Assembly: GCA_963841435.1 (NCBI GenBank)
Contig: CAWJCS010000005.1
Span: 96,001 to 160,000 of the forward strand
DNA length: 64,000 nucleotides
Origin: an uncultured delta proteobacterium
GTDB lineage: Bacteria; Myxococcota_A; Polyangia; Polyangiales; Polyangiaceae
Direction of reading: 5' to 3'
Part shown: positions 1-64,000 of the stretch, one piece after another
How positions within the stretch are numbered: the first letter of the stretch is position 1
Layout of the letters: every line of letters starts with the position of its first letter
The notes under the pieces: model-generated
Databases searched by the model: none
What the model was told of the DNA's origin: nothing
What the model saw: the letters and a program-made list of their open reading frames with translations, nothing else
Position numbers and translations under genes: made by a program

Positions 1-2
1 CG

Positions 3-716
3 CTCGCTCTCGGACGCCGCAGACGCGAAGCGCTCGTGCTCGTGCTGCCGCTCGTTGCGCTCTTCGTCGTCAACGCCCTCGGTCACTGGCCGTTCGGCGT
101 CTTTCGTACGAACCTTTTCGCGCTGCTCCCGAGCGCTGGGCTTGCGGCCATGGCCCTCGACCGGCCGCTCTGGCAGAGGGAACGCCTCATGGCGTTGCCC
201 TCCCTGTTGCTCGTGCTCGTGCCGCTCTTCGCGTTCGATCGACGACTGAACGACCACAAGCGCGTGATGTGCCATAGCTCGGGCGGTCCCGAGCTCCTCG
301 CGGGCTTGTTGCACGCGAAGAACGTCGTGACGGCGCAGCGCGTGCCCCTCCTCATCGATATCAGTGGTTGCCGGCTTTACGACTACTATCGGAACACTCA
401 TCCGGGCAGCAAAGGCAGCCTCGGGCCGGCCCTCGAGGCAAACTTCGTGACGCGGTGCTTCAAGCCGCCGGTCTTGATTCCGGAGCTCTTGCGCACGGCA
501 AAGGAGAGGCCGGGCCCGCTGTTCGTGCTCGATACGTCGTCGCGCGTGAAGAAGACCATCCGGGCGGCCTCGCCCTTTTATGATCTCACGGAGCGCCACC
601 AGCTGCGCGGGCAAGTGGCGCTGGGGTTCCGGCAGCGCCGCATGCCGGAGCGTCCGCCGGCACGCAAGCGGAGCCCTTCGCAGGCGCCGTCCGAAACGCG
701 ACGGGGCATGCCTTAG
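3..716 (+). CDS. 5'-partial integral membrane protein (possibly the C-terminus of a glycosyltransferase-like membrane protein)
   Basis: Frame is open from the window edge; several hydrophobic helices followed by a soluble domain; no diagnostic motif. Confidence 0.5.
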   Translation, partial: LALGRRRREALVLVLPLVALFVVNALGHWPFGVFRTNLFALLPSAGLAAMALDRPLWQRERLMALPSLLLVLVPLFAFDRRLNDHKRVMCHSSGGPELLAGLLHAKNVVTAQRVPLLIDISGCRLYDYYRNTHPGSKGSLGPALEANFVTRCFKPPVLIPELLRTAKERPGPLFVLDTSSRVKKTIRAASPFYDLTERHQLRGQVALGFRQRRMPERPPARKRSPSQAPSETRRGMP

Positions 717-761
717 CCTCGAGCTTGGCGACCGACCCCGCCGAGCGCGGGCGCGGGTGCC

Positions 762-3700
762 TCAGGCAACGTCCGCGGCATCGTTGCGGATCTCGAGCCG
801 CTTCATCATCTTCTGCAGCCCGAAGCGCGACACACCGAGCAGCTCCGCCGCGCGCGTCTGGTTGCCGCTCGTGCGACGCAACGCCGCCCGCACGAGCTCG
901 ATCTCGAGCGCGTCGACGCGGTGACGCATGTTGAGACCATCCGCGCGCGCCACCTCGCCCGCCGTGCGCGCGCGCACCTCGGCGCTCAGGTGATCGACGA
1001 GGATCACGTCGTCCGAGAGCACGAGCGCCCGCCGCACCTCGTTCTCGAGCTGCCGGATGTTGCCGGGCCAGGTGAAGGCCGACAGGGCATCGAGCGCTGC
1101 GCGCGAAACGCGCACGCGACGGCCCATGCTGTGCTGCTTCACGAACTGCGCCACGAGCAGCGCCACGTCGCCCGTGCGCTCGCGGAGGGGTGGCACGCGC
1201 ACGGAAATCACGTTGAGCCGGTAGAAGAGGTCCTCGCGGAAACGACCCTCGCGCACGAGCTGCTCGAGGTCGCGATGCGTCGCGCCGATGATCCGAACGT
1301 CGACGCGCCGCGCGGATTCCGAGCCGACCGGACGGATCTCGCCGTCCTGCAACGCGCGCAGGAGCTTTGCCTGCATGCCGAGGCTCATCTCGGCGATTTC
1401 GTCGAGGAATAGCGTGCCACGGTGCGCCACCTCGAACAGGCCCGCGCGCGGCCGCACCGCGCCCGTGAACGCGCCGCGCACGTGACCGAACAGCGTGGAC
1501 TCGAGCAGCGTCTCGGGCACGGCTCCGCAGTTTTCCGAAACGAACGCGAAGCCGCCGCGCGGACCGTTCGCGTGGATGGCACGTGCCACGAGCTCCTTGC
1601 CGCTCCCTGACTCCCCGCTGACGAGCACGGGCACCTCCGACAAGGTGATCCGATCCACCACGTGGAGCAGCGAGCGCACGGGCTCGCTGTCCCCGACGAT
1701 GGAATCGTAGGCGAAGCGCGTGTTTCGGCCCTCGGTGGCCCGCGCGAGCTCCCGCTCCGCGACGTCTAGCTCGGCCTCGCGCCGCGCGAGCTCGCGTGAC
1801 AACCGTGCCTCGGCGCGCTCGGCACGCCGCGCCGCGCGCCTGAGTAGGAGCTCGGCCCGCGCATCGGCGATGGCCACGGCCGCGAGCGTCGCGACGAGCC
1901 GCACCCAGCCGAGCTCCGACGGCCCGAAGGCTCCCCGCCGTACGCGATCGTCGAGATAGACGACACCGAGTGCCTCGCCGTGCGCGATGAGCGGCACCGC
2001 GAGCACGCTGCGCAGCTTGAGCGCGTGCACGCTCTTGTGCACTTCGGGCAGATCACCCGCCGCGTCGACGGCCACGACCGGCTCGCCAAGCTCGAGAGCG
2101 CGCTCGGCGAGCGTGCAGCTCAAGGCGAGCTGCTCGCTCGTGAGATCGGCGCGCGAGAGGTTGCGTGCGACCCGAGGGCGGAGCTTTTCGCCCGGCGCAC
2201 GAAGCAGCAAGAGCCCCCGCTCGACGCCCGTCCACAGCACGAGCGCGTCGACCACCTGCCTCAGCAACGTTTTCAGGTGATCGCGACGTCCGAGCGCGCG
2301 CACGAGCGCCTCGACATCGGCCATCTGCGCGGCCGACAGCAGGCTCTCGCGACTCACCGCGGCCGTGGCGCGCACCCAGGGCAGGCTGTCGAGCGCCTCG
2401 GCAAGAGCGGGCGGCGAGCGACGCCGCATCTCGCGCGCCGCGTCCGCGGCGGCGAGCGTGAGCCGGCGCGCCATGTCGCCGTCGCCGACACGAGCCGCGA
2501 GGCGCGCCCCCGCCGCGAGCGCCGGACCACGTGCGACCACGGGCCCCGAGGCGAGCGCTGCGAGCTCGACGAGCACCTGCTCGGGACGGCGCGGCTCGGT
2601 GCGCCCGGCCTCGAGCCGCGCTCGCGCGCCCCACCACTCGAGCCGAGCGTCGATGGCCGTCGAGGGCAAGCGCGACAGCGCGTCGAAATGCGTCACGTCG
2701 AGGTCGGGCTCGCCGTGCGCGAGCAGGCGCGCAGCGCAGCGCAGGGCGTCGTCGTCGCCGGGCGGCAGCTGGCCCAGCGCGAAACGCGCGTGCTCGAGCG
2801 CCTCGAGATGCGGCGGCTCGTACAGGTCCGCGAGCACGAGATGGGCGAAGCCGACGCAGCGCCGATCCCCGGCTGCGCGCGCGCGCTGAGCCGCCTCGAG
2901 CGCCGCCTCGCGCGCCTCGTCGAGCGAGCCTGCCTCCGCGTGGCTCGAGGCGAGCGACAGCGTGGCGCGCGAGGCCTCCACGCGTCGCCCGAGCGCTTCG
3001 AACAGCAGCACGGAACGGCGCGCGGCGGCGATCGCCGTGCCGAGCTCGCCGAGCACGCTCGCGGCAGCGGCGACACCCGTCAGGTAAGTGGCTTCCTCGA
3101 GCACGGCGTGCGCGCGACCGGCGTGCTCCGCCGCCGAGCGGAACGCCGCCAGCGCGGCCTCTCCGTCACCGGCGGCGTGCGCCACGTTGCCGCGCACGGC
3201 GTCGATGCGGCCGCGCTCCTCGTCGCCGACGGCGACGGCCCGCGCGCGCTCGGTGAATTTCGAGCGAAAGCTCGCGTTCCCCGAGGGCGAGTGCCGCGAG
3301 CGCGCGCGTCTCGAGCACGGGGGCCGAATCGGGCTCGTCGGTGAGCAGCGCGGCGGCCTCGCGTGCGTCGCCGCGATCGAGCAGGAGTCGCGCCAACGTC
3401 GCCACGGCGCGGGCGCGCGCGGCCGCCGCGGGCCGCCCCGCGAGCACGGCCTCGACCGCTCGCTCGGCGGCCGCGTGATCACCGGCGCGCCGGTGGATCT
3501 CGGCGCGCTCGGCGAGCACCTCATCCCCCGAAAGCCGTTCGAGCACGCTGAGCGCGCGGCCCATCTGGCCGCGGCGCCGGAGCACCCGCGCGAGCGCGAG
3601 TCCGAGCGCGAGCGACGCCCCGGGCGCCTCGAGCCGGAGCTCGACCTCGTCGAGCAGCTCGGCGTCGGCCATGCCCTGCTCGAGGGCGAGCGCGAGCTCC

Positions 3701-4936
3701 ACCGGGTCGACCCCGGCGCGCGAGCGGGGCGCGCTCGACGCGGGCGCCATCAAATCCGCGACGACGAGCGATTCGGGCTCGCGACGCTCGACGGAGGCGA
3801 GCAGCCGGTCGGCGAGCGCGCCATCGTCCGACGAGCGCAGGCTCGGCCACGTGGCGGCGACGGGCCCGACGAGCGTTGCGAGCCAGCGTGCCTGCCCCAT
3901 GGGCGAGAGGTCACGCAGCCGCGCGCGACCGGTGGGCGGCGTGTCCGAGCGCAGGCCCGCGATCGCGCGCGCGAGCACGAGCGCCTCCCCGAGCCAGCGC
4001 CCAGGCTCCCCCTCGACGGCGACCTCGACCTCCTCGGCGCGGGCCGCCTGCAAGATCTCGTCGCGACGCACGGCAAGGTAGGCGCGCCGCACCGACGCGC
4101 GGCGACGCACGAGCGCGTCGGGCTCCGACTCGACGGCACCGAGCAAGACCCGAGCGCGGCGCTCGACCCAGGCCGCGGAGGGGCGCGCGCCGGGCGACTT
4201 TCGAAGCAGCGCCCGCGCGAGGCGCCCGAGCTCGTCCGGAAGCGCTTCGAGCTGCTCGGGCGTGGGGCGCTCCGCCCGCGCGACGTCCGCCGATGCCGTC
4301 TCCGCGAGCAGGAGGCCGAACGCCCAAAGATTCTCTGAGGCGCGCGTCCCCCGCGCTCTCGGCGACCTCAGGGGCGAGATAGCGCAGCGTGCCGCCCCGC
4401 GGCACGACCTCCGTCACCTCGGTGGACAGCCCGAGATCGACGAGCCGGGCGCGCCGCGGCTCACCCCCTTCGCGCGCCACGACGACGTTGGCGGCTTTGA
4501 CGTCACCGTGCGCCGACCCGGCGGCATGCAAGGCCGCGAGCGCCGCGCCGATGTCGCGGGCGATGACGAGCCCGAGCTTCGATCGCTCCTCGGCACCGAG
4601 CGCAGACGGAGCGAGCACGGTGCCCTCTGCAACACCGAGAACGAGCACGGGCGTCCCCGGTGCGATGCGCACCCCGCCCGGCAGCTCGACGGCCTCGCGC
4701 ACGACCGCGGCGTCGAGCAGCGGCGTGAGCTCCGGTGAGCTGGTCCACGCGAGGCGCGCCGCCTCGTCCGCGAAGCGCAGGCGCTGCGAGGGACCCTGCC
4801 CGATCTTGAGAGCGACCCGGCTGCCACCGTCCGCCGCGAGCCACACCGAGCTCGTGGCGCCCCCGCCGAGCCGCTGCAGCAGCGCCAACCGCCGGCGCGC
4901 GACTGTCAACTTTGTTGCCGGCTGGGATTCCCCCAT
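762..4936 (-). CDS. Ser/Thr kinase - TPR-like - GAF - sigma54-dependent activator (AAA+, Fis HTH); two apparent frameshifts
   Basis: Kinase motifs LGGGATSSVW, VALK, HGDVKAAN, DLG, GTLRYLAPE, then DLWAFG after a +1 shift at ~4331. Second +1 shift at ~3258. GAF region (SVLAVPL..LGVVYLD), GESGSGKE, GAFTGA, LFLDEI, WPGNIRQLEN and C-terminal GNQTRAAELLG. Span 4175 nt = 3n+2. Confidence 0.9.
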
Positions 4937-5078
4937 ATCCCCCAAATTGTGCTGTTCTTTCAGCATCGAGTCAACCCAGATGTCAGTGGGTGGTGCCCGC
5001 TGGAACGGCTCAGCCCCAGCCGAACAAGTCAGTCTGCTCGGCCCAGCCCCCGGGCTCGGAGACGCCAGAGCGTCGGCG

Positions 5079-6173
5079 TCAGGGGCAAACGGCGCCGGCT
5101 TGGATCCAGCGCGCGATGCGCCGCACCTCATCGGCGTGGATGAAGTCCGGTGCGCCGGCGGGCGGCATGGGCTCGCCGAGCACGACGCGCTCCCTGAGGC
5201 GCGAGAGCTCGGCCTCGGACGGCAGAAGGCAGTCCTCGCCTGGTGTCCCCTCGGGGTTATTCACCGAGTAGCTGCTCTCGCACGCGTCGGAAGCGGAGCC
5301 CGGGGCGCGATACGCGCCGTGACCCGCGAGCAGTTTGTAGACGAGGTAGCTGTTATCGGGCCGACGCGGATCGATGATCGGCATGCTGGCGCCAAAGCGA
5401 GCCGGGTCTTGTAGCGCGACGCCCGTCGTGGGGCCGACCTCGGTCTCGTGGGCGACGTGGCCGATCGCGGTGCGCGAGAGCGCGTCCTCGTCACCGAGCG
5501 CGAGGCGGAGCGGAGAGCTCGGTCCGCCGTCGTGGCAGCTTGCGCAGCCGAGGTCGCCGCGAGGGCAGCCGAGGCCTTCGCAGCGGAAGATCCCCACGAT
5601 CGCTGCGCAATCCGGCGGAGGCTCGGGGCTAGGGAGCGCGCCGCGCTCGCTGCCCGTACGAAAGCTGATGGAGCGAAGCCCGCCCTCGGCGAGGGGCGCT
5701 CCGTCGATGGCGCGAAAGCCCCAATCGACGACGGCCGTCTCCGGGCTCGGCAGCGTGGGTGCGCCCGCGACGGGGAAGAGGACGCTGTAGAGCGTGTTTG
5801 ACCGCAGGGTCGCGCCGCTCGGCAGCGTGAACCGGACGACGCGCTCGAGCGGATCGTAGGTCGGTGTCATCTCCGGCAGGCGCGGATCGACGACGATCGG
5901 GTTCTTCGCGAGCCCCGTAAAGTACACGATCGATTGCCGGATCGCCGTCCGCGGCAAGAGAAAGCGGTCGAAACGAAGCTCGAGCGGCGTGTCGATGGGC
6001 ACCCCGCACACGCTTTCGCCGGGTGCGCAGTCGATGCCCGCTCCATCGGCGGGCTCGGTCGCAAGCAGGTGCAGCGACGGACCCCTCGACGGCTCGAGCT
6101 CGGGGCTTCCGAGGTCGCAACCACCCAGGCTCACGGCGACGATGCCCGCCGCCACGGTCGGCCAGCGGGTCAG
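5079..6173 (-). CDS. Lipoprotein with Ig-like domain and a single CxxCH (putative monoheme cytochrome c)
   Basis: Lipobox VSLGG-C; Ig-like segment (PIDTPLELRFDRFL...LRSNTLYSV); CASCH; late PMPP (possible Met ligand) and ending IARWIQAGA. Start uncertain (CTG 6173 or GTG 6155); the longer ORF in the track overlaps the next gene. Confidence 0.7.
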   Translation of the reverse strand: MTRWPTVAAGIVAVSLGGCDLGSPELEPSRGPSLHLLATEPADGAGIDCAPGESVCGVPIDTPLELRFDRFLLPRTAIRQSIVYFTGLAKNPIVVDPRLPEMTPTYDPLERVVRFTLPSGATLRSNTLYSVLFPVAGAPTLPSPETAVVDWGFRAIDGAPLAEGGLRSISFRTGSERGALPSPEPPPDCAAIVGIFRCEGLGCPRGDLGCASCHDGGPSSPLRLALGDEDALSRTAIGHVAHETEVGPTTGVALQDPARFGASMPIIDPRRPDNSYLVYKLLAGHGAYRAPGSASDACESSYSVNNPEGTPGEDCLLPSEAELSRLRERVVLGEPMPPAGAPDFIHADEVRRIARWIQAGAVCP

Positions 6174-6424
6174 CTGTCCGAGTAGGTGATGAGCTGGTCG
6201 CGGATGATCTGCTCGCTCACGCCCGTCTTGATGTACTCGCGCAGGCAGTCCGCCAGCGTGATGAGCACGTCGTCCACGCCGTTTTCCTCGATGATCTTCG
6301 AGAGAAGCTGGCGAGCCTCGCGGCTGTCGTCTTCCCTCAAGAATTCGCGCACTTGCTCGACGGAAATGTCGCCCTGGAAGTCGAAGTACAAGTTCTGAAA
6401 CAGGTATCGAACCAGTTCCTTCAC
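6170..6424 (-). CDS. Small acidic helical hypothetical protein (84 aa)
   Basis: GTG start preceded by AAGGAGG RBS; protein-like composition (MKELVRYLFQNLYFDFQGD...). Confidence 0.8.
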   Translation of the reverse strand: MKELVRYLFQNLYFDFQGDISVEQVREFLREDDSREARQLLSKIIEENGVDDVLITLADCLREYIKTGVSEQIIRDQLITYSDS

Positions 6425-6452
6425 GCTGGGCCTCCTTCGCCGAGAGCCCGGA

Positions 6453-6482
6453 GTCATACCCACGCGGGGGATCCCGGCGCAA
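6453..6482 (-). promoter_or_regulatory. Putative sigma70-type promoter for the 84-aa gene
   Basis: TTGCGC-N18-TATGAC on the minus strand, ~30 nt upstream of the start. Confidence 0.4.
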
Positions 6483-6526
6483 GCGCTTTCCCCAGTCGGG
6501 CCAGGATTTTCCATGGCTTCGCTCGC

Positions 6527-8005
6527 TCATCGGCAAATCCCGAGGGTTGGGTCGGACGGATCGTGGCAAACGAGGCACGGCCGGGCATTCTGCCGAAGCG
6601 CACGACCACAACGGCTCGCGAAGCCCGGAGGGTGCGGGCTACGGACACCCGCGCCCCCGACGGCCGCCGTGGCGTGGCACACGGCGCAATCGCGCTCGAC
6701 GTGGCAGCTCACGCACGCGTCGAGGTTCCGCTGGGCCTCCCACGCGTGATGGCCCGGCCCGCGCACGCTGTTGCTCCAGATCGACTTGGGCGGGTGGAAG
6801 CGGCCTCGACCGGCGATGTTGCCGAGCGGGCCGGACAGGGTGACGCCCGAGCGCTGGTGGCAACCGAGGCAGAAGGACTGCTCCTGGTGGCAGGAGCGAC
6901 ACGAGGGGCTGTTCGAGCGCGCTGCCACCGGGTGCTGGCTCAAAAAGTCGTTGGGATGCACGCGGCGGGGCCGCACGCGTCCGTCGTGGCAGTCGGTGCA
7001 GAAGTGCTCGGCGTGACAGCTTCCGCAGAAGCGGCTGTCGTTGGCCGCGGAGCGCTGGTGTCGCTCGACGAAGTCCGGGCCATGCTCGGCGTCGTTGAGC
7101 CAGGCAGGCGGCATGAGCTTGCCGGTCGCGAACGTGGTGCGTAGGCGCGACCCACGCTCGGTCAAGTGACAGGTGGGACAGGCGCGCGAGGGCGAGCCAG
7201 CCTTCGGGTGCTCGGCCCGGTGGCAAGAGAGGCAAGCGCGCATGCGGGGCAGCTGATCGACGGTCGCGAGCTCGAGCGAGCCGACGGCACCGTGGCAGGC
7301 CGAACAGTCCATGCCGCGCCCGACGTGTACGGCGTGATCGAAGCGCAGGTTGGGCGGCGGCACGACGATGCGCGCGACGCGCTGGCCGTCCTCGTCGCGA
7401 TACCCGACGTGGCAATAGCCGCACCGACCCGGCGCTGTTTTCCCCGCCGTGACGGGCACGGCGCGGTGGTTCGAGCCGTGACAAGCGTCGCAGCGCGAAC
7501 CCTTGGGGATCAGCGAATCGGCGCTGCGGCGGCTCGTTTTGGCTCCGTCGTGGCACGTCGTGCAGGTCGCACCGAGTGCGACATGACGCCGGTGGTCGAA
7601 GCGCACACCGAGCGCCTGCGGCGGGAAGATCACGGGGCTCGGGCCACCGTCCGAGGGTGTGGCACCGGGGGGACGAAGTTTCTCCGGTACTTTCGCGCCG
7701 CCGGGCAGCGAGTCGAGGCCGTGCACGAGCACCGCGTCCGAGGGAGCGTCGTCGAAGCTCGCGCGCGCGGCGTCGACGTCATTGGCGTCGCCGCCGCCGG
7801 CCGGCTCCTCCCCACCCGCGTCGTCGGCTCCGCCGTCGTCGAAGCTCGCGACGTCCGCACCGCCGTCGAGACTCGGCGCGGCGCGTGCGCCGGGTGACCC
7901 GCCTGGCTCGGCGCGTGCCGGCGAGAGCAGCGCGGCGACGAGCGCGAGCGCGCAGGCGACGGCAAGACCGAGCGCCGAGCTTTCGGTGCGCTCCTTGGTC
8001 GTCAT
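6527..8005 (-). CDS. Multiheme cytochrome c with 13 CxxCH motifs
   Basis: Sec signal (..LLSPARA) and acidic linker. Motifs CTTCH, CDACH, CGYCH, CSACH, CLSCH, CPTCH (two c7-like FDHxxH triheme modules), CGSCH/CTDCH, CRSCH/CLGCH, CVSCH/CAVCH and CLVCH. ATGA overlap with the upstream gene. Confidence 0.95.
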   Translation of the reverse strand: MTTKERTESSALGLAVACALALVAALLSPARAEPGGSPGARAAPSLDGGADVASFDDGGADDAGGEEPAGGGDANDVDAARASFDDAPSDAVLVHGLDSLPGGAKVPEKLRPPGATPSDGGPSPVIFPPQALGVRFDHRRHVALGATCTTCHDGAKTSRRSADSLIPKGSRCDACHGSNHRAVPVTAGKTAPGRCGYCHVGYRDEDGQRVARIVVPPPNLRFDHAVHVGRGMDCSACHGAVGSLELATVDQLPRMRACLSCHRAEHPKAGSPSRACPTCHLTERGSRLRTTFATGKLMPPAWLNDAEHGPDFVERHQRSAANDSRFCGSCHAEHFCTDCHDGRVRPRRVHPNDFLSQHPVAARSNSPSCRSCHQEQSFCLGCHQRSGVTLSGPLGNIAGRGRFHPPKSIWSNSVRGPGHHAWEAQRNLDACVSCHVERDCAVCHATAAVGGAGVRSPHPPGFASRCGRALRQNARPCLVCHDPSDPTLGICR

Positions 8006-9528
8006 CGGAGCACCGAAAAGTCGAGCGTGGCGAGCGCGCGGAAGCGCTGTCCGACGAGCCGGTTCATCGCGTGCTCCCACTCGAAGCCGAGGCGCCCCAC
8101 GTTGAAGAGGTCGAGCCCCGGCGAGAGCCCTGCACCGATGACGTAGGAGAAGCTCGTCGCGTGCCGGTCGGCTCGCAGCGCGTCTTGCCAGTCGTAGAGC
8201 GAGACGACGACGAGCGTGTCGTAGTACCCCGCGTCGAACGTGCGCGTCGTCGAGAGGTCCACCCCGTAGCGGTGTCCGCGCTCGCCGTGCTCGAGCATCC
8301 CGCGCGCCGCCGCCGTCCCGAAGCCGTAACGGTAGCGTCCGGAAAGCGCGGCGAACGGATCGGCCTCGCGCGTGCGACGCGTTTCGGTCGAGCCGCCCGG
8401 CGACGCCTCCGGGTCACCGAGCGTCTCGAAAAGTCGCACGCCGCCATCGGCCGAGACGTCGAGCCGCCGCGACAGCCCGAGATCGACCCGCGCGCTCGCC
8501 GTGGCGAGCGGTGAGTGCGAAAACCAGTTGAAGATCGAGTCGCCGTCGTAGGTCGGTACGACGCGCTCGGCGTCCAGCCCGAACGTGATGCGATCGGTCG
8601 CGTAATAATCCATCCCCACGGCGACGTCGCTCGTGAGCCCGGCGACGAGATCGTAGACCAAGCTCGCCGTGACCGCTCCGAGCTCCGGGCTCTCGAGGCG
8701 CGCCGAGGCGCCGGCCTTCTCGCTCGAAACGCGGCCGCCCGTCGTCGTGCGAATGGCGAGAAGCTCGTCGGCGAACGGCGAGACGGCAACGGTGTCACGG
8801 TTCTGGACGCGCCGGTAACCAGCGCGGAGGTGCAAGAAATCGAGGTCGATGCTCTCGATGGCGAAACCGAACGCGGGCGCGACGCGCGACTGTTCGAGGT
8901 AGCTCGTCCACTGATCGGCACGTAGATCGTCGCGTGAGCCGCGTGCGACGCCGTCAGCCTGATAGCGCGGCGTCGTCAGCATCGGGAGCCCCGAGCGCTC
9001 CTCGAGCCCACCGTACGCCTCGAGCCTCACGTATGCGGGCGTCGTCACCGACACGAGACCGCCGTCGAACGCCCAGAACCCCAGCGAGTCGGCAAGGAGC
9101 TGCCGTCCGACGCGAAATCCGACGACGCCACCGAGGTAGCCTTCGCCCTCGAGGTACGCATACATGAGGTCGAGCGGCGCCTGCTCGAGACCCGGGACGT
9201 AGCGGTCGGAGCTCGGGTCGCGCTCGGCGGGCTCCACGCCGAGATCGGCGTCGAGCCTGAGGCGTGAGCGGAAGGAGAGGCGCGGGCCGCCCGGCTTGCC
9301 CTCGCCCCCGAGATCGTAGAGCGCGAGGCCGAGCGTGTCGGTGTAGCGACGGCGCCGGATCACCGGCTCGCCGTAGGGGCTCTGGAAAGCGTAGTACTGC
9401 GCGTCGACGGACGCCGACACCTCGGACTCGTAGGCGAGCGCGCGCGGCTCGAGGACGACGGCGGCGACGAAGAGACCCGAGGCGAGCGCGTGCTTCGACG
9501 AGAAGCTCGACGCGCGCCCGTAGCCCAT
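8002..9528 (-). CDS. Putative outer-membrane beta-barrel porin
   Basis: Signal peptide (PRALA-YES); many amphipathic aromatic/Gly-rich strands; terminal strand FRALATLDFSVLR; translationally coupled to the multiheme cytochrome. Confidence 0.75.
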   Translation of the reverse strand: MGYGRASSFSSKHALASGLFVAAVVLEPRALAYESEVSASVDAQYYAFQSPYGEPVIRRRRYTDTLGLALYDLGGEGKPGGPRLSFRSRLRLDADLGVEPAERDPSSDRYVPGLEQAPLDLMYAYLEGEGYLGGVVGFRVGRQLLADSLGFWAFDGGLVSVTTPAYVRLEAYGGLEERSGLPMLTTPRYQADGVARGSRDDLRADQWTSYLEQSRVAPAFGFAIESIDLDFLHLRAGYRRVQNRDTVAVSPFADELLAIRTTTGGRVSSEKAGASARLESPELGAVTASLVYDLVAGLTSDVAVGMDYYATDRITFGLDAERVVPTYDGDSIFNWFSHSPLATASARVDLGLSRRLDVSADGGVRLFETLGDPEASPGGSTETRRTREADPFAALSGRYRYGFGTAAARGMLEHGERGHRYGVDLSTTRTFDAGYYDTLVVVSLYDWQDALRADRHATSFSYVIGAGLSPGLDLFNVGRLGFEWEHAMNRLVGQRFRALATLDFSVLR

Positions 9529-9562
9529 CGGCGCTCAGCATCGCCGCCGGTGCCGGGCCCCG

Positions 9563-10363
9563 TCAACGTCCGGGACGCTCGCCGGCAACGCCTGGACCCG
9601 GCCCAGGCGCGCCGCCCTCCTGTTCTCGGGGAAGCACGCGACACACGACGAGCGTCGCCGCCACGGCGCCGACGGGGAGGAGCACCACGCCGCAGCACGG
9701 CACCCAGAAAAGGATCGCGAAGGCGAGCCCGAACCCGAGCACGCCGAGAAACTGCTCGCGCAGGAGCGAAAGGCGCGCGCGGACACCGAAACCGCGGAGC
9801 GACAGCGGATAGTCGAAGAGGCCCCAGGCGAGCATCAGCGACGAGAGCAACACCTGGAGGGGCACCGTCACGACGCTCGCCGCGGGTACGAGGAGCGCCA
9901 CGAGCGCGAGGAGCGCGAGGAGCGGCAGACCCACGAGCGTCGCCACGAGCATGGCGCGAAGCCCCGACGTGAGCTCGGCGAAAAAACCGATGGGGGCGCG
10001 TGGCGGCGCGCCCACGGCACGCTCGGTGTGCTCGACGAGCTTCTCGAGCGCCTGCGAGCTCAAGGGAGGCGTCACGAAGAGCGCGAGGAACCAGCCGACG
10101 ACCGCCACGCCCGACACGACGACGACGCTCGCCACGATGCCGAGCGCGCGCGTGAAGAGGCCCCCCGGTGCGGGCAAGTGGGCGGAGAGCTCGGGCCCGA
10201 GCACGAAGAGCGCAAGCGCGACGAACCCGCTCTCGAGCACGAGCAAGACGACGGCGGGCACGAGCGCGGGACCCCAGAGCGAGGGTGCGCCGAGGATCAT
10301 CCCGAACGCGTCGAAAACGGCGCGGGCTCCCTCGAAGAACGAAATCCGCGGCCGGTCGCGCAC
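9563..10363 (-). CDS. EI24/CysZ-family membrane protein
   Basis: Hydrophobic profile plus PPLSSQALEKLVE, AWGLFDYPL and GFGLAF..WVP..PVGAVAAT typical of EI24/CysZ. Confidence 0.75.
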   Translation of the reverse strand: MRDRPRISFFEGARAVFDAFGMILGAPSLWGPALVPAVVLLVLESGFVALALFVLGPELSAHLPAPGGLFTRALGIVASVVVVSGVAVVGWFLALFVTPPLSSQALEKLVEHTERAVGAPPRAPIGFFAELTSGLRAMLVATLVGLPLLALLALVALLVPAASVVTVPLQVLLSSLMLAWGLFDYPLSLRGFGVRARLSLLREQFLGVLGFGLAFAILFWVPCCGVVLLPVGAVAATLVVCRVLPREQEGGAPGPGPGVAGERPGR

Positions 10364-10376
10364 GCCGGGCAGAAGC

Positions 10377-11780
10377 TTACCAGCCGAGCTTGCCCTTGAG
10401 CTCGGCCGTGACCACCGTCGCCATTTTCTCGTGGCGCGCGAGGCTGGGGTGCCAGTCGCAGCCGAAGCCGTCCGAGCCGTCCTGCGTCGGAATGTCGAAG
10501 GTCGAGATCTTCGGATCGGCGAGCGTCGTCACGACCTCCAGCATGTAGCCCTTGAGCTTCGCGAGATCGGGGTCCGTGAGCATGGGGCCGTTGGTGAGGA
10601 GAATGTAGGCGTCCGGGTACTTTTCCCGGAGGTGCTGGAGCAGCGCCGTGTAACCGGCCTCGAACATGGACGCGCTCGGATCGACGTCGGTGCTGAAATC
10701 GTTCGTTCCGAGATTGATCACGACGGCGTCCGGCACGAATCGCGAAAAATCCCAGACGCTGTCGCTCCTCGAGGGCAACACGCGATCGTAGTAGATGGGC
10801 AAGGGATCGTTGCAGCTGCTCGCGTCGTCACCGTAGTTGCAAACAGCACCCTTGCCCGACCAGGCAACCGTGCTGAGCTCGGCACCGAGGTTTCGCGCCG
10901 TGATGGCGGCGTAGGTGAGGTAGTGGTTCTCGGTGGCGGCCGAGAACGAGCAGTTCATGTCCGGGCCCTCGTCGCCGTAGCCGCAGGTGATCGAATCACC
11001 GATAAACTCGAGGCGGCGCGTGGGCACGCTCGGCGCGAGCAGGGTGCCACCGCCGAAGTCGAACCCCATGAACACCGACTCGCCCTGGCTCGCTTCGGTG
11101 CGGCGGTAGAGCTCCACGGTGTGCGTGCCCGCGTCGAGGCCCGTCGCCAGCGCGTTCATGCCACTCGTCGCGACGAGCTTTGGCTGCACCGCGCCGTCGA
11201 TGACCACGGTGTACTCCTGGCCGCCACCGAGCGCCGCGCCGACGGACGTGCCGTCGAACCGAGCGACCGCGCCCGTGCCGGACCACGCGAAGCGGACGTT
11301 CGCCGGGTCGCTGTCGTCGACGCGGCCGACGAAGTGCACGGCCGGGTCACCCGTGGGGGCGCCTCCGCCGCCCGAGGAGCCGCCCGTCGCCGAGCCGCCC
11401 GTCGCCGAGCCGCCCGTCGCCGCGCCGCCTGCCGAGCCGCCCGTCGCCGAGCCGCCCGCGCCGCCCGCCGTGCCGCCCATGCCCGCGCTGCCGCCGGAGG
11501 CTCCCGAGCCCGCCGTGCCTCCCGAAGCCCCGGAGCCGGACGAGCCGCCCGTCGCCGAGCCGCCCGTCGCCGAGCCGCCCATGCCCCCGGTTCCCGCGCC
11601 TTCACCGCTCGAGCCGCCCGCGGCGGAGGTGCCGCCCGAGCCCGTCCCTCCGGTGACCCCCTGCCCGGCTCCGGCATTTTGCGCGGCGTCGCCGCCCGAG
11701 CGCTTCTCGGAGCACGAAAGCAGCGAGGCCCCGGCCACGACCAAAGCAAGCAGAGAACCGCGCGCGCTGAAGGGTTGCAC
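10377..11780 (-). CDS. Lipoprotein SGNH/GDSL esterase (CE2-like acetylxylan esterase) with Gly/Ser/Thr tether
   Basis: Lipobox LLSC; ~110-aa GGSAT linker; RRTE, FIGDSITCGYG, AWSGKG, NLGTND and DWHP motifs. Start uncertain. Confidence 0.88.
   Translation of the reverse strand: MQPFSARGSLLALVVAGASLLSCSEKRSGGDAAQNAGAGQGVTGGTGSGGTSAAGGSSGEGAGTGGMGGSATGGSATGGSSGSGASGGTAGSGASGGSAGMGGTAGGAGGSATGGSAGGAATGGSATGGSATGGSSGGGGAPTGDPAVHFVGRVDDSDPANVRFAWSGTGAVARFDGTSVGAALGGGQEYTVVIDGAVQPKLVATSGMNALATGLDAGTHTVELYRRTEASQGESVFMGFDFGGGTLLAPSVPTRRLEFIGDSITCGYGDEGPDMNCSFSAATENHYLTYAAITARNLGAELSTVAWSGKGAVCNYGDDASSCNDPLPIYYDRVLPSRSDSVWDFSRFVPDAVVINLGTNDFSTDVDPSASMFEAGYTALLQHLREKYPDAYILLTNGPMLTDPDLAKLKGYMLEVVTTLADPKISTFDIPTQDGSDGFGCDWHPSLARHEKMATVVTAELKGKLGW
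11375..11580 (-). repeat. Low-complexity coding repeat (GGSAT units)
   Basis: Several copies of the 15-mer gccgcccgtcgccga within the esterase linker. Confidence 0.7.
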
Positions 11781-11876
11781 GAGCAGACAGCGTAGCCCAC
11801 GACGCCATCGTCGCCAGTTCTCATCCGTCGCGGCCGAGCGCACATTTTGCGAACGTCCCGAGCCCCACGTGGGGGC

Positions 11877-12743
11877 TCAGTGCTCGTCGGCGCTCTCGAT
11901 CGCGCGAAGCTCCGCTTCGGTGAGCGGCAAGAGATCGTACGCCGCGAGATCGGCGCGCGCGTGCTCGGCGCTCGACGTGCCCGTGAGCGGCAGCATGCCA
12001 ATTTCGAGCGCGAAGCGGAACAAGACCTGGGCCCCCGTCGCACCGAGACGCTGCGCGCACGCCCGCACGCTTGGGTGCGCGAGCACGCGGGCATTCGCCG
12101 TGAGCAGCGAGAAACCCTGATAACGGATGCCGCTCTTGCGGCAAAAGTCGCGCACGTCGCGATCCCAGCCCGAATTGGCGTAGCAGCGGTTCTGGACGAA
12201 GCTCGGGCGTAAGACCTCGGTGCGAACGAGCTCTTCGAGCTGATCGAGGCCGAAGTTGCTCACGCCGACGAGCCGCACACCGCCGGCTGACTTGAGCTCG
12301 CCCATCGCGTGCCACGCCTCGTGATCGCGCGATGCGAGCCCGCGCCGCAACATCGGTCCATGGAGGACGAGCGAGTCGAGATAGTCGGTACCGAGGTGCT
12401 CGAGCGAGCTCTGAAACGACTGGTGCACCTGCGTGCGAGCGTCGGCAGCGGCATCGTACGGCAGGCGATGATCCTGCCCACCCTGATGCGTGAACTTGCT
12501 CTGCAAGAAGAGCTGGCTCCGCGCGACACCGCGCGCGATCGCTCCTCGCACGGCCGCACCGACGCCGGCCTCGAAGTAGTGACGCCGCTGATTGGCGGTA
12601 TCGATGGCACGAAAGCCGAGCTCGAGCGCCTGCGTCGTGAGCCGCTCGGTGTCGTCCTCCTTCCACGCCGTGCCGTAAAAGAACGTGGGAACCGGCACGC
12701 CCTCGACGATGACCTCGCGCTCGACTCGCTTCGTCTTCGCCAT
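11877..12743 (-). CDS. Aldo/keto reductase
   Basis: GFRAIDTA, LFLQSK, SLEHLGTDYLDSLVLH and VGVSN. Confidence 0.9.
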   Translation of the reverse strand: MAKTKRVEREVIVEGVPVPTFFYGTAWKEDDTERLTTQALELGFRAIDTANQRRHYFEAGVGAAVRGAIARGVARSQLFLQSKFTHQGGQDHRLPYDAAADARTQVHQSFQSSLEHLGTDYLDSLVLHGPMLRRGLASRDHEAWHAMGELKSAGGVRLVGVSNFGLDQLEELVRTEVLRPSFVQNRCYANSGWDRDVRDFCRKSGIRYQGFSLLTANARVLAHPSVRACAQRLGATGAQVLFRFALEIGMLPLTGTSSAEHARADLAAYDLLPLTEAELRAIESADEH

Positions 12744-12841
12744 GTCGCTCGAGGCGACGATAGGCCCGACGGAGGCTTCGGGCTACTCGGCCCAGGGCAA
12801 CCGCCCAACGGAGGCGAGGCCATGCGCGAGCGGCGCCCGCT

Positions 12842-14065
12842 CTAACCGTCGGCTTCGACGAGCGCCTTCTGCACGCGGCGGCGGTACGTGCCGGGGGGCA
12901 CGCCCATCTCACGCTGGAACGCGACACTCAAGAGCGCGGCGTTCGTGAAGCCGCTGCGCTTGGCGATTTCCCGCAGGCTCGCCTGACTCGACTCGAGAAG
13001 GCGCCGCGCCACCTCCACGTGGGCGCGGCGGACCTCTTCCTGGACGGTGCGGTCGAGCAAGGCGCGAAACCGCCGCTCGAGCCGCTGGCGCCCACCACCC
13101 ACCGCGCGCGCCACCATGGGAACCGTGAGGCGACGCTCGGAGTTCGCGCGAATCCAGCGCACGGCCTCGGCGACGAGTGGGTCCTCGATCGCGAAAAGCT
13201 CGGACGAGCGCCGGGGCACGACCGTGACCGGTGAAACGACGATGCGCTCGCCCGCGATCGACTTGCCGGCAAGGGCAAGGCCAACGAGCGACGCCGCGGC
13301 AGCCCCCGCCTCGCGGAACGGGATCATGACGCTCGAGAGCTGGGGCGACATCAGCTCGCATTCGAGAACGTCGTTGTCCGCGCCGACGAGCGCGATGTCC
13401 TCGGGAATGCGCACGCCGGCGGCGCGCGCGTAGCGCATCACGGCATTCGCCCAGGCGTCGGCACAGGTGAAGACGCCGCAGGGCTTGGGCAGCGCGCGCA
13501 ACCACGCGATGATATCCTCGGGGTCCTCGAGCCGACTCGGCCTTCCCCGCTCGTTGCTCCCCCAGCCCGGCGTCGCCCGAGCTCCCCCGGCGCACGCCCG
13601 CGCGATGAAGCTCCGCTCGCGCTCCACGGCGAACGGCGACTCGTCGAAGCGAAATGTGGTGACCTCTTTGAGCCCGGTCGCGAGCAGATGCTCGGCGGCG
13701 AGGACGGCGACACGCGCGTCGTCGATGCAAGCGGACGCGATGCCGTCCTGGCTGCGATCCACTGGCACCGACACGAGCGCGGCGGGAGCGAGCTCGACCA
13801 ATGACTCGGCGGAAATCTCGGGCCCGACCACCGCGGCGTCCGGAGCCCATTCGCGCGCGAGCCAGCCGAGATCAACGGGGGGATGGTAGTGTAGGAGCGT
13901 CCAGCCGCGCTCGTGTGCGACCGCCATGAAGCCGCGCAAGATGCCGCGCGACCAGGCCGCGTCGGTGCGGAGCAGCACGAGCACGCGTGGACCGGAGGCG
14001 GACGCAAGATGCCGCGCGGAGTCGTTGACTGGAACGCCGGGCTTGGTGGGAGGGATCACCGACAT
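12842..14065 (-). CDS. XylR-type transcriptional regulator (LacI-like sensor plus AraC HTH)
   Basis: LPKPCGVF...D, IPEDIALVGADND, LSSV, RRS(S) and the C-terminal AraC domain (LERRF...IAKRSGF...FQREMGVPPGTYR). Confidence 0.9.
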   Translation of the reverse strand: MSVIPPTKPGVPVNDSARHLASASGPRVLVLLRTDAAWSRGILRGFMAVAHERGWTLLHYHPPVDLGWLAREWAPDAAVVGPEISAESLVELAPAALVSVPVDRSQDGIASACIDDARVAVLAAEHLLATGLKEVTTFRFDESPFAVERERSFIARACAGGARATPGWGSNERGRPSRLEDPEDIIAWLRALPKPCGVFTCADAWANAVMRYARAAGVRIPEDIALVGADNDVLECELMSPQLSSVMIPFREAGAAAASLVGLALAGKSIAGERIVVSPVTVVPRRSSELFAIEDPLVAEAVRWIRANSERRLTVPMVARAVGGGRQRLERRFRALLDRTVQEEVRRAHVEVARRLLESSQASLREIAKRSGFTNAALLSVAFQREMGVPPGTYRRRVQKALVEADG

Positions 14066-14348
14066 CTGCGCTGCTCAACGCGGCGAGGGACACTGCGCTC
14101 TCGCGGGCGCGAGAGCCGCGAAGGCAGCCGACGCGGGGCGACCCGCCACCCGACGACCGCACCAGCTCGTGGCGTGGGCAGCGCAGCGAGCGGGCTCCAT
14201 CATCGGCTTTCTCTAGGATTCCCGGCACGTTGCTCTTTGATCCCGCACGTGCGCCCGGGCGCGCTCGGCGGCGGCGCGTCCCGCGCGTCCGAGCTCCCGC
14301 GCCTGCTTCGCTCATGGCCTCCAGGCGTTCCGCTGGAGCTTCAGGCGT

Positions 14349-15635
14349 TCAGTAAGACGAGAAGAGCTCGAACAGGTACTTGGCCGCGAAGTGGGGCCAG
14401 CCGTGGTTCGTGTTGGTGTACTCGGGGTCGGTGTGCTGGCACCAGACGACGGGGAAGCCCGCGTCACAGCCCTGGTACTCGATGCAGTTCGACATCGCGT
14501 CGGTGTAGCCGGAGACGGGCGTGCTCATGCTGCTGCAGTGGTTCAAGGCCACGTAGAAGTCTCGCGTGAGCGGACCGTTCTCGGGGCCGACCACCATGTC
14601 GTTCTTGCCGTGGATGACGACGGCGGTGACCTGGCCCGTGCACTTTCGCTTCGTGGCGTCCAACGGATAGTTGCCCACCGGTTTCGTGGCGCACGGCGCG
14701 GCACCGCGAAGCTTGTCGGCGTGCTCGCAACCGAGGATGCTCGAAAAGTCTCCGCCGGAGCTCTCGCCCGCGACGAACACGCGCGCCTTGTCGACGCAGA
14801 AGCTAGCGGTGATGGTGTCGTAGAGGGGTTGGAAGAACGAAACGTCCCCGGAGCCCCAGCCCGCGCTCGAGTTGGCGGGATGCGGGTAGACGCGGATCCA
14901 CGCATCCTTCGCGCCGATCTGCTCGAACCCGGCATTTTGCTCGGCCCAGCTGATGGGATTGCCGGTCGGATTGAACATGACGAGAACCGGATATGACTTG
15001 GTCGCGTCGTAGCTCGTCGGCAGCTTCACGTAGTACTGATGGCCGGAAACCATGAGGGGGCTTCCCGAGCTGCCAAGCTGAGGATTGGCCTTTCCGCACC
15101 CCGTGCTCGGGTCCGCCGGTGGCTTGCCCGACGTTCCTCCGCCGCCACTCATGCCGCCGCTGCCGGCGCCACTCGCACCGCCAGCTCCGGCGCCACCCGC
15201 GCCCGCTCCCCCGACGCCACCCGTGCCTCCACCTCCCGAACCGCCGACACCGCCCGCGCCCGCACCGCCCGCACCGGCCCCGCCGCTCGAGCCAGCTTGA
15301 CCGCCTCCCGCCGTGCTACCCGCTTGACCGGCGGTCCCCCCCGCTGCCGACGCGCCCGAGCTCCCGCCGACCGCCGCGGAGCCCGCGGTTCCCGAGCCAC
15401 CGCCTACGCCGGCCCCCGCGAACGTTCCGGACGCACCCGCGCTGCCGGCGGCGAGACCGCTACCGCCGGTTCCGCCGCCTACGCCCGCCGACGAGCCCCC
15501 GACTCCGGGCGGGTCCGTCTCGAGCCCGCCCGAGCTGCAGCTCGCAAGGAGCCAAGCGCTACAAAGTGCAAGGGCAGCGGCCGCTGTTCGCTCGCGACCT
15601 AGCTTCGTCCCGCGTGAGACTCCAAGGCTTCGCAT
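14349..15635 (-). CDS. Lipoprotein alpha/beta-hydrolase (feruloyl esterase/PHB-depolymerase-like, CE1-like) with Gly-rich tether
   Basis: Lipobox LLASC; Gly-rich linker; LPTSYD..YPVL, CVDKARVFVAGESSGG nucleophile elbow, IHGKND and HGWP. Confidence 0.85.
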   Translation of the reverse strand: MRSLGVSRGTKLGRERTAAAALALCSAWLLASCSSGGLETDPPGVGGSSAGVGGGTGGSGLAAGSAGASGTFAGAGVGGGSGTAGSAAVGGSSGASAAGGTAGQAGSTAGGGQAGSSGGAGAGGAGAGGVGGSGGGGTGGVGGAGAGGAGAGGASGAGSGGMSGGGGTSGKPPADPSTGCGKANPQLGSSGSPLMVSGHQYYVKLPTSYDATKSYPVLVMFNPTGNPISWAEQNAGFEQIGAKDAWIRVYPHPANSSAGWGSGDVSFFQPLYDTITASFCVDKARVFVAGESSGGDFSSILGCEHADKLRGAAPCATKPVGNYPLDATKRKCTGQVTAVVIHGKNDMVVGPENGPLTRDFYVALNHCSSMSTPVSGYTDAMSNCIEYQGCDAGFPVVWCQHTDPEYTNTNHGWPHFAAKYLFELFSSY

Positions 15636-15950
15636 GTTCGCGGCGGATCAATTCCCGCGAGCCAAGACTTCGATCGGCATCCGGAGCTTCGAGGCTGAAT
15701 GATCCCGAGGCCGGCGAACGCCAAGAGAATCCTACAGCGCGGCCAAAATGGAGCTTCGAAATCCGCGCGCCAAGAGTCCCGATTTGGGTCGGCCTGCAAT
15801 GTCAGGACATGACCAGGTCGCTCGGTGAATTGGCGCTCCGGACAGAAAGATTCGGAAATCCTCGAAACACCCCGAGGCGACGATGTAGGTGAGTGAGGTA
15901 CGCGCCCATTCTGCCTGTTGCTTTGGCCCGACGCGTGTCATGAAAAAGTA

Positions 15951-16538
15951 ATGTCGATGCCCGCGCCGCGCTCGCTTGGGAACAAGGCGGCGGAGCGCAT
16001 CAGCGAGGCCGGTCCGCGCACCAGGCCGCTCGACATCGAAGATCTGTTTCGACTCCACTCACCCGCCATCGCGTCCGTCGGCCTCGCCATGCTCCAGAGT
16101 GCCGAGGAGGCGGACGATCTGGTCCAGGACGTCTTCGTGCGTGCCTGGCTCGCCATCGATCGACTGGAAGATCGCGAACAGGCGAGACCCTGGCTGATGA
16201 CGATCGCCATCCGGCTCGCGCGGACGCGGCTCAGGCGGCGCAAGCTCACGCGACTGCTTTTTCGCAGCGACGAACCCGACTTCGAGCACATTGCGGCACC
16301 GGGCTCCCTTCCCGAGCATCGAGACCTCGTCAAACGCCTCTACCTGATCCTCGATACGATCCCCGTCGACCTTCGCATCGCCTGGGTGCTGCGCCACGTT
16401 CAGGAAGAGACGGTCCAGAGCGTCGCCGCGCTGTGTGGGTGGTCGCTGTCCACCGCGAAGCGTCGCCTTCAAGCCGCGGAGACGCGCGTGTCCGTCAAGC
16501 TGAGCTTGGCGACCCAGGAACGGAGGCCACTCCCGTGA
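15951..16538 (+). CDS. ECF RNA polymerase sigma factor (copy A)
   Basis: Region 2 EADDLVQDVF..WL..IA and region 4 HTH LCGWSLSTAKRRL. Confidence 0.92.
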   Translation: MSMPAPRSLGNKAAERISEAGPRTRPLDIEDLFRLHSPAIASVGLAMLQSAEEADDLVQDVFVRAWLAIDRLEDREQARPWLMTIAIRLARTRLRRRKLTRLLFRSDEPDFEHIAAPGSLPEHRDLVKRLYLILDTIPVDLRIAWVLRHVQEETVQSVAALCGWSLSTAKRRLQAAETRVSVKLSLATQERRPLP

Positions 16539-17705
16539 CCGAGCTCCCTGTCGAGAAGCACGTCCAGGCAGCGCAACGCGAAATCCGCGTACGGGCCTGG
16601 GACGATGCGCGCGTGAGCTCGGCGTGGCAAGAGCTCGCGGGACGGCGCGCGGACGCGGTCCGGACCCGGCAGCGTGCGACCCAGCTCGGCGCCTCGCTCG
16701 CGCTCGCGGCGGCCATCGCGTTCGCGTTCTTCGGATGGCGCGCGATCCGCCCCCACGCCGCACCCCCCGGCACCGAAACGGCCTCGAACGCGCCCGGCGA
16801 ACGCCGCATCGAGCTCGGTGATGCGACCGACGTGGCATTCGACCCCGGCGCCAACGTCGACGTGCGAGAGCGCACCGGCACGCGAATCGTCGTGGCGGTG
16901 GGCTCCGGGGCGGCGCGTTTTCGCGTGCGGCACGATCCCCGTCGCGTGTTCCGCGTCGAAGCGAGCGGCGTCGAGATTGAAGATTCTCGGCACGACGTTC
17001 GAGGTCGAAAACCTCGGGTCGTCCGTCCGTGTCGCGGTGAGGGAGGGCTCGGTGTCCGTGAGCTTCCGCGAGTCCGAGGGCAGCGTGCGGACCACGAAGG
17101 TGCTCGAAGCCGGCGAGCGTGGCGTCTACCCAGCCAAGGTCGTCCCTGCTCCCGCCGCCGCGGTCGAGCAACCGGCTTCAGTCGAAAGCCCGGAGCCGGC
17201 CCGAACGGCCAACGCAACGCGTCCCGGCGTCGAGGCCGCACCGACGGCGGACTGGCGTGAGCTCAAGCGCGCGGGAAAGCACGCACGAGCCTACGAGCTC
17301 CTGCAGCCCCGTGGTTTCCGCGACGTGCGCGACGAACCGGGAGATTTGTTGCTCGCGTCCGACGTCGCGCGTCTTTCGCATCACCCGGCAGAGGCAGCCA
17401 TGCTGCTGCGCAAGCTCGTGGCGGGGCACTCGCGGGATCCGCGCGCGCCGTCGGCCGCCTTCACGCTCGGCTGGGTGCTCTTCAAGGACCTCGGCCGTCC
17501 GCGCGAAGCCGCCGCTGCTTTCTCGCGCGCCGAAGCACTCGCACCCAGCGGCAATCTGGCTGAGGACGCGCTCGCTCGCGCCATCGAGGCCTTTTACCGG
17601 GCCGGAGACAAGTCGCGCGCCCGGGCGGAGCTCGAGCGTTACGAGCGGACCCACCCGCACGGAAGACACCAGGCATCGCTCGAGCGGCTCGTGGGCACTC
17701 CCTGA
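16535..17705 (+). CDS. FecR-domain anti-sigma factor with C-terminal TPR-like domain; apparent frameshift ~16985
   Basis: GTGA coupling; one TM helix; FecR core (ARFRVRHDPRRVFRVEA..VEIED|LGTTFEV..VREGSV); helical C-terminus (APSAAFTLG..AEDALAR..YERTHPHGRH). One extra T in GATTCTC. Confidence 0.88.
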
Positions 17706-17812
17706 GAGCACCGCCCCCAGGGGGGCGCTCTGGACGCGGACTTTTCGCGACAAATGCCGTAAACCTACCGAGGGTGCCGGAAGGCCGAGTCGAGGTGCCC
17801 ACCACGAAGATC

Positions 17813-18592
17813 ATGCGCGCGTGTTCCACCTCGAGCCGCACCGCCTGCCATCTGGCCATGTGCACACTTTCGATGGCGCTCGGCGCGTGCGGAGAGACGA
17901 CGATCTCCATCGAAGACCCCGAGCGAGGCCCGGACCTCGACCTCGGGCTACTCGCGTATCTCCGCTTGGACGAGGCCACGGCAGGAGACCAGGCGTTCGA
18001 TTCATCTGGTCACGGCCACGACGGCAGCCCATCTGCGGACCCCCCGGTCCCATCCTCCTCGGTTCCGCCGGTTGGCTTCACGGATCCGCGAAGCCTCAGC
18101 TTCGACGGTCTCGCGCAGCTCGTCGATCTCGGCGGCCCCGCGACCCTCGACGTTGCGGGCAATGTCACTCTCTCGGCGTGGATCCGGCCACGCGCGCTGA
18201 ACGGCTACCGAAATGTCATCGCGCACGGCTTCCGCTGGTCCCCCAATGGCGACCTTTCGCTACGCATCTACGCGGGGGACTACGAGTTTACGGCTTGGGA
18301 CAGCGTGGACCACATGGCGAGCGCGGCGGTTCCCGAAGGCGACGTCAACACGTGGCACCACATCGCCGGCGTCTACGACGGTGAGAGCTACCGGCTCTAC
18401 CGCGACGGCGAGCTTCTCGCCGAGCACGCGGACACCTTCACGCCGATGCAATTCGATGCGCCCTGGGCAATCGGCGGGCGCTCCGCGACCGACCCCTCCG
18501 AAGGCCGCTACTTCGACGGCTTCATCGACGACGTTCGAATCTACGCGCGCGCGTTGTCGGCGGACGAGGTCCGCGCGCTGTTCCGCCGCTGA
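17813..18592 (+). CDS. LamG/concanavalin A-like lectin-domain lipoprotein
   Basis: Lipobox ALGAC; DSSG.GH.G, TLSAWI, WHHIAGVYDG, LYRDG and FDGFIDDVRIYARALS. Confidence 0.88.
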   Translation: MRACSTSSRTACHLAMCTLSMALGACGETTISIEDPERGPDLDLGLLAYLRLDEATAGDQAFDSSGHGHDGSPSADPPVPSSSVPPVGFTDPRSLSFDGLAQLVDLGGPATLDVAGNVTLSAWIRPRALNGYRNVIAHGFRWSPNGDLSLRIYAGDYEFTAWDSVDHMASAAVPEGDVNTWHHIAGVYDGESYRLYRDGELLAEHADTFTPMQFDAPWAIGGRSATDPSEGRYFDGFIDDVRIYARALSADEVRALFRR

Positions 18593-18663
18593 ACGCCGAT
18601 GACGGGAGCGACGCGGCCGTCGCAAGCACGCCGGTCCGGTTCGGCGCCGACGGCTCCGTCGGC

Positions 18664-20106
18664 CTACGCGAGCATCGCGCTGATCTGGCCGCCCGAAAGA
18701 CCGCTCCCACCGAAGCTCTCGTAGGGCCCGCCGTTGTCGGTGCAGCCGACGGCGGTGAGGAGCGTGTTGTGCAGCTTGTTGTTCCCGACGCTCCCCGCGT
18801 TGACGAATTGGCCCTGCTTCAGGTACCCGCCCGCGCTGCCCGCGATGATGATCGGCAAGTTGTTGAAGCTGTGCGAGGGGCCGACCGCCACGTGGCTCGT
18901 CCACAGCGCGAACGCGTTGTCGAGCAGGGGACCGTTCGGCGTCGAGTACTGCTCCCACTTGTCGAGCAAGTACTTGAACGATTCGATGCGCAGCCGGTCG
19001 ATCGCCGCGTGTTGATCGACGGCGCCCGGGATGGCCGCGCCGGACGTACCGTCGCTCTGGATGCGATGGCTGATCCAGTGGAAGCGTTCGAGCAGCTGCC
19101 CGTCGATCGTGTAGCGCGTCGCGTCGGTACCGTCACCGACCTGCAGCGTTGCGACGCGTGTTGCGTTGCAGGAAAACGCAAAGGCGACGAGCTCCATCTG
19201 CAATTTTGCCACGTCCTCGGCCGCGCCGTTCTGACGGAAAGCCTGACCCGTGTTCATCGCCTGGATGGCCTGGACGTCGAGGCCGTCGGCGGAGCATTCG
19301 AGCCCCATCTGCATCATGGTGTTTTCCACGTCGCGAATGGACTGGAAGTGCTGATCGAGCCTATCGCGATCGGCTTGGCTGAGCTCGGGTCGATTGCGCA
19401 GCGAGTTCAGCTCTTCGCGGATCAAGTCGTTGACGCTGTTGCGACGGAGCGCCAGCCGATCGGCCGTGCCGGTGCCACTGCTACCGCCGCTGCCACCCGT
19501 CGTTCCCGATCCAACGAGCCCCACGAGGCGCTGGTAGACGTTGTAGGGATTTCCTTCGGCAGCGCGAACTTGCCCAGGGGCGCTGAAGGAAAGCTTTTCG
19601 TTGATGAAGCCACCCTTCAGCCCCGAATAAAGCGTCAGGGGATCCACGCCCGCGGGGTTGAGCTGCTCTGCGATCACCGTATCGACGGAAACGCTGGACG
19701 CCGTCAACTTGTTGTCCGTCCCATTCGGCTTGGACGCCGTGAGACACTGCACGAGCCCTTGGGCGTGCCCGCAGCCGCCGAGCCCGTACGGGTAGTTCAC
19801 GCCACGGACGATGAGCAGCCTCGCGGCGTGATCGGCGAGGATCCCCGTGCAGCGATCCGCGGCAAATGCCTGCATCGACTCGGTGGTGAGGGGCCCATCG
19901 GCGGTCGGCCAGAACTTTTCCGGATCGCCCCCCGACTTTTGCACGACGCCGCAAGACGTGCAGATGAAGAACGCGAAGCGAGGCGTCTCCGCTTGGGCGA
20001 AGGCCGAGCGTTCCGGCATCCCCTCGAGAAACGGGAGGCCCACGCCGAGCGTTCCCGCGGCCCGCAGGAACGCGCGCCGGTTGACGTGCGGGCGCTTGGG
20101 GCTCAC
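18664..20106 (-). CDS. DUF1552 (HXXSHH) protein, Tat-exported (pair 1)
   Basis: NRRAFLRAAG..LPFLE twin-arginine signal; CGHAQG, LDQHFQSIRDVE, FHWISH and SH....PIIIAG. Confidence 0.88.
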   Translation of the reverse strand: MSPKRPHVNRRAFLRAAGTLGVGLPFLEGMPERSAFAQAETPRFAFFICTSCGVVQKSGGDPEKFWPTADGPLTTESMQAFAADRCTGILADHAARLLIVRGVNYPYGLGGCGHAQGLVQCLTASKPNGTDNKLTASSVSVDTVIAEQLNPAGVDPLTLYSGLKGGFINEKLSFSAPGQVRAAEGNPYNVYQRLVGLVGSGTTGGSGGSSGTGTADRLALRRNSVNDLIREELNSLRNRPELSQADRDRLDQHFQSIRDVENTMMQMGLECSADGLDVQAIQAMNTGQAFRQNGAAEDVAKLQMELVAFAFSCNATRVATLQVGDGTDATRYTIDGQLLERFHWISHRIQSDGTSGAAIPGAVDQHAAIDRLRIESFKYLLDKWEQYSTPNGPLLDNAFALWTSHVAVGPSHSFNNLPIIIAGSAGGYLKQGQFVNAGSVGNNKLHNTLLTAVGCTDNGGPYESFGGSGLSGGQISAMLA

Positions 20107-21869
20107 TTGGCACCTCCCGTCCGGGTGAGAAAGCTCGGCTCTCCGATGACCGCGAGCACGATGTCCTTGATTGAAGCGTGGTCGTTCATGCTCATTCCTT
20201 CGATGCCGTCAACGAGAGCGCGATCACCGCCTGCGATGTCACGCGCCAGCGTGTATTCGGCCAGATGCATGGCGTAACAGCCGTGAACGCTCGGAGCTTC
20301 CGCGAGCAGAGCGGTCAGTCCGGGGGCCCCATCGAACGCGTGCAAGCCGTCCGACAATTCGAGCTCGCTCGAGGTGTCAACCGGCTTGCCGTTGTCGGTC
20401 GTGCGGATCTGGCCGATCGCGTCGAAGTTCTCGAAGGCGAAGCCCACCGGGTTGATGATCGCCCCATGGCAACCCTCGCCGCAGGTTCCCGGGCCCGTGA
20501 ACGCGTTGACGCGCTCGCGATTGGTCTGCCCTGGCGTGATGGTGGGTAAGGGTGGGATCGTGCCGGGCGGCGGCTGGAGCTCGGCGCACATCAAGCGGTT
20601 GATGATGTCAACGCCGCGGTGAATCGGATCCGGATCGTTGAGCGTCGCGTTCAACGAGAGGAAGCCGAGGCGCGTGAGGTAGCCGGGCCGCTCGGGACCG
20701 AGCTGGGTCTCGGTGAGAGCGGACCCGCTTGCCGTGACACCATACAAGGGTGCCGTCGCGGCGTTGACGAACGCGAGCGGCGAAGTCAGGAGCTCCCGCA
20801 CGCCCTGGCCAGCGGCGAAGATGCGATCGAAGAACATCTGATCGGCTAGTTGGAAGTCCGCATTGAGCGCCTGGGTGTAGTTGGGGAAGGCGGTGCGGTT
20901 CTTCTCGATCTGGGCGTAGCGATCGAGGCCCAAAAGCTCGGCGTGATAGCGGCCCAAGGTCGCCTGCCCGGCTGGCTCGGCGAGCATCGCCGTGGCTCGC
21001 GCGAGCACGCCGGCGGTCGTGTCGAGCTCCCCGGCGGCGGCCGCGTCGAGGAGCGCGTCGTCCGGAATGGTGTCGCGCAAAAGGAAGGAGAGCTTCGACG
21101 CCATCTCGTAGCCACCGAGCGGCGCGCCGTCGGTACCGAGCTCCATGCGGTAGAGGAAGTTCGGTGATTGCAGCATGCCCTCGACAATCATGTGCACCCC
21201 GTCCGCGAAGGCGTTGCCGCTCGCGACGAGCGTCACACCGGAATCGAAGACGGTCTGGTACCGCTGCTCTTCGGCGGCCGTCAGCGGGCGGCGGAAGGCC
21301 CTACGTCCGAACGTGCGAATGAACGTCGCCGAATCGGAGACGCCACCCGTGACCCGTGCGAGCGCCTGCGCATCGCCGGCAATCTGGTCAGCCAGCGTCT
21401 CGGCGGCACGCTGATAGTCGAGGCGCAGATCGGAGCTCACGAACAGCGCACGCTCGTTGTTCGAGAACGTGCCGTTCGGAGGATCCGGCGCGAAGCCTTG
21501 GGACAGCCCGGGAGTCGCGGAAAGGCCGAGCAGGTCGCGAACGCTCGCCTCCCATTGCGAAGCCGTCAGGCGAACGAAGCGAAAATAGTCGGGCGTGCCG
21601 GCGAGATCGATCCCCGAGCTCGTCGTACCCCCGGTCCCACCGAGCCCCGTGCCAGCGGAGCCCGCCGCAGCACCCGAGCTGCCCCCCGTGGCACCGGTTC
21701 CACCCGCCACCTGCGTCGTCCCGGCGCTGCCGCCCGTTCCCACGCCGCTCGAGGCGCCGCTGCCGGGCCCGCCCGCCTGTCCCCCGTCGATCGTCGCCGT
21801 GCAACCGAGGGCAAGCGCCAAAGGCAACAGCAGCAATCCGACGCGACGACCCGAGGTTGGTTTCGACAT
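20103..21869 (-). CDS. DUF1592/1595/1587/1588/1585 lipoprotein (pair 1) with CxxxCH
   Basis: Lipobox ALGC; Gly tether; RLT..Q...VRDL, FGRRAFRRPL, LQSPNFLYR, EMASKLSF, PIHRG, CGEGCH and GFAFENFDAIG. Confidence 0.88.
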   Translation of the reverse strand: MSKPTSGRRVGLLLLPLALALGCTATIDGGQAGGPGSGASSGVGTGGSAGTTQVAGGTGATGGSSGAAAGSAGTGLGGTGGTTSSGIDLAGTPDYFRFVRLTASQWEASVRDLLGLSATPGLSQGFAPDPPNGTFSNNERALFVSSDLRLDYQRAAETLADQIAGDAQALARVTGGVSDSATFIRTFGRRAFRRPLTAAEEQRYQTVFDSGVTLVASGNAFADGVHMIVEGMLQSPNFLYRMELGTDGAPLGGYEMASKLSFLLRDTIPDDALLDAAAAGELDTTAGVLARATAMLAEPAGQATLGRYHAELLGLDRYAQIEKNRTAFPNYTQALNADFQLADQMFFDRIFAAGQGVRELLTSPLAFVNAATAPLYGVTASGSALTETQLGPERPGYLTRLGFLSLNATLNDPDPIHRGVDIINRLMCAELQPPPGTIPPLPTITPGQTNRERVNAFTGPGTCGEGCHGAIINPVGFAFENFDAIGQIRTTDNGKPVDTSSELELSDGLHAFDGAPGLTALLAEAPSVHGCYAMHLAEYTLARDIAGGDRALVDGIEGMSMNDHASIKDIVLAVIGEPSFLTRTGGAK

Positions 21870-22173
21870 AGTCACCTGATTGGCTCCCGGCATCGATGTC
21901 CGCTCGAGCGGAACGTTTGGTTCTCGAGAGAGGAGGAGTCCGATGCTCCAACTATAAAGGGAGGCTTCGTCGCCCAAGCGCGCTCACAAATAAACCTTCG
22001 GTATCATTGAAAAAATGAGTACGGATTCGCTTCTCGTTGAATCCCGAACTGAGTCGTCCGTGGCCGTCCGATCACCGACCTTCGACTACGTCGGACGACA
22101 TCCACCCACCCGCTTCGGATCGTTCGGGCGAGCGTTTCGGCGGCCGAGCGGACCGTCGAGGCGCTCCCGAACG

Positions 22174-22737
22174 TCACTGGCTCGCGCCGTCGTTCATGCA
22201 CTGGGCGAGCGCGGGGTCGCGGCTCGCGAGATTCTTGAAGCGCGTTCGTGCTCTCGACAGGCGGCGCCGCACCGTGATGACGGAGCAGCCGGCCGCGGCT
22301 GCCATGGTGCCGAGCGTCGCGGGGCTGAACCAGTACGTCGCGAGGAGGGCGCGATCGGGAGGCGGCAACCGATTCATGACGCGAATGGCGCGCGACGCGA
22401 GGTCTCGCTCGTCGGTCTCGATCTGGAACGACGGCCGTAGCTGCTCCGGCACGGTCTCGAGCGAGGCGTGCCGACGATGGCGTCGGTGCCGCATCGTGCT
22501 CCTCAGGGTGTTCATCGTCACTTGGGCCACCCAGGCGTCGAGGCAAGCCGGATCGCGCAGCGTTTCGACGCCACGAATGACCGACATCAGCACTTCCTGC
22601 ACCAGATCCTCGTGCTCGTCGTCCTGACCGAGGACGGCCTTGACGTGGCGCGCGATCTTCTTGGCGTAGCGAGCATGCAGGTGCTCGGCCGTCAGCACGG
22701 CTTCGATCTGGGGGGGGTTGACGAGGGCGGCGGACAT
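22174..22737 (-). CDS. Orphan ECF sigma factor (no adjacent anti-sigma)
   Basis: EHEDLVQEVL, LRDP..LDAWV and GCSVITVRRRLSRAR. Confidence 0.85.
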   Translation of the reverse strand: MSAALVNPPQIEAVLTAEHLHARYAKKIARHVKAVLGQDDEHEDLVQEVLMSVIRGVETLRDPACLDAWVAQVTMNTLRSTMRHRRHRRHASLETVPEQLRPSFQIETDERDLASRAIRVMNRLPPPDRALLATYWFSPATLGTMAAAAGCSVITVRRRLSRARTRFKNLASRDPALAQCMNDGASQ

Positions 22738-22774
22738 CTCGTGACTAGCTCCCTGCAGCGCTGTTCCCGCAGCA

Positions 22775-22790
22775 CGCAATTAGCAGGCCG
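22775..22790 (-). promoter_or_regulatory. Putative sigma54 -24/-12 promoter
   Basis: CGGCCTGCTAATTGCG on the minus strand (GG-N10-GC with TTGC), 38 nt upstream of the ECF start. Confidence 0.6.
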
Positions 22791-23261
22791 TTCATCCGCG
22801 ATCCTTCGCGGTCTTGCGAGCGCTCGACATCAGATTTCACGACGTGCATGACTCCGCGTGTGGAAACGTCGCTCTTAACCTATTCCCGGCTAGCGACGCA
22901 CTGATCTGCAATGTCTCGCGAACGCCTCGACGCGTTCCGAGCGGCACGTCGATCGAAATCCGCATTTCGTGTTGACTCGATCCGCTCACGGACCGCCGCG
23001 ACACGACGAGACGCTTCTCCCTGAGGGCGACGCGTTTGGCGTCGGTGCCGGCGGAACGATGCGGACGCGACTGAAGCTGCACCAATGATACCCACGCGCG
23101 AGGGCCCAAGAACGGTCCACGAAAATGTCCCTGGTGCGGAGCACGCCGGATCTGGATCGCGAATATTCGTCTTTGCGTCAGGGACGCACACACGTCAGCC
23201 GCCGCCCCGCTCCGGCCACGTCGGCTGGTGGGCGTCGATTTTTGGCTCGAAAGGGCTCGGC

Positions 23262-24645
23262 TCAGGCCTGGATGCCGGGCAACGCCGCCGTGACGCGTCC
23301 GCCGTCGAGACCGAGCTCGGTCTGCGTCGAGCCCATGATCTGCGCGGCCGTGAGGAGCGCTCGGCTCAGGTTCTCACCCGGAAAGTTGAAGTGCTCGTCG
23401 CCGCGTAGCCGGCCAGCTGCCTTCCCCGCGAGGAGCACCGGCCACTCCTCCTTCGTGTGCGTCTTACCCCAGGCGGTGTCGGAGGTGACGTAAACGAGCG
23501 TGTCGTCGAGCAGGGTCGAGCTACCGTGCGGAGTGTTCTTGAGGTTCACCAAGAATTCGTTCAGGCACTTCATCGCGTAGAGAACGCCGGTGTCGACGCG
23601 AGGCTGATTGGATTGATCTCCGGCGTCACCGTGACAGATGGTGTCGTGGAAATCGTCGTTCATGTTCGATGCGAGGTGCCGGTAGTACACGTGCGCCGCG
23701 GGTAGCGAGAACATGAACGTGGCGACGCGCGTCTTCTCGCAGGCGAGGGCGAGCGTCGTGAGCTCGGCCATGGCGGAGTTCACGGCAGGGGGAGCCTCGC
23801 TCTTCGAATCGGGGCCGACGCCGGGAGCCATCGCGCTGCCGCACGCCGCTGGCAGCGTGCCGCCCGTCGTGGGCATCGTGTCGAGGCGCAGCTCGATGGC
23901 TCGGATCGCCTCGAGGTGCTGCTCCACGCGCGCCTTGTCGGCGGCTCCGAGGCGCTGCTCGAGACTCGCGCCGTCCTCGAGAATGGCATCGAGCACGCTC
24001 TTTCGGACTCTCGCAAGCTTGGCGGCGGGATCGTCCGTACCCGTCGTGGGAGGGGGCGTGCTGCCACCCGTGAACAAGCGATTGAACACGGCCTTTGGAT
24101 CGAACTCGGGGTTCAGACGCGCGTTCGGCCCACGGTGCGACACGGTGTGCAGCGAGTCCGGATTGCCGTTCGGCGTGGCAGGCGTCACGCCCACCTCGAG
24201 CGAGCGGTAGGGCGCCCCCGTGGAAATGAGAATCCGCGACGACCTGATCGATGGACGCAGCTCGGACGGCGTTGCCGTTGAGCGGCGCGCCGGTCGTGGC
24301 CGCCGCCGACCCCGTCGGATGCTCGTTCCCGGAAACCACGAGCTTGCCCTGGAGTCCCGAGAGCACGGTGAGGTACGACTTGACCTCCACGAGCGGCTGG
24401 AGCTGTGGGCTGAGCTGCCACGCCGATCCGGAGCCCGTGCTGGTCGGCTTCCAGAGACCGGGGAGCGAGCCGTTCCCGAAGAACCAGGTCACGAACAGCG
24501 GCGTGAGGGCCGTGTTCGTCTGCGCGAGCGCCGTGCCGTTCTCGTTCAACATGGCATCCAAGAGCGGGAGCGGAATGGTGACGGCGGCACCCGTCGCAAG
24601 CATGCCCCGAAGAACGGTGCGTCGGTCCAAAGCTTTGATCGTCAT
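23262..24645 (-). CDS. DUF1552 protein, Tat-exported (pair 2); apparent frameshift ~24232
   Basis: DRRTVLRG..LPLLDAM; SIDQVVAD|LISTG..YRSLEVG after removing one base; RKSVLD, VEQHLEAIRAIE and FHDTICH. Confidence 0.85.
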
Positions 24646-24662
24646 CGAAATTGCCGTTCGGA

Positions 24663-26546
24663 CTAGGGTTGCGGTGCGACGGAGGAGAACGCGTCGCTCG
24701 TCACTATGTCGAGCACGAGGTCGCGCAGCTGGAAGCCAGACGCCTGGAACGATGCGGCGAGGTCGTTCACGACGCTGCCGTCGACGTCGCGTTCCTCGTA
24801 GCCGAGCGCGTAGGAGTAGTACTTCCGGACCATGCACTGAGCGACCTCGAGGCTCGAGGCGACCGCGAAGCCCAGCTCACGAGCGTCGGCCACCGGCTGC
24901 CCCTCGAAGTCGCCGCTCGGGTCGATGGGCAAGCCGTGGTCGGTCGTGCGATAGCGGCCAATCGCATCGAAGGACTCGAGCGGCAGCCCCAGAGGGTCCA
25001 TCATCGAATGACAGCCCGCGCACGTGGGGTTTGAGCGGTGCATCTCGAGCTGCTGGCGCTTCGTCATGGGCTGGTCAACGGGCGGGTCCTCGAGCACGGG
25101 GACGTTGCCGGGGGGCGGCTCGACGGGCGTGCACAGGAGCGCCTCACGGATGAACTTGCCGCGCAACGTGGGGGACCCAGCCTTCTGGTTCGCAAACGCG
25201 GAGGCGAAGCCTGCCTTGCTGAGCAGGCCCAGGCGCGGGCCGTCCGCCGGCAACGAGCGCACGGCGAAGGTGCTCGCGGTGAGACCCGTCGTGTCGATGC
25301 CGTAAAGCTGCGCAAGGTCGAGGTTGACGACGACCTTCGGGGTCGAAAAAACGTCCATCGCGCTCGTGCGGTCGTCGAACGCGAGGACCTCCCACACGTC
25401 TCGCATGTCGCGGACCATCGCGGCCTGCAGCGCAGGGCCGTATTCCGCGAAGAGCGACGCGTCCTTGGCCTGCGTCGCGATGCGATCGAGCCGCAGGTAC
25501 TCCTCGGCGAAGGCGCCGACGGACTCGCGCCCCGCCGGCGCCTCGAGCAGCCGCGCGGCGGCGTTTCGAATGCCATCGGGCGTCGCAAGAGCACCGCTCG
25601 CGGCCTCGTCGAGCAGCGTTTCGTCGGCCAGGCTGTTCCACACGAGGAACGCCAGCCTCGACGCCGTCTCGTAGCCCGTGAAGCGCAGCGCCCCGCCCGT
25701 GCTCGGGGCTCCGAGCTCCGCGCGATAGAGGAAGTTCGGCGACGTGAAAAGCTCCACCGTCGCCCAGCGTACCCCCTCGATGGCACTCCCGAGCTCGGAC
25801 GTGGCGTTCTCGGCGACCGCCATGAGTCGGTCGACCTCGGCCGTTTCGAGTGGGCGCCGCCACGCGCGACGCCCCATGGACTGGACGAATCCACGGACGC
25901 ACGCGTCGTTCGTGCCGGTGCCCGGCGTGCAGCCGATGAACGCGGCTTGCCTGGCCGCGTCCGCCAACACGGTGTCCACGGCGCTCTCGATGGCGGTGTG
26001 GTACTGCTCGACGCCCCGCTCGGACGTGACGACGGTCGAGGCGCCGATGACGGCAAAATTCCCGTTGTAGCTGTCGGTGTCGAGCTCGCTCGTGTCGACA
26101 TCGACACCGAACACGTCGCGCACGGCGTTGCGGAACTGATTTCGCGTCAGCCGGCGCAGCAATCCCGGCGCGGCCTGGAAGGGCGGAGGGTTTTGATAGA
26201 CGGGCGGCGCGCCAGCCGTCGCGCCCGTGCCGGCAGAGCCCGTCGCTCCACTTCCACCACCGCTCGCTGCGCCGGACCCCGCCGAGCCCGCGGGCCCGGT
26301 ACCGCCTTGACCGGGTGCGCCCCCGGCTGCGCCCGCTCCGCTCGCGGACGCTCCCGCGGCGCTGCCGGCACCGCTGCCGGCAGGAGTGGTCCCATCCCCG
26401 CCCGACGACGCACCATCGACGGTGCCCGTGCACCCGATCCCCAAGAGGCACGCCGCCATGCCGGCCAGGCCGCGTGAGGGCCGCCCGCGGGAATCGAGCG
26501 TGATCCGACCCGCAACGCCGGGTCGGTCGGAGCTGTCCGTCACCAT
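24663..26546 (-). CDS. DUF1592-family lipoprotein (pair 2) with CxxCH
   Basis: Lipobox LGIGC; Gly tether; RRLTRNQF, GRRAWRRPL, SPNFLYR, SPTLRG, CAGCH and DPLG..ESFDAIG. Confidence 0.88.
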   Translation of the reverse strand: MVTDSSDRPGVAGRITLDSRGRPSRGLAGMAACLLGIGCTGTVDGASSGGDGTTPAGSGAGSAAGASASGAGAAGGAPGQGGTGPAGSAGSGAASGGGSGATGSAGTGATAGAPPVYQNPPPFQAAPGLLRRLTRNQFRNAVRDVFGVDVDTSELDTDSYNGNFAVIGASTVVTSERGVEQYHTAIESAVDTVLADAARQAAFIGCTPGTGTNDACVRGFVQSMGRRAWRRPLETAEVDRLMAVAENATSELGSAIEGVRWATVELFTSPNFLYRAELGAPSTGGALRFTGYETASRLAFLVWNSLADETLLDEAASGALATPDGIRNAAARLLEAPAGRESVGAFAEEYLRLDRIATQAKDASLFAEYGPALQAAMVRDMRDVWEVLAFDDRTSAMDVFSTPKVVVNLDLAQLYGIDTTGLTASTFAVRSLPADGPRLGLLSKAGFASAFANQKAGSPTLRGKFIREALLCTPVEPPPGNVPVLEDPPVDQPMTKRQQLEMHRSNPTCAGCHSMMDPLGLPLESFDAIGRYRTTDHGLPIDPSGDFEGQPVADARELGFAVASSLEVAQCMVRKYYSYALGYEERDVDGSVVNDLAASFQASGFQLRDLVLDIVTSDAFSSVAPQP

Positions 26547-26554
26547 GCACGTTC

Positions 26555-26582
26555 ACACTCCGGCGGGGGTCAAAACGGTCCA
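26555..26582 (-). promoter_or_regulatory. Candidate ECF promoter, class I copy 1
   Basis: TGGACC-N16-GAGTGT, just upstream of the DUF1592 ATG. Confidence 0.5.
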
Positions 26583-26653
26583 AAAATGCGCCACGAGGCC
26601 CCAGAGGGGCCCGTGGGGCGGCCCCCCGACGGAGAAAGCGCCCCGGGACGAGC

Positions 26654-27661
26654 TCAGAATCGCGCCGCTACGCCTAGGGCGCTCGAAAGCATCATCCCGC
26701 GCGCGCCCGAAATCGCCCGCCCGTTGTCGCGAATCTGGATCGAGTGGAGGGCACCGCCCACGGCGGCGCGGAACGTGGCGGAAAATGGGCCTGACAGGGC
26801 GACGAAGGCCGTCGTCGTCCCCGCGACGCTCACGACGCCTGCATCGCCGCCCCCATAGCTTGCGCCAGCGCCCGAGACCGCGGTGTAGCGCAGCCAGTCC
26901 CCTCCGAGCCTCGCGCCAAACGATACCCCCGCGCGGCGCCAGCCCGGCGTGGCGTCGAGAGCAAGGCCCACGCCGGAGGCCAGCCCGTATCCCGATAGCT
27001 TCCCGCTCGCGAGCGCGGTGGAGCGGGTCTTTCTGCCTCCGAGCTCGAGCTCCGCGATCAGAAAGCGGCCAAGGTGAACGCGGCCACTTAGATCGGCACC
27101 AAAAAGCAGCTCCCCGCCCGTCCAGCCCGAGGCGATCGCATGGGCGCCGACCTCGACGCGCCACGAAGGAGGCGCCGGCTCGACGCGCGCGGGCTCTTCG
27201 AGCGGAGTCGGCTCCGGGGGCGGGGCAACGCTCGGAGCGCTTGGCTCGGACGCCTGCTCGAGGTCGACGCGACGAATGAGCTCCGCAATGGCGAGCGCGA
27301 GCTCGCGCGCCTTGGCATCACGATCCTTGCCCCCGGAAGCGCTGAGATCGATGCCGCGCACGGTGACGCGACCGCGCGCCCGGTCCGTGAGGCGAACCTC
27401 TTGACCCTCGGCGGCACACGCCACGGCAACGTCCAGCCTTTCGAGCGCCGTGCGCCCGTGCCAGGTGCCAAGCTCGATCTCGACCAGGCGTCGGACCTCT
27501 TCGGTGTCGACCTGGACGCACGGGTCGATGGTGATCGGCGGCGGCAACGCCGCCTCGGCTCCCGTGGCGAGGAGCAAGACCGAGAGCGCGATCACGACGC
27601 CCCGGCCCTCCGCCGGCCGGACACGGCGCAGGCGAGGACGTGACCACTTTGCGGACACCAA
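26654..27661 (-). CDS. Secreted protein: N-terminal domain, Pro-rich linker, probable small C-terminal beta-barrel
   Basis: Signal (..TGAEA); ARELALAIAEL helix; Pro-rich linker; Gly-rich amphipathic strands ending in LGVAARF. Confidence 0.65.
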   Translation of the reverse strand: MVSAKWSRPRLRRVRPAEGRGVVIALSVLLLATGAEAALPPPITIDPCVQVDTEEVRRLVEIELGTWHGRTALERLDVAVACAAEGQEVRLTDRARGRVTVRGIDLSASGGKDRDAKARELALAIAELIRRVDLEQASEPSAPSVAPPPEPTPLEEPARVEPAPPSWRVEVGAHAIASGWTGGELLFGADLSGRVHLGRFLIAELELGGRKTRSTALASGKLSGYGLASGVGLALDATPGWRRAGVSFGARLGGDWLRYTAVSGAGASYGGGDAGVVSVAGTTTAFVALSGPFSATFRAAVGGALHSIQIRDNGRAISGARGMMLSSALGVAARF

Positions 27662-27672
27662 TCCCTGATTTC

Positions 27673-27700
27673 ATACTCGCGAGCTAGAAGAGTCGGTTCA
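27673..27700 (-). promoter_or_regulatory. Candidate ECF promoter, class I copy 2
   Basis: TGAACC-N16-GAGTAT upstream of the barrel gene. Confidence 0.5.
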
Positions 27701-27843
27701 AAATAACGACGGCGGGCGCCAGCGCCCGGAGCGTCTCGGAGGTCCGTGGCGCTTTCGACGGGCGTGGCAAAGCGCCGGCCCGGCCGCCGGGCTCGGGCGT
27801 CCGCTGACACGCCCTCGCTAGGTCTTTGCCTGGGAGCGGAAGG

Positions 27844-29013
27844 TCACGGACGCCCGACCAGGCGCTCGAGCATCGCAAGGTGCCTGCCTTGCGGGTAGCT
27901 TCTGCGGTAGCGCTCGACCTCGACGCTCGCGCGCGAAAGCTCGCCCGCGCGATACCAGGCCTCCACCGTGCGTGCCACGGCGTCCTCGGCAAGGTTTCCT
28001 CGTGGTGCGAGCGCCTCCGCCTTCGCGAAAGCGAGCGCAGACTCGCGCGGCCTCCCGAGCTCGTTCATGAGCACCCAGCCGAGCGTGAACGCGGCCGACG
28101 GAGCCCGGGGGTCACTCGCGTGGCCGACGAGCATCTTGCGCAGTAGCTTGGCTGCCTCGTCCGGATGACCCGACAAGCGCGCGACGTCGGACGCGAGAAG
28201 CAAGTCGCCCGGCTCGTCGCGAACGTCGCTGAACGCCGCGGGAACCAACAGCTCGAAGGCACGCCGATGCTTCCCGGCGCGCGCGAGCTCGCGCCAATCA
28301 GAGGAAGACGCCTGCTCGGCGGCGACCCGCGTCGCTTCCTTGCTCGACGCGACGCGCGACGCCTCCCCTGCCTTGGGGAGCGCTTGGTCGGAGACGACCG
28401 CGGAGGAGGCGACGGCCGCATAGGTCCCGCTCTCGCCACCGCGAAGCGTCGCGGTCTCGAGCGCCCCTCCCTCACCAGGAAATGAAACCGCGACGGAGCC
28501 TTCGGTCACGGCGACGCGCACGACGTCGCCCTGCTTTTCAACGTCGAAGACGGTACCGAGATCGTCGACCTCGACTTCGGCCGCTCGCACGCGAAAAAGG
28601 CGGTGTGGATCGTGTCGAACTCGAAAGTGCGCGCTGCCCGCAGCGACCCCGACGACGACGAGCGAGTCGGTCTGCTCGCGAACCTCGACGCTCGAGCCGC
28701 GGGTGAAGCGCATCTCCGTGCCGTCGCCGAGTGAGACGCGCTCCAAGCCGGCTGCGACCGCCCGGGGCTCGTTCGCCGTCGGCAGAGCAGCGGGCTTCAG
28801 CGCGCGGAAGGCAACGATCATCAGCCCGAACGCGGCGGCGAAGGCCAGCGCGGCTCGGCCGACCGTCATCCCGCGCCGCAGCGAGGGTCGAGCGCCGGGC
28901 CTCTTGCGCAAGAGCTCGAGCCACGCGTCTTCGACGCGACGGGCGTCCCATGCGCGCATTTGCAACTGGCGCTTGAGCGCCTCGATGTGCTCGTTCATGG
29001 TGAGCTCGCTCAT
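27844..29013 (-). CDS. FecR-domain anti-sigma factor with TPR-like C-terminus (paralog of 16535-17705)
   Basis: TM helix; FecR core (HFRVRHDPHRLFRV..DLGTVFDV..VTEGSV); DPRAPSAAFTLGWVL...GNLAEDA; ATGA coupling. Confidence 0.9.
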   Translation of the reverse strand: MSELTMNEHIEALKRQLQMRAWDARRVEDAWLELLRKRPGARPSLRRGMTVGRAALAFAAAFGLMIVAFRALKPAALPTANEPRAVAAGLERVSLGDGTEMRFTRGSSVEVREQTDSLVVVGVAAGSAHFRVRHDPHRLFRVRAAEVEVDDLGTVFDVEKQGDVVRVAVTEGSVAVSFPGEGGALETATLRGGESGTYAAVASSAVVSDQALPKAGEASRVASSKEATRVAAEQASSSDWRELARAGKHRRAFELLVPAAFSDVRDEPGDLLLASDVARLSGHPDEAAKLLRKMLVGHASDPRAPSAAFTLGWVLMNELGRPRESALAFAKAEALAPRGNLAEDAVARTVEAWYRAGELSRASVEVERYRRSYPQGRHLAMLERLVGRP

Positions 29014-29597
29014 GACTTATTCTCCACCTCGCGCGTGATGGCCGAGAGCCCGCGGGCAACGCGCCCGTCCGCCGCTTGGATGCGCCGTTTCGCGGTCGAG
29101 AGCGACCACCCGCAGAGCTTGGCCACGCTCTGCACCGTCTCCTCCTGAACGTGGCGAAGCACCCAGGCGATGCGCAGCTCGACGGGAATCTTGTCGAGAA
29201 TCCCGTAGAGCTTGTTCACCATCTCTCGATGCTCGGGGAGAACACTCGGCGCTGCGATCCGGTCGAACTCCGGCTCGTCCATCCGAAACAGGAGCCGCGT
29301 GAGTCTCCTGCGACGCAGGCGCGTACGCGCCAGCCGAATCGCAATCGTCATCAGCCACGGCCGTGCCCCCTCTCGATCTTCCAGTCGTTCGAGAGCGCGC
29401 CAGGCCCGGACGAAAACGTCTTGAACCAGATCGTCGGCTTCCTCGACGCTCTGAAGCATCGCCACTCCGAGGGATGCGATGGCCGGCGCGTGCCGGCGAA
29501 ACAGCTCCTCGATGCCGAGCGGATAGCCTGGCGCGGGGGGGGTCCTGGCGGGCTCCCCCGCGTCGACCAGGTGCGGGCGCCGCATGGCCACAGGCAT
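29010..29597 (-). CDS. ECF sigma factor (copy B, paralog of 15951-16538)
   Basis: Same motifs as copy A; about 80% identical over the core by manual alignment. Confidence 0.92.
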   Translation of the reverse strand: MPVAMRRPHLVDAGEPARTPPAPGYPLGIEELFRRHAPAIASLGVAMLQSVEEADDLVQDVFVRAWRALERLEDREGARPWLMTIAIRLARTRLRRRRLTRLLFRMDEPEFDRIAAPSVLPEHREMVNKLYGILDKIPVELRIAWVLRHVQEETVQSVAKLCGWSLSTAKRRIQAADGRVARGLSAITREVENKS

Positions 29598-29615
29598 GAC
29601 GAGCAGATACATACA

Positions 29616-29643
29616 AAACGCTTCAGCCGGAAAAAGTGGCTCA
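29616..29643 (-). promoter_or_regulatory. Candidate ECF promoter, class I copy 3 (autoregulatory)
   Basis: TGAGCC-N16-GCGTTT upstream of ECF copy B. Confidence 0.5.
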
Positions 29644-30038
29644 GAAAAGAAAAGGGCCAGGTTTCCGTCTCACGTTGGGCTTGATCGCAAGACCGCTCGA
29701 CGCCGCCACTCGGAGAGCACGCCGCAGCGAAACAGAAGCGACCAGCGATTCGACTTCAGACGTTCCCGACTTCGCGTTTGCGTCGCATGCGTAAGGGTGT
29801 CCACTCGGCGAAGCAACATCCGAGTCTCTGGCTTCGTGTTTGCGTCGAGTGACGAGCGCTGTTGCTCAACGCGCCAAACAGTTGACAACGCGCGCGTTCC
29901 CCGTCGCGCGAGCTTCGATCGTTCGAAGAAGATCGTTCAAGCGGCATGTAGCAGCATGTAAGCAAGCGCGGCTCGTACCCAGCGACGACGAATCTGTCGT
30001 GAGCGATTTCCACGTGCGAGCAATTGTTGAAGCTTGCT

Positions 30039-30054
30039 GCGAAAGCGCTTCAGC
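30039..30054. promoter_or_regulatory. LacI-like pseudo-palindromic operator candidate
   Basis: GCGAAAGCGCTTCAGC; close match to 49719-49734. Confidence 0.4.
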
Positions 30055-30128
30055 AACAGAAAAACAAACGAGCGCACGCCTCGTCGGCTTGCATCAGTAC
30101 TCGGTGTGATATCATGATGAACATCAGC

Positions 30129-31901
30129 ATGAGCACATACCTAGGAGTGAGGCGGTTGCTTCCGCCCCTCGTGGTGCTCGCGGCGACGGTCGGGTGCACT
30201 GCGACGATCTCGGGCAACGGCGCCGGAGACGGCGATGGCAACACCGGCAGCGGCGCGGGCCCGAGTGGATCGGGCGGATCCAGCGCCGGTTCGTCCGGCA
30301 CGGGCGGCAGCGTGGCGACCGGTGGGAGCGGGGGCACGGGCGGCGCCACTGGCGGCAGCACGGCCAGCGGAGGCACCGGCGGCGGCGTTCCGTCGGAGGT
30401 GCCGGAAGTCAGCATGGATGGCGCGCCCATCTACAGTCGGCTGCTGCGCCTGACCAACGATCAATACGGCCACAGCGTCGACGACCTCCTCAAGGTCGCA
30501 GCGCCTACGGGGCTCGCTGACGGCTTCTTGCATTCGGTGTCCGGCACCACGGACTTCGACAACAACGAGCGCGTCGTATTCGTGAACAGCACTGCGTGGA
30601 GTGATTTCCAACTCGCCGCCGAGAGCGCCGCTTCGCTGGTCACGGCAACGGACGCGGACCTGCAGCGCGTCGCCGCGACGACCGACGGCACGACGTTCAT
30701 CAAGACGTTCGGTCGCCGCGCCTTCCGCCGTGACCTAACCGACGCCGAGGTGGCGACCTACAAGGCGCTCTTCGACACGGGCCCGACGTACACCGGCACC
30801 CAGAGCGACTTCACCAAGGGCGCCGGGCTCGTGATCACGGCGATGCTTCAGTCGCCGAACTTCCTCTACCGCATGGAGATGGGCGACCCGGGCACGCCGC
30901 TCACTGGCTACGAGATGGCGGCCAAGCTCTCGCTCTGGATTCGCGACACGACGCCCACCGACCAGATGCTCGACACCGCCAAGAGCGGAGGCTTCGACAC
31001 GCCCGACGCGGCGGCGAGCCAAGCCGCCCAGATGCTCGACGAGCCGGCGGCCATGGCCACCATGCGGAAGTTCCACGGCGAACTCTACAAGATCGAGGTC
31101 CTGGACACGATCACGAAGACGGGCGTCCAGGGCTACAGCGACGCGCTCATCCCCGAGTTCAAGGAAGCCTCCTACCAGTACTTCGATCGCATCTTCTCGC
31201 AGAACCTCGGGATCGCCGACATGCTCACGTCGACCGTGGGCTTTGCCGGCCCACTGATGGCAGCGGTGTACGGCGTCACCTTGACGGGCAGCGGGATCCA
31301 GCAGGTCAACCTGCCGGATCGCGCAGGCTTCTACTCGCAGGCGCCGTTCCTCACGCTCTGGGCCATCAACAACGCGCCGGATTCGATTCACCGAGGCGTG
31401 CGCATCAACCTCGACACGCTGTGCCGCGATCCCGGCCTCCCCAACGCCGTGCTTCCGTCCGTCCCGGCGCTCGAGCCCGGTCAAACCAACCGCCAACGCT
31501 ACGACGCCCTCACCAAGGAGTGCGGCGCCTCCTGCCACGGACAGATCATCAACCCCGTCGGGTTCGCGTTCGAAAACTTCGACGGGCTCGGTCGCTACCG
31601 CGACACGGACAACGGGCAGCCCGTTGACTCGACCGGAACCTACACGTTCGTCGAGGGCACGCTCGACTACTCGGGCTCCACGGAGCTCATGCAGCTCATC
31701 GCGAGCGGCGTTCAGGCACACCAATGCTACGCAAAGAAAGTCGCAAGCTACGCCATGGAGCGTGACATCGTCGCAACCGAGCGGCCGCTCATCGAGTCGC
31801 TCGGACAAACGAGCCTAACTACGGGCGCGTCGCTCAAGGAGCTGATGGTGGCTCTCGTCAAGAACGATGCGTTCCGTACGCACGTCGGAGGTGCCCCGTG
31901 A
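30129..31901 (+). CDS. DUF1592-family lipoprotein (pair 3) with CxxxCH
   Basis: Lipobox TVGC; Gly tether; RLTNDQY, FGRRAFRR, LQSPNFLYR, SIHRG, CGASCH and GFAFENFDGLG. Start could be 30114 or 30129. Confidence 0.88.
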   Translation: MSTYLGVRRLLPPLVVLAATVGCTATISGNGAGDGDGNTGSGAGPSGSGGSSAGSSGTGGSVATGGSGGTGGATGGSTASGGTGGGVPSEVPEVSMDGAPIYSRLLRLTNDQYGHSVDDLLKVAAPTGLADGFLHSVSGTTDFDNNERVVFVNSTAWSDFQLAAESAASLVTATDADLQRVAATTDGTTFIKTFGRRAFRRDLTDAEVATYKALFDTGPTYTGTQSDFTKGAGLVITAMLQSPNFLYRMEMGDPGTPLTGYEMAAKLSLWIRDTTPTDQMLDTAKSGGFDTPDAAASQAAQMLDEPAAMATMRKFHGELYKIEVLDTITKTGVQGYSDALIPEFKEASYQYFDRIFSQNLGIADMLTSTVGFAGPLMAAVYGVTLTGSGIQQVNLPDRAGFYSQAPFLTLWAINNAPDSIHRGVRINLDTLCRDPGLPNAVLPSVPALEPGQTNRQRYDALTKECGASCHGQIINPVGFAFENFDGLGRYRDTDNGQPVDSTGTYTFVEGTLDYSGSTELMQLIASGVQAHQCYAKKVASYAMERDIVATERPLIESLGQTSLTTGASLKELMVALVKNDAFRTHVGGAP

Positions 31902-33358
31902 CCGACCGCATCAAAGCCAGGCGCCACGTCGTCAACCGCCGCGCGTTCCTTTACGGCGCGGGCGGGGTCGCGCTGGGTCTTCCGTTCCTCGAAGGCCTGC
32001 CCGAGCGGTCCGCCTGGGCAGCAGGCTCGGAGCCCGTGTTCACCTTCTTCCTGTGCGCAGCGTGCGGCGTGGAGCCGAAGCACTTCTGGCCCACGGGCAC
32101 GGGCGCCCTCAGCGGCCTGCTTTCGTCGGGCAAGGCCGTCGACAAGCTCGCTGAGTTCGCGGCAAACCTGCTCATCGTCAAGAACGTGGACTTCCCGCTG
32201 ACCGGGCCGACGGGCTGCGGGCACGCCCAGGGGCTCGCGCAAGCGCTCACGGCGAAGACACCTACGGGCAGCGGCGGCCAGGCGACCGCGTCGGGGCCCT
32301 CCGCCGACTGGGTCATCTCCAAGGCGGTGAACCCTGCGGGCGTGGACCCGATGGCCCTTTACGGCGGCAACTTGAGGAACGGCTACATCGCCGATCGGTT
32401 GTCCTTCAACGACAGCGGGCAGGTTCGCGCCTCCGTCGACAATCCCTACAAGCTCTACCAGACGCTCACGGGTCTCGCGGCGCCAGCGGGCAGCGGCACG
32501 GGTGGTACGGGTGGCACCGGCGGCACGGGCACCGGGGGCACCGGCGGCACGACGAATCCGATGGCGGAGGAGCTCATCAGGAAGCGCAAGAGCGTGAACG
32601 ACCTCGTGCGCGCCGAGCTGAGCTCGCTACTGCAAAATCCCAAGCTCAGCGCGGACGACAGGCAGCGCGTGCAGCAGCACTTCGACTCCATTCGCGACGC
32701 CGAAACGACGATGACGACGATGGGCACGGACATGGCCGCCCTCGGCTGCACGATGGACGGCATCGATACGACCGTCTACAACGCGCTCCAGAACTGGAAG
32801 TACAACCCGACCAACGTCGCGAGCGGCGGCATCGAGAACATCGTCGAGCTGCACATGAAGCTCGTGGCGCTCGCCTTCGCGTGCAACCACAACCGCACCG
32901 GCACGCTGCAGTGGGGCGACGGCACGGACCACACCGTCTACCAGGTGCCCTCCAACCAGTCGCTCGGTAACTGGAACTTCCACTTCATCAGCCACCGCAC
33001 CCAGTCGGACGGGTCCGTCGGGCAAAACTCCACGGCCGAGGCCGCGCACGCGGAAATCGACGACCTCAGGATGCAGACGCTCGCGAACGGCCTCAAGGCG
33101 TTCCAGGATCGTGGTCTGCAGAACAATACCGTCGTCGTGTGGACGAACCACGTCGCGGAAGGTAACCACACGATGAGGAACGTCCCGTTCATCCTGTGGG
33201 GCAACGGTGGCGGCTACATCAAGCAGGGCGAGCTCGTCGATGCCGCGCACTCGAACAACGGCACGCTTCTGAACGTCGTCATCAGCGCCGCGACGGGCAC
33301 GCCGACGACGAACTTCGGCTCGAGCGGCGGCAAAGACCTCGCCGCCATCAAGGCGTAG
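31898..33358 (+). CDS. DUF1552 protein, Tat-exported (pair 3)
   Basis: NRRAFLYGAGG..LPFLE; CGHAQG, QHFDSIRDAE and FHFISH; GTGA coupling. Confidence 0.88.
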   Translation: MTDRIKARRHVVNRRAFLYGAGGVALGLPFLEGLPERSAWAAGSEPVFTFFLCAACGVEPKHFWPTGTGALSGLLSSGKAVDKLAEFAANLLIVKNVDFPLTGPTGCGHAQGLAQALTAKTPTGSGGQATASGPSADWVISKAVNPAGVDPMALYGGNLRNGYIADRLSFNDSGQVRASVDNPYKLYQTLTGLAAPAGSGTGGTGGTGGTGTGGTGGTTNPMAEELIRKRKSVNDLVRAELSSLLQNPKLSADDRQRVQQHFDSIRDAETTMTTMGTDMAALGCTMDGIDTTVYNALQNWKYNPTNVASGGIENIVELHMKLVALAFACNHNRTGTLQWGDGTDHTVYQVPSNQSLGNWNFHFISHRTQSDGSVGQNSTAEAAHAEIDDLRMQTLANGLKAFQDRGLQNNTVVVWTNHVAEGNHTMRNVPFILWGNGGGYIKQGELVDAAHSNNGTLLNVVISAATGTPTTNFGSSGGKDLAAIKA

Positions 33359-33454
33359 CGAGCGCCACGCGCATTGCGCGGGGTTTCTCGCCCACCTTGG
33401 AGCGAGCATCGGCGGCATTGCACGTCGGTCGCAACGACGGCACGCAGGTTTCGC

Positions 33455-34458
33455 TCAGGTGAAGCCTTCCGTGTCGATCTCGGCGCTCGTCGTGAGCGGA
33501 TAGCGAGCGCCGGTCACGGTGCGCTCGTTGATCAGAGCGTCCAGGCGCGCTGTCTTATCGGCCGTGAGCGACACGCCGACCGCACCCAGGTTCTCGGCGA
33601 GGTGCTCGACGCTCGTCGTGCCGGGGATGGGGATCACGTGCTCGCCGCGGCGGAGCAGCCAGGCGAGCGCGAGCTGGGACGGCGTGCAGCCGACCTCGCG
33701 CGCGACCGAGTCGAGCGCACCGAGGAGCCTCAGGTTCTTCGCGTAGCTCTCGGGTAGGAAGCGCGGCATCTGGCGGCGAATGTCATGCTCGTCGAAGGCG
33801 CTCACGTCGCGCAGGGCGCCCGTGAGAAAGCCGCGGCCGAGCGGGCTGAAGGCAACGAACGCGACGCCGAGCTCGCGGCATGCATCGAGGGCGCCGAGCT
33901 CCGGATTGCGCGTAAAGAGCGAGTACTCGCTCTGGAGCGCCGCGATCGGGTGGGTGACGCACGCGCGCCGCAACGTCGCCGCCGATACCTCCGACAGGCC
34001 GAGCGCGCGGACCTTGCCCTCCGCGACGAGGCGCGACATTTCACCGACCGAGTCCTCGACGGGGATCGCGTTTTTGAGATCGATGCGATGCAGGTAGTAA
34101 AGGTCGATGACCTCAGTGTGGAGGCGCACGAGGCTGTCCTCGCAATTCTTGCGGATGGCCTCGGGGCGACCGTCGATCACCCGCTTCATGCCGCCCGCTT
34201 GCTCGACGCCGGCCATACCGCCCTTCGTGGCGAGCACGACGCCGCCGCGGTGAGCCTTCAGCACGCGACCGACGAGCTGCTCGTTGGCGCCGAAGCCGTA
34301 GAGCGCGGCCGTGTCGAACAGCGTGACGCCGCGCTCGAGAGCCTCGACGATGACGCGCTCGGCGACGTTCGCTGGGGGAGGAACGCCGTAGGCGTGACTC
34401 AGGCCCATGCAGCCGAGGCCGAGCTCGGCGACGGCGAAGGGGCCGACGTTTCGCGTCT

Positions 34459-34462
<4 letters not shown>
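33455..34462 (-). CDS. Aldo/keto reductase (AKR13-like)
   Basis: GLGCMG, FDTAALYG, ATK, IDLYYLHR, GLSE, QSEYS, FSPLGRG and PIPGT. Confidence 0.92.
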
Positions 34463-36708
<2,246 letters not shown>

Positions 36709-36709
<1 letters not shown>

Positions 36710-37626
36710 CAGAGCTCCTCGGGCCAGTAGAGGCGCAGGGGATTCTCGACGAGCAGGCGTTGCCTGAGCACGTCGGTCACGGCGATCCGCGGAATGAAGT
36801 CGACGAGGAGGCCGTCGTCCGGCATGTGGTCCTTGAGGTTCGGGTGCGGCCAGTCGGTGCCAAAGAGCACGCGATCGGGGAACGTTTCGACCACGCGCCG
36901 CGCGAACGGCACCACGTCCCGGTAGGCGTTGCGCTCGCCGTCGAGCGCCGGGGGGCCGTTCAACGAAAGGCGCTCGGGGCAGCTCACCTTGCTCCAGACG
37001 TTGTCGTGCCGGCGCATGAGATCGAGGAACAGGCCGAATTCCGGGCCCTCCACGGGTTTTCCGACGTCGGGCCTGCCCATGTGGTCGACGACGACCGTGG
37101 TCGGGAGCGCGCCGACGAAGTCCCAGAGCTCGGGCAGGTCCTGGGCCTCGAAGTAGACGACGACGTGCCAGCCGAGCTCGCGGACGCGCCCGGCGATCTC
37201 CGAGAGCTCGTCCTTGGGCGTCACGTCGACGAGGCGCTTGATGAAGTTGAAGCGCACGCCACGCACGCCGGCGTCGTGCAAATCCAAAAGCTCGCGATCG
37301 CTCATGCCACGCCGAACGGTCGCGACACCGCGGGCCCGCCCCTGGCTCGATCGACAGGCGTCGGCCATCGCACGGTTGTCGGCGCCGTGGCAGGTCGCCT
37401 GCACGACGACGTTGCGGGAAAACCCGAGGTGGTCGCGTAGCGCATAGAGCTTCGCCTTGCCCGCGTCGCACGGCGTGTACTTTCGCTCGGGGGCGTAGGG
37501 AAACTCGTCGCCCGGCCCGAAGACGTGACAGTGCGCGTCCACGGCCCCGGGCGGGAGCGCGAACGTGGGTTTGTTCGGGTGCTCGCAGAAGTCGAGCCAA
37601 CCGGGAGTCTTTTCGAAGCGCGGCAC
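36709..37626 (-). CDS. ligI: 2-pyrone-4,6-dicarboxylate hydrolase
   Basis: DAHCHVFGP, VVQATCHG, GVRFNF, DHMGRP and GTDWPHP. Confidence 0.95.
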
Positions 37627-37630
37627 GGCT

Positions 37631-38536
37631 CTACCTCGTCGTGCCCTTCAGGTGGATGAGGAGGCGATCGGCCTCGGTGCGAAAGTCCGGGCTGCGTGCG
37701 AAACCGTCGCTCCCTCGCTCGCCGAAGAGACCTCGCTCGGCGAGGTCGGCGATGAAACGCTGCCGCTCGGCCGCGCCCACGGCGCTCCAGGGCTCGAGCC
37801 CGGCGTCGCGCACGGTGACGGCCGCCTCCTGCATCTCCTCGCTCCGGCGAGCGCCGTGCTCGATGACGCGCTGGAAGAAGTAGGCCGCCTGTTTCTCCCA
37901 GTCGATGCCGGGAAACGTCTCGTGCAAGGACGCGATCACCGCCAGCTCGACACCGTAGTGGCGCGCGGCGGTGAAGCTTTCGATGAGGATCGCTTCGAGC
38001 CCCTTGATCATCACGCTGCGGCACATCTTCGTGGCGCTGGCGACGCCCAGCGTGCTGCTCGCGACCTTCGGCGCGAAGCCGAGTCCGCGGAGCACGGGCT
38101 CGAGCGCTGCCGCGTCGGGACCACCGAGGAAAAGCGGCACCTTGCTGCGGTAGGGCGGCACGGACGTCATGACGGCACCCTCGACGTAGCGAGCACCGCC
38201 GGCCGTCACCGGCTCCGCAGCCGTGATCTTGGCAGCGGGTGACGCGGAATTGAGGTCGAGAAAGAAGCTTCCTGCCGGCAGCTCCCCAGCGCACGCCCGC
38301 GCCGCCGCCAACGTTTGGCTCGCCGTGACGGCCGACACGACGAGCCCGGCCTCGCGTACCGCGTCGGCGTGCGACTCGGCGAGCCTGACGCCGTACGCGT
38401 CCGCATGGGCTCGGAGCGCCTCTCGGGCACCGGACCGGAGCTTGAGATCGAAGGCCGTCACCCGATGGCCCGCGGCGCCGAGATCCTCGGCGAGAATGCG
38501 CCCAACCTCGCCGTAGCCGATCAACGCGACGTTCAC
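37631..38536 (-). CDS. NAD(P)-dependent oxidoreductase (6PGD/3-HIBADH-like, DUF1932 C-terminus)
   Basis: IGYGEVG, DLNSASP, YVEGAVM, KMCRSVMIKGLEA and HGARRSEEM. Confidence 0.85.
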   Translation of the reverse strand: MNVALIGYGEVGRILAEDLGAAGHRVTAFDLKLRSGAREALRAHADAYGVRLAESHADAVREAGLVVSAVTASQTLAAARACAGELPAGSFFLDLNSASPAAKITAAEPVTAGGARYVEGAVMTSVPPYRSKVPLFLGGPDAAALEPVLRGLGFAPKVASSTLGVASATKMCRSVMIKGLEAILIESFTAARHYGVELAVIASLHETFPGIDWEKQAAYFFQRVIEHGARRSEEMQEAAVTVRDAGLEPWSAVGAAERQRFIADLAERGLFGERGSDGFARSPDFRTEADRLLIHLKGTTR

Positions 38537-38621
38537 GCGGGCGCCCTTCGAAGCGGAGGGACGCGCGGCGAGCTCGAGGCGAGACCGCTCGGATAGCGAC
38601 GGTGGCTCCGGATCGCGCTCA

Positions 38622-39305
38622 TCAGTCGATGTAGCGGAGCCCCGCCCGAGCGAGCGTGTCGCGCATTTCGTACATGTCGAGGCCGAGCACGCCAGAGGCC
38701 AGAATTTCGCGCTTCCTTCGCTCGTTCTGGGCTCGCTTCGTGGCGGCTTCGAGCGTTGCGGCCGCCATCGCGCGAGGCACGCAGACGACGCCGTCGTCAT
38801 CGGCCACGATCACGTCACCCGGGTGCACGAGAGCGCCGGCACAGACCACGGGAACGTTGACGGAGCCGAGCGTTGCCTTGACCGTGCCCTTGGGGCTCAC
38901 GGCCCGACTCCAGACCGGGAACTCCATCTCGGCGAGATCCTTCACGTCGCGGCAGCCGCCGTCGATGACGAGCGCGCGGGCACCACGCGCCTTGAACGAG
39001 GTCGCGAGCAGATCTCCGAAAAAGCCGTCGGTGCTCTCCGTCGTGACCGCGGCGACGACGATGTCGCCCGGCTCGAGCCGTTCGGCAGCCACGTGCAACA
39101 TCCAGTTGTCACCCGGCTGCAAGAGCACGGTGATCGCCGTTCCGCCCACGCGCGCCCCTGGGAAGATCGGCCGCAGGTAGGGCTTCATCACGCCGACGCG
39201 GCCCAGCGCCTCGTGAACGGTGGCGCTGCCGAAGGCAGCGAGCGCGTTGACGAGCCGGAGCTCCGTTCGCTCGATGTTTCGATACACGACTCCGAGCTCG
39301 TACAT
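38622..39305 (-). CDS. ligK: 4-carboxy-4-hydroxy-2-oxoadipate aldolase/oxaloacetate decarboxylase
   Basis: [26 protein letters not shown] and ADDDGVV. Confidence 0.95.
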
Positions 39306-39307
39306 GG

Positions 39308-41586
<2,279 letters not shown>

Positions 41587-42273
41587 TCATGCGGGGTCCA
41601 TGCCGTGGTGTCGCTTCGCGTCGCTGGTCGCTTCCGAGGCCATGAAGGCGACGAATGCCCCGGCCGGGTCCGGTTGGCGTGAGCGCGCGCCGAGCGCTGC
41701 CGAGAAGGTCGTGACGATCTCCATCGCTTTGGGCAAGGGACCGACGATGTCGATGCCCTCGACGTGCATCAGCTCGGACAGCTGCTGGAAGCCGAGCTCC
41801 ACCTCGCCGCGCGCGACCAATTCCCCCACGGGCACGCCGGGGGGCGCCACGATGATGCGCTCGCGCAAGCGTTCGGTGACGCCCCAGCGCGCGAACGCCT
41901 CGGCGAGCTGCACGCCGCTCGGGCCGGTGGAATGGCCGATCGTGCGCGCGGCGAGCACGGTGCGTTCGAGGGCCTCTTCGGTGTCGATCGCGGGCCGCGG
42001 CGCGCCGGCGCGGACGGCGACGGCAACCCCCGAATGCGCGAGCGCAACCTCTGGTCCCGTGAGATGGCCGGCGGCGAGCAGCTTCTCGATGGCATCGCGG
42101 GCGAGCACCACGACGTCGAAGACCTCTCCGTCTTCGATGCGCTTTTTGGCGTCGACGCCGCCCACCGATTGGATGGACACCTCGCATCCCGAGCGCGCCT
42201 CGAAAGCGCGGGCCAGCTCGCCAAGCAGGGCCTTGGTGGCCATCGACGAAACCACGGAGATCGGTTCACTCAT
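41587..42273 (-). CDS. ModA-fold substrate-binding-domain protein lacking a signal peptide
   Basis: SSMAT, GE.FDVVVL, STGPSG, VARGEVELGFQQLSEL and GPLP; no hydrophobic N-terminus; no ABC permease nearby. Confidence 0.8.
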   Translation of the reverse strand: MSEPISVVSSMATKALLGELARAFEARSGCEVSIQSVGGVDAKKRIEDGEVFDVVVLARDAIEKLLAAGHLTGPEVALAHSGVAVAVRAGAPRPAIDTEEALERTVLAARTIGHSTGPSGVQLAEAFARWGVTERLRERIIVAPPGVPVGELVARGEVELGFQQLSELMHVEGIDIVGPLPKAMEIVTTFSAALGARSRQPDPAGAFVAFMASEATSDAKRHHGMDPA

Positions 42274-42323
42274 GTCGCTCGGGGCGTCCGCCCTCGAGTG
42301 GAACGCTCGCTAGTATGCGCCTG

Positions 42324-42342
42324 TGTTCGAGCAGATCGAGCA
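42324..42342. promoter_or_regulatory. Inverted repeat upstream of the pob/lig operon (IclR-like operator candidate)
   Basis: TGTTCGA-gcaga-TCGAGCA, next to a minus-strand CATACT -10-like hexamer. Confidence 0.4.
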
Positions 42343-42534
42343 AAACCGCGACCACGCGACGGGTACGTGAAATTACCTACGCGCGACTCGTATCCTCTCA
42401 GCGCTCTTTCGACGTGCACTCGAGCGAGCTCGTGTGCGTGCCGTCTCGTGAACGAAGCGAAAAGCGTTCGGTGAAACAACGTCCCTCCCCTGGCCGCGAG
42501 CCGCGAAGCGACGCGCGTGTCATAGTGCGGCGCC

Positions 42535-43167
42535 GTGAGGCGTTTCGTCGTGCTCGCTCTCGCGATCGTGCTTTCCGGCTGCGGCAGCGGCATCGGGCGA
42601 CCGCTGCGTTCCGACCGGGGTGCCGCTGACGCCGCGAACGGCGGCTCGGGGGGTGACGGGGCCGGCCTCGGAGGATTGTCGGGCTTCGGAGGGCTCGGCG
42701 GCGGCGGCACGGCGGGCGCTGGCAGCGACGTGCCGCCAGGCGACGAATGTTCCTCCGTCGCCGACTGGCCCGAGGACGCGCGCGCCCAGGAGGAGTGGAC
42801 GCTCACGATCGTCAACGGTTTGCGCCAGGCGGGTCTCGACTGCTCGGGCGACCGGGGTGCGAGCTCGGCGCCCGCCCCCATGGACCCGGAGCTGCGCTGC
42901 GCCGCGCGGCTGCACGCGCGCGACATGGCCGAAAATGGCTATTTTTCACACGTGGACCTCGCGGGCGACGGCCCGGAGGAGCGCATCGCGCGTGCAGGGC
43001 AGGCGTTTGGCGTCGCCGGGGAAGCCATCGGGCAAACCGATTCCGGGCTGCCCGTCTTCGTGCCCGCCGACGACGCGGACTGCGCGGCGCTGCTCGACGG
43101 GCGTTTCGACGCGGTCGGCGTCGGCGTGTTCGACGCGATGACCACCGTCGACCTCACGGGCCCCTAG
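42535..43167 (+). CDS. CAP (SCP) domain lipoprotein
   Basis: Lipobox LSGC; VNGLR, LRCAARLHARDMA..YFSH and VGVG. Confidence 0.85.
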   Translation: MRRFVVLALAIVLSGCGSGIGRPLRSDRGAADAANGGSGGDGAGLGGLSGFGGLGGGGTAGAGSDVPPGDECSSVADWPEDARAQEEWTLTIVNGLRQAGLDCSGDRGASSAPAPMDPELRCAARLHARDMAENGYFSHVDLAGDGPEERIARAGQAFGVAGEAIGQTDSGLPVFVPADDADCAALLDGRFDAVGVGVFDAMTTVDLTGP

Positions 43168-43200
43168 CCGAAAGGGGCTGCGAGGACCGGCGACGAAACG

Positions 43201-43231
43201 GCGTGAGCCCTGGCGGGGGCGTTCGGGCACT
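43201..43231 (+). promoter_or_regulatory. Candidate ECF promoter, class II copy 1
   Basis: GCGTGAGCC-N13-TCGG-GCACT upstream of the ECF at 43315. Confidence 0.55.
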
Positions 43232-43314
43232 CTCTTCTGGGCCGTCGAGCGGCCCCTTTCGCGAACGCGCCGCCCAGCGACGGTCATCGCGAAAAACCTC
43301 GTAAAAGCGTGAGC

Positions 43315-43972
43315 ATGGAGCCTTCCCCGTTTTCCAAGAGCGCTCCGCACGACGGTGGCCCGGCGCCGGAAGCCAAGGTCGTGCGGCTGCCGCTGCCGGA
43401 GACGGACGCGGCGCTCGTCACGGCGGTTCTCGCCGAGCGGCCCGGCGCCCCAGGGCGGTTCTTCGAACGCTTCAGCGACGACGTTCGAACGCATCCTCTG
43501 GCGCGTCCTCGGACCGGACCCCGAAATCCCGGATCTCTTGCACGACGTGTTCCTCGTTGGACTGACGACGCTCGCGCGGCTCAGAAACCCGGACGCCGTG
43601 CGTAGCTGGCTCGTGGGCATCGCAGTCCACAAAGCCAAAAAACAGATCCGCGATCGCCGGCGCGCACGCCGGCTGGAAAGTACGGCGCCTTCGGACCTTC
43701 CGGAGCGGACGGCGCCGAGCACACCCCCGGAGGCGAGCGACGCGCTCCGGGCGACCTACCGCGTGCTCGGCCAGCTCCCCGTCGACGAGCGCATTGCGTT
43801 CGCGCTCAGGCACATCGACGGCATGGAGCTCACCGAGCTCGCGGTCGCGGTCGGGGCGTCGCTCGCAACCGTCAAGCGTCGCCTGCGGCGCGCGCACGAC
43901 GGGTTCGTCACGCTCGCCCACGACGAAGGCGCGCTCGAAGGCTGGCTCGACGAAAGGACGTTCCGCCGATGA
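43315..43972 (+). CDS. ECF sigma factor; apparent frameshift ~43485
   Basis: DAALV..; DDV|ERILWRVLG after removing one T; DLLHDVF, WL.GIA and SLATVKRRL. Confidence 0.88.
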
Positions 43973-45243
43973 GCCCGCTGGACCCGCCGTTTCGGCGCAT
44001 CGCCGAGGAAGAGGACCGCTTGCGCGCGGACGGTCGCGCGCGCAAGGAGGCAGGAGCGCGCATCGCCGCGTTTCGGGCGCCGCCGAAGCGCCGCACCCGA
44101 GCCTTCGTCGCGCTCGCTGCCGCGGCGGCCGTGCTCGCGCTCGTCACGGGGGCGGCTTTTGAGCTCGGGGGCCCGGCGCCGCTCGGCGTCGAGCTCGTCG
44201 GCGCGGAGCGGCGACCCCTCGTGGGGGTTTGGCTGGGTGCTCCAGCGGGGGCGTCGGTACCGCTGCGCTTTTCGGACGGTACGCGGATCGAGCTCTCGCC
44301 GAGTTCGCGCGCGCGCGTCGCCGAGGTGCGTCCCGAGGGTGCGCGCATCGAGCTCGAACGCGGACGGCTGCACGTCGAGGTCGTGCCGCGCCCGGGGGCG
44401 CACTGGGATCTCGTCGTCGGCCCGTTCGCCGTGCTCGTCACGGGCACGCGCTTCGACGTGAGCTTCGACCCCGAGCGAGACACCTTCGTGCTCGCGCTCG
44501 AGGAGGGTTCGGTGAAGATCTCGGGTTGTGCGTTCGGAGCCGCTCGCGAGCTCGCGGCGGGACAGACCGTGCGGGCTACCTGCCAGAAGCCGAGTGTGTC
44601 GGTGAGCTACGAGCCGCCGTCGCGCGAGGACGAGCGCGCCGCCGAGGTGCTATCGGCGCCAGCAGCGTCCGACCGCACTCGACCCCCCGCCGCGGCCCAG
44701 GACGAAAGTGGCCCGCCGGGTGACGCGCTTCCACCACGCGCGTCACCGGGGCCGGCTCCGAGCGCAGCGCGGGCGCCGCAGGAGTGGGTCGAGCTCGCGC
44801 GGCACGGCGGGTACACCGAGGCGATCGCGGCGGCGGAGGCGGCGGGGTTCAGCGCGGAGGCGAAGAGCGCGAGCCTCGAGGAGCTCGTGTTGCTCGGCGA
44901 TGCTGCCCGGCACGGGGGCGCTCCGCGGCGCGCCGTCGAGGCCTTCACGCTGTTGCGCTCGCGATTTCCTGGCACGAGCGACGCCGCGCTCGCCGCCTTC
45001 ACGCTCGGTTGCCTCGAGTTCGACGCCTTCGCGGACTACCAGCGCGCCGCCGGCTGGTTCCGCACCTACCTCGGCGAGCAGCCGGGCGGCCCCGTCACGC
45101 GCGAGGCGCTCGGACGCCTCACGGAGGCGCTCCACCGCGCCGGCAGCGAGAACGATGCACGCGAGGCCGCCCGCCGCTACCTGAAGCAGTACCCTTCGGG
45201 CCCCCATGCGGAGCTCGCGTCACGCCTTCTCGAAGCACCCTGA
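43969..45243 (+). CDS. FecR-domain anti-sigma factor with TPR-like C-terminus
   Basis: TM helix; LRFSDGT, LERG, VTGTRFDV, LEEGSV; AAFTLG, EALGRL and YLKQYPSGPH. Confidence 0.9.
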   Translation: MSPLDPPFRRIAEEEDRLRADGRARKEAGARIAAFRAPPKRRTRAFVALAAAAAVLALVTGAAFELGGPAPLGVELVGAERRPLVGVWLGAPAGASVPLRFSDGTRIELSPSSRARVAEVRPEGARIELERGRLHVEVVPRPGAHWDLVVGPFAVLVTGTRFDVSFDPERDTFVLALEEGSVKISGCAFGAARELAAGQTVRATCQKPSVSVSYEPPSREDERAAEVLSAPAASDRTRPPAAAQDESGPPGDALPPRASPGPAPSAARAPQEWVELARHGGYTEAIAAAEAAGFSAEAKSASLEELVLLGDAARHGGAPRRAVEAFTLLRSRFPGTSDAALAAFTLGCLEFDAFADYQRAAGWFRTYLGEQPGGPVTREALGRLTEALHRAGSENDAREAARRYLKQYPSGPHAELASRLLEAP

Positions 45244-45265
45244 GGGCTGGCTCCGCTCGGCGCGG

Positions 45266-46412
45266 ATGCCGCTTTCCATCGTGAGCGTGCTCGTCGCGTT
45301 CGGCGCGGGCGCGGGCTCGGCCGCGCGCCCAAGGTGCGCCGCAGGTTGCCGCCGGGGGCGCGCGCGCACCGAGCACGGAGCCCTCGATCCTGCTCGTGAG
45401 AACGCCGGGCGACGATGCCGTCGTCGCGCGTCTGCGCGCCGAGCTCGCGCCGAGCCGATGGGCCATCGTCGAGCTCCGTCCCGATGCCCGGCGGGCTGCG
45501 CTGCCCCTCGCCGAGTTGGCGTTGCGCGAGGGCGCCACGGCCGCCGTGCGAGCCCACGCCGCGCGCGGCGAGGTCGAGCTTTTCGTCGCGCACGAGGGAG
45601 GCGGCGTCGAGGAAACGGTCTCGGTGCCAGAAGGACGAGAGAATGAACGCGTGCTCGCGCTGCGTACGACGGAGGTGCTCCGCGCGCGCGGGCTCGATCT
45701 CGACCGAGCGCCGGCAGCAACGAGCGCCGAGGTGCCCGCGCTGCCGACGCGCGGGGCCCCGGCACCGGGCCCGCACGACAGGGGCGTGGTGCCTCCGCCC
45801 GCGACGCTCGGCACCGCGCGCCGGCCCGCGGACCGCAGCGTTTGGCTCGAGGTCGCCCCCGCAGCATCGTTGGGGCCCGGCGGATTGCCTCCGGCCGTCG
45901 AAGGGGCGCTCGCCGCGCGCGCCGACCTGCTGGGCCCCTGGTCAGTGGCGCTCTTCGCGACGGTTCCGCTCGTCCCCCAGACGCTCGAGGCCCCCGAGGG
46001 GCGTGCGCGAGTCTCCACGTTCGTCGCGGGCGCGGCGCTCGACGGCGCGTGGCTCGGCGGAAGGGTCGCCGCGTTGAGCTCGGGATTCGGGGCGGGCCTT
46101 TCGGCCACCGGGATGAGCGGCGAGCCGAACGCCGGTTACCAGGGCGCCGACGACACCGTGCTCGCCGGGATGCCGTTCGTTCGTTCGGCGGCAAGCCTGG
46201 TCCTCACGCCGACGCTTCGCCTCGTGGCCCGCGTGAGCGCCGGCGTGACCGTTCCCCGCGTCCGGGTCTATTTCGGCGACCGCGAGGCGGCCACCTGGGG
46301 TGGGCCCGTCCTTTCGGCGAGCCTCGGGCTCGAGGTCGCCCTATTTGGCCTGGGAGGCACCCCGGCGCCCCGGTCGTCGGCGAGCGTGAGCCGTCCCGAC
46401 CGGTCTCGGTGA
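45266..46412 (+). CDS. Secreted protein: N-terminal domain, Pro-rich linker, probable small beta-barrel; apparent frameshift ~45321
   Basis: Signal ending SARA-Q after removing one C; LALRTTEVLRA helix (compare LALAIAELIR of 26654-27661); Pro linker; amphipathic strands ending SASLGLEVALF. Confidence 0.65.
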
Positions 46413-46414
46413 CT
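46384..46414 (+). promoter_or_regulatory. Candidate ECF promoter, class II copy 2
   Basis: GCGTGAGCC-N13-TCGG-TGACT upstream of the lipoprotein at 46442. Confidence 0.55.
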
Positions 46415-46441
46415 GTAGGTTCGACTCAGGAGGTCCTCCGT

Positions 46442-47035
46442 ATGCAACGACGAAATTATCCGATCGCCATCCTCTGCTCGACACTCGCGCTCGCGGTCGG
46501 CTGCGGCTCGGGGGACGACGGGGGCGGCAGCGGTGGCAGCGGGGCGACGGGCGGCAGTGCCGCGGGCAAGGGCGGCTCGACCTCGACGGGCGGCACCGGC
46601 ACCGGTGGCGCGACGGGCGGCACCACGGCGAGCGGCGGCAGCGGCGGCTCGGCGGGCACGGGCGGGAGCAAGTCGAGCGGCGGCAGCGGCGGCTCGGCGG
46701 GCACGGGCGGGAGCAAGTCGAGCGGCGGCACCTCGGGCACCGGCGCCACCGTGGGAGGGTCCGCTGGCCTCGGCGGGGTGGGAGGCATCAGCGTCGATCC
46801 GGGCGAGTGCGCCACCGCGAACCCGATGAATGGCGAGCCCTGCGATACGAGCGGCGTCGTGTGCACCGGCACCAACGGCGGCTGTGCCTGCTTCGATCTC
46901 GGCGCCGGGCTGGTCTGGACCTGCCTCGACGGGATCGCTGCGGGGGGCGCCGGTGGGCTCGGCAACACCGGCGGCTTCGGCAATTTCGGCGGGTTCAACG
47001 CCGGGGGCATGGCCAACGCCGCGGGCAGCAACTAG
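46442..47035 (+). CDS. Gly-rich lipoprotein with a small 6-Cys domain
   Basis: AGGAGG RBS; lipobox AVGC; long Gly/Ser/Thr tether; C..GEPC...VC...CAC...WTC. Confidence 0.8.
   Translation: MQRRNYPIAILCSTLALAVGCGSGDDGGGSGGSGATGGSAAGKGGSTSTGGTGTGGATGGTTASGGSGGSAGTGGSKSSGGSGGSAGTGGSKSSGGTSGTGATVGGSAGLGGVGGISVDPGECATANPMNGEPCDTSGVVCTGTNGGCACFDLGAGLVWTCLDGIAAGGAGGLGNTGGFGNFGGFNAGGMANAAGSN
46631..46730 (+). repeat. Perfect 45-bp tandem repeat (~2.2 copies) in the linker
   Basis: agcggcggcagcggcggctcggcgggcacgggcgggagcaagtcg x2, encoding SGGSGGSAGTGGSKS. Confidence 0.9.
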
Positions 47036-47143
47036 CGCTCGCCCGGCGTCCTTGGGGGCCGGCTTTGGCCCAGCGCCGTAGCGGCGAGCTGCCTGTCACG
47101 CCCGCGGGCGCCCAGAATCGGTGCTCAGCGAAGGCGTCGTGCC

Positions 47144-49456
47144 TCAGCGCCCGAGCGCTTCGGCACGGTTCACGATGCGCGGCGTGAGGAAGATCACGAG
47201 CTCGCTGCGCTGGTCACTCGCGCGACGGCGCTGGAAGAGCAGGCCGAGCAACGGAATGTCCCCGAAGAACGGCACCTGGTCGAGGTTCCGGCCGGTATTG
47301 CGCGAGTAGATGCCGCCGATGACCGCCGTGTGACCGTCCATGACGAGCAGCTCGGTCTCGGCCTCGCGCTTGAGGATCGTCGGATCACCGCGCGCCGAGG
47401 TCTGGTTGAAGTCCGGCTCGTCGCGATTGATCTTCACGTGCATGCTGACGCTGCCGTCGGCGGTCACGTGCGGTTGCACGAGGAGCTGCAGCTTGGCTTC
47501 CTGAAAGGTCGTCTGCACGCCCTGCGCGCTCACCTGCGAGAACGGAATCAAGGTGCCCTGAGCGATGCGCGCCTCGTGATTGTCGAGCGTCAAGATGCGC
47601 GGGCTCGACAGGATGCGCAACAAGCCGCTCGCCTCGGCGGCGGAGAGGCGCACGGCGAGGTTCAGCGTGTTGTCGACCGAGCCGAAGGAAAGGCCGAGCG
47701 CACCACCTTGGCCCGTACCGACGGCGGCCGGCAGGTTGACGGCGAAGTTCGGGTTCGCGACGGTGTTGGCGAAGGGGCTGAGGCCAGCGGTCGGCGTGTT
47801 GCCATCGCTCGCACCGCCAACGACACCGACTGAATTGGGGAAAGCGAGACCGGTGGGGTTGCCCGTCGCGGCCGAGAAGGTCGCGTCACCGCCCCACTGG
47901 ATGCCGACGTCGCGGATGTACCGGCTCGTCGCCTCGACGATGCGCGCCTCGACGAGCACCTGGGGCGTCTGCGTATCGAGCGAGCGGATGAGCTCTTCGA
48001 CCTGGTTCAAATTGCCCGAGATGTCGCGGGCGATGAGCACGTTGGTGCGCTCGTCGACCGCCAGCGAGCCGCGCTCGCTCAGCATGGGCCGCGCGCGCTC
48101 CTGGATCGAAGCCGCCGAGGCATAGCTCACGGGGATGAGTCGGGTCTCGAGGGGGGCGAGCTTGACCTCCTGCGCGCGACGCGCAAGCTGCATCTCGCGC
48201 TCCTTTTCGAGGTCGGAGAGCGGCGCGACGCGGATCATGTTTCCCGTGCGCACCATGCCGAGACTCTTCGACTGCAGGACGATGTCGAGCGCCTGATCCC
48301 AGGGCACGTTGCGCATGCGGATCGTGACGGTGCCGGTCACGTTGTCCGCCGTGACGACGTTCACGTTCCCGACGTCCGCCAGCAGTCTGAGGACGTTGTG
48401 GATGTCGGCGTCCTTGAGGTCGAGGTCGATGCGTCGACCCGTGAAGTTTCGCTGCTGCGCGAGCGGCGTCGGAGCGAATCCGGCGGCCTCGCCCGGCCCG
48501 GAGTGCTTCTCGACGAGACCCGGATCGTAGCCTTCGACCACCTCGGGCACGCCCTGCATGGCCTGCTCGATGGTGACGGTGCGCGTCCGTCGCGCGATGC
48601 CACCGTCGCGCGCCACGCCGCTCTGTGCCGGCGTCTGCTCGCCGGGCGTGAAGAAGCTCCAGACGAGGGACGTGCCGCGACGCTCCACGCGGCTCGCGAC
48701 GCCGGGGTCGGTTTCGGCCTCGACGAGCACGGCGCCGCGCTCGGCCGGGCTCGGATAGCTCGAGACGGAGCTCACCTTGCCGCCGAAGCCGCTCACGTCG
48801 AGCGTCCGCACGAGCGCCTCGGGCACCTGCGCCGACTCGATGACGAGCGACGCGCGCCCCTTGCCGGCGGGCGGCGTGCGAAAATGGGCTGACTCGGCGA
48901 GCTGGATGACGACACGATCCTCGCCCGCGGCATGCTCGAAGCGCACGTCGTCGATGCGTGCCACGCCCTTCGACGCCGACCTCGGCGCCGCCGTCGGGGT
49001 GCCGAGAGGGGCGAGACCGGCGCTGCTGGGGGCCAGGCGAATGACGAGGTCGTTGCCCTCGACGGCGACCGAGTAGACGGCGTCTTCGAGCAAGGTCACG
49101 AGAAAGCGTGCGGTGTGGCCCTTGCCCACGGCGAACGCCTGGGCCATCACGCCGCCGACGACGCCCTGCGCGTCCGTGACGGCCGCCGGCGCGCCCGCAA
49201 GCACTGCCTCGGGCACGTCGACAATGAGCCTATTTTTGCCCTTCTCGAGCCGCGCCGTGAAGGTCGGCGGCCGGCTGAAGCTCACGATGACGCGAGTCTC
49301 CGCGGCCTTCCCTTTTTCGACCGACAGCGCGGTCGCCTGGCGCTCGGCAGCGCCCTTGCCGAGCGCGGGGGCTGGCGAAAGCAGCGCGGTGGCAAACGCC
49401 AGCGGGGCCGCCTGGATCAGCCGGGCAAGCGTCGTCCTCTTCGAGCTAAACCGCAT
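47144..49456 (-). CDS. pilQ: Type IV pilus secretin with AMIN domains
   Basis: FTGRRIDLDLKDADI, NVPWDQALD, VDERTN, QVLVEARIVE, SSPRILTLDN and ELVIFLTPRIV. Confidence 0.96.
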   Translation of the reverse strand: MRFSSKRTTLARLIQAAPLAFATALLSPAPALGKGAAERQATALSVEKGKAAETRVIVSFSRPPTFTARLEKGKNRLIVDVPEAVLAGAPAAVTDAQGVVGGVMAQAFAVGKGHTARFLVTLLEDAVYSVAVEGNDLVIRLAPSSAGLAPLGTPTAAPRSASKGVARIDDVRFEHAAGEDRVVIQLAESAHFRTPPAGKGRASLVIESAQVPEALVRTLDVSGFGGKVSSVSSYPSPAERGAVLVEAETDPGVASRVERRGTSLVWSFFTPGEQTPAQSGVARDGGIARRTRTVTIEQAMQGVPEVVEGYDPGLVEKHSGPGEAAGFAPTPLAQQRNFTGRRIDLDLKDADIHNVLRLLADVGNVNVVTADNVTGTVTIRMRNVPWDQALDIVLQSKSLGMVRTGNMIRVAPLSDLEKEREMQLARRAQEVKLAPLETRLIPVSYASAASIQERARPMLSERGSLAVDERTNVLIARDISGNLNQVEELIRSLDTQTPQVLVEARIVEATSRYIRDVGIQWGGDATFSAATGNPTGLAFPNSVGVVGGASDGNTPTAGLSPFANTVANPNFAVNLPAAVGTGQGGALGLSFGSVDNTLNLAVRLSAAEASGLLRILSSPRILTLDNHEARIAQGTLIPFSQVSAQGVQTTFQEAKLQLLVQPHVTADGSVSMHVKINRDEPDFNQTSARGDPTILKREAETELLVMDGHTAVIGGIYSRNTGRNLDQVPFFGDIPLLGLLFQRRRASDQRSELVIFLTPRIVNRAEALGR

Positions 49457-49718
49457 GAATGGGCTCCGAATTCGACAGGTCTCGGGGGGCAACGCGCACA
49501 CCCGTCAAAGTCCAGCGAGAAGCCTATCGTCTCGCTCGCAAGACGAACAAATTCCGAGCCAAACGAGTTTTGACGAAGGCGCTTCGTCTGTCGAAAAGTT
49601 GCCCGTCCGCGTGCCTTCGATGGGGGAACCGGCGCGCGCATCCGGCGCCGTTTTGGTGTCGTTGCGTTTTATCGACACCCGATCTTTCTCGGAGCATGGC
49701 TCCGCTTTGCGCGGGCTT

Positions 49719-49734
49719 GCTAAAGCGCTTAAGC
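49719..49734. promoter_or_regulatory. LacI-like pseudo-palindromic operator candidate
   Basis: GCTAAAGCGCTTAAGC immediately upstream of the CBM10/expansin-like gene. Confidence 0.4.
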
Positions 49735-49743
49735 TGGCGGCTA

Positions 49744-51338
49744 GTGCACTCCTTCTCCACGCGCGCCCCCATCCCTTTTTACCCGACGAAGAGCGCTCGT
49801 CCCGTTCGGCCGCCTGCCGGCCGCTCACGCTGGGCAGCGCTCGGTTTGCTCGGCATCGCCTCGACGGCAGGTCTCGGCGCGTGCGCCGCGCAAACCGACA
49901 CCGGTCCCGACGTGGGCAGCGGACAACCCGGGGCCGGCGGCTCGACGGCGAGTGGCGGCACCGGTGCGACCGGCACGGGCGGCTCCGTGATGGGCTCGGG
50001 CGGAGCGGTGAGCACCGGCGGCGCTGGCGGCGGGGCACCGGCATGGCGGGCGCGGCGGGCTCGGTGGCAGCGGGCTCGGGCGGATCCGGCGCGACCGCGG
50101 GGACGGGTAGCGGCGCCGATGCCGGCACCGGCACGGGCGCGGCGTCAGGTAGCGGGGGCGCGACGGCGATGGGTCCCGGCCTATCGGTGGGCGGCAAGTG
50201 CTTTGCCGCCTGCGCGTTCCCCGAGACCTCGGATCCCGATCCGGAGACGGGCGCGGTCAACGGGTACGGCTGGGAAGGTCAGGCGGCCTGCGTCGATCCG
50301 GCGTCGGCCGTCGGAATGATGGCAACACCCTGCGAGCCGCCGCCGCCCGTTGTTCCCCCGACGCCCGGCGACGGCGGCGTGTACACGGGCGACGCCTGCC
50401 ATCCCTTCTGCTCGAGCACCGCCACCGATCCGGACGACATGGGCCTCAGCGACGGCTGGGGCTACGAGCACGGCCAGAGCTGCATCGTCGCCGGTACCGC
50501 CGCGGCGATTGGCGGCGTGGCGTGCGATCCCATGCTGCCACCGCTCGGCACGGGCGACGGCGTGCTCGTCAACGACGGCATGGGCGGCACCGTTTGCCAT
50601 CCGCTGTGCCGTGACGTCGTCGCCTCGATGCCCGATGCGAACGGCTGGGGCTGGGAGAACGACACCAACTGCATCCTGGCCGGCTCGATAGCGCAGCTCC
50701 AGGGCGTGCCCTGCGACGCACCCGATCCCCCCGAACCGCCGCCACCCGCGCCTCCGCCGCCCGGCACCGGCTGGAGCTCCGACTACACGGCCACGATGTT
50801 CGGCGAAGTGGACTGCGCGCCGTTCGGTTTCGACGATCCCGGCAATTCCAACCTCAATTTCGCGACCTGCGTGGGCCGCGGCCAGGTTTCACTCAACAGC
50901 GACAACCAGAAGTGGTTCGGCGCCGTCGGCGACCTGTCGACCCTCTGGTCGGGCTCGGCCTGCACCTGCACGGGTGGCTCGAGCGGCGACAAATGCTCGA
51001 CGGCTCCGGCGTGCAACGGCCAGGCAAACTGCGGCACGTGCGTCGAGGTCGTTTGCAACGGCACCGGCACGTACTCGTACGAGGGTGACGGGTACACGCA
51101 CGACGAGTTCTGCAAGCCGAACACGTCCGTCGTCGTCCAGCTCATCGACGCCTGCCCCCACAATCACCCGAACAACCCTTACTGGTGTACGACCCAGCGC
51201 CCGAACCACGTCAACATCAGCTGCTCGGCCTTCAACGAGCTCGTGCAGGGGGACCGCCCCATCGGCGAGATCGGGTTCATCAACGCCTACGCGCGGCCGG
51301 TCAACTGCAGCGTAGGGCTCGGAGTGCATGGTTTTTGA
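49744..51338 (+). CDS. Lipoprotein with three CBM10-like modules and a C-terminal expansin/GH45-like double-psi beta-barrel; apparent frameshift ~50030
   Basis: Lipobox GLGAC; Gly tether; GYGWEGQAAC, GWGYEHGQSC and GWGWENDTNC; Pro linker; CGTCVEV..VVQLIDACP..HVNIS..AF. Start uncertain. Confidence 0.75.
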
Positions 51339-51463
51339 CCGTTCGACACCGGGTGGCGGATCTTTCGGGATTGACGTCCGGTCGAGGCCCGTCGCGCACC
51401 GACGACGCCGCCGTCTGTGCGGGAAACGGCGGAGCGAAGGGAGCAGGCCGAGGAATCCGTCGC

Positions 51464-52072
51464 TCAGCCCGGGTTCACTTCTAGTGGCGTCTCGCCCTCG
51501 GGCCTCAGCGGAATGACCTTCGTGGCCGCGGGGACGTCGGGGTTGTTCGGGTCCTCACGCACCAGAACAACGTCGCCGTCGCGAATGCGATCGAGGCGCC
51601 AGTTGAGCTCGTAGGTGGAGCCGCGCGCGCCGACGGTCTGGACGAGGTCCGCACGCCCCACGAAGTCGCCGCGGTGCACGACGTGGCCCTTGCCCGTCGG
51701 GTCGACGAGCATGGCGCGAGCCGGGGTGATGCGCGTCACGATGCCGACGAGCTTCAAATCGTCCACCGCGAACTCTGCGAGCACGACCTGCCGCTGCGAC
51801 TTTATCCGGCTCTTCACTTCCTCGGCGAAGCTCCGCGTGTAGGAGCGGAACGGATCGCGGCTCCGTTCGGTCTCGGTAAACTCCGCTTCGGGGAACTCGC
51901 GGTGAATGGGCGCGGCCGAAGCCTGTGCCTTGGGGTTGGGGGCGGCCGCGGGGGCGGCGGCGGCGGACGCCGACGAGAAGGGCGTGAGCTTCCTGTCCTT
52001 GACCGGCTCGTCCGACCCGCACGCGGAGAGACAAGCCGCGACACTCAAGAGGAGGCCTAAACGGAGCAGCAT
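51464..52072 (-). CDS. pilP: Type IV pilus lipoprotein PilP
   Basis: Lipobox LSAC; RDPF; LKLVGIV..AMLVDPTGKG. Confidence 0.9.
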   Translation of the reverse strand: MLLRLGLLLSVAACLSACGSDEPVKDRKLTPFSSASAAAAPAAAPNPKAQASAAPIHREFPEAEFTETERSRDPFRSYTRSFAEEVKSRIKSQRQVVLAEFAVDDLKLVGIVTRITPARAMLVDPTGKGHVVHRGDFVGRADLVQTVGARGSTYELNWRLDRIRDGDVVLVREDPNNPDVPAATKVIPLRPEGETPLEVNPG

Positions 52073-52698
52073 CAATGTCCCGCTCCCTTCTTGGCGGCGC
52101 CGCGCTTGTCGGCTCCGCCAGCGCCCTTACCGCCGTCGGTCACCGCGCGGAACGCCGTGGCGAGAACGTCCGCGTGGATCAGCACGTCTTCGCCCTTCAC
52201 CTCGGGCCTGCCGAGGTTCACGTTCTCGAGGTTGATGATGCGGTCGAGCTGGCTCACCCCGTAAAAGAACTTCGCGATCTGGTGGTAGCGCCCCAAAAGC
52301 TCGAGCTTCATCGGCACGCGGACGTAGAACTGCTCGGGGACCTCGGGGCTCGGCGTCCAGGCGGTGAGCTGCACGCCGGCGACGTTGGCCACGTTCTGGA
52401 GCGCGCTCAGGAACGCGGGGTACTCGCTCTGTAGCGGTAGAACGCGGTTCAGCTCGCGCTGGCTCTGCTGCTTGTCGGTCAGCTCGGCCAGATCCTTCTG
52501 GTAGGCGAACTCCGCTTTGCGCGCGTCGGCGAGCTCGCCCTTGAGCTGGTGCTCCCGGCTCTTGGCGGCCTCGATCGCGCTCGAGAGCTCGCCGTAGAAC
52601 ACGACGTAATAGGCGACGCCGGTGAGCCCGAGCACGACGAACGCCACGCCGGTGCGCGCGAGCACGGGAAGCTTGGTGAGGGAGTCGCTCAGGGCCAT
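52072..52698 (-). CDS. pilO: Type IV pilus protein PilO
   Basis: TM helix, coiled coil, LP..SE, FY..VP and G.YHQIAKFF...LDRIIN. Confidence 0.92.
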   Translation of the reverse strand: MALSDSLTKLPVLARTGVAFVVLGLTGVAYYVVFYGELSSAIEAAKSREHQLKGELADARKAEFAYQKDLAELTDKQQSQRELNRVLPLQSEYPAFLSALQNVANVAGVQLTAWTPSPEVPEQFYVRVPMKLELLGRYHQIAKFFYGVSQLDRIINLENVNLGRPEVKGEDVLIHADVLATAFRAVTDGGKGAGGADKRGAAKKGAGH

Positions 52699-53339
52699 CA
52701 GTACTTCACCTGGGCTTCGAGCGAGAAGCGGATCACGGGCAGGCTCGTGTCCTTGTCCTTTTCCTGCTTGCCCGGCAGGAGCATGACGTTGCTGAAATAG
52801 TCGGACAGGTTGAGGCGACGGGCGAGCTCGCTCACGTCCTCACCGTCCTGCGCGGTGCCCTCGAGCTTCATGCGCCGGGCCGACTCGCCGAACCCCTTGA
52901 TCTCGAGGCGACGCGGATCCCAGTTGGCATTGAAGACGGCGAGCGGGTTCTCGCGCCGGAGCTGGCTCAGCCTGTCGGGGGCGACGGAGGGGCCGCGCCC
53001 GGGAGTGAGGATGTGCGACAGCTCGAGCAGGATCGCGGTCGGCCCCGTACGCGCCGTCTGCAGCTGGGTGATGGCGGCCTCGCGAGCCCTGAGCTCGTCG
53101 AGCTTCTTTTTCACCTCGGGATGGTTCTGCACGCTCTTTTTGGACTGATCGATCTGCGATTCGAGCTCGGCGTTCGCCCGCTTCTGATCGTCGAGCTCCT
53201 CGTTCTTGAAGCCGTGGAACACGAACAGCCCGGCGATCTCGGCGAGGAACGCCACCATCACGGCGACGAGCCAGAGCTGCCGCTTCTCCTGCTTGGCCTC
53301 GGCGCGGCGCTTCTGCGGGAGTAGGTTGACGCGAATCAC
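52698..53339 (-). CDS. pilN: Type IV pilus protein PilN
   Basis: GTG start; IRVNLLP motif; TM helix; coiled coil; LEG.A. Confidence 0.92.
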   Translation of the reverse strand: MIRVNLLPQKRRAEAKQEKRQLWLVAVMVAFLAEIAGLFVFHGFKNEELDDQKRANAELESQIDQSKKSVQNHPEVKKKLDELRAREAAITQLQTARTGPTAILLELSHILTPGRGPSVAPDRLSQLRRENPLAVFNANWDPRRLEIKGFGESARRMKLEGTAQDGEDVSELARRLNLSDYFSNVMLLPGKQEKDKDTSLPVIRFSLEAQVKY

Positions 53340-54404
53340 GAGTGCGTCTCCTTTTCCTTGCGCAGTGCGAGGCCGAGCGCGACGGCAAGCTGGGCGGCGC
53401 GCGCCTGGAGCAGCGTGCCGTTCGACCTCCTTGGCCTCGATGGCCACCCGCTCCGTGGGCGCCCACGCCTCGACGGGCACGCGGGCCCTGCGCTGGATGG
53501 CACTGCCGAGCGCGGCGAGGTTTGCGGTGCCGCCCGTGACGTAGATGCGCGCGATCTCGGCTTCGCCGCTCGTGGCCATGTAAAAGTCGAGGCTGCGCTG
53601 GATTTCTGCGGCGATCGAGTCAGCGACCGCATCGACGATCTGCACGACCTGCTGCGGCACGATCCCCCCGCTCGCAGGGTCGCCGCCACCGCCGCATTTG
53701 TAGGTCTCGGCCTGCTCGAAGGGCACGCTGAGCTGGCGCTGGATCTCCTCGGTGATCACATTGCCGCCGTTGGCGATCTCGCGCGTGAACGCGCTCACGC
53801 CGTTCGACACGATGTTCAACGAGGAAAGGCTCGCGCCCACGTTGATGAGCGCGATCGTCTGATCGGGCGGTAGCCCGCGGGAGTATTCGAACAGGTTCTG
53901 AACGGTGAAGGCGTCGATGTCGCACACCAGCGGCTTGAGCTTGGCGCTACGGGCGAGCTGGGCGTAGTCCTCGATCTGGTCGCGCTTCGCGGCGACGAGG
54001 AGCAGATCCATCTGGCTCGTCTCGGGACGCTTGCGCAAAACCTGGTAATCGACCTGGACGTCCTTGATGTCGAAGGGGATGTGCTGCTCGGCCTCCCACT
54101 GAATCTGCTCCCCCAGCTGGACGTCCGTCATCATCGGAATCGTGATCTTCCGGATGATCACACTCTGGCCGGAGACGCTCACGGCGCATTCCTTCTGGCG
54201 GATCTTGGCTTCGGCGAAGGCGCGCCCGAGGGCGTCGATCACCGCGGACTGGTCCATGATCTGCCCGTCCACGATCGCCTGCGGGCTCAGGGGTACGAAG
54301 CCGAGGCGGAGCAGCCCGAGCCCTTTTTTGGACTCGCGCAGCTGACAGACCTTGACCCCGGAGGCGCCGATATCCACGCCGACCAGGTTTTTTCCTTCGC
54401 CCAT
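53336..54404 (-). CDS. pilM: Type IV pilus protein PilM; apparent frameshift ~53421
   Basis: VGVDIG, EAEQHIPF, EIQRSLDFY and VTGG; the conserved terminal AVALGLALR lies in another frame ending at 53336. Confidence 0.95.
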
Positions 54405-54546
54405 GGCTTTCTTCTGCCAGAAATTCCGCGGGAATCCGCGCGTACAAACTTTGGCATTCTGAAAGGCCCACAGCCAAGAAACGGGCGTAGGTCGCTCTGG
54501 GACGGGGGGTGGCGAGGTCCGCCACGGGTTTCATCGAACCCCGGGG

Positions 54547-54606
54547 GGGTCATCGATGACCCACTTAAGACCACAAAGTCTCAAATCGGGCTCCTGGGGC
54601 CGATTT
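54547..54606. promoter_or_regulatory. Two palindromes in the pilM/sigma divergent intergenic region (candidate bEBP binding sites)
   Basis: Perfect GGGTCATCGATGACCC (54547-54562) and AAATCGG-N10-CCGATTT (54583-54606). Confidence 0.45.
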
Positions 54607-54711
54607 CTCTCAGCTTTCCCAGTTTAGAACAGTCGCGTCGGCGCCCAAAGAGAGGGTCGTCAGCGACCCACTAGGGACCATAAGTGATTGAAATCATTCG
54701 TTGCCCGAGCA

Positions 54712-54727
54712 TGGAACGAAAGCTGCT
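54712..54727 (+). promoter_or_regulatory. Putative sigma54 -24/-12 promoter
   Basis: TGGAACGAAAGCTGCT (GG-N10-GC), 30 nt before the ATG; AT-rich IHF-like TAAGTGATTGAAA just upstream. Confidence 0.65.
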
Positions 54728-54756
54728 TATGTCCCAGGCAGAGGAGATAGAGGAAC

Positions 54757-55554
54757 ATGGCCGACGCGAGCTTCAACTACGGGACGACTGAGACATGGGG
54801 CGCCCTAGCGGCGACGAGGGAAACCAGCACGACCCCGACGTGGCATTCGCTCCCGCCGGCAGCTCGCCGGCGAGCCTCCGCCGCGGTGCGGCTCTCGCGA
54901 CGCCCGGCGTCGGTCCGGCCAGCAGCGCTCGTCAAGCGCCCGCCCACCGCGCGTCCCCGCTCGGTCACCGACCCCAACACCGCTCGCCTGCTCGATCAAT
55001 ACACGACCGTCGTTCACAAGATCGCGTCGAGCTTCCAGCGTCGCCTGCCCCGCAGCGTCCTGCGCGAGGACCTCGTCGCGGCCGGCATGATCGGACTCTG
55101 GGACGCCATCCGCCGCCACGGCGAGCATCCGAACGAGGGCTTCGCCTGGTACGTCCGCGTGCGCGTCCGCGGTGCCATCCTCGACGAGCTCCGCGCGCAG
55201 GACTGGCTTTCGCGCCGTGTGCGCAAGGCCGCTGCCGAGGGGGCTCCCCCGCGAGTCGTCCGCTTCGAGGACGTGAGCGAGGCGGACCAGTCGCGCTGCC
55301 TGGGCACGCATGCCGACACCGGCGCCGAGCTCGAGCAGCGCGCCAACCGTGAGGCGCTGACCCGCGCCGTCGAGGCGCTGCCCGAGCGCGAGCGCCTCAT
55401 CGTGAGCGAGCACTACTTCCACGAGGTCAAATTCACCGCCCTCGGCGCCCGACTCGGCGTGAGCGAGCCGCGCATCTCGCAGCTCCACTCCCGCGCCATG
55501 CGCCACCTGCGCGAGATCGTCGCCCGCGAAGACCCCGAAGCCCTGAGCGCCTAA
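54757..55554 (+). CDS. FliA/WhiG-like sigma factor with region 3 largely absent
   Basis: EDLVAAGMIGLWDAI, RVRGAILDELRAQDW and LGVSEPRISQLHSRA; GAGG RBS. Confidence 0.88.
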   Translation: MADASFNYGTTETWGALAATRETSTTPTWHSLPPAARRRASAAVRLSRRPASVRPAALVKRPPTARPRSVTDPNTARLLDQYTTVVHKIASSFQRRLPRSVLREDLVAAGMIGLWDAIRRHGEHPNEGFAWYVRVRVRGAILDELRAQDWLSRRVRKAAAEGAPPRVVRFEDVSEADQSRCLGTHADTGAELEQRANREALTRAVEALPERERLIVSEHYFHEVKFTALGARLGVSEPRISQLHSRAMRHLREIVAREDPEALSA

Positions 55555-55588
55555 GCCTGAGCGGCGTCGACCCGGCCCGAAGAGCCTC

Positions 55589-56929
55589 CTACGGGAAAAT
55601 CTCGCGGTCCTGGTACACCTGAACCAAGCGCCCGAGCGCAACGCCGTAGCAGGCGATTCGGTTGGAGCAGCCGTGGAGCTTCGCAAACTGAGCCACCCGG
55701 TCGTACGCGTCGAGCATGGCGCGCTCGAGCCGCTCCTCGACTTCTTCGAGAGGCCATTGCTCGCTGCGGCGGTTTTGCACCCACTCGTAGTAGCTCACGG
55801 TGACACCACCCGCGTTGGCGAGAACGTCGGGCAAGATCTCGATGCCGCGGCGCGCGAGCACTGCCTCGCCCTCGGGTGAGCATGGGCCGTTGGCGCCCTC
55901 GACGACGAGCCGCACCTGGAGCGCCTCCGCCTCGACAGGACCCACCTGGTTTTCGAGCGCCGCGGGAACGAACAGGTCGGCCTGCACGGAGAAGAATTCC
56001 TCGCGCGTGATCTTCTGGCCGTTGGCGTAGCCGGCGATCGAGCCGTTCTGTCCGACGTATTGCTTGAGCCGGTGAACGTTGAAGCCTTCGGCGTTGTAGA
56101 GGTACCCGGTGTGGTCACCGACGGCTACGAGCGACACGCCCAAGTTGCCGAGCAGGACGGCCGTGTTGCTGCCCACGTTGCCGAAGCCCTGGACGATGAG
56201 CTTTTTCCCCTCCAACTTGAAGCGGGAGCGACGAGCCCATTCCGCGATGCAGTGAACGACCCCTTGCCCCGTCGCCGTTTCGCGGCCGAAGGTGCCGCCG
56301 CTCGACACCGGCTTGCCCGTGACGACGCCCATGGCGGCTTCCTTCTTCACCATGCCGACGGTGTTGACGTAGGTGTCGAGCGCCCAGGCCATCACCTGCG
56401 CGTTCGTGCCCACGTCGGGGGCCGGAATGTCGTAGTCGGGCCCGACGTTCGAGCCGAGGGCGTGGATGAAGCGCCGCGTGATGCGCTGGAGCTCCCCGTG
56501 GGATACCGCTCGTGGGTCGAACTTGATGCCGCCCTTGCCACCGCCGAACGGCAAGTTCATGAGCGAGCACTTCCACGTCATCATGGCCGCCAGCGCCTTG
56601 AAATCGTCGAGGCCGGCGTGCTCGTGGTAGCGCATGCCACCCTTGAAGGGCCCGAGGATGTTCGAGTGCTGGATCCGATATCCCTTGAACAGTCGAAACT
56701 CCCCGCTATCCATCCGCACCGGAAAATGAACGATGATTTCGTTCTTCGGCTGGCTCAAGATCGTGCGCACGTGCTCGGGCACGTTGGCGAGGCGAGCGGC
56801 CTCGTCGAGGTAGCCCTGAATCACGCGAAAGAAGTCGTAGCGTTCGCCCGGCGGGGCCTTGCTCATTCCGACGACGCGGTCGTCCGACGGGGTTCGTTGC
56901 GAAGCCGGTCCGGGAAAACCAGTGCTCAT
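55589..56929 (-). CDS. gdhA: Glutamate dehydrogenase (Glu/Leu/Phe/Val family)
   Basis: GPFKGGMRY, MTWKC, PFGGGKGG, DIPAPD, VTGKP, QGFGNVG, EGANGP and NAGGVTVSY. Confidence 0.95.
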   Translation of the reverse strand: MSTGFPGPASQRTPSDDRVVGMSKAPPGERYDFFRVIQGYLDEAARLANVPEHVRTILSQPKNEIIVHFPVRMDSGEFRLFKGYRIQHSNILGPFKGGMRYHEHAGLDDFKALAAMMTWKCSLMNLPFGGGKGGIKFDPRAVSHGELQRITRRFIHALGSNVGPDYDIPAPDVGTNAQVMAWALDTYVNTVGMVKKEAAMGVVTGKPVSSGGTFGRETATGQGVVHCIAEWARRSRFKLEGKKLIVQGFGNVGSNTAVLLGNLGVSLVAVGDHTGYLYNAEGFNVHRLKQYVGQNGSIAGYANGQKITREEFFSVQADLFVPAALENQVGPVEAEALQVRLVVEGANGPCSPEGEAVLARRGIEILPDVLANAGGVTVSYYEWVQNRRSEQWPLEEVEERLERAMLDAYDRVAQFAKLHGCSNRIACYGVALGRLVQVYQDREIFP

Positions 56930-56936
56930 GCTGCTC

Positions 56937-57761
56937 TCAACGGCCGAGGCAAAATAGAGAATAGAGGTAGACCATCGGCGTTATCACGAGGAGGGCGTCG
57001 ATGCGGTCGAGCATGCCCCCGTGACCGGGGAGCAGGCCTCCTGAGTCCTTGATGCCAGTCGAGCGCTTGAGCAAGGATTCGGTGAGGTCGCCGGCCTGGC
57101 CGAGCAGCCCGCCCGCCACGCCGAGCGAAAGCGCATCCGCGATGGGCACGGCCGGCGCGTACCAGAACGCCCCGACCACGGCGCCGATCAGCGAGCCGAC
57201 CACGGCCCCGACCAGCCCGGCGCGGGTCTTTTTCGGGCTCACGGCCGGGTAGAGCGGCGTCTTTCCCAGGAAACGTCCGAAAAAATACCCCCCCGTGTCG
57301 CCGAGCCAGGCAAGGGTGAGCGCGAGCAGCACGAGGCCGGCTCCCCGTTCGGGGACGTCGGCACGCAGTCGCGCCAGCATCCCGAGTGAGCCCCCGACGT
57401 ACACGGGCACCGCCGCACCGGCGAGGACGCGCAGCGCGGCCGTCGGGATCTCCCCGAGCCGCACGAGCGGCACGAGCATGCCGAGGATGGGCGCGAAGCC
57501 GAGCGCGGCCCACACCACGCGCGGGTCGGTCCCGGCGAAGGCGAGCGCAGCGGTCACGCTCGCGGTGAGCACGGCGAGCCCGGCGATGGCAGGGCCATCG
57601 CCGGGATGCGTCATGTGCAGAACCTCGCGCGCTGCGACCAGCGACGTGACGACGACGAGCAGACTGAACCCCCACGCCGGCCCTCGAAAGAGCAAGAGCA
57701 GCAAGAGCGGTGCGGCGACGCCGGCAGTCGCCAGCCGGACCGCTAGGTTGCTTTTCGGCAC
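56937..57761 (-). CDS. cdsA: Phosphatidate cytidylyltransferase
   Basis: DTGGYFFG, VSPKKT and GDLTESLLKR..IKDSG.LLPGHGGMLDRID. Confidence 0.95.
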   Translation of the reverse strand: MPKSNLAVRLATAGVAAPLLLLLLFRGPAWGFSLLVVVTSLVAAREVLHMTHPGDGPAIAGLAVLTASVTAALAFAGTDPRVVWAALGFAPILGMLVPLVRLGEIPTAALRVLAGAAVPVYVGGSLGMLARLRADVPERGAGLVLLALTLAWLGDTGGYFFGRFLGKTPLYPAVSPKKTRAGLVGAVVGSLIGAVVGAFWYAPAVPIADALSLGVAGGLLGQAGDLTESLLKRSTGIKDSGGLLPGHGGMLDRIDALLVITPMVYLYSLFCLGR

Positions 57762-57825
57762 GGGTGCATTGATTTACCCGGGTCGGGCGCGCGCGCCAAC
57801 CGGACGCACGCCGGGTCCCGCTGCG

Positions 57826-58350
57826 TCACGCGGCCTCGACCCCCTGACGCGCGGGCCCCGCCGCCGCTGGCAGACCGTGAGGCGCAGCCGGCGCGAGCCG
57901 CCGCGCCGCGCTCGCGCGTGCGCCGCGGGCCGGAACCGGCTCGAAAATCTTGCCGAGCCCGAAGCGCGGCATGTTGACGTAGATCGACTCGAAGCCCCCG
58001 GCCGGCACGACGAACGTCTCGTGCCAGATGCCGACCGAGCCATCGGTGCCGATGCGCCGCTGGAAGGCCGACCAGGCAGGATAGTGCGCGTGGTCGCGGG
58101 AGTGCGCGTACGAGAGCAGCTTTTCGGTCGATTCCCAGTATTGAATCGACATGCCGAAGAGCAGCATGCCGCCGAGGTAACCCGACGCCGGGTTTGCCTT
58201 GAGCTCCCGCACCATGCGCGGCATGGCCATGGCGACGGGCAGCCAGCGGTGGACCGAAAGGGGACGGTTGATACGCATACCGATCAGGAAGACCACGATG
58301 GGCTTGTCGTTGAGGACGGTGACGCGATCGGCGACGACGGTGGATGACAT
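57826..58350 (-). CDS. DUF4188-family (antibiotic-biosynthesis-monooxygenase-like) protein
   Basis: VVFLIGMRIN, QYW, H..AW..F, GIWHETF and ESIYVNMP.FGLG. Confidence 0.85.
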   Translation of the reverse strand: MSSTVVADRVTVLNDKPIVVFLIGMRINRPLSVHRWLPVAMAMPRMVRELKANPASGYLGGMLLFGMSIQYWESTEKLLSYAHSRDHAHYPAWSAFQRRIGTDGSVGIWHETFVVPAGGFESIYVNMPRFGLGKIFEPVPARGARASAARRLAPAAPHGLPAAAGPARQGVEAA

Positions 58351-58368
58351 GGGCTCGGTTCCTCTCTT

Positions 58369-58383
58369 GTTAACAGTGTTCAC
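58369..58383. promoter_or_regulatory. TetR operator candidate 1
   Basis: GTTAACAGTGTTCAC, an AT-rich palindrome just upstream of the DUF4188 RBS. Confidence 0.8.
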
Positions 58384-58435
58384 TTAGCGGGCAAAAAAAG
58401 GGGGGCGGGGCGCCACCGCACGACGACCTCGAACC

Positions 58436-59041
58436 TCAACTCCGGAGCGCCGCCTCTCGCGAGCGCAGGGCGAGCTCGACGCGATCGAGCACGAGCGCGA
58501 CCATGGCGTCGAGGCCCGCTCGATCGAGGCGACCCTCGAGCTGACCATTTAGCCACAGGATCGCGAGCCCGTGCACTTGCGACCAGACGTAGAGCGACAG
58601 CGCTACCGGGTCGCCCGGCGCGAACACCTCCGCGTCGAGGCACTCACGCACACGATCGACGAGAAAACGGAAGGTACCCTGCGCTCGCTCCTCGATTTCA
58701 GCTGAAATCTGCACGTAGCCGAGCGTTTTGCAATCGGTAGAGAACATCAGCTGGTAGTCCCGGGGGTGCTCGAGCGCGAACGCGAAGTACGCCTCGCCAG
58801 CACGCCGAAACCGCTCGAGCGGCGTGCGCCCCGATAGGGCCCGGACCAGATAGCCGGCGAAGGTCGAGAAGCTCTCGTCGATGAGCGTCGCGAGCAGCGC
58901 GTCCTTGTCGGCAAAGTGACGGTAGATGGCGGGCGCCGAGACGCCGACGCGCTCGGCGAGCACGCGCATCGAGAAACCCTCGAGGCCTTGCCGCACGAAG
59001 AGCTCGCGGGCCTCGCTGAGGATCCGTTCGCGCGTCGTCAT
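58436..59041 (-). CDS. TetR/AcrR-family regulator (WHG-type C-terminus)
   Basis: TRERIL..A..LF, SMR.LAE.VGVSAPAIYRHFADK and WSQVHG. Confidence 0.93.
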   Translation of the reverse strand: MTTRERILSEARELFVRQGLEGFSMRVLAERVGVSAPAIYRHFADKDALLATLIDESFSTFAGYLVRALSGRTPLERFRRAGEAYFAFALEHPRDYQLMFSTDCKTLGYVQISAEIEERAQGTFRFLVDRVRECLDAEVFAPGDPVALSLYVWSQVHGLAILWLNGQLEGRLDRAGLDAMVALVLDRVELALRSREAALRS

Positions 59042-59056
59042 GTAAACAGTGTTAAC
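59042..59056. promoter_or_regulatory. TetR operator candidate 2
   Basis: GTAAACAGTGTTAAC abutting the tetR ATG. Confidence 0.8.
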
Positions 59057-59190
59057 TTCGCCCCTGCCCGGCGTCAAGGCGGTTTTTGCACTTGGGCGCG
59101 CCCGGCCCTCGGGCCGCCACGGGGCCGCCCGCTGCGGCAGGTGGCAGGTGGCGGCCGGGCACTCAGCCCGAAACGAGCGTCCGGCCTGCG

Positions 59191-59715
59191 ATGCCCAGCA
59201 TCGAGAGCACCTGGGTTTACTACCGGCTCAACGTGTTCCCGATCGCGATCCCACCGCTGCGCGAGCGCGACCACGACGTCGACGAGCTCGCGCAAGCGTT
59301 CCTCGCCAAAGCGGCGCGGCGTGGGGGGCGCGAGATCGACCCGCTCACGGAGCCCGTGCTCGCGCGGCTCAGGGCGTACCCGTGGCCCGGCAACGTCCGC
59401 GAGCTCGAGAATGTCATCGAGCGCGGTGTGATCATGTCGCGCGAGGGCCGCTTCAACGTCGGCCGCGCGCTCGGCGACGCGACAGGGCTCGTACCGGCCC
59501 CGCCCGTGGCAGCGACCGCACCGGTCGCGCCCGGCGGCGACCTTCTCACGGCCGAGGCGCTGCACGCGTTCGAGCGTCGGAACCTCGAGCAAGCTCTCGA
59601 GAGGACGGGCTGGAAGGTGTCGGGGCCCGGGGGTGCCGCGGAGATTTTGGGCATACATCCCTCGACGCTGAGCTCACGGCTGCGCGCGCTCGGCATGCGA
59701 CGCCCGGCGCGCTGA
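59191..59715 (+). pseudogene. 5'-truncated sigma54 activator (AAA+ lid and HTH only)
   Basis: [30 protein letters not shown] and [16 protein letters not shown] present; Walker A/B and GAFTGA absent. Confidence 0.75.
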
Positions 59716-59806
59716 GCCCGAGTGCTCGCCCCGCACCCCCTGCTCTTGCCCCCGACCGGCCCGAGGAGGTTGCTGGCGCGCGCTTTCCACATTACTCCGA
59801 GCCCCC

Positions 59807-62188
59807 GTGTCACGCGCTCTCGCCGGCCGCTTCACGGCCTGGGCTCGCTCGCGGGGTCAGGCGTTCGGGCTCGTGGCCTCGGCCGCGGCGTTCGTCGCGT
59901 TCGCGAAGCCGGCCCCCGAGGAGCCCTCGCTCCCAGCCCTCGAGCGGCTCGTCGGCAGCGCCGCGGGCGTCGAGGTCATCGACGGCGCGCTCGCCTGGGA
60001 GCCTGGCGGCGGTGCGCTCGACGAGCTGTTCTTCGGCCGCCCGCTGCTGTTTCTCGGAGCGCAGAGCGGAGGACGGCGCGATCTGTACCGGGCCTTCGTG
60101 CGACTCACGCCGCACGGCGCACCCCTCGCCGTCCGCCGCATCAGAGACCTGACGAACACCCCCGACGCCGACGAGACGGGGCTCGTCGTCCGCGGCGACC
60201 GCGCAGCGTTCGCGACGCTGTCGGCGGGGCGCGTCGTTGCCGTCACGACGCTCGAGGGCCTCGGCGGTCGCCCCGCGCCCACACGACCCCGCGGGTTCTT
60301 CGCGCGGCTCGCCGCCAGGGTGCGTCAGGGCAGCTTCACGCCGCTCGCTCGTACGGATTTCGTGCTGCTTGCGCCGAGCGATCGGGTCGTGTTCTCGCTC
60401 GTCGACGAGCGGCTCGAGCTCGACCTCGGCGCGCAGGGTGGCGCCCGGGCGATCGACTTCGTTCGGCGCCGTTTCGACGGCCCGGGCAAGCCGCCGCTCG
60501 AGCCGCTCGCGCGGGGCCTCGTGCCCGCAAGCGCGCTGCTCGCGACGGTCGACGCCGCGCGCGAGGCGTTCGGCTCGGGCGTGGTCGGGCTCGCGGGACG
60601 CGCCCTCGCCGGGGTCGCGGCCTTTCGCCGGCGCCTGCCGCTCGTGGGGGCCGGCATGGCGCGAGCCGAGGCCCCGCGCTCGCTCCGAGGGCCGATGAAT
60701 CCACCCCCGGCCATGGGCGGCGCGGCGGCCGAAGGGCTCTTCACGCGACGCGTGGTGCTTCCGGAACCGGTCGCGCGCGGCAGCCGGCTCGTGCTCGTGA
60801 CGATCGACATGCGCGCGCTCGAGCTCGGTGTGGTCGCAGGTGCTTCGCTGCCGCGCGCCACGGCAAGCGTGCCCGGCGACGGGCGGCTGCCGCGAGACCC
60901 GGCGCTTTTGTCGCGCGTGGTCGCCTGCTTCAACGGCGGCGACGAGGAGCCCGCCTCACGCGTCGGGGCGATGGCGCGCTCGCGCCTGCTCGCGCCGCCC
61001 GTGGCGTCGCTGCCCAGCGTGAGCCTCACGCTGGGGCACGAGGTGCTGTTCGGCACCTGGCCGTTCGGTGCGGCCGTGCCGCCGAACCTCGTGGGCTTCG
61101 AACAGCGCACGCGGGCGCTCGTCGGTGACCGCGCCGGCTCCGGTGCGCCGAAGGCGGGGGACGAATCGCGGCGGCGGCGCTCGGCGCTCTGCGCGCTCGG
61201 AGGCGGGCACCTCGCGTATGCCTACGCCGAGGGCATGACGCGCGCCGGGCTCGAGCAAAGCCTCGAAAGAAGCGGTTGCGTGTACGCGTTGCCGCTCGCC
61301 GCCGATCCCGAGCGCCTCGGCTTTGCGCTCGCCCACGTGCCGTCGCCCGGCGCGGGTCGGTTCGAGCTCGCGGACCCCGCCATGGACTTCGACGCGGACG
61401 CGACGCTCGCGGGGTTGACGCGCGGCTTCTTCTACCTCTCGTGGCGGAAGCTTTCTCCGGAGCTCCCGGCGAGCGTTTCCTTTCACCCCGACGCTGGCAA
61501 GCAGCCGCCTCCCACGTGGTCCCCCGCGATCTTCACGGGGACGCTCGCGATGGGAAAGCTCGTCGTGACGCTGGTGTCGCTCGAGCGCGGGCACCTCGAC
61601 TACCGCCTGCGCGCGGGACCGCGCGAGCTCGGCGCGCGCGGTGAGCCATGGGCCGGTGCGCTCGACGACGCCGCCGTCGCACGGGCGCTCGCGGCCATCG
61701 AGCTCGGGCACGCCACGGCCGCGAATCGCTTCGGGCTCGTTCTCGGCGCCAGCGTGCCACTGCCCGTGCGAAGCGAATACGCGACGCTCGTCGTGGGCGA
61801 GGAAGTGCCGCCGCGCATCCTCTTGCCGGGCGAGTCGGTGACGCTCGCGCACGGCGAGCAGGCCGTGCAGCTACCGCTGCTTGCCGACGATCACGACATC
61901 ACGGTGCGCGCCCGCGCGCGGGGCGGCTTTCGACCTCGCGCGGCACTCGGTATCGCCGAGGGCGGGCGCGTCGTCGTCGCGATCGCGAGCCACGACAGCA
62001 GCGACCCGCTGGCCGTCGCGCTGCGGGCGGCCGGCTGCCGCCGCGTGGTCGAGCTGGATCGCGGCTCGCATCACCCGGCGTTCATCCACCGCGCGGGAAC
62101 CGACACGCCCCCGCGCACCGACTACGAATCCACCACGCTCTGGGCGCTCGCCCGTCCCACGTTGCCCGCCGTGGTCGTCGCGCCGTGA
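59807..62188 (+). CDS. Large membrane-anchored hypothetical protein, possibly phosphodiester-glycosidase-like
   Basis: 793 aa; N-terminal TM; LELGVVAG, FNGG, RSALC/RAALG and ELD segments in two weakly similar halves. Confidence 0.55.
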   Translation: MSRALAGRFTAWARSRGQAFGLVASAAAFVAFAKPAPEEPSLPALERLVGSAAGVEVIDGALAWEPGGGALDELFFGRPLLFLGAQSGGRRDLYRAFVRLTPHGAPLAVRRIRDLTNTPDADETGLVVRGDRAAFATLSAGRVVAVTTLEGLGGRPAPTRPRGFFARLAARVRQGSFTPLARTDFVLLAPSDRVVFSLVDERLELDLGAQGGARAIDFVRRRFDGPGKPPLEPLARGLVPASALLATVDAAREAFGSGVVGLAGRALAGVAAFRRRLPLVGAGMARAEAPRSLRGPMNPPPAMGGAAAEGLFTRRVVLPEPVARGSRLVLVTIDMRALELGVVAGASLPRATASVPGDGRLPRDPALLSRVVACFNGGDEEPASRVGAMARSRLLAPPVASLPSVSLTLGHEVLFGTWPFGAAVPPNLVGFEQRTRALVGDRAGSGAPKAGDESRRRRSALCALGGGHLAYAYAEGMTRAGLEQSLERSGCVYALPLAADPERLGFALAHVPSPGAGRFELADPAMDFDADATLAGLTRGFFYLSWRKLSPELPASVSFHPDAGKQPPPTWSPAIFTGTLAMGKLVVTLVSLERGHLDYRLRAGPRELGARGEPWAGALDDAAVARALAAIELGHATAANRFGLVLGASVPLPVRSEYATLVVGEEVPPRILLPGESVTLAHGEQAVQLPLLADDHDITVRARARGGFRPRAALGIAEGGRVVVAIASHDSSDPLAVALRAAGCRRVVELDRGSHHPAFIHRAGTDTPPRTDYESTTLWALARPTLPAVVVAP

Positions 62189-62227
62189 GCTCGACGCGCA
62201 GCGCGCCGGCGGAGGCAGAGCGCTCCG

Positions 62228-62554
62228 TTACTTGCGAATGCGCTTCCGCTTGACGATTTGTTCGTCGTTGACACGCATGATCTCGCGCGTGTCGCGATCG
62301 CGGTAGCGCACCTGGAGCACCAGCCGCTTTTCGGCCTCGTAGAAGTAGTGTCGGACCTCGCGCACGAGGCCCTCCTTGGCGGCGGCCTCGGCGGCGGGCG
62401 AGGCGTCGTCGGCCGTCCACGTGCCGGTGCCGGGAGGCAGGGGCTCGAGCACGCCGAGCCTCTCTTCGGCCGCGCCGGGCACGAGATTGAGCATGAAGAG
62501 CACGTAGACGCCGATGCTAAGCACGCCCACGATCAGCAAGAAGACGTAGAACAC
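62228..62554 (-). CDS. Small single-pass membrane protein
   Basis: N-terminal TM helix and a charged C-terminal domain. Confidence 0.7.
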   Translation of the reverse strand: MFYVFLLIVGVLSIGVYVLFMLNLVPGAAEERLGVLEPLPPGTGTWTADDASPAAEAAAKEGLVREVRHYFYEAEKRLVLQVRYRDRDTREIMRVNDEQIVKRKRIRK

Positions 62555-62576
62555 GCGCGCTGCCCGCCCCGAGACG

Positions 62577-63785
62577 TTAGACGAAATCCGAGGGGCGCGC
62601 CTCGGCCTCGGCGATCACCTGGGGAATGCGCTCGGCCTCGACCCCGGACCAGAGCACGGTCCACGCCGGCGTGCGCGCCATGCCGTCGCAGACGCCGAGG
62701 TACCAGCCGAGGATGGGATTGTCGTGGCGGGTACGCCAGAAGAAGCGCGCGTGGTCGCGCACGAGCGCCTGCCAGAGGTCGTAGCCCATGCCTTCGCCCT
62801 GGGCCTGCGGCAGCACGGCGAACTTCGTGAGGTACGGCACCGTGGCGCCGGGGTGCAGGATGGCGGCCCCGCGGTACTGCTCGTCGACGTACACGGCATG
62901 CGGCGGACGCTCGAAGAAATCCGGCGCGAGCGTGCGACCGAAGCTCTTCTCGACCAGCGTGCGCAGACGCGGCAGGTCGAGCGACGCGTAGTCGTCGTGG
63001 CGCCCGATGGGCGTGCCCGGCTTCACGAGGGTGCCGGCGCCCTTCACCGTGAAGAGCTCCTTCATGAGGTTGAGCGGCGACGCGACGCTCACCAGCAAGG
63101 GGTTCGGCGCCACGAGCTCGATGAGCCGCGCCGCGACGTCGAGCAACTCGCCCTCACGCTTGGACAAGCGCTTGGACGCGACGAGCCCGGCGCGGTCGGT
63201 GCGCAGGTTGACCACCGAGAGCCAGCCGCCCGGGCTGAGCGGCGGCCTCGGACCGGCATCGGCGGTGCGCTCCGGGCGGAGTGCAATGCCGCCGCGGCGC
63301 CTGAGCAACACCACCTTGCGAGTGTCGAGCACACGCGCGATGGCGCCGAGCCGCTCGACGCGCGCATCGCGCGTGTCGCCCTCCTTCACCGGGAAATAGA
63401 CGACGGGGACGCGTTCGGCACGGAGCTCGTTGATGAGCTCCTCGACGAGCGTCGGCTCGTCGGTGGAATGGATGTACGGCACGAGACCGGCGCCGGAGAG
63501 CCGGCGCGCGAGCCGCTCGGCGCCGGCCGCCGACGACGCGGGATCGAACAGGCCGAGCACGAAGGTCGTGAAGAGGTCGAGATCGGCGAGGAAGCGGATC
63601 TCTTCGACGAGCGCGCCGAGGCCGTCGCGCAAGACCTGCGGCCCGGGCGCGATCATCGCGAAGCTTTCCTTGGGAAGCTCGCGGAAGATCCGAAGATAGA
63701 GCTCCGCCTCCGCGCGGCGCCCCAAGCTCTCCAGGAAGGTGAGGACGACGTCGGCGGGCGTCGCCGGCTGCACCGGCGCCGTCAC
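62577..63785 (-). CDS. N-acetylglutamate synthase-like protein (degenerate AAK domain plus NAT/DUF619 domain)
   Basis: ELFTVKGAGTL; YRGAAI, PYLTKFAV...QGEGMG, FWRTR.DNP and WY..CDG; GTGA coupling to the upstream gene. Confidence 0.8.
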   Translation of the reverse strand: MTAPVQPATPADVVLTFLESLGRRAEAELYLRIFRELPKESFAMIAPGPQVLRDGLGALVEEIRFLADLDLFTTFVLGLFDPASSAAGAERLARRLSGAGLVPYIHSTDEPTLVEELINELRAERVPVVYFPVKEGDTRDARVERLGAIARVLDTRKVVLLRRRGGIALRPERTADAGPRPPLSPGGWLSVVNLRTDRAGLVASKRLSKREGELLDVAARLIELVAPNPLLVSVASPLNLMKELFTVKGAGTLVKPGTPIGRHDDYASLDLPRLRTLVEKSFGRTLAPDFFERPPHAVYVDEQYRGAAILHPGATVPYLTKFAVLPQAQGEGMGYDLWQALVRDHARFFWRTRHDNPILGWYLGVCDGMARTPAWTVLWSGVEAERIPQVIAEAEARPSDFV

Positions 63786-64000
63786 TGCACGAGACTCTGC
63801 ACGAAGTCCACGAGGGCCTGATTGCCGGCCGTCGCAGTCACCCCCTGGGGTAGCTTCTTCGCGAACCACGTCACGTTGTAGGCCAGGCTCTGGCCCGTCG
63901 CCACCGGCTGGTAGGCCCCCTGCTCCTCGACCTCCATGTACGGATTGTCCGTGGCGACGTAGAGCTGGATCTCGGCCTCGCCCGTCGCCGCCTGGCTCTG
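63782..64000 (-). CDS. 3' end of a gene not in the ORF track (DUF4380-like)
   Basis: Open frame from the window edge: QSQAATGEAEIQLYVATDNPYMEVEEQGAYQPVATGQSLAYNVTWFAKKLP...VQ*, whose stop overlaps the next GTG. Confidence 0.65.
   Translation of the reverse strand, partial: QSQAATGEAEIQLYVATDNPYMEVEEQGAYQPVATGQSLAYNVTWFAKKLPQGVTATAGNQALVDFVQSLVQ

Follow-up and report, generated by a model that had tools for sequence, protein, structure and literature searches.

Repeated ECF sigma/FecR-TPR cassettes in a Polyangiaceae genome look like a previously undescribed, TonB-independent route for outer-membrane signals to reach gene expression

The window analysed here, a stretch of 64,000 nucleotides from an uncultured soil myxobacterium of the Polyangiaceae (positions 96001 to 160000 of contig CAWJCS010000005.1, hereafter C5), carries three pairs of an ECF sigma factor and a FecR-domain anti-sigma factor, in all of which the anti-sigma has a TPR domain at its C-terminus. 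In the canonical FecIRA arrangement, FecR-like anti-sigmas pair with TonB-dependent receptors. As the first-pass annotation of this DNA had stated, the window contains no such receptor, all 12 Plug-domain matches of the genome lying outside C5:96001-160000.

Gene content of the three cassettes

Genes were called from third-position GC content and Pfam matches. A barrel-type protein of approximately 315-340 aa, belonging to no named family, is encoded 3' of two of the three pairs (cassettes 2 and 3), and the gene calls in the window place none in cassette 1:

15918-16538, plus strand: cassette 1 ECF sigma (Sigma70_r2 E 1e-16, Sigma70_r4_2 E 1.3e-5)
16535-17705, plus: cassette 1 FecR/TPR anti-sigma (two frames joined; homology to the cassette 2 anti-sigma)
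17813-18592, plus: cassette 1 LamG (Laminin_G_3) lipoprotein (PF13385 E 4.8e-29; lipobox ...MALGAC)
20103-21977 and 18664-20106, minus: DUF1592/DUF1552 pair directly after the fourth ECF (Pfam)
22174-22779, minus: fourth ECF sigma, no anti-sigma (Pfam)
23262-~24660, minus: cassette 2 DUF1552 (HXXSHH) protein (profile match over two frames)
24663-26546, minus: cassette 2 DUF1592-family (PSD/PSCyt) lipoprotein, 3' of barrel 2 (PF07627, PF07631, PF07637, PF07624, PF07626; lipobox ...LLGIGC)
26654-27595, minus: cassette 2 outer-membrane barrel protein, 313 aa (translation, family alignment, AF2, Foldseek)
27844-29013, minus: cassette 2 FecR/TPR anti-sigma (PF04773 E 1.9e-12; weak TPR matches in Pfam)
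29010-29612, minus: cassette 2 ECF sigma (Sigma70_r2 E 3.2e-17)
42535-43167, plus: CAP-domain lipoprotein with 6 Cys, upstream of the cassette 3 ECF (PF00188 E 4.7e-5; lipobox ...IVLSGC)
43355-43972, plus: cassette 3 ECF sigma (Sigma70_r4_2 E 8.9e-11, Sigma70_r2 E 8.4e-7)
43969-45243, plus: cassette 3 FecR/TPR anti-sigma (PF04773 E 7.7e-10; YbgF/CpoB-type TPR E 2.9e-6)
45266-46412, plus: cassette 3 barrel protein, second subfamily (body from 45285/45396; translations, family alignment)
47144-49501, minus: PilQ secretin, context outside the module (Secretin, AMIN and STN domains, Pfam)

The Pfam matches bear out the three pairs with TPR-ended anti-sigmas proposed in the first-pass annotation, and the motifs quoted there are real and conserved. 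Its text gave a barrel to two cassettes, in agreement with our calls, while its title counted three copies, which the barrel-less cassette 1 contradicts. The lipoprotein cargo said to end every cassette is present as the LamG protein of cassette 1 and the DUF1592 protein 3' of barrel 2. For cassette 3, the '6-Cys' protein is the CAP protein, which is located upstream of the sigma gene and not at the cassette's end. For the cassette 1 ECF, only the generic ECF superfamily model of NCBIfam passes the cut-off. The anti-sigmas of cassettes 1 and 2 share 62% identity over 239 C-terminal residues; on this sequence comparison the two cassettes are paralogues, whose clustering is not by chance. Those of cassettes 3 and 2 share 28% identity over 327 residues (E 3e-13).

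Three apparent one-base frameshifts occur in the assembly. In FecR1, one extra T at 16984 splits the gene between the frame of 16535 (N-terminal part) and that of 16617 (C-terminal part), and this base is missing in an at least 99% identical soil-metagenome contig covering 16824-17070. In barrel 3, the signal-peptide-like start at ATG 45266 is out of frame with the gene body, and its homologues in the family alignment carry signal peptides. The DUF1552 gene is split near 24220, with profile positions 2-94 in frame 23626-24837 and 97-288 in frame 23262-24488. The out-of-frame state of FecR1 and barrel 3 was counted against reading the cassettes as working signalling units.

A 4-base overlap joins the sigma gene to the anti-sigma gene in both cassette 2 and cassette 3, the ECF stop overlapping the anti-sigma start in cassette 2. 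This arrangement speaks against the proposal, made for group ECF267, that Ser/Thr kinases mainly control the sigma and that FecR-TPR is not its cognate regulator. The ECF267 text places one to three kinases in the genetic context and states that their position is not conserved (PMC7826278); a Pfam scan found none among the 48 ORFs of the window. We regard kinase control as very unlikely here.

The anti-sigma and the lack of a TonB-type transducer

The cassette 2 anti-sigma has a cytoplasmic N-terminus, one transmembrane segment (approximately residues 52-72), a FecR domain (92-174), a linker and a TPR domain (approximately 240-389). Its Gly-Thr pair (G153-T154) recurs in 28 of the 30 FecR-TPR sequences aligned, across which F309, G312, A345, Y369, P374 and G376 are invariant. 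Compared with the PDB, the anti-sigma profile matched a Bacteroides anti-sigma (4m0n, E 2.2e-14), a consensus TPR (E 2.6e-9) and CpoB (E 9.2e-6), and the Gly-Thr motif aligned in position with that of the solved Bacteroides protein. The TPR occupies the place where canonical FecR has its STN-like C-domain.

Could these anti-sigmas nevertheless pair, in FecIRA style, with TonB-dependent receptors encoded elsewhere? The 12 Plug-domain receptors of the genome, one of them (C5:72325-72660) approximately 24 kb before the window start, might suggest so. However, against 19 FecR-domain matches, the genome (7.8 Mb) yields a single STN match, which belongs to PilQ (C5:144221-144358, window 48221-48358); therefore none of the Plug receptors carries an STN domain, and the genome contains no FecA-type transducer. 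Moreover, the STN-like C-domain by which canonical FecR contacts STN is missing from these anti-sigmas, and 81 genomes of the class hold only 0-2 STN matches each. TonB-receptor pairing, which the first-pass annotation had named as a way for its idea to fail, is already disfavoured, and we find it scarcely credible.

The third gene: fold, co-location and predicted contact

Barrel 2 comprises a signal peptide, a periplasmic head (residues 21-115) with two conserved Cys, a Pro-rich linker (116-144, 11 of 29 residues being Pro) and an 8-strand barrel (145-312) ending in Phe. Although the protein matched no family in Pfam, NCBIfam or PDB sequences, its AF2 model (mean pLDDT 87.7) shows an alpha/beta head, the linker and an 8-stranded barrel, and Foldseek ranks the OmpA transmembrane domain, NspA, OmpX, Ail and OmpW highest (E 1.8e-7 to 2e-5). 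The C-terminal 170 residues would have the fold of OmpA, OmpX and OmpW, and Phe is the last residue in 31 of the 37 family members; in contrast to those proteins, the additional domain stands N-terminal to the barrel and has a different fold. An aromatic C-terminal residue is found in 0 of 16 members of subfamily 2. The model thus supports the earlier suggestion that the third gene encodes an outer-membrane barrel. The families of barrels 2 and 3 are remote homologues (hhalign probability 96%, E 3.8e-9, 215 columns).

The modelled head has a beta-alpha-beta-beta-beta-alpha fold with a disulfide-type Cys pair. In structure comparisons it resembled no clear known fold and was not STN-like, which counts against a signalling role; its best matches, the TolB N-domain (E 4e-3) and HPF/VtrA/TolB (Z 6.5-7.7), fall inside the tool's stated noise range. 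Residues R97, L99, A100, L101 and E105 are invariant in the family alignment (n=37).

The barrel gene is consistently found next to the anti-sigma gene. Searches at E<=1e-3 gave 2403 cluster representatives; among 401 genomes of the class, 98 have one barrel subfamily and 76 the other. In 10/10, 27/28 and 29/29 assessable loci, the gene immediately before the barrel gene, in the same orientation, encodes a FecR-TPR protein, the 29/29 set being the second subfamily and the 27/28 set sharing four loci with the 10/10 set. The one exception, locus L018, where no FecR was seen upstream, was counted against the reading we favour. Within the genome itself, a detectable barrel gene follows directly in 6 of the best 10 FecR-TPR ORFs, and FecR-TPR/barrel paralogue pairs co-diversify.

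These data bear on the alternative that the barrel is merely a co-transcribed target of the sigma, outside the signalling path, with the anti-sigma TPR sensing something else. Regulon members also typically take the +2 operon position, the gap of approximately 250 nt between anti-sigma and barrel 2 could house a separate promoter, and cassette 1 consists of ECF, anti-sigma and LamG genes without a barrel. Against this, the adjacency is kept in two remote subfamilies while the genes 3' of the barrel vary, and the residues best conserved in the two proteins come together in a single predicted interface. We hold this alternative to be quite improbable. The co-conservation on which the first-pass annotation had made its idea depend was recovered. 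Cassette 1 either functions without a barrel gene of its own or is non-functional, which counts against the three-component reading. LamG is the conserved downstream cargo of this type of cassette: in 9 of the 11 related loci, the barrel gene is followed directly by a LamG homologue.

Complex prediction of head and TPR gave ipSAE values of 0.88, 0.88 and 0.87, compared with 0.01 for the best of three controls; of 157 solved complexes, 116 pass the mark used, as do 2 of 215 mismatched pairs, a calibration that is only roughly valid here because the contact was modelled with alignments built for this analysis. The runs shared at least 92% of contacts, with partner pLDDT of at least 82. In the predicted docking, the conserved helix of the head would lie inside the TPR groove. 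Conservation is higher in the interface than in the rest of each partner (TPR 0.68 versus 0.55, reached by 94 of 10000 random subsets; head 0.70 versus 0.59, reached by 249 of 10000). The periplasmic head is therefore predicted to touch the anti-sigma TPR, as the first reading of the sequence had envisaged. The three checks fixed beforehand, on the barrel nature of the third gene, its co-conservation and TonB partners elsewhere, were all run and none refuted the idea, which stands supported.

Proposed mechanism and known systems

With gene content, fold, co-location and the lack of STN transducers established, we consider it fairly probable that these are three-component trans-envelope cassettes of the cell-surface-signalling type in which both periplasmic contact parts have been replaced. 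A single-pass FecR-domain anti-sigma with a periplasmic TPR end would hold the ECF sigma, and its outer-membrane partner would be a small OmpA-like 8-strand barrel rather than a TonB-dependent transducer. The head, on its Pro-rich linker, would dock by its long conserved helix (R-E-L-A-L-A-I-A-E-L), which would sit in the groove of the TPR around the motif D-P-R-A-P..A-A-F-T-L-G, itself conserved. We infer the proteolysis, direction of control, signal and regulon. If FecR and FoxR are a guide, the anti-sigma would cleave itself at Gly-Thr, and the docked barrel partner would decide whether the C-terminal fragment remains on the membrane stub. Loss or alteration of the contact would lead periplasmic and site-2 proteases to remove the stub, and the freed sigma would transcribe the cassette and neighbouring genes for secreted and surface proteins. 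The published accounts describe FoxR self-cleavage at Gly-191/Thr-192 and its protection by the FoxA signalling domain (PMC11637429), and a cleavage cascade of FecR (PMC12036975).

Two further points count against this proposal: no ligand-binding surface is evident on the modelled barrel, whose outward turns span only approximately 2-4 residues (DSSP string of the AF2 model), and we know of no energy source that would separate the partners without TonB. A shared ECF-type promoter before cassette and cargo genes was looked for and not found. This also counts against the proposal, and leaves unsupported the claim that surface lipoproteins are switched on by the module.

RseB shields RseA. In a variant of the favoured explanation that differs in the type of signal, the head would shield the anti-sigma likewise, with the barrel as a passive anchor, and the pair would report the state of the envelope or outer membrane instead of an outside ligand; barrel misassembly, outer-membrane damage or a changed inter-membrane distance would take the shield away. 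The very short predicted turns, the flexible linkers on both proteins, which could span the periplasm, and the account that a Pseudomonas transducer signalling domain protects FoxR without signal (PMC11637429) agree with this variant. At least eight diverged paralogous copies per genome, each by different secreted-protein genes, would be unexpected for a generic stress sensor, and we judge this variant unlikely, though worth keeping in view.

Like FecIRA, FoxIRA and PupIRB, the cassettes combine an ECF sigma, a single-pass FecR-domain anti-sigma with Gly-Thr and an outer-membrane beta-barrel protein. In both, a flexible linker carries the N-terminal periplasmic domain of the barrel protein, and this domain meets (here by prediction) the anti-sigma at its periplasmic C-terminal domain. 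The cassettes differ in having an OmpA-like barrel of approximately 170 residues instead of a 22-strand TonB-dependent transporter with plug and TonB box, a different head instead of STN, TPR instead of the STN-like domain, and no evident energy input or transport function.

The first-pass annotation knew of no characterised example. This is right only in part: pairs of an ECF sigma and a FecR-TPR protein that have no TonB receptor have already been grouped as ECF267, described in Polyangiaceae (Sorangium, Chondromyces), with position +1 taken by a FecR-like anti-sigma that carries a fused TPR, and stated to lack FecA-like or other TonB-dependent receptors (Casas-Pastor et al. 2021, PMC7826278). 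The window cassettes share lineage, FecR-TPR and lack of a receptor with this group, their sigmas being likened to it by description. The claim stands for the barrel, as the ECF267 description, covering 28 proteins and proposing kinases as regulators, names no +2 gene (PMC7826278), and the literature searched yielded no barrel partner of such a pair. Beyond ECF267, the cassettes add this +2 partner and the module's spread through the class.

In ECF46 of Planctomycetes and Verrucomicrobia, a FecR-like anti-sigma with no obvious transducer is described as linked to a Laminin_G_3 carbohydrate-binding domain (PMC7826278); there LamG is fused to the anti-sigma, whereas the window type has a separate LamG lipoprotein after the barrel gene and TPR on the anti-sigma. 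In SigX-CfrX-CmpX-OprF (ECF102), ECF activity is described as depending on an OmpA-family outer-membrane protein (PMC7826278). SigX-OprF and sigmaE-RseA-RseB resemble the cassettes in tying ECF activity to an OmpA-family protein or an anti-sigma-shielding periplasmic protein, but contain neither a FecR domain nor TPR. To our knowledge, neither involves direct docking of a head to the anti-sigma. OprF has its barrel N-terminal and a peptidoglycan-binding domain C-terminal, the reverse of the cassette barrel order.

Gene layout of the cassettes

Within the window, whose G+C content is about 68-70%, genes were chosen by third-position G+C first and by Pfam second. The resulting layout comprises three sets of an ECF sigma factor gene and a FecR-TPR anti-sigma gene (cassettes 1 to 3), two of which also contain a gene for a small putative barrel protein. 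The anti-sigma and barrel proteins are numbered after their cassettes.

Genes of the three cassettes and the fourth ECF sigma factor gene
15918-16538 (+), ECF sigma factor, cassette 1 (Pfam)
16535-17705 (+), FecR/TPR anti-sigma 1 (Pfam, translation)
17813-18592 (+), LamG lipoprotein, cassette 1 (Pfam)
29010-29612 (-), ECF sigma factor, cassette 2 (Pfam)
27844-29013 (-), FecR/TPR anti-sigma 2 (PF04773)
26654-27595 (-), barrel 2, 313 aa, no family
24663-26546 (-), DUF1592-family lipoprotein, cassette 2
23262-~24660 (-), DUF1552 protein, cassette 2
42535-43167 (+), CAP-domain lipoprotein with six Cys, placed before ECF sigma factor 3
43355-43972 (+), ECF sigma factor, cassette 3 (Pfam)
43969-45243 (+), FecR/TPR anti-sigma 3 (PF04773)
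45396-46412 (+), barrel 3, 338 aa, no family
22174-22779 (-), fourth ECF sigma factor, without an anti-sigma gene, directly before another DUF1592/DUF1552 pair

The first-pass annotation had described three ECF/FecR-TPR pairs, two of them followed by a barrel gene although its title spoke of three copies of the full cassette, and each cassette ending in a lipoprotein gene. The three pairs were confirmed, as was the presence of a barrel gene in just two of the cassettes (cassette 1 has none), with the correction that the CAP-domain lipoprotein gene lies before the third ECF gene. Cassettes 1 and 2 are paralogues, their anti-sigmas being 62% identical over 239 residues, and cassette 3 is distant (28% anti-sigma identity, E 3e-13). 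A single related locus carries, in this order, ECF, anti-sigma, barrel, LamG, DUF1592 and DUF1552 genes, so that one ancestral cluster, duplicated and in part reduced, seems to underlie cassettes 1 and 2. The fourth ECF gene, together with its DUF1592 lipoprotein and a Tat-signal DUF1552 protein, spans 18664-22779 (-). A third DUF1592/DUF1552 pair, at 30024-33358, is divergent from cassette 2, and three such pairs are found inside 15 kb of the window. Reading of the sequences revealed lipoboxes in the DUF1592 proteins and twin-arginine signals in the DUF1552 proteins.

Apparent one-base shifts interrupt three of the genes in this region. In anti-sigma 1, one extra T at 16984, right before a conserved Gly-Thr, divides the gene between two frames. 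A soil-metagenome contig (246 nt, depth 2.2) covering 16824-17070, at least 99% identical with one synonymous difference, is one base shorter at 16984 and places anti-sigma 1 in a single frame. The DUF1552 gene of cassette 2 (-) splits near 24220, Pfam positions 2-94 and 97-288 falling in different frames. Finally, barrel 3 has a signal-peptide-like start (MPLSIVSVLVAFGAGAGSAA) in a different frame from its body, the break being located between 45266 and about 45330, and its database entry begins at 45396, without a signal peptide. Since the metagenome contig does not contain the extra base, the breaks may reflect errors of assembly or differences between strains and not gene decay, and the DUF1552 break, considered alongside the others, suggests that the assembly contains indel errors.

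Domain architecture of the anti-sigma and barrel proteins

All three anti-sigmas consist of a short cytoplasmic N-terminus, one hydrophobic segment (called as transmembrane by reading the sequence), a FecR domain, an Ala/Pro/Ser-rich linker and a C-terminal TPR region. The FecR family PF04773 was detected in anti-sigma 2 (E 1.9e-12) and anti-sigma 3 (E 7.7e-10). When a profile of 30 anti-sigmas was searched against the PDB, the FecR part matched the solved Bacteroides anti-sigma 4m0n (E 2.2e-14) and the C-terminal part matched a consensus TPR (E 2.6e-9) and CpoB (E 9.2e-6). Several Pfam TPR families (E 8e-5 to 1e-2, each under its cut-off) and the NCBIfam YbgF model (E 2.9e-6) also fell on the TPR region, and neither Pfam nor the PDB profile search found an STN-like C-domain, only TPR families following the FecR domain. 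A Gly-Thr motif, the putative site of self-cleavage, is present in 28 of the 30 aligned anti-sigmas; PMC11637429 places the self-cleavage site of FoxR at Gly-191/Thr-192.

No known sequence family was matched by the barrel proteins in Pfam (E<=0.01), NCBIfam or PDB sequences (E<=1). Barrel 2 has about 50 close relatives, every one unnamed, and its profile recovered 2403 cluster representatives out of 1.84 billion at E<=1e-3, a number that falls to 1223 with the limit at 1e-10 and to 67 with the limit at 1e-30. In the Atlas it fell in unnamed Myxococcota clusters only, the nearest named cluster, OMP_b-brl, scoring 0.87. The alignment of these relatives (subfamily 1) exhibits a signal peptide, an N-terminal periplasmic domain (hereafter the head) with two nearly invariant Cys, an invariant helix R-E-L-A-L-A-I-A-E-L and a Gly-rich C-terminal half that terminates in Phe in 31 of 37 members. 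An AlphaFold2 model of barrel 2 built on the family alignment (mean pLDDT 87.7) comprises a beta-alpha-beta-beta-beta-alpha head (residues 21-115), a disordered, Pro-rich linker (residues 116-144; 11 Pro in 29 residues) and an all-beta domain (residues 145-312) with pLDDT mostly above 90. With a probability of 1.00, Foldseek matched this last domain to the transmembrane part of OmpA (E 1.8e-7 to 1.4e-6), to NspA (7.3e-6) and to OmpX (8.2e-6); Ail and OmpW were also matched. The C-terminal domain of barrel 2 is thus predicted to adopt the closed antiparallel fold of the small 8-strand OmpA/OmpX/OmpW-like barrels, which supports the earlier claim of an outer-membrane barrel. Its outward turns, as we read them from the DSSP string of the model, are just 2-4 residues long.

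The head folded alone reached a pLDDT of 88.2. Foldseek returned no match for its fold at E<=0.001, the best being the TolB N-domain (E 4.1e-3), and the best VIA-align Z scores among 48161 chains were 7.7 (hibernation factor), 6.9 (VtrA) and 6.5 (TolB), values in a range that, according to the tool, is common between unrelated models. STN chains were not listed among the structural matches of the head, which amounts to no match and not to proof of differing folds. Barrel 3 represents a second subfamily, whose members carry signal peptides (that of barrel 3 itself being out of frame) and end in an aromatic residue in 0 of 16 cases. BLASTP between barrels 2 and 3 was not significant (E 0.25); the profiles of the two subfamilies align over helix, linker and barrel with a probability of 96% (E 3.8e-9, 215 columns).

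Predicted head-TPR contact and co-conservation of the genes

The complex of the periplasmic part of anti-sigma 2 (residues 80-389, 30-row alignment) and the barrel 2 head (residues 16-120, 37-row alignment) was predicted with scores of 0.88, 0.88 and 0.87, whereas none of three controls exceeded 0.01. The mark used for this score is a rough guide here, as our own alignments were used; 116 of 157 solved complexes attained it, against 2 of 215 mismatched pairs. The runs share at least 92% of their contacts, with a pLDDT of at least 82 for the partner. On the TPR side the predicted interface lies within residues 245-384 and includes L272, D276, R279, D301-R303, F309, T310, G339-L341 and D344; on the head side it comprises helix 1 (36-45) and the long helix (80-116), including E41, R80, L84, R97, E98, L101, E105 and R109. 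Conservation is higher at the interface than in the remainder of the domain, both for the TPR (0.68 versus 0.55; 94 of 10000 random subsets as high) and for the head (0.70 versus 0.59; 249 of 10000), and the motifs picked by eye in the first-pass annotation are residues of this interface. Its proposal that the barrel protein contacts the anti-sigma TPR is thereby supported by a controlled prediction; the model supports the binding of a head helix in the TPR groove rather than showing it. The charged residues named by the predicted interface make this contact immediately testable. Furthermore, the stretches of anti-sigma 1 aligned to the predicted contact stretches of anti-sigma 2 (DPRAPSAAFTLGW; GNLAEDA) are identical, which suggests that anti-sigma 1, without a barrel of its own, could use barrel 2 in trans.

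Linkage of the two genes was assessed by a neighbourhood census, as the first-pass annotation had proposed, and the association held. Among the 11 loci that a subfamily 1 pattern scan of species genomes returned from Polyangia/Myxococcales MAGs, all 10 with upstream DNA have the end of a FecR-TPR gene just 5' of the barrel gene, and 9 of the 11 have a LamG gene 3' of it. Among 29 subfamily 1 loci fetched from other genomes, four of which are the same places as pattern-scan loci, an anti-sigma gene is directly upstream of the barrel gene in 27 of 28 assessable cases, the exception being L018, and one locus (L029) ends at a contig edge. For subfamily 2, the relatives of barrel 3, the anti-sigma gene is upstream in 29 of 29 fetched loci. 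In a sample of 401 genomes of the class, subfamily 1 is present in at least 98 genomes and at least 51 of the 163 genera sampled, and subfamily 2 in 76 genomes. All 9 matches in a phylum sample of 301 genomes fall within the same class; like the subfamily 1 counts, this strict first look sets a floor. By their database titles, the proteins related to those of the window come from Polyangiaceae or Polyangia.

The genome of the window (7.78 Mb, 6 contigs, 95% complete) contains 19 matches to the FecR model, and a FecR-TPR profile recovered 28 six-frame ORFs. Six of the ten best are immediately followed by a detectable barrel-family ORF, another has a gene for a head-bearing protein before its ECF gene, and one is that of cassette 1, without a barrel; one additional, weaker FecR-TPR/barrel pair is also present. 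Paralogue pairs co-vary: the C1 copy is the nearest one for both anti-sigma 3 and barrel 3, as is the copy at C5:1.67 Mb (whole-contig coordinates) for both anti-sigma 2 and head 2. One locus of this genome (L043, C5:1669500-1677500) shows a variant order, in which a 345-aa head protein, matching subfamily 1 profile positions 3-138 only (the head), is followed by ECF and FecR-TPR anti-sigma genes.

The genes 3' of the barrel vary. The 36 ORFs scanned at this position include FG-GAP (7), G8/beta-helix (4) and ferredoxin-type oxidoreductase (3) genes, 13 without a family, and genes for an alpha-L-fucosidase with a discoidin domain, a beta-helix protein and a Cip1-like domain. FG-GAP, G8/CEMIP-type beta-helix or fucosidase/discoidin genes follow the barrel gene at L048-L051, L055-L061, L065 and L032/L039 in other genomes, which points to glycan-related secreted proteins as its usual neighbours.

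Relation to known cell-surface signalling systems

The STN model has a single match in the genome, inside PilQ (window 48221-48358), and therefore none of the 12 Plug-domain receptors of the genome, all of them encoded outside the window, carries an STN domain. The first-pass statement that the window has no TonB-dependent receptor stands, and a receptor with an STN domain was not found elsewhere in the genome either. Across 81 genomes of the class that are at least 90% complete, STN matches number 0 in 14, 1 in 61 and 2 in 6, so that FecA-type transducers seem generally rare or lacking in the class despite many FecR-domain genes.

To our knowledge, signalling from the outer membrane to a sigma factor has so far been understood only for TonB-dependent transducers, in which the TonB motor gives the force that frees the anti-sigma. 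The window's anti-sigmas resemble those of the FecIRA type in having one transmembrane segment, a periplasmic FecR domain (PF04773) and a conserved Gly-Thr. However, they end in a TPR region instead of an STN-like transducer-binding C-domain, and their genome encodes no TonB-dependent transducer bearing an N-terminal STN signalling domain. As both of these parts are missing, we file the system as one that would work like cell-surface signalling but is not a FecIRA-family member. FecIRA systems use sigma factors of the FecI-like clade (ECF239-243); for those of the window, the generic ECF superfamily was the sole NCBIfam model above cut-off.

A closer counterpart is ECF267 (Casas-Pastor et al. 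2021, PMC7826278). The excerpted account describes this group from Sorangium and Chondromyces, with a FecR-like anti-sigma fused to TPR at +1 and no FecA-like/TonB-dependent receptor; it suggests kinases in the genetic context, at positions that are not conserved, as possible regulators, reports promoter motifs that are not conserved, and names no gene at +2. The window shares with ECF267 the FecR-TPR gene at +1, the lack of a TonB-dependent receptor in the window and the origin in Polyangiaceae, and its sigma factors likely belong to this group. Kinase families were not detected among 48 window ORFs scanned with Pfam. No gapped -35/-10 word shared by the regions upstream of the four ECF genes, barrel 2, LamG and three DUF1592 genes rose above noise, and an alignment of five ECF upstream regions contained a weak GAA-N-G-N-TTC-like stretch in three. 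The first-pass remark that no characterised example exists has to be narrowed: the ECF/FecR-TPR pair is already catalogued in the ECF267 account, and the remark holds for the barrel partner. The full-text literature, subscription journals aside, yielded one relevant source on ECF267 and no description of a barrel partner or of TonB-independent cell-surface signalling. The ECF267 anti-sigma, seemingly partnerless since 2021, would gain a putative barrel partner.

In Pseudomonas, PMC11637429 describes a transducer signalling domain that binds the anti-sigma C-domain and shields it against proteolysis until the signal arrives. In E. coli, according to PMC12036975, the self-cleaved C-fragment of FecR prevents further cleavage until TonB and FecA remove it. 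By analogy, the module would follow the same logic, the small barrel taking the role of outer-membrane partner.

The present analysis demonstrates the parts of the module, the predicted fold of its barrel, the gene linkage and the lack of STN transducers, and it supports, as far as computation can go, the first-pass interpretation of TonB-free signalling through contact between barrel head and TPR. Its further idea that the module switches on surface lipoproteins gained no such support, no shared promoter having been found. A more detailed picture, which taken as one joint proposal we consider rather unlikely, is that of a TonB-independent cell-surface signalling system whose tether is a minimal outer-membrane barrel. 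The Pro-rich linker and docking head of the barrel would hold the self-cleaved TPR fragment of the anti-sigma, and a change at or in the outer membrane, triggered by altered membrane spacing or when the surface proteins encoded alongside touch substrate or prey, would pull or free the fragment and start anti-sigma proteolysis. In Polyangia, this module would have been multiplied to roughly 8-10 diverged copies per genome, each wired to its own glycan-binding or glycan-cleaving secreted proteins (LamG, FG-GAP, G8/beta-helix, fucosidase). If true, this tethering system would be a myxobacterial counterpart of the SusC-type transducer/anti-sigma/ECF circuits of Bacteroidota. With the FecR core kept, both contact domains swapped and TonB dropped, the module offers a test case for signalling without the TonB motor. 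It also provides a likely role for an unnamed family of about 2400 cluster representatives, and points to how large-genome soil myxobacteria may turn individual sets of secreted proteins on and off.

Other genes of the window surround the cassettes. Between cassettes 2 and 3, an aromatic-acid meta-cleavage-type cluster (33455-42273, -) encodes an aldo/keto reductase, a LigB-type dioxygenase, an amidohydrolase_2 protein, a DUF1932 dehydrogenase, an RraA-like aldolase, an FAD monooxygenase and a solute-binding protein. Type IV pilus genes are clustered at 47144-54530 (-) and encode the PilQ secretin (AMIN and the genome's only STN domain), PilP, PilO and the PilM-PilN region. Divergent from cassette 1, a lipoprotein gene (14349-15635, -) encodes a PHB-depolymerase-type esterase domain (NCBIfam E 8.5e-18, under cut-off) along with a long linker rich in Gly, Ala and Ser. 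At 46456-47031 (-) lies a Pro-rich ORF of 191 codons, a putative gene, which matches no family, has a third-position G+C of 0.91 and includes PPLDLLPPVPAEPPLPPL as a repeated stretch.
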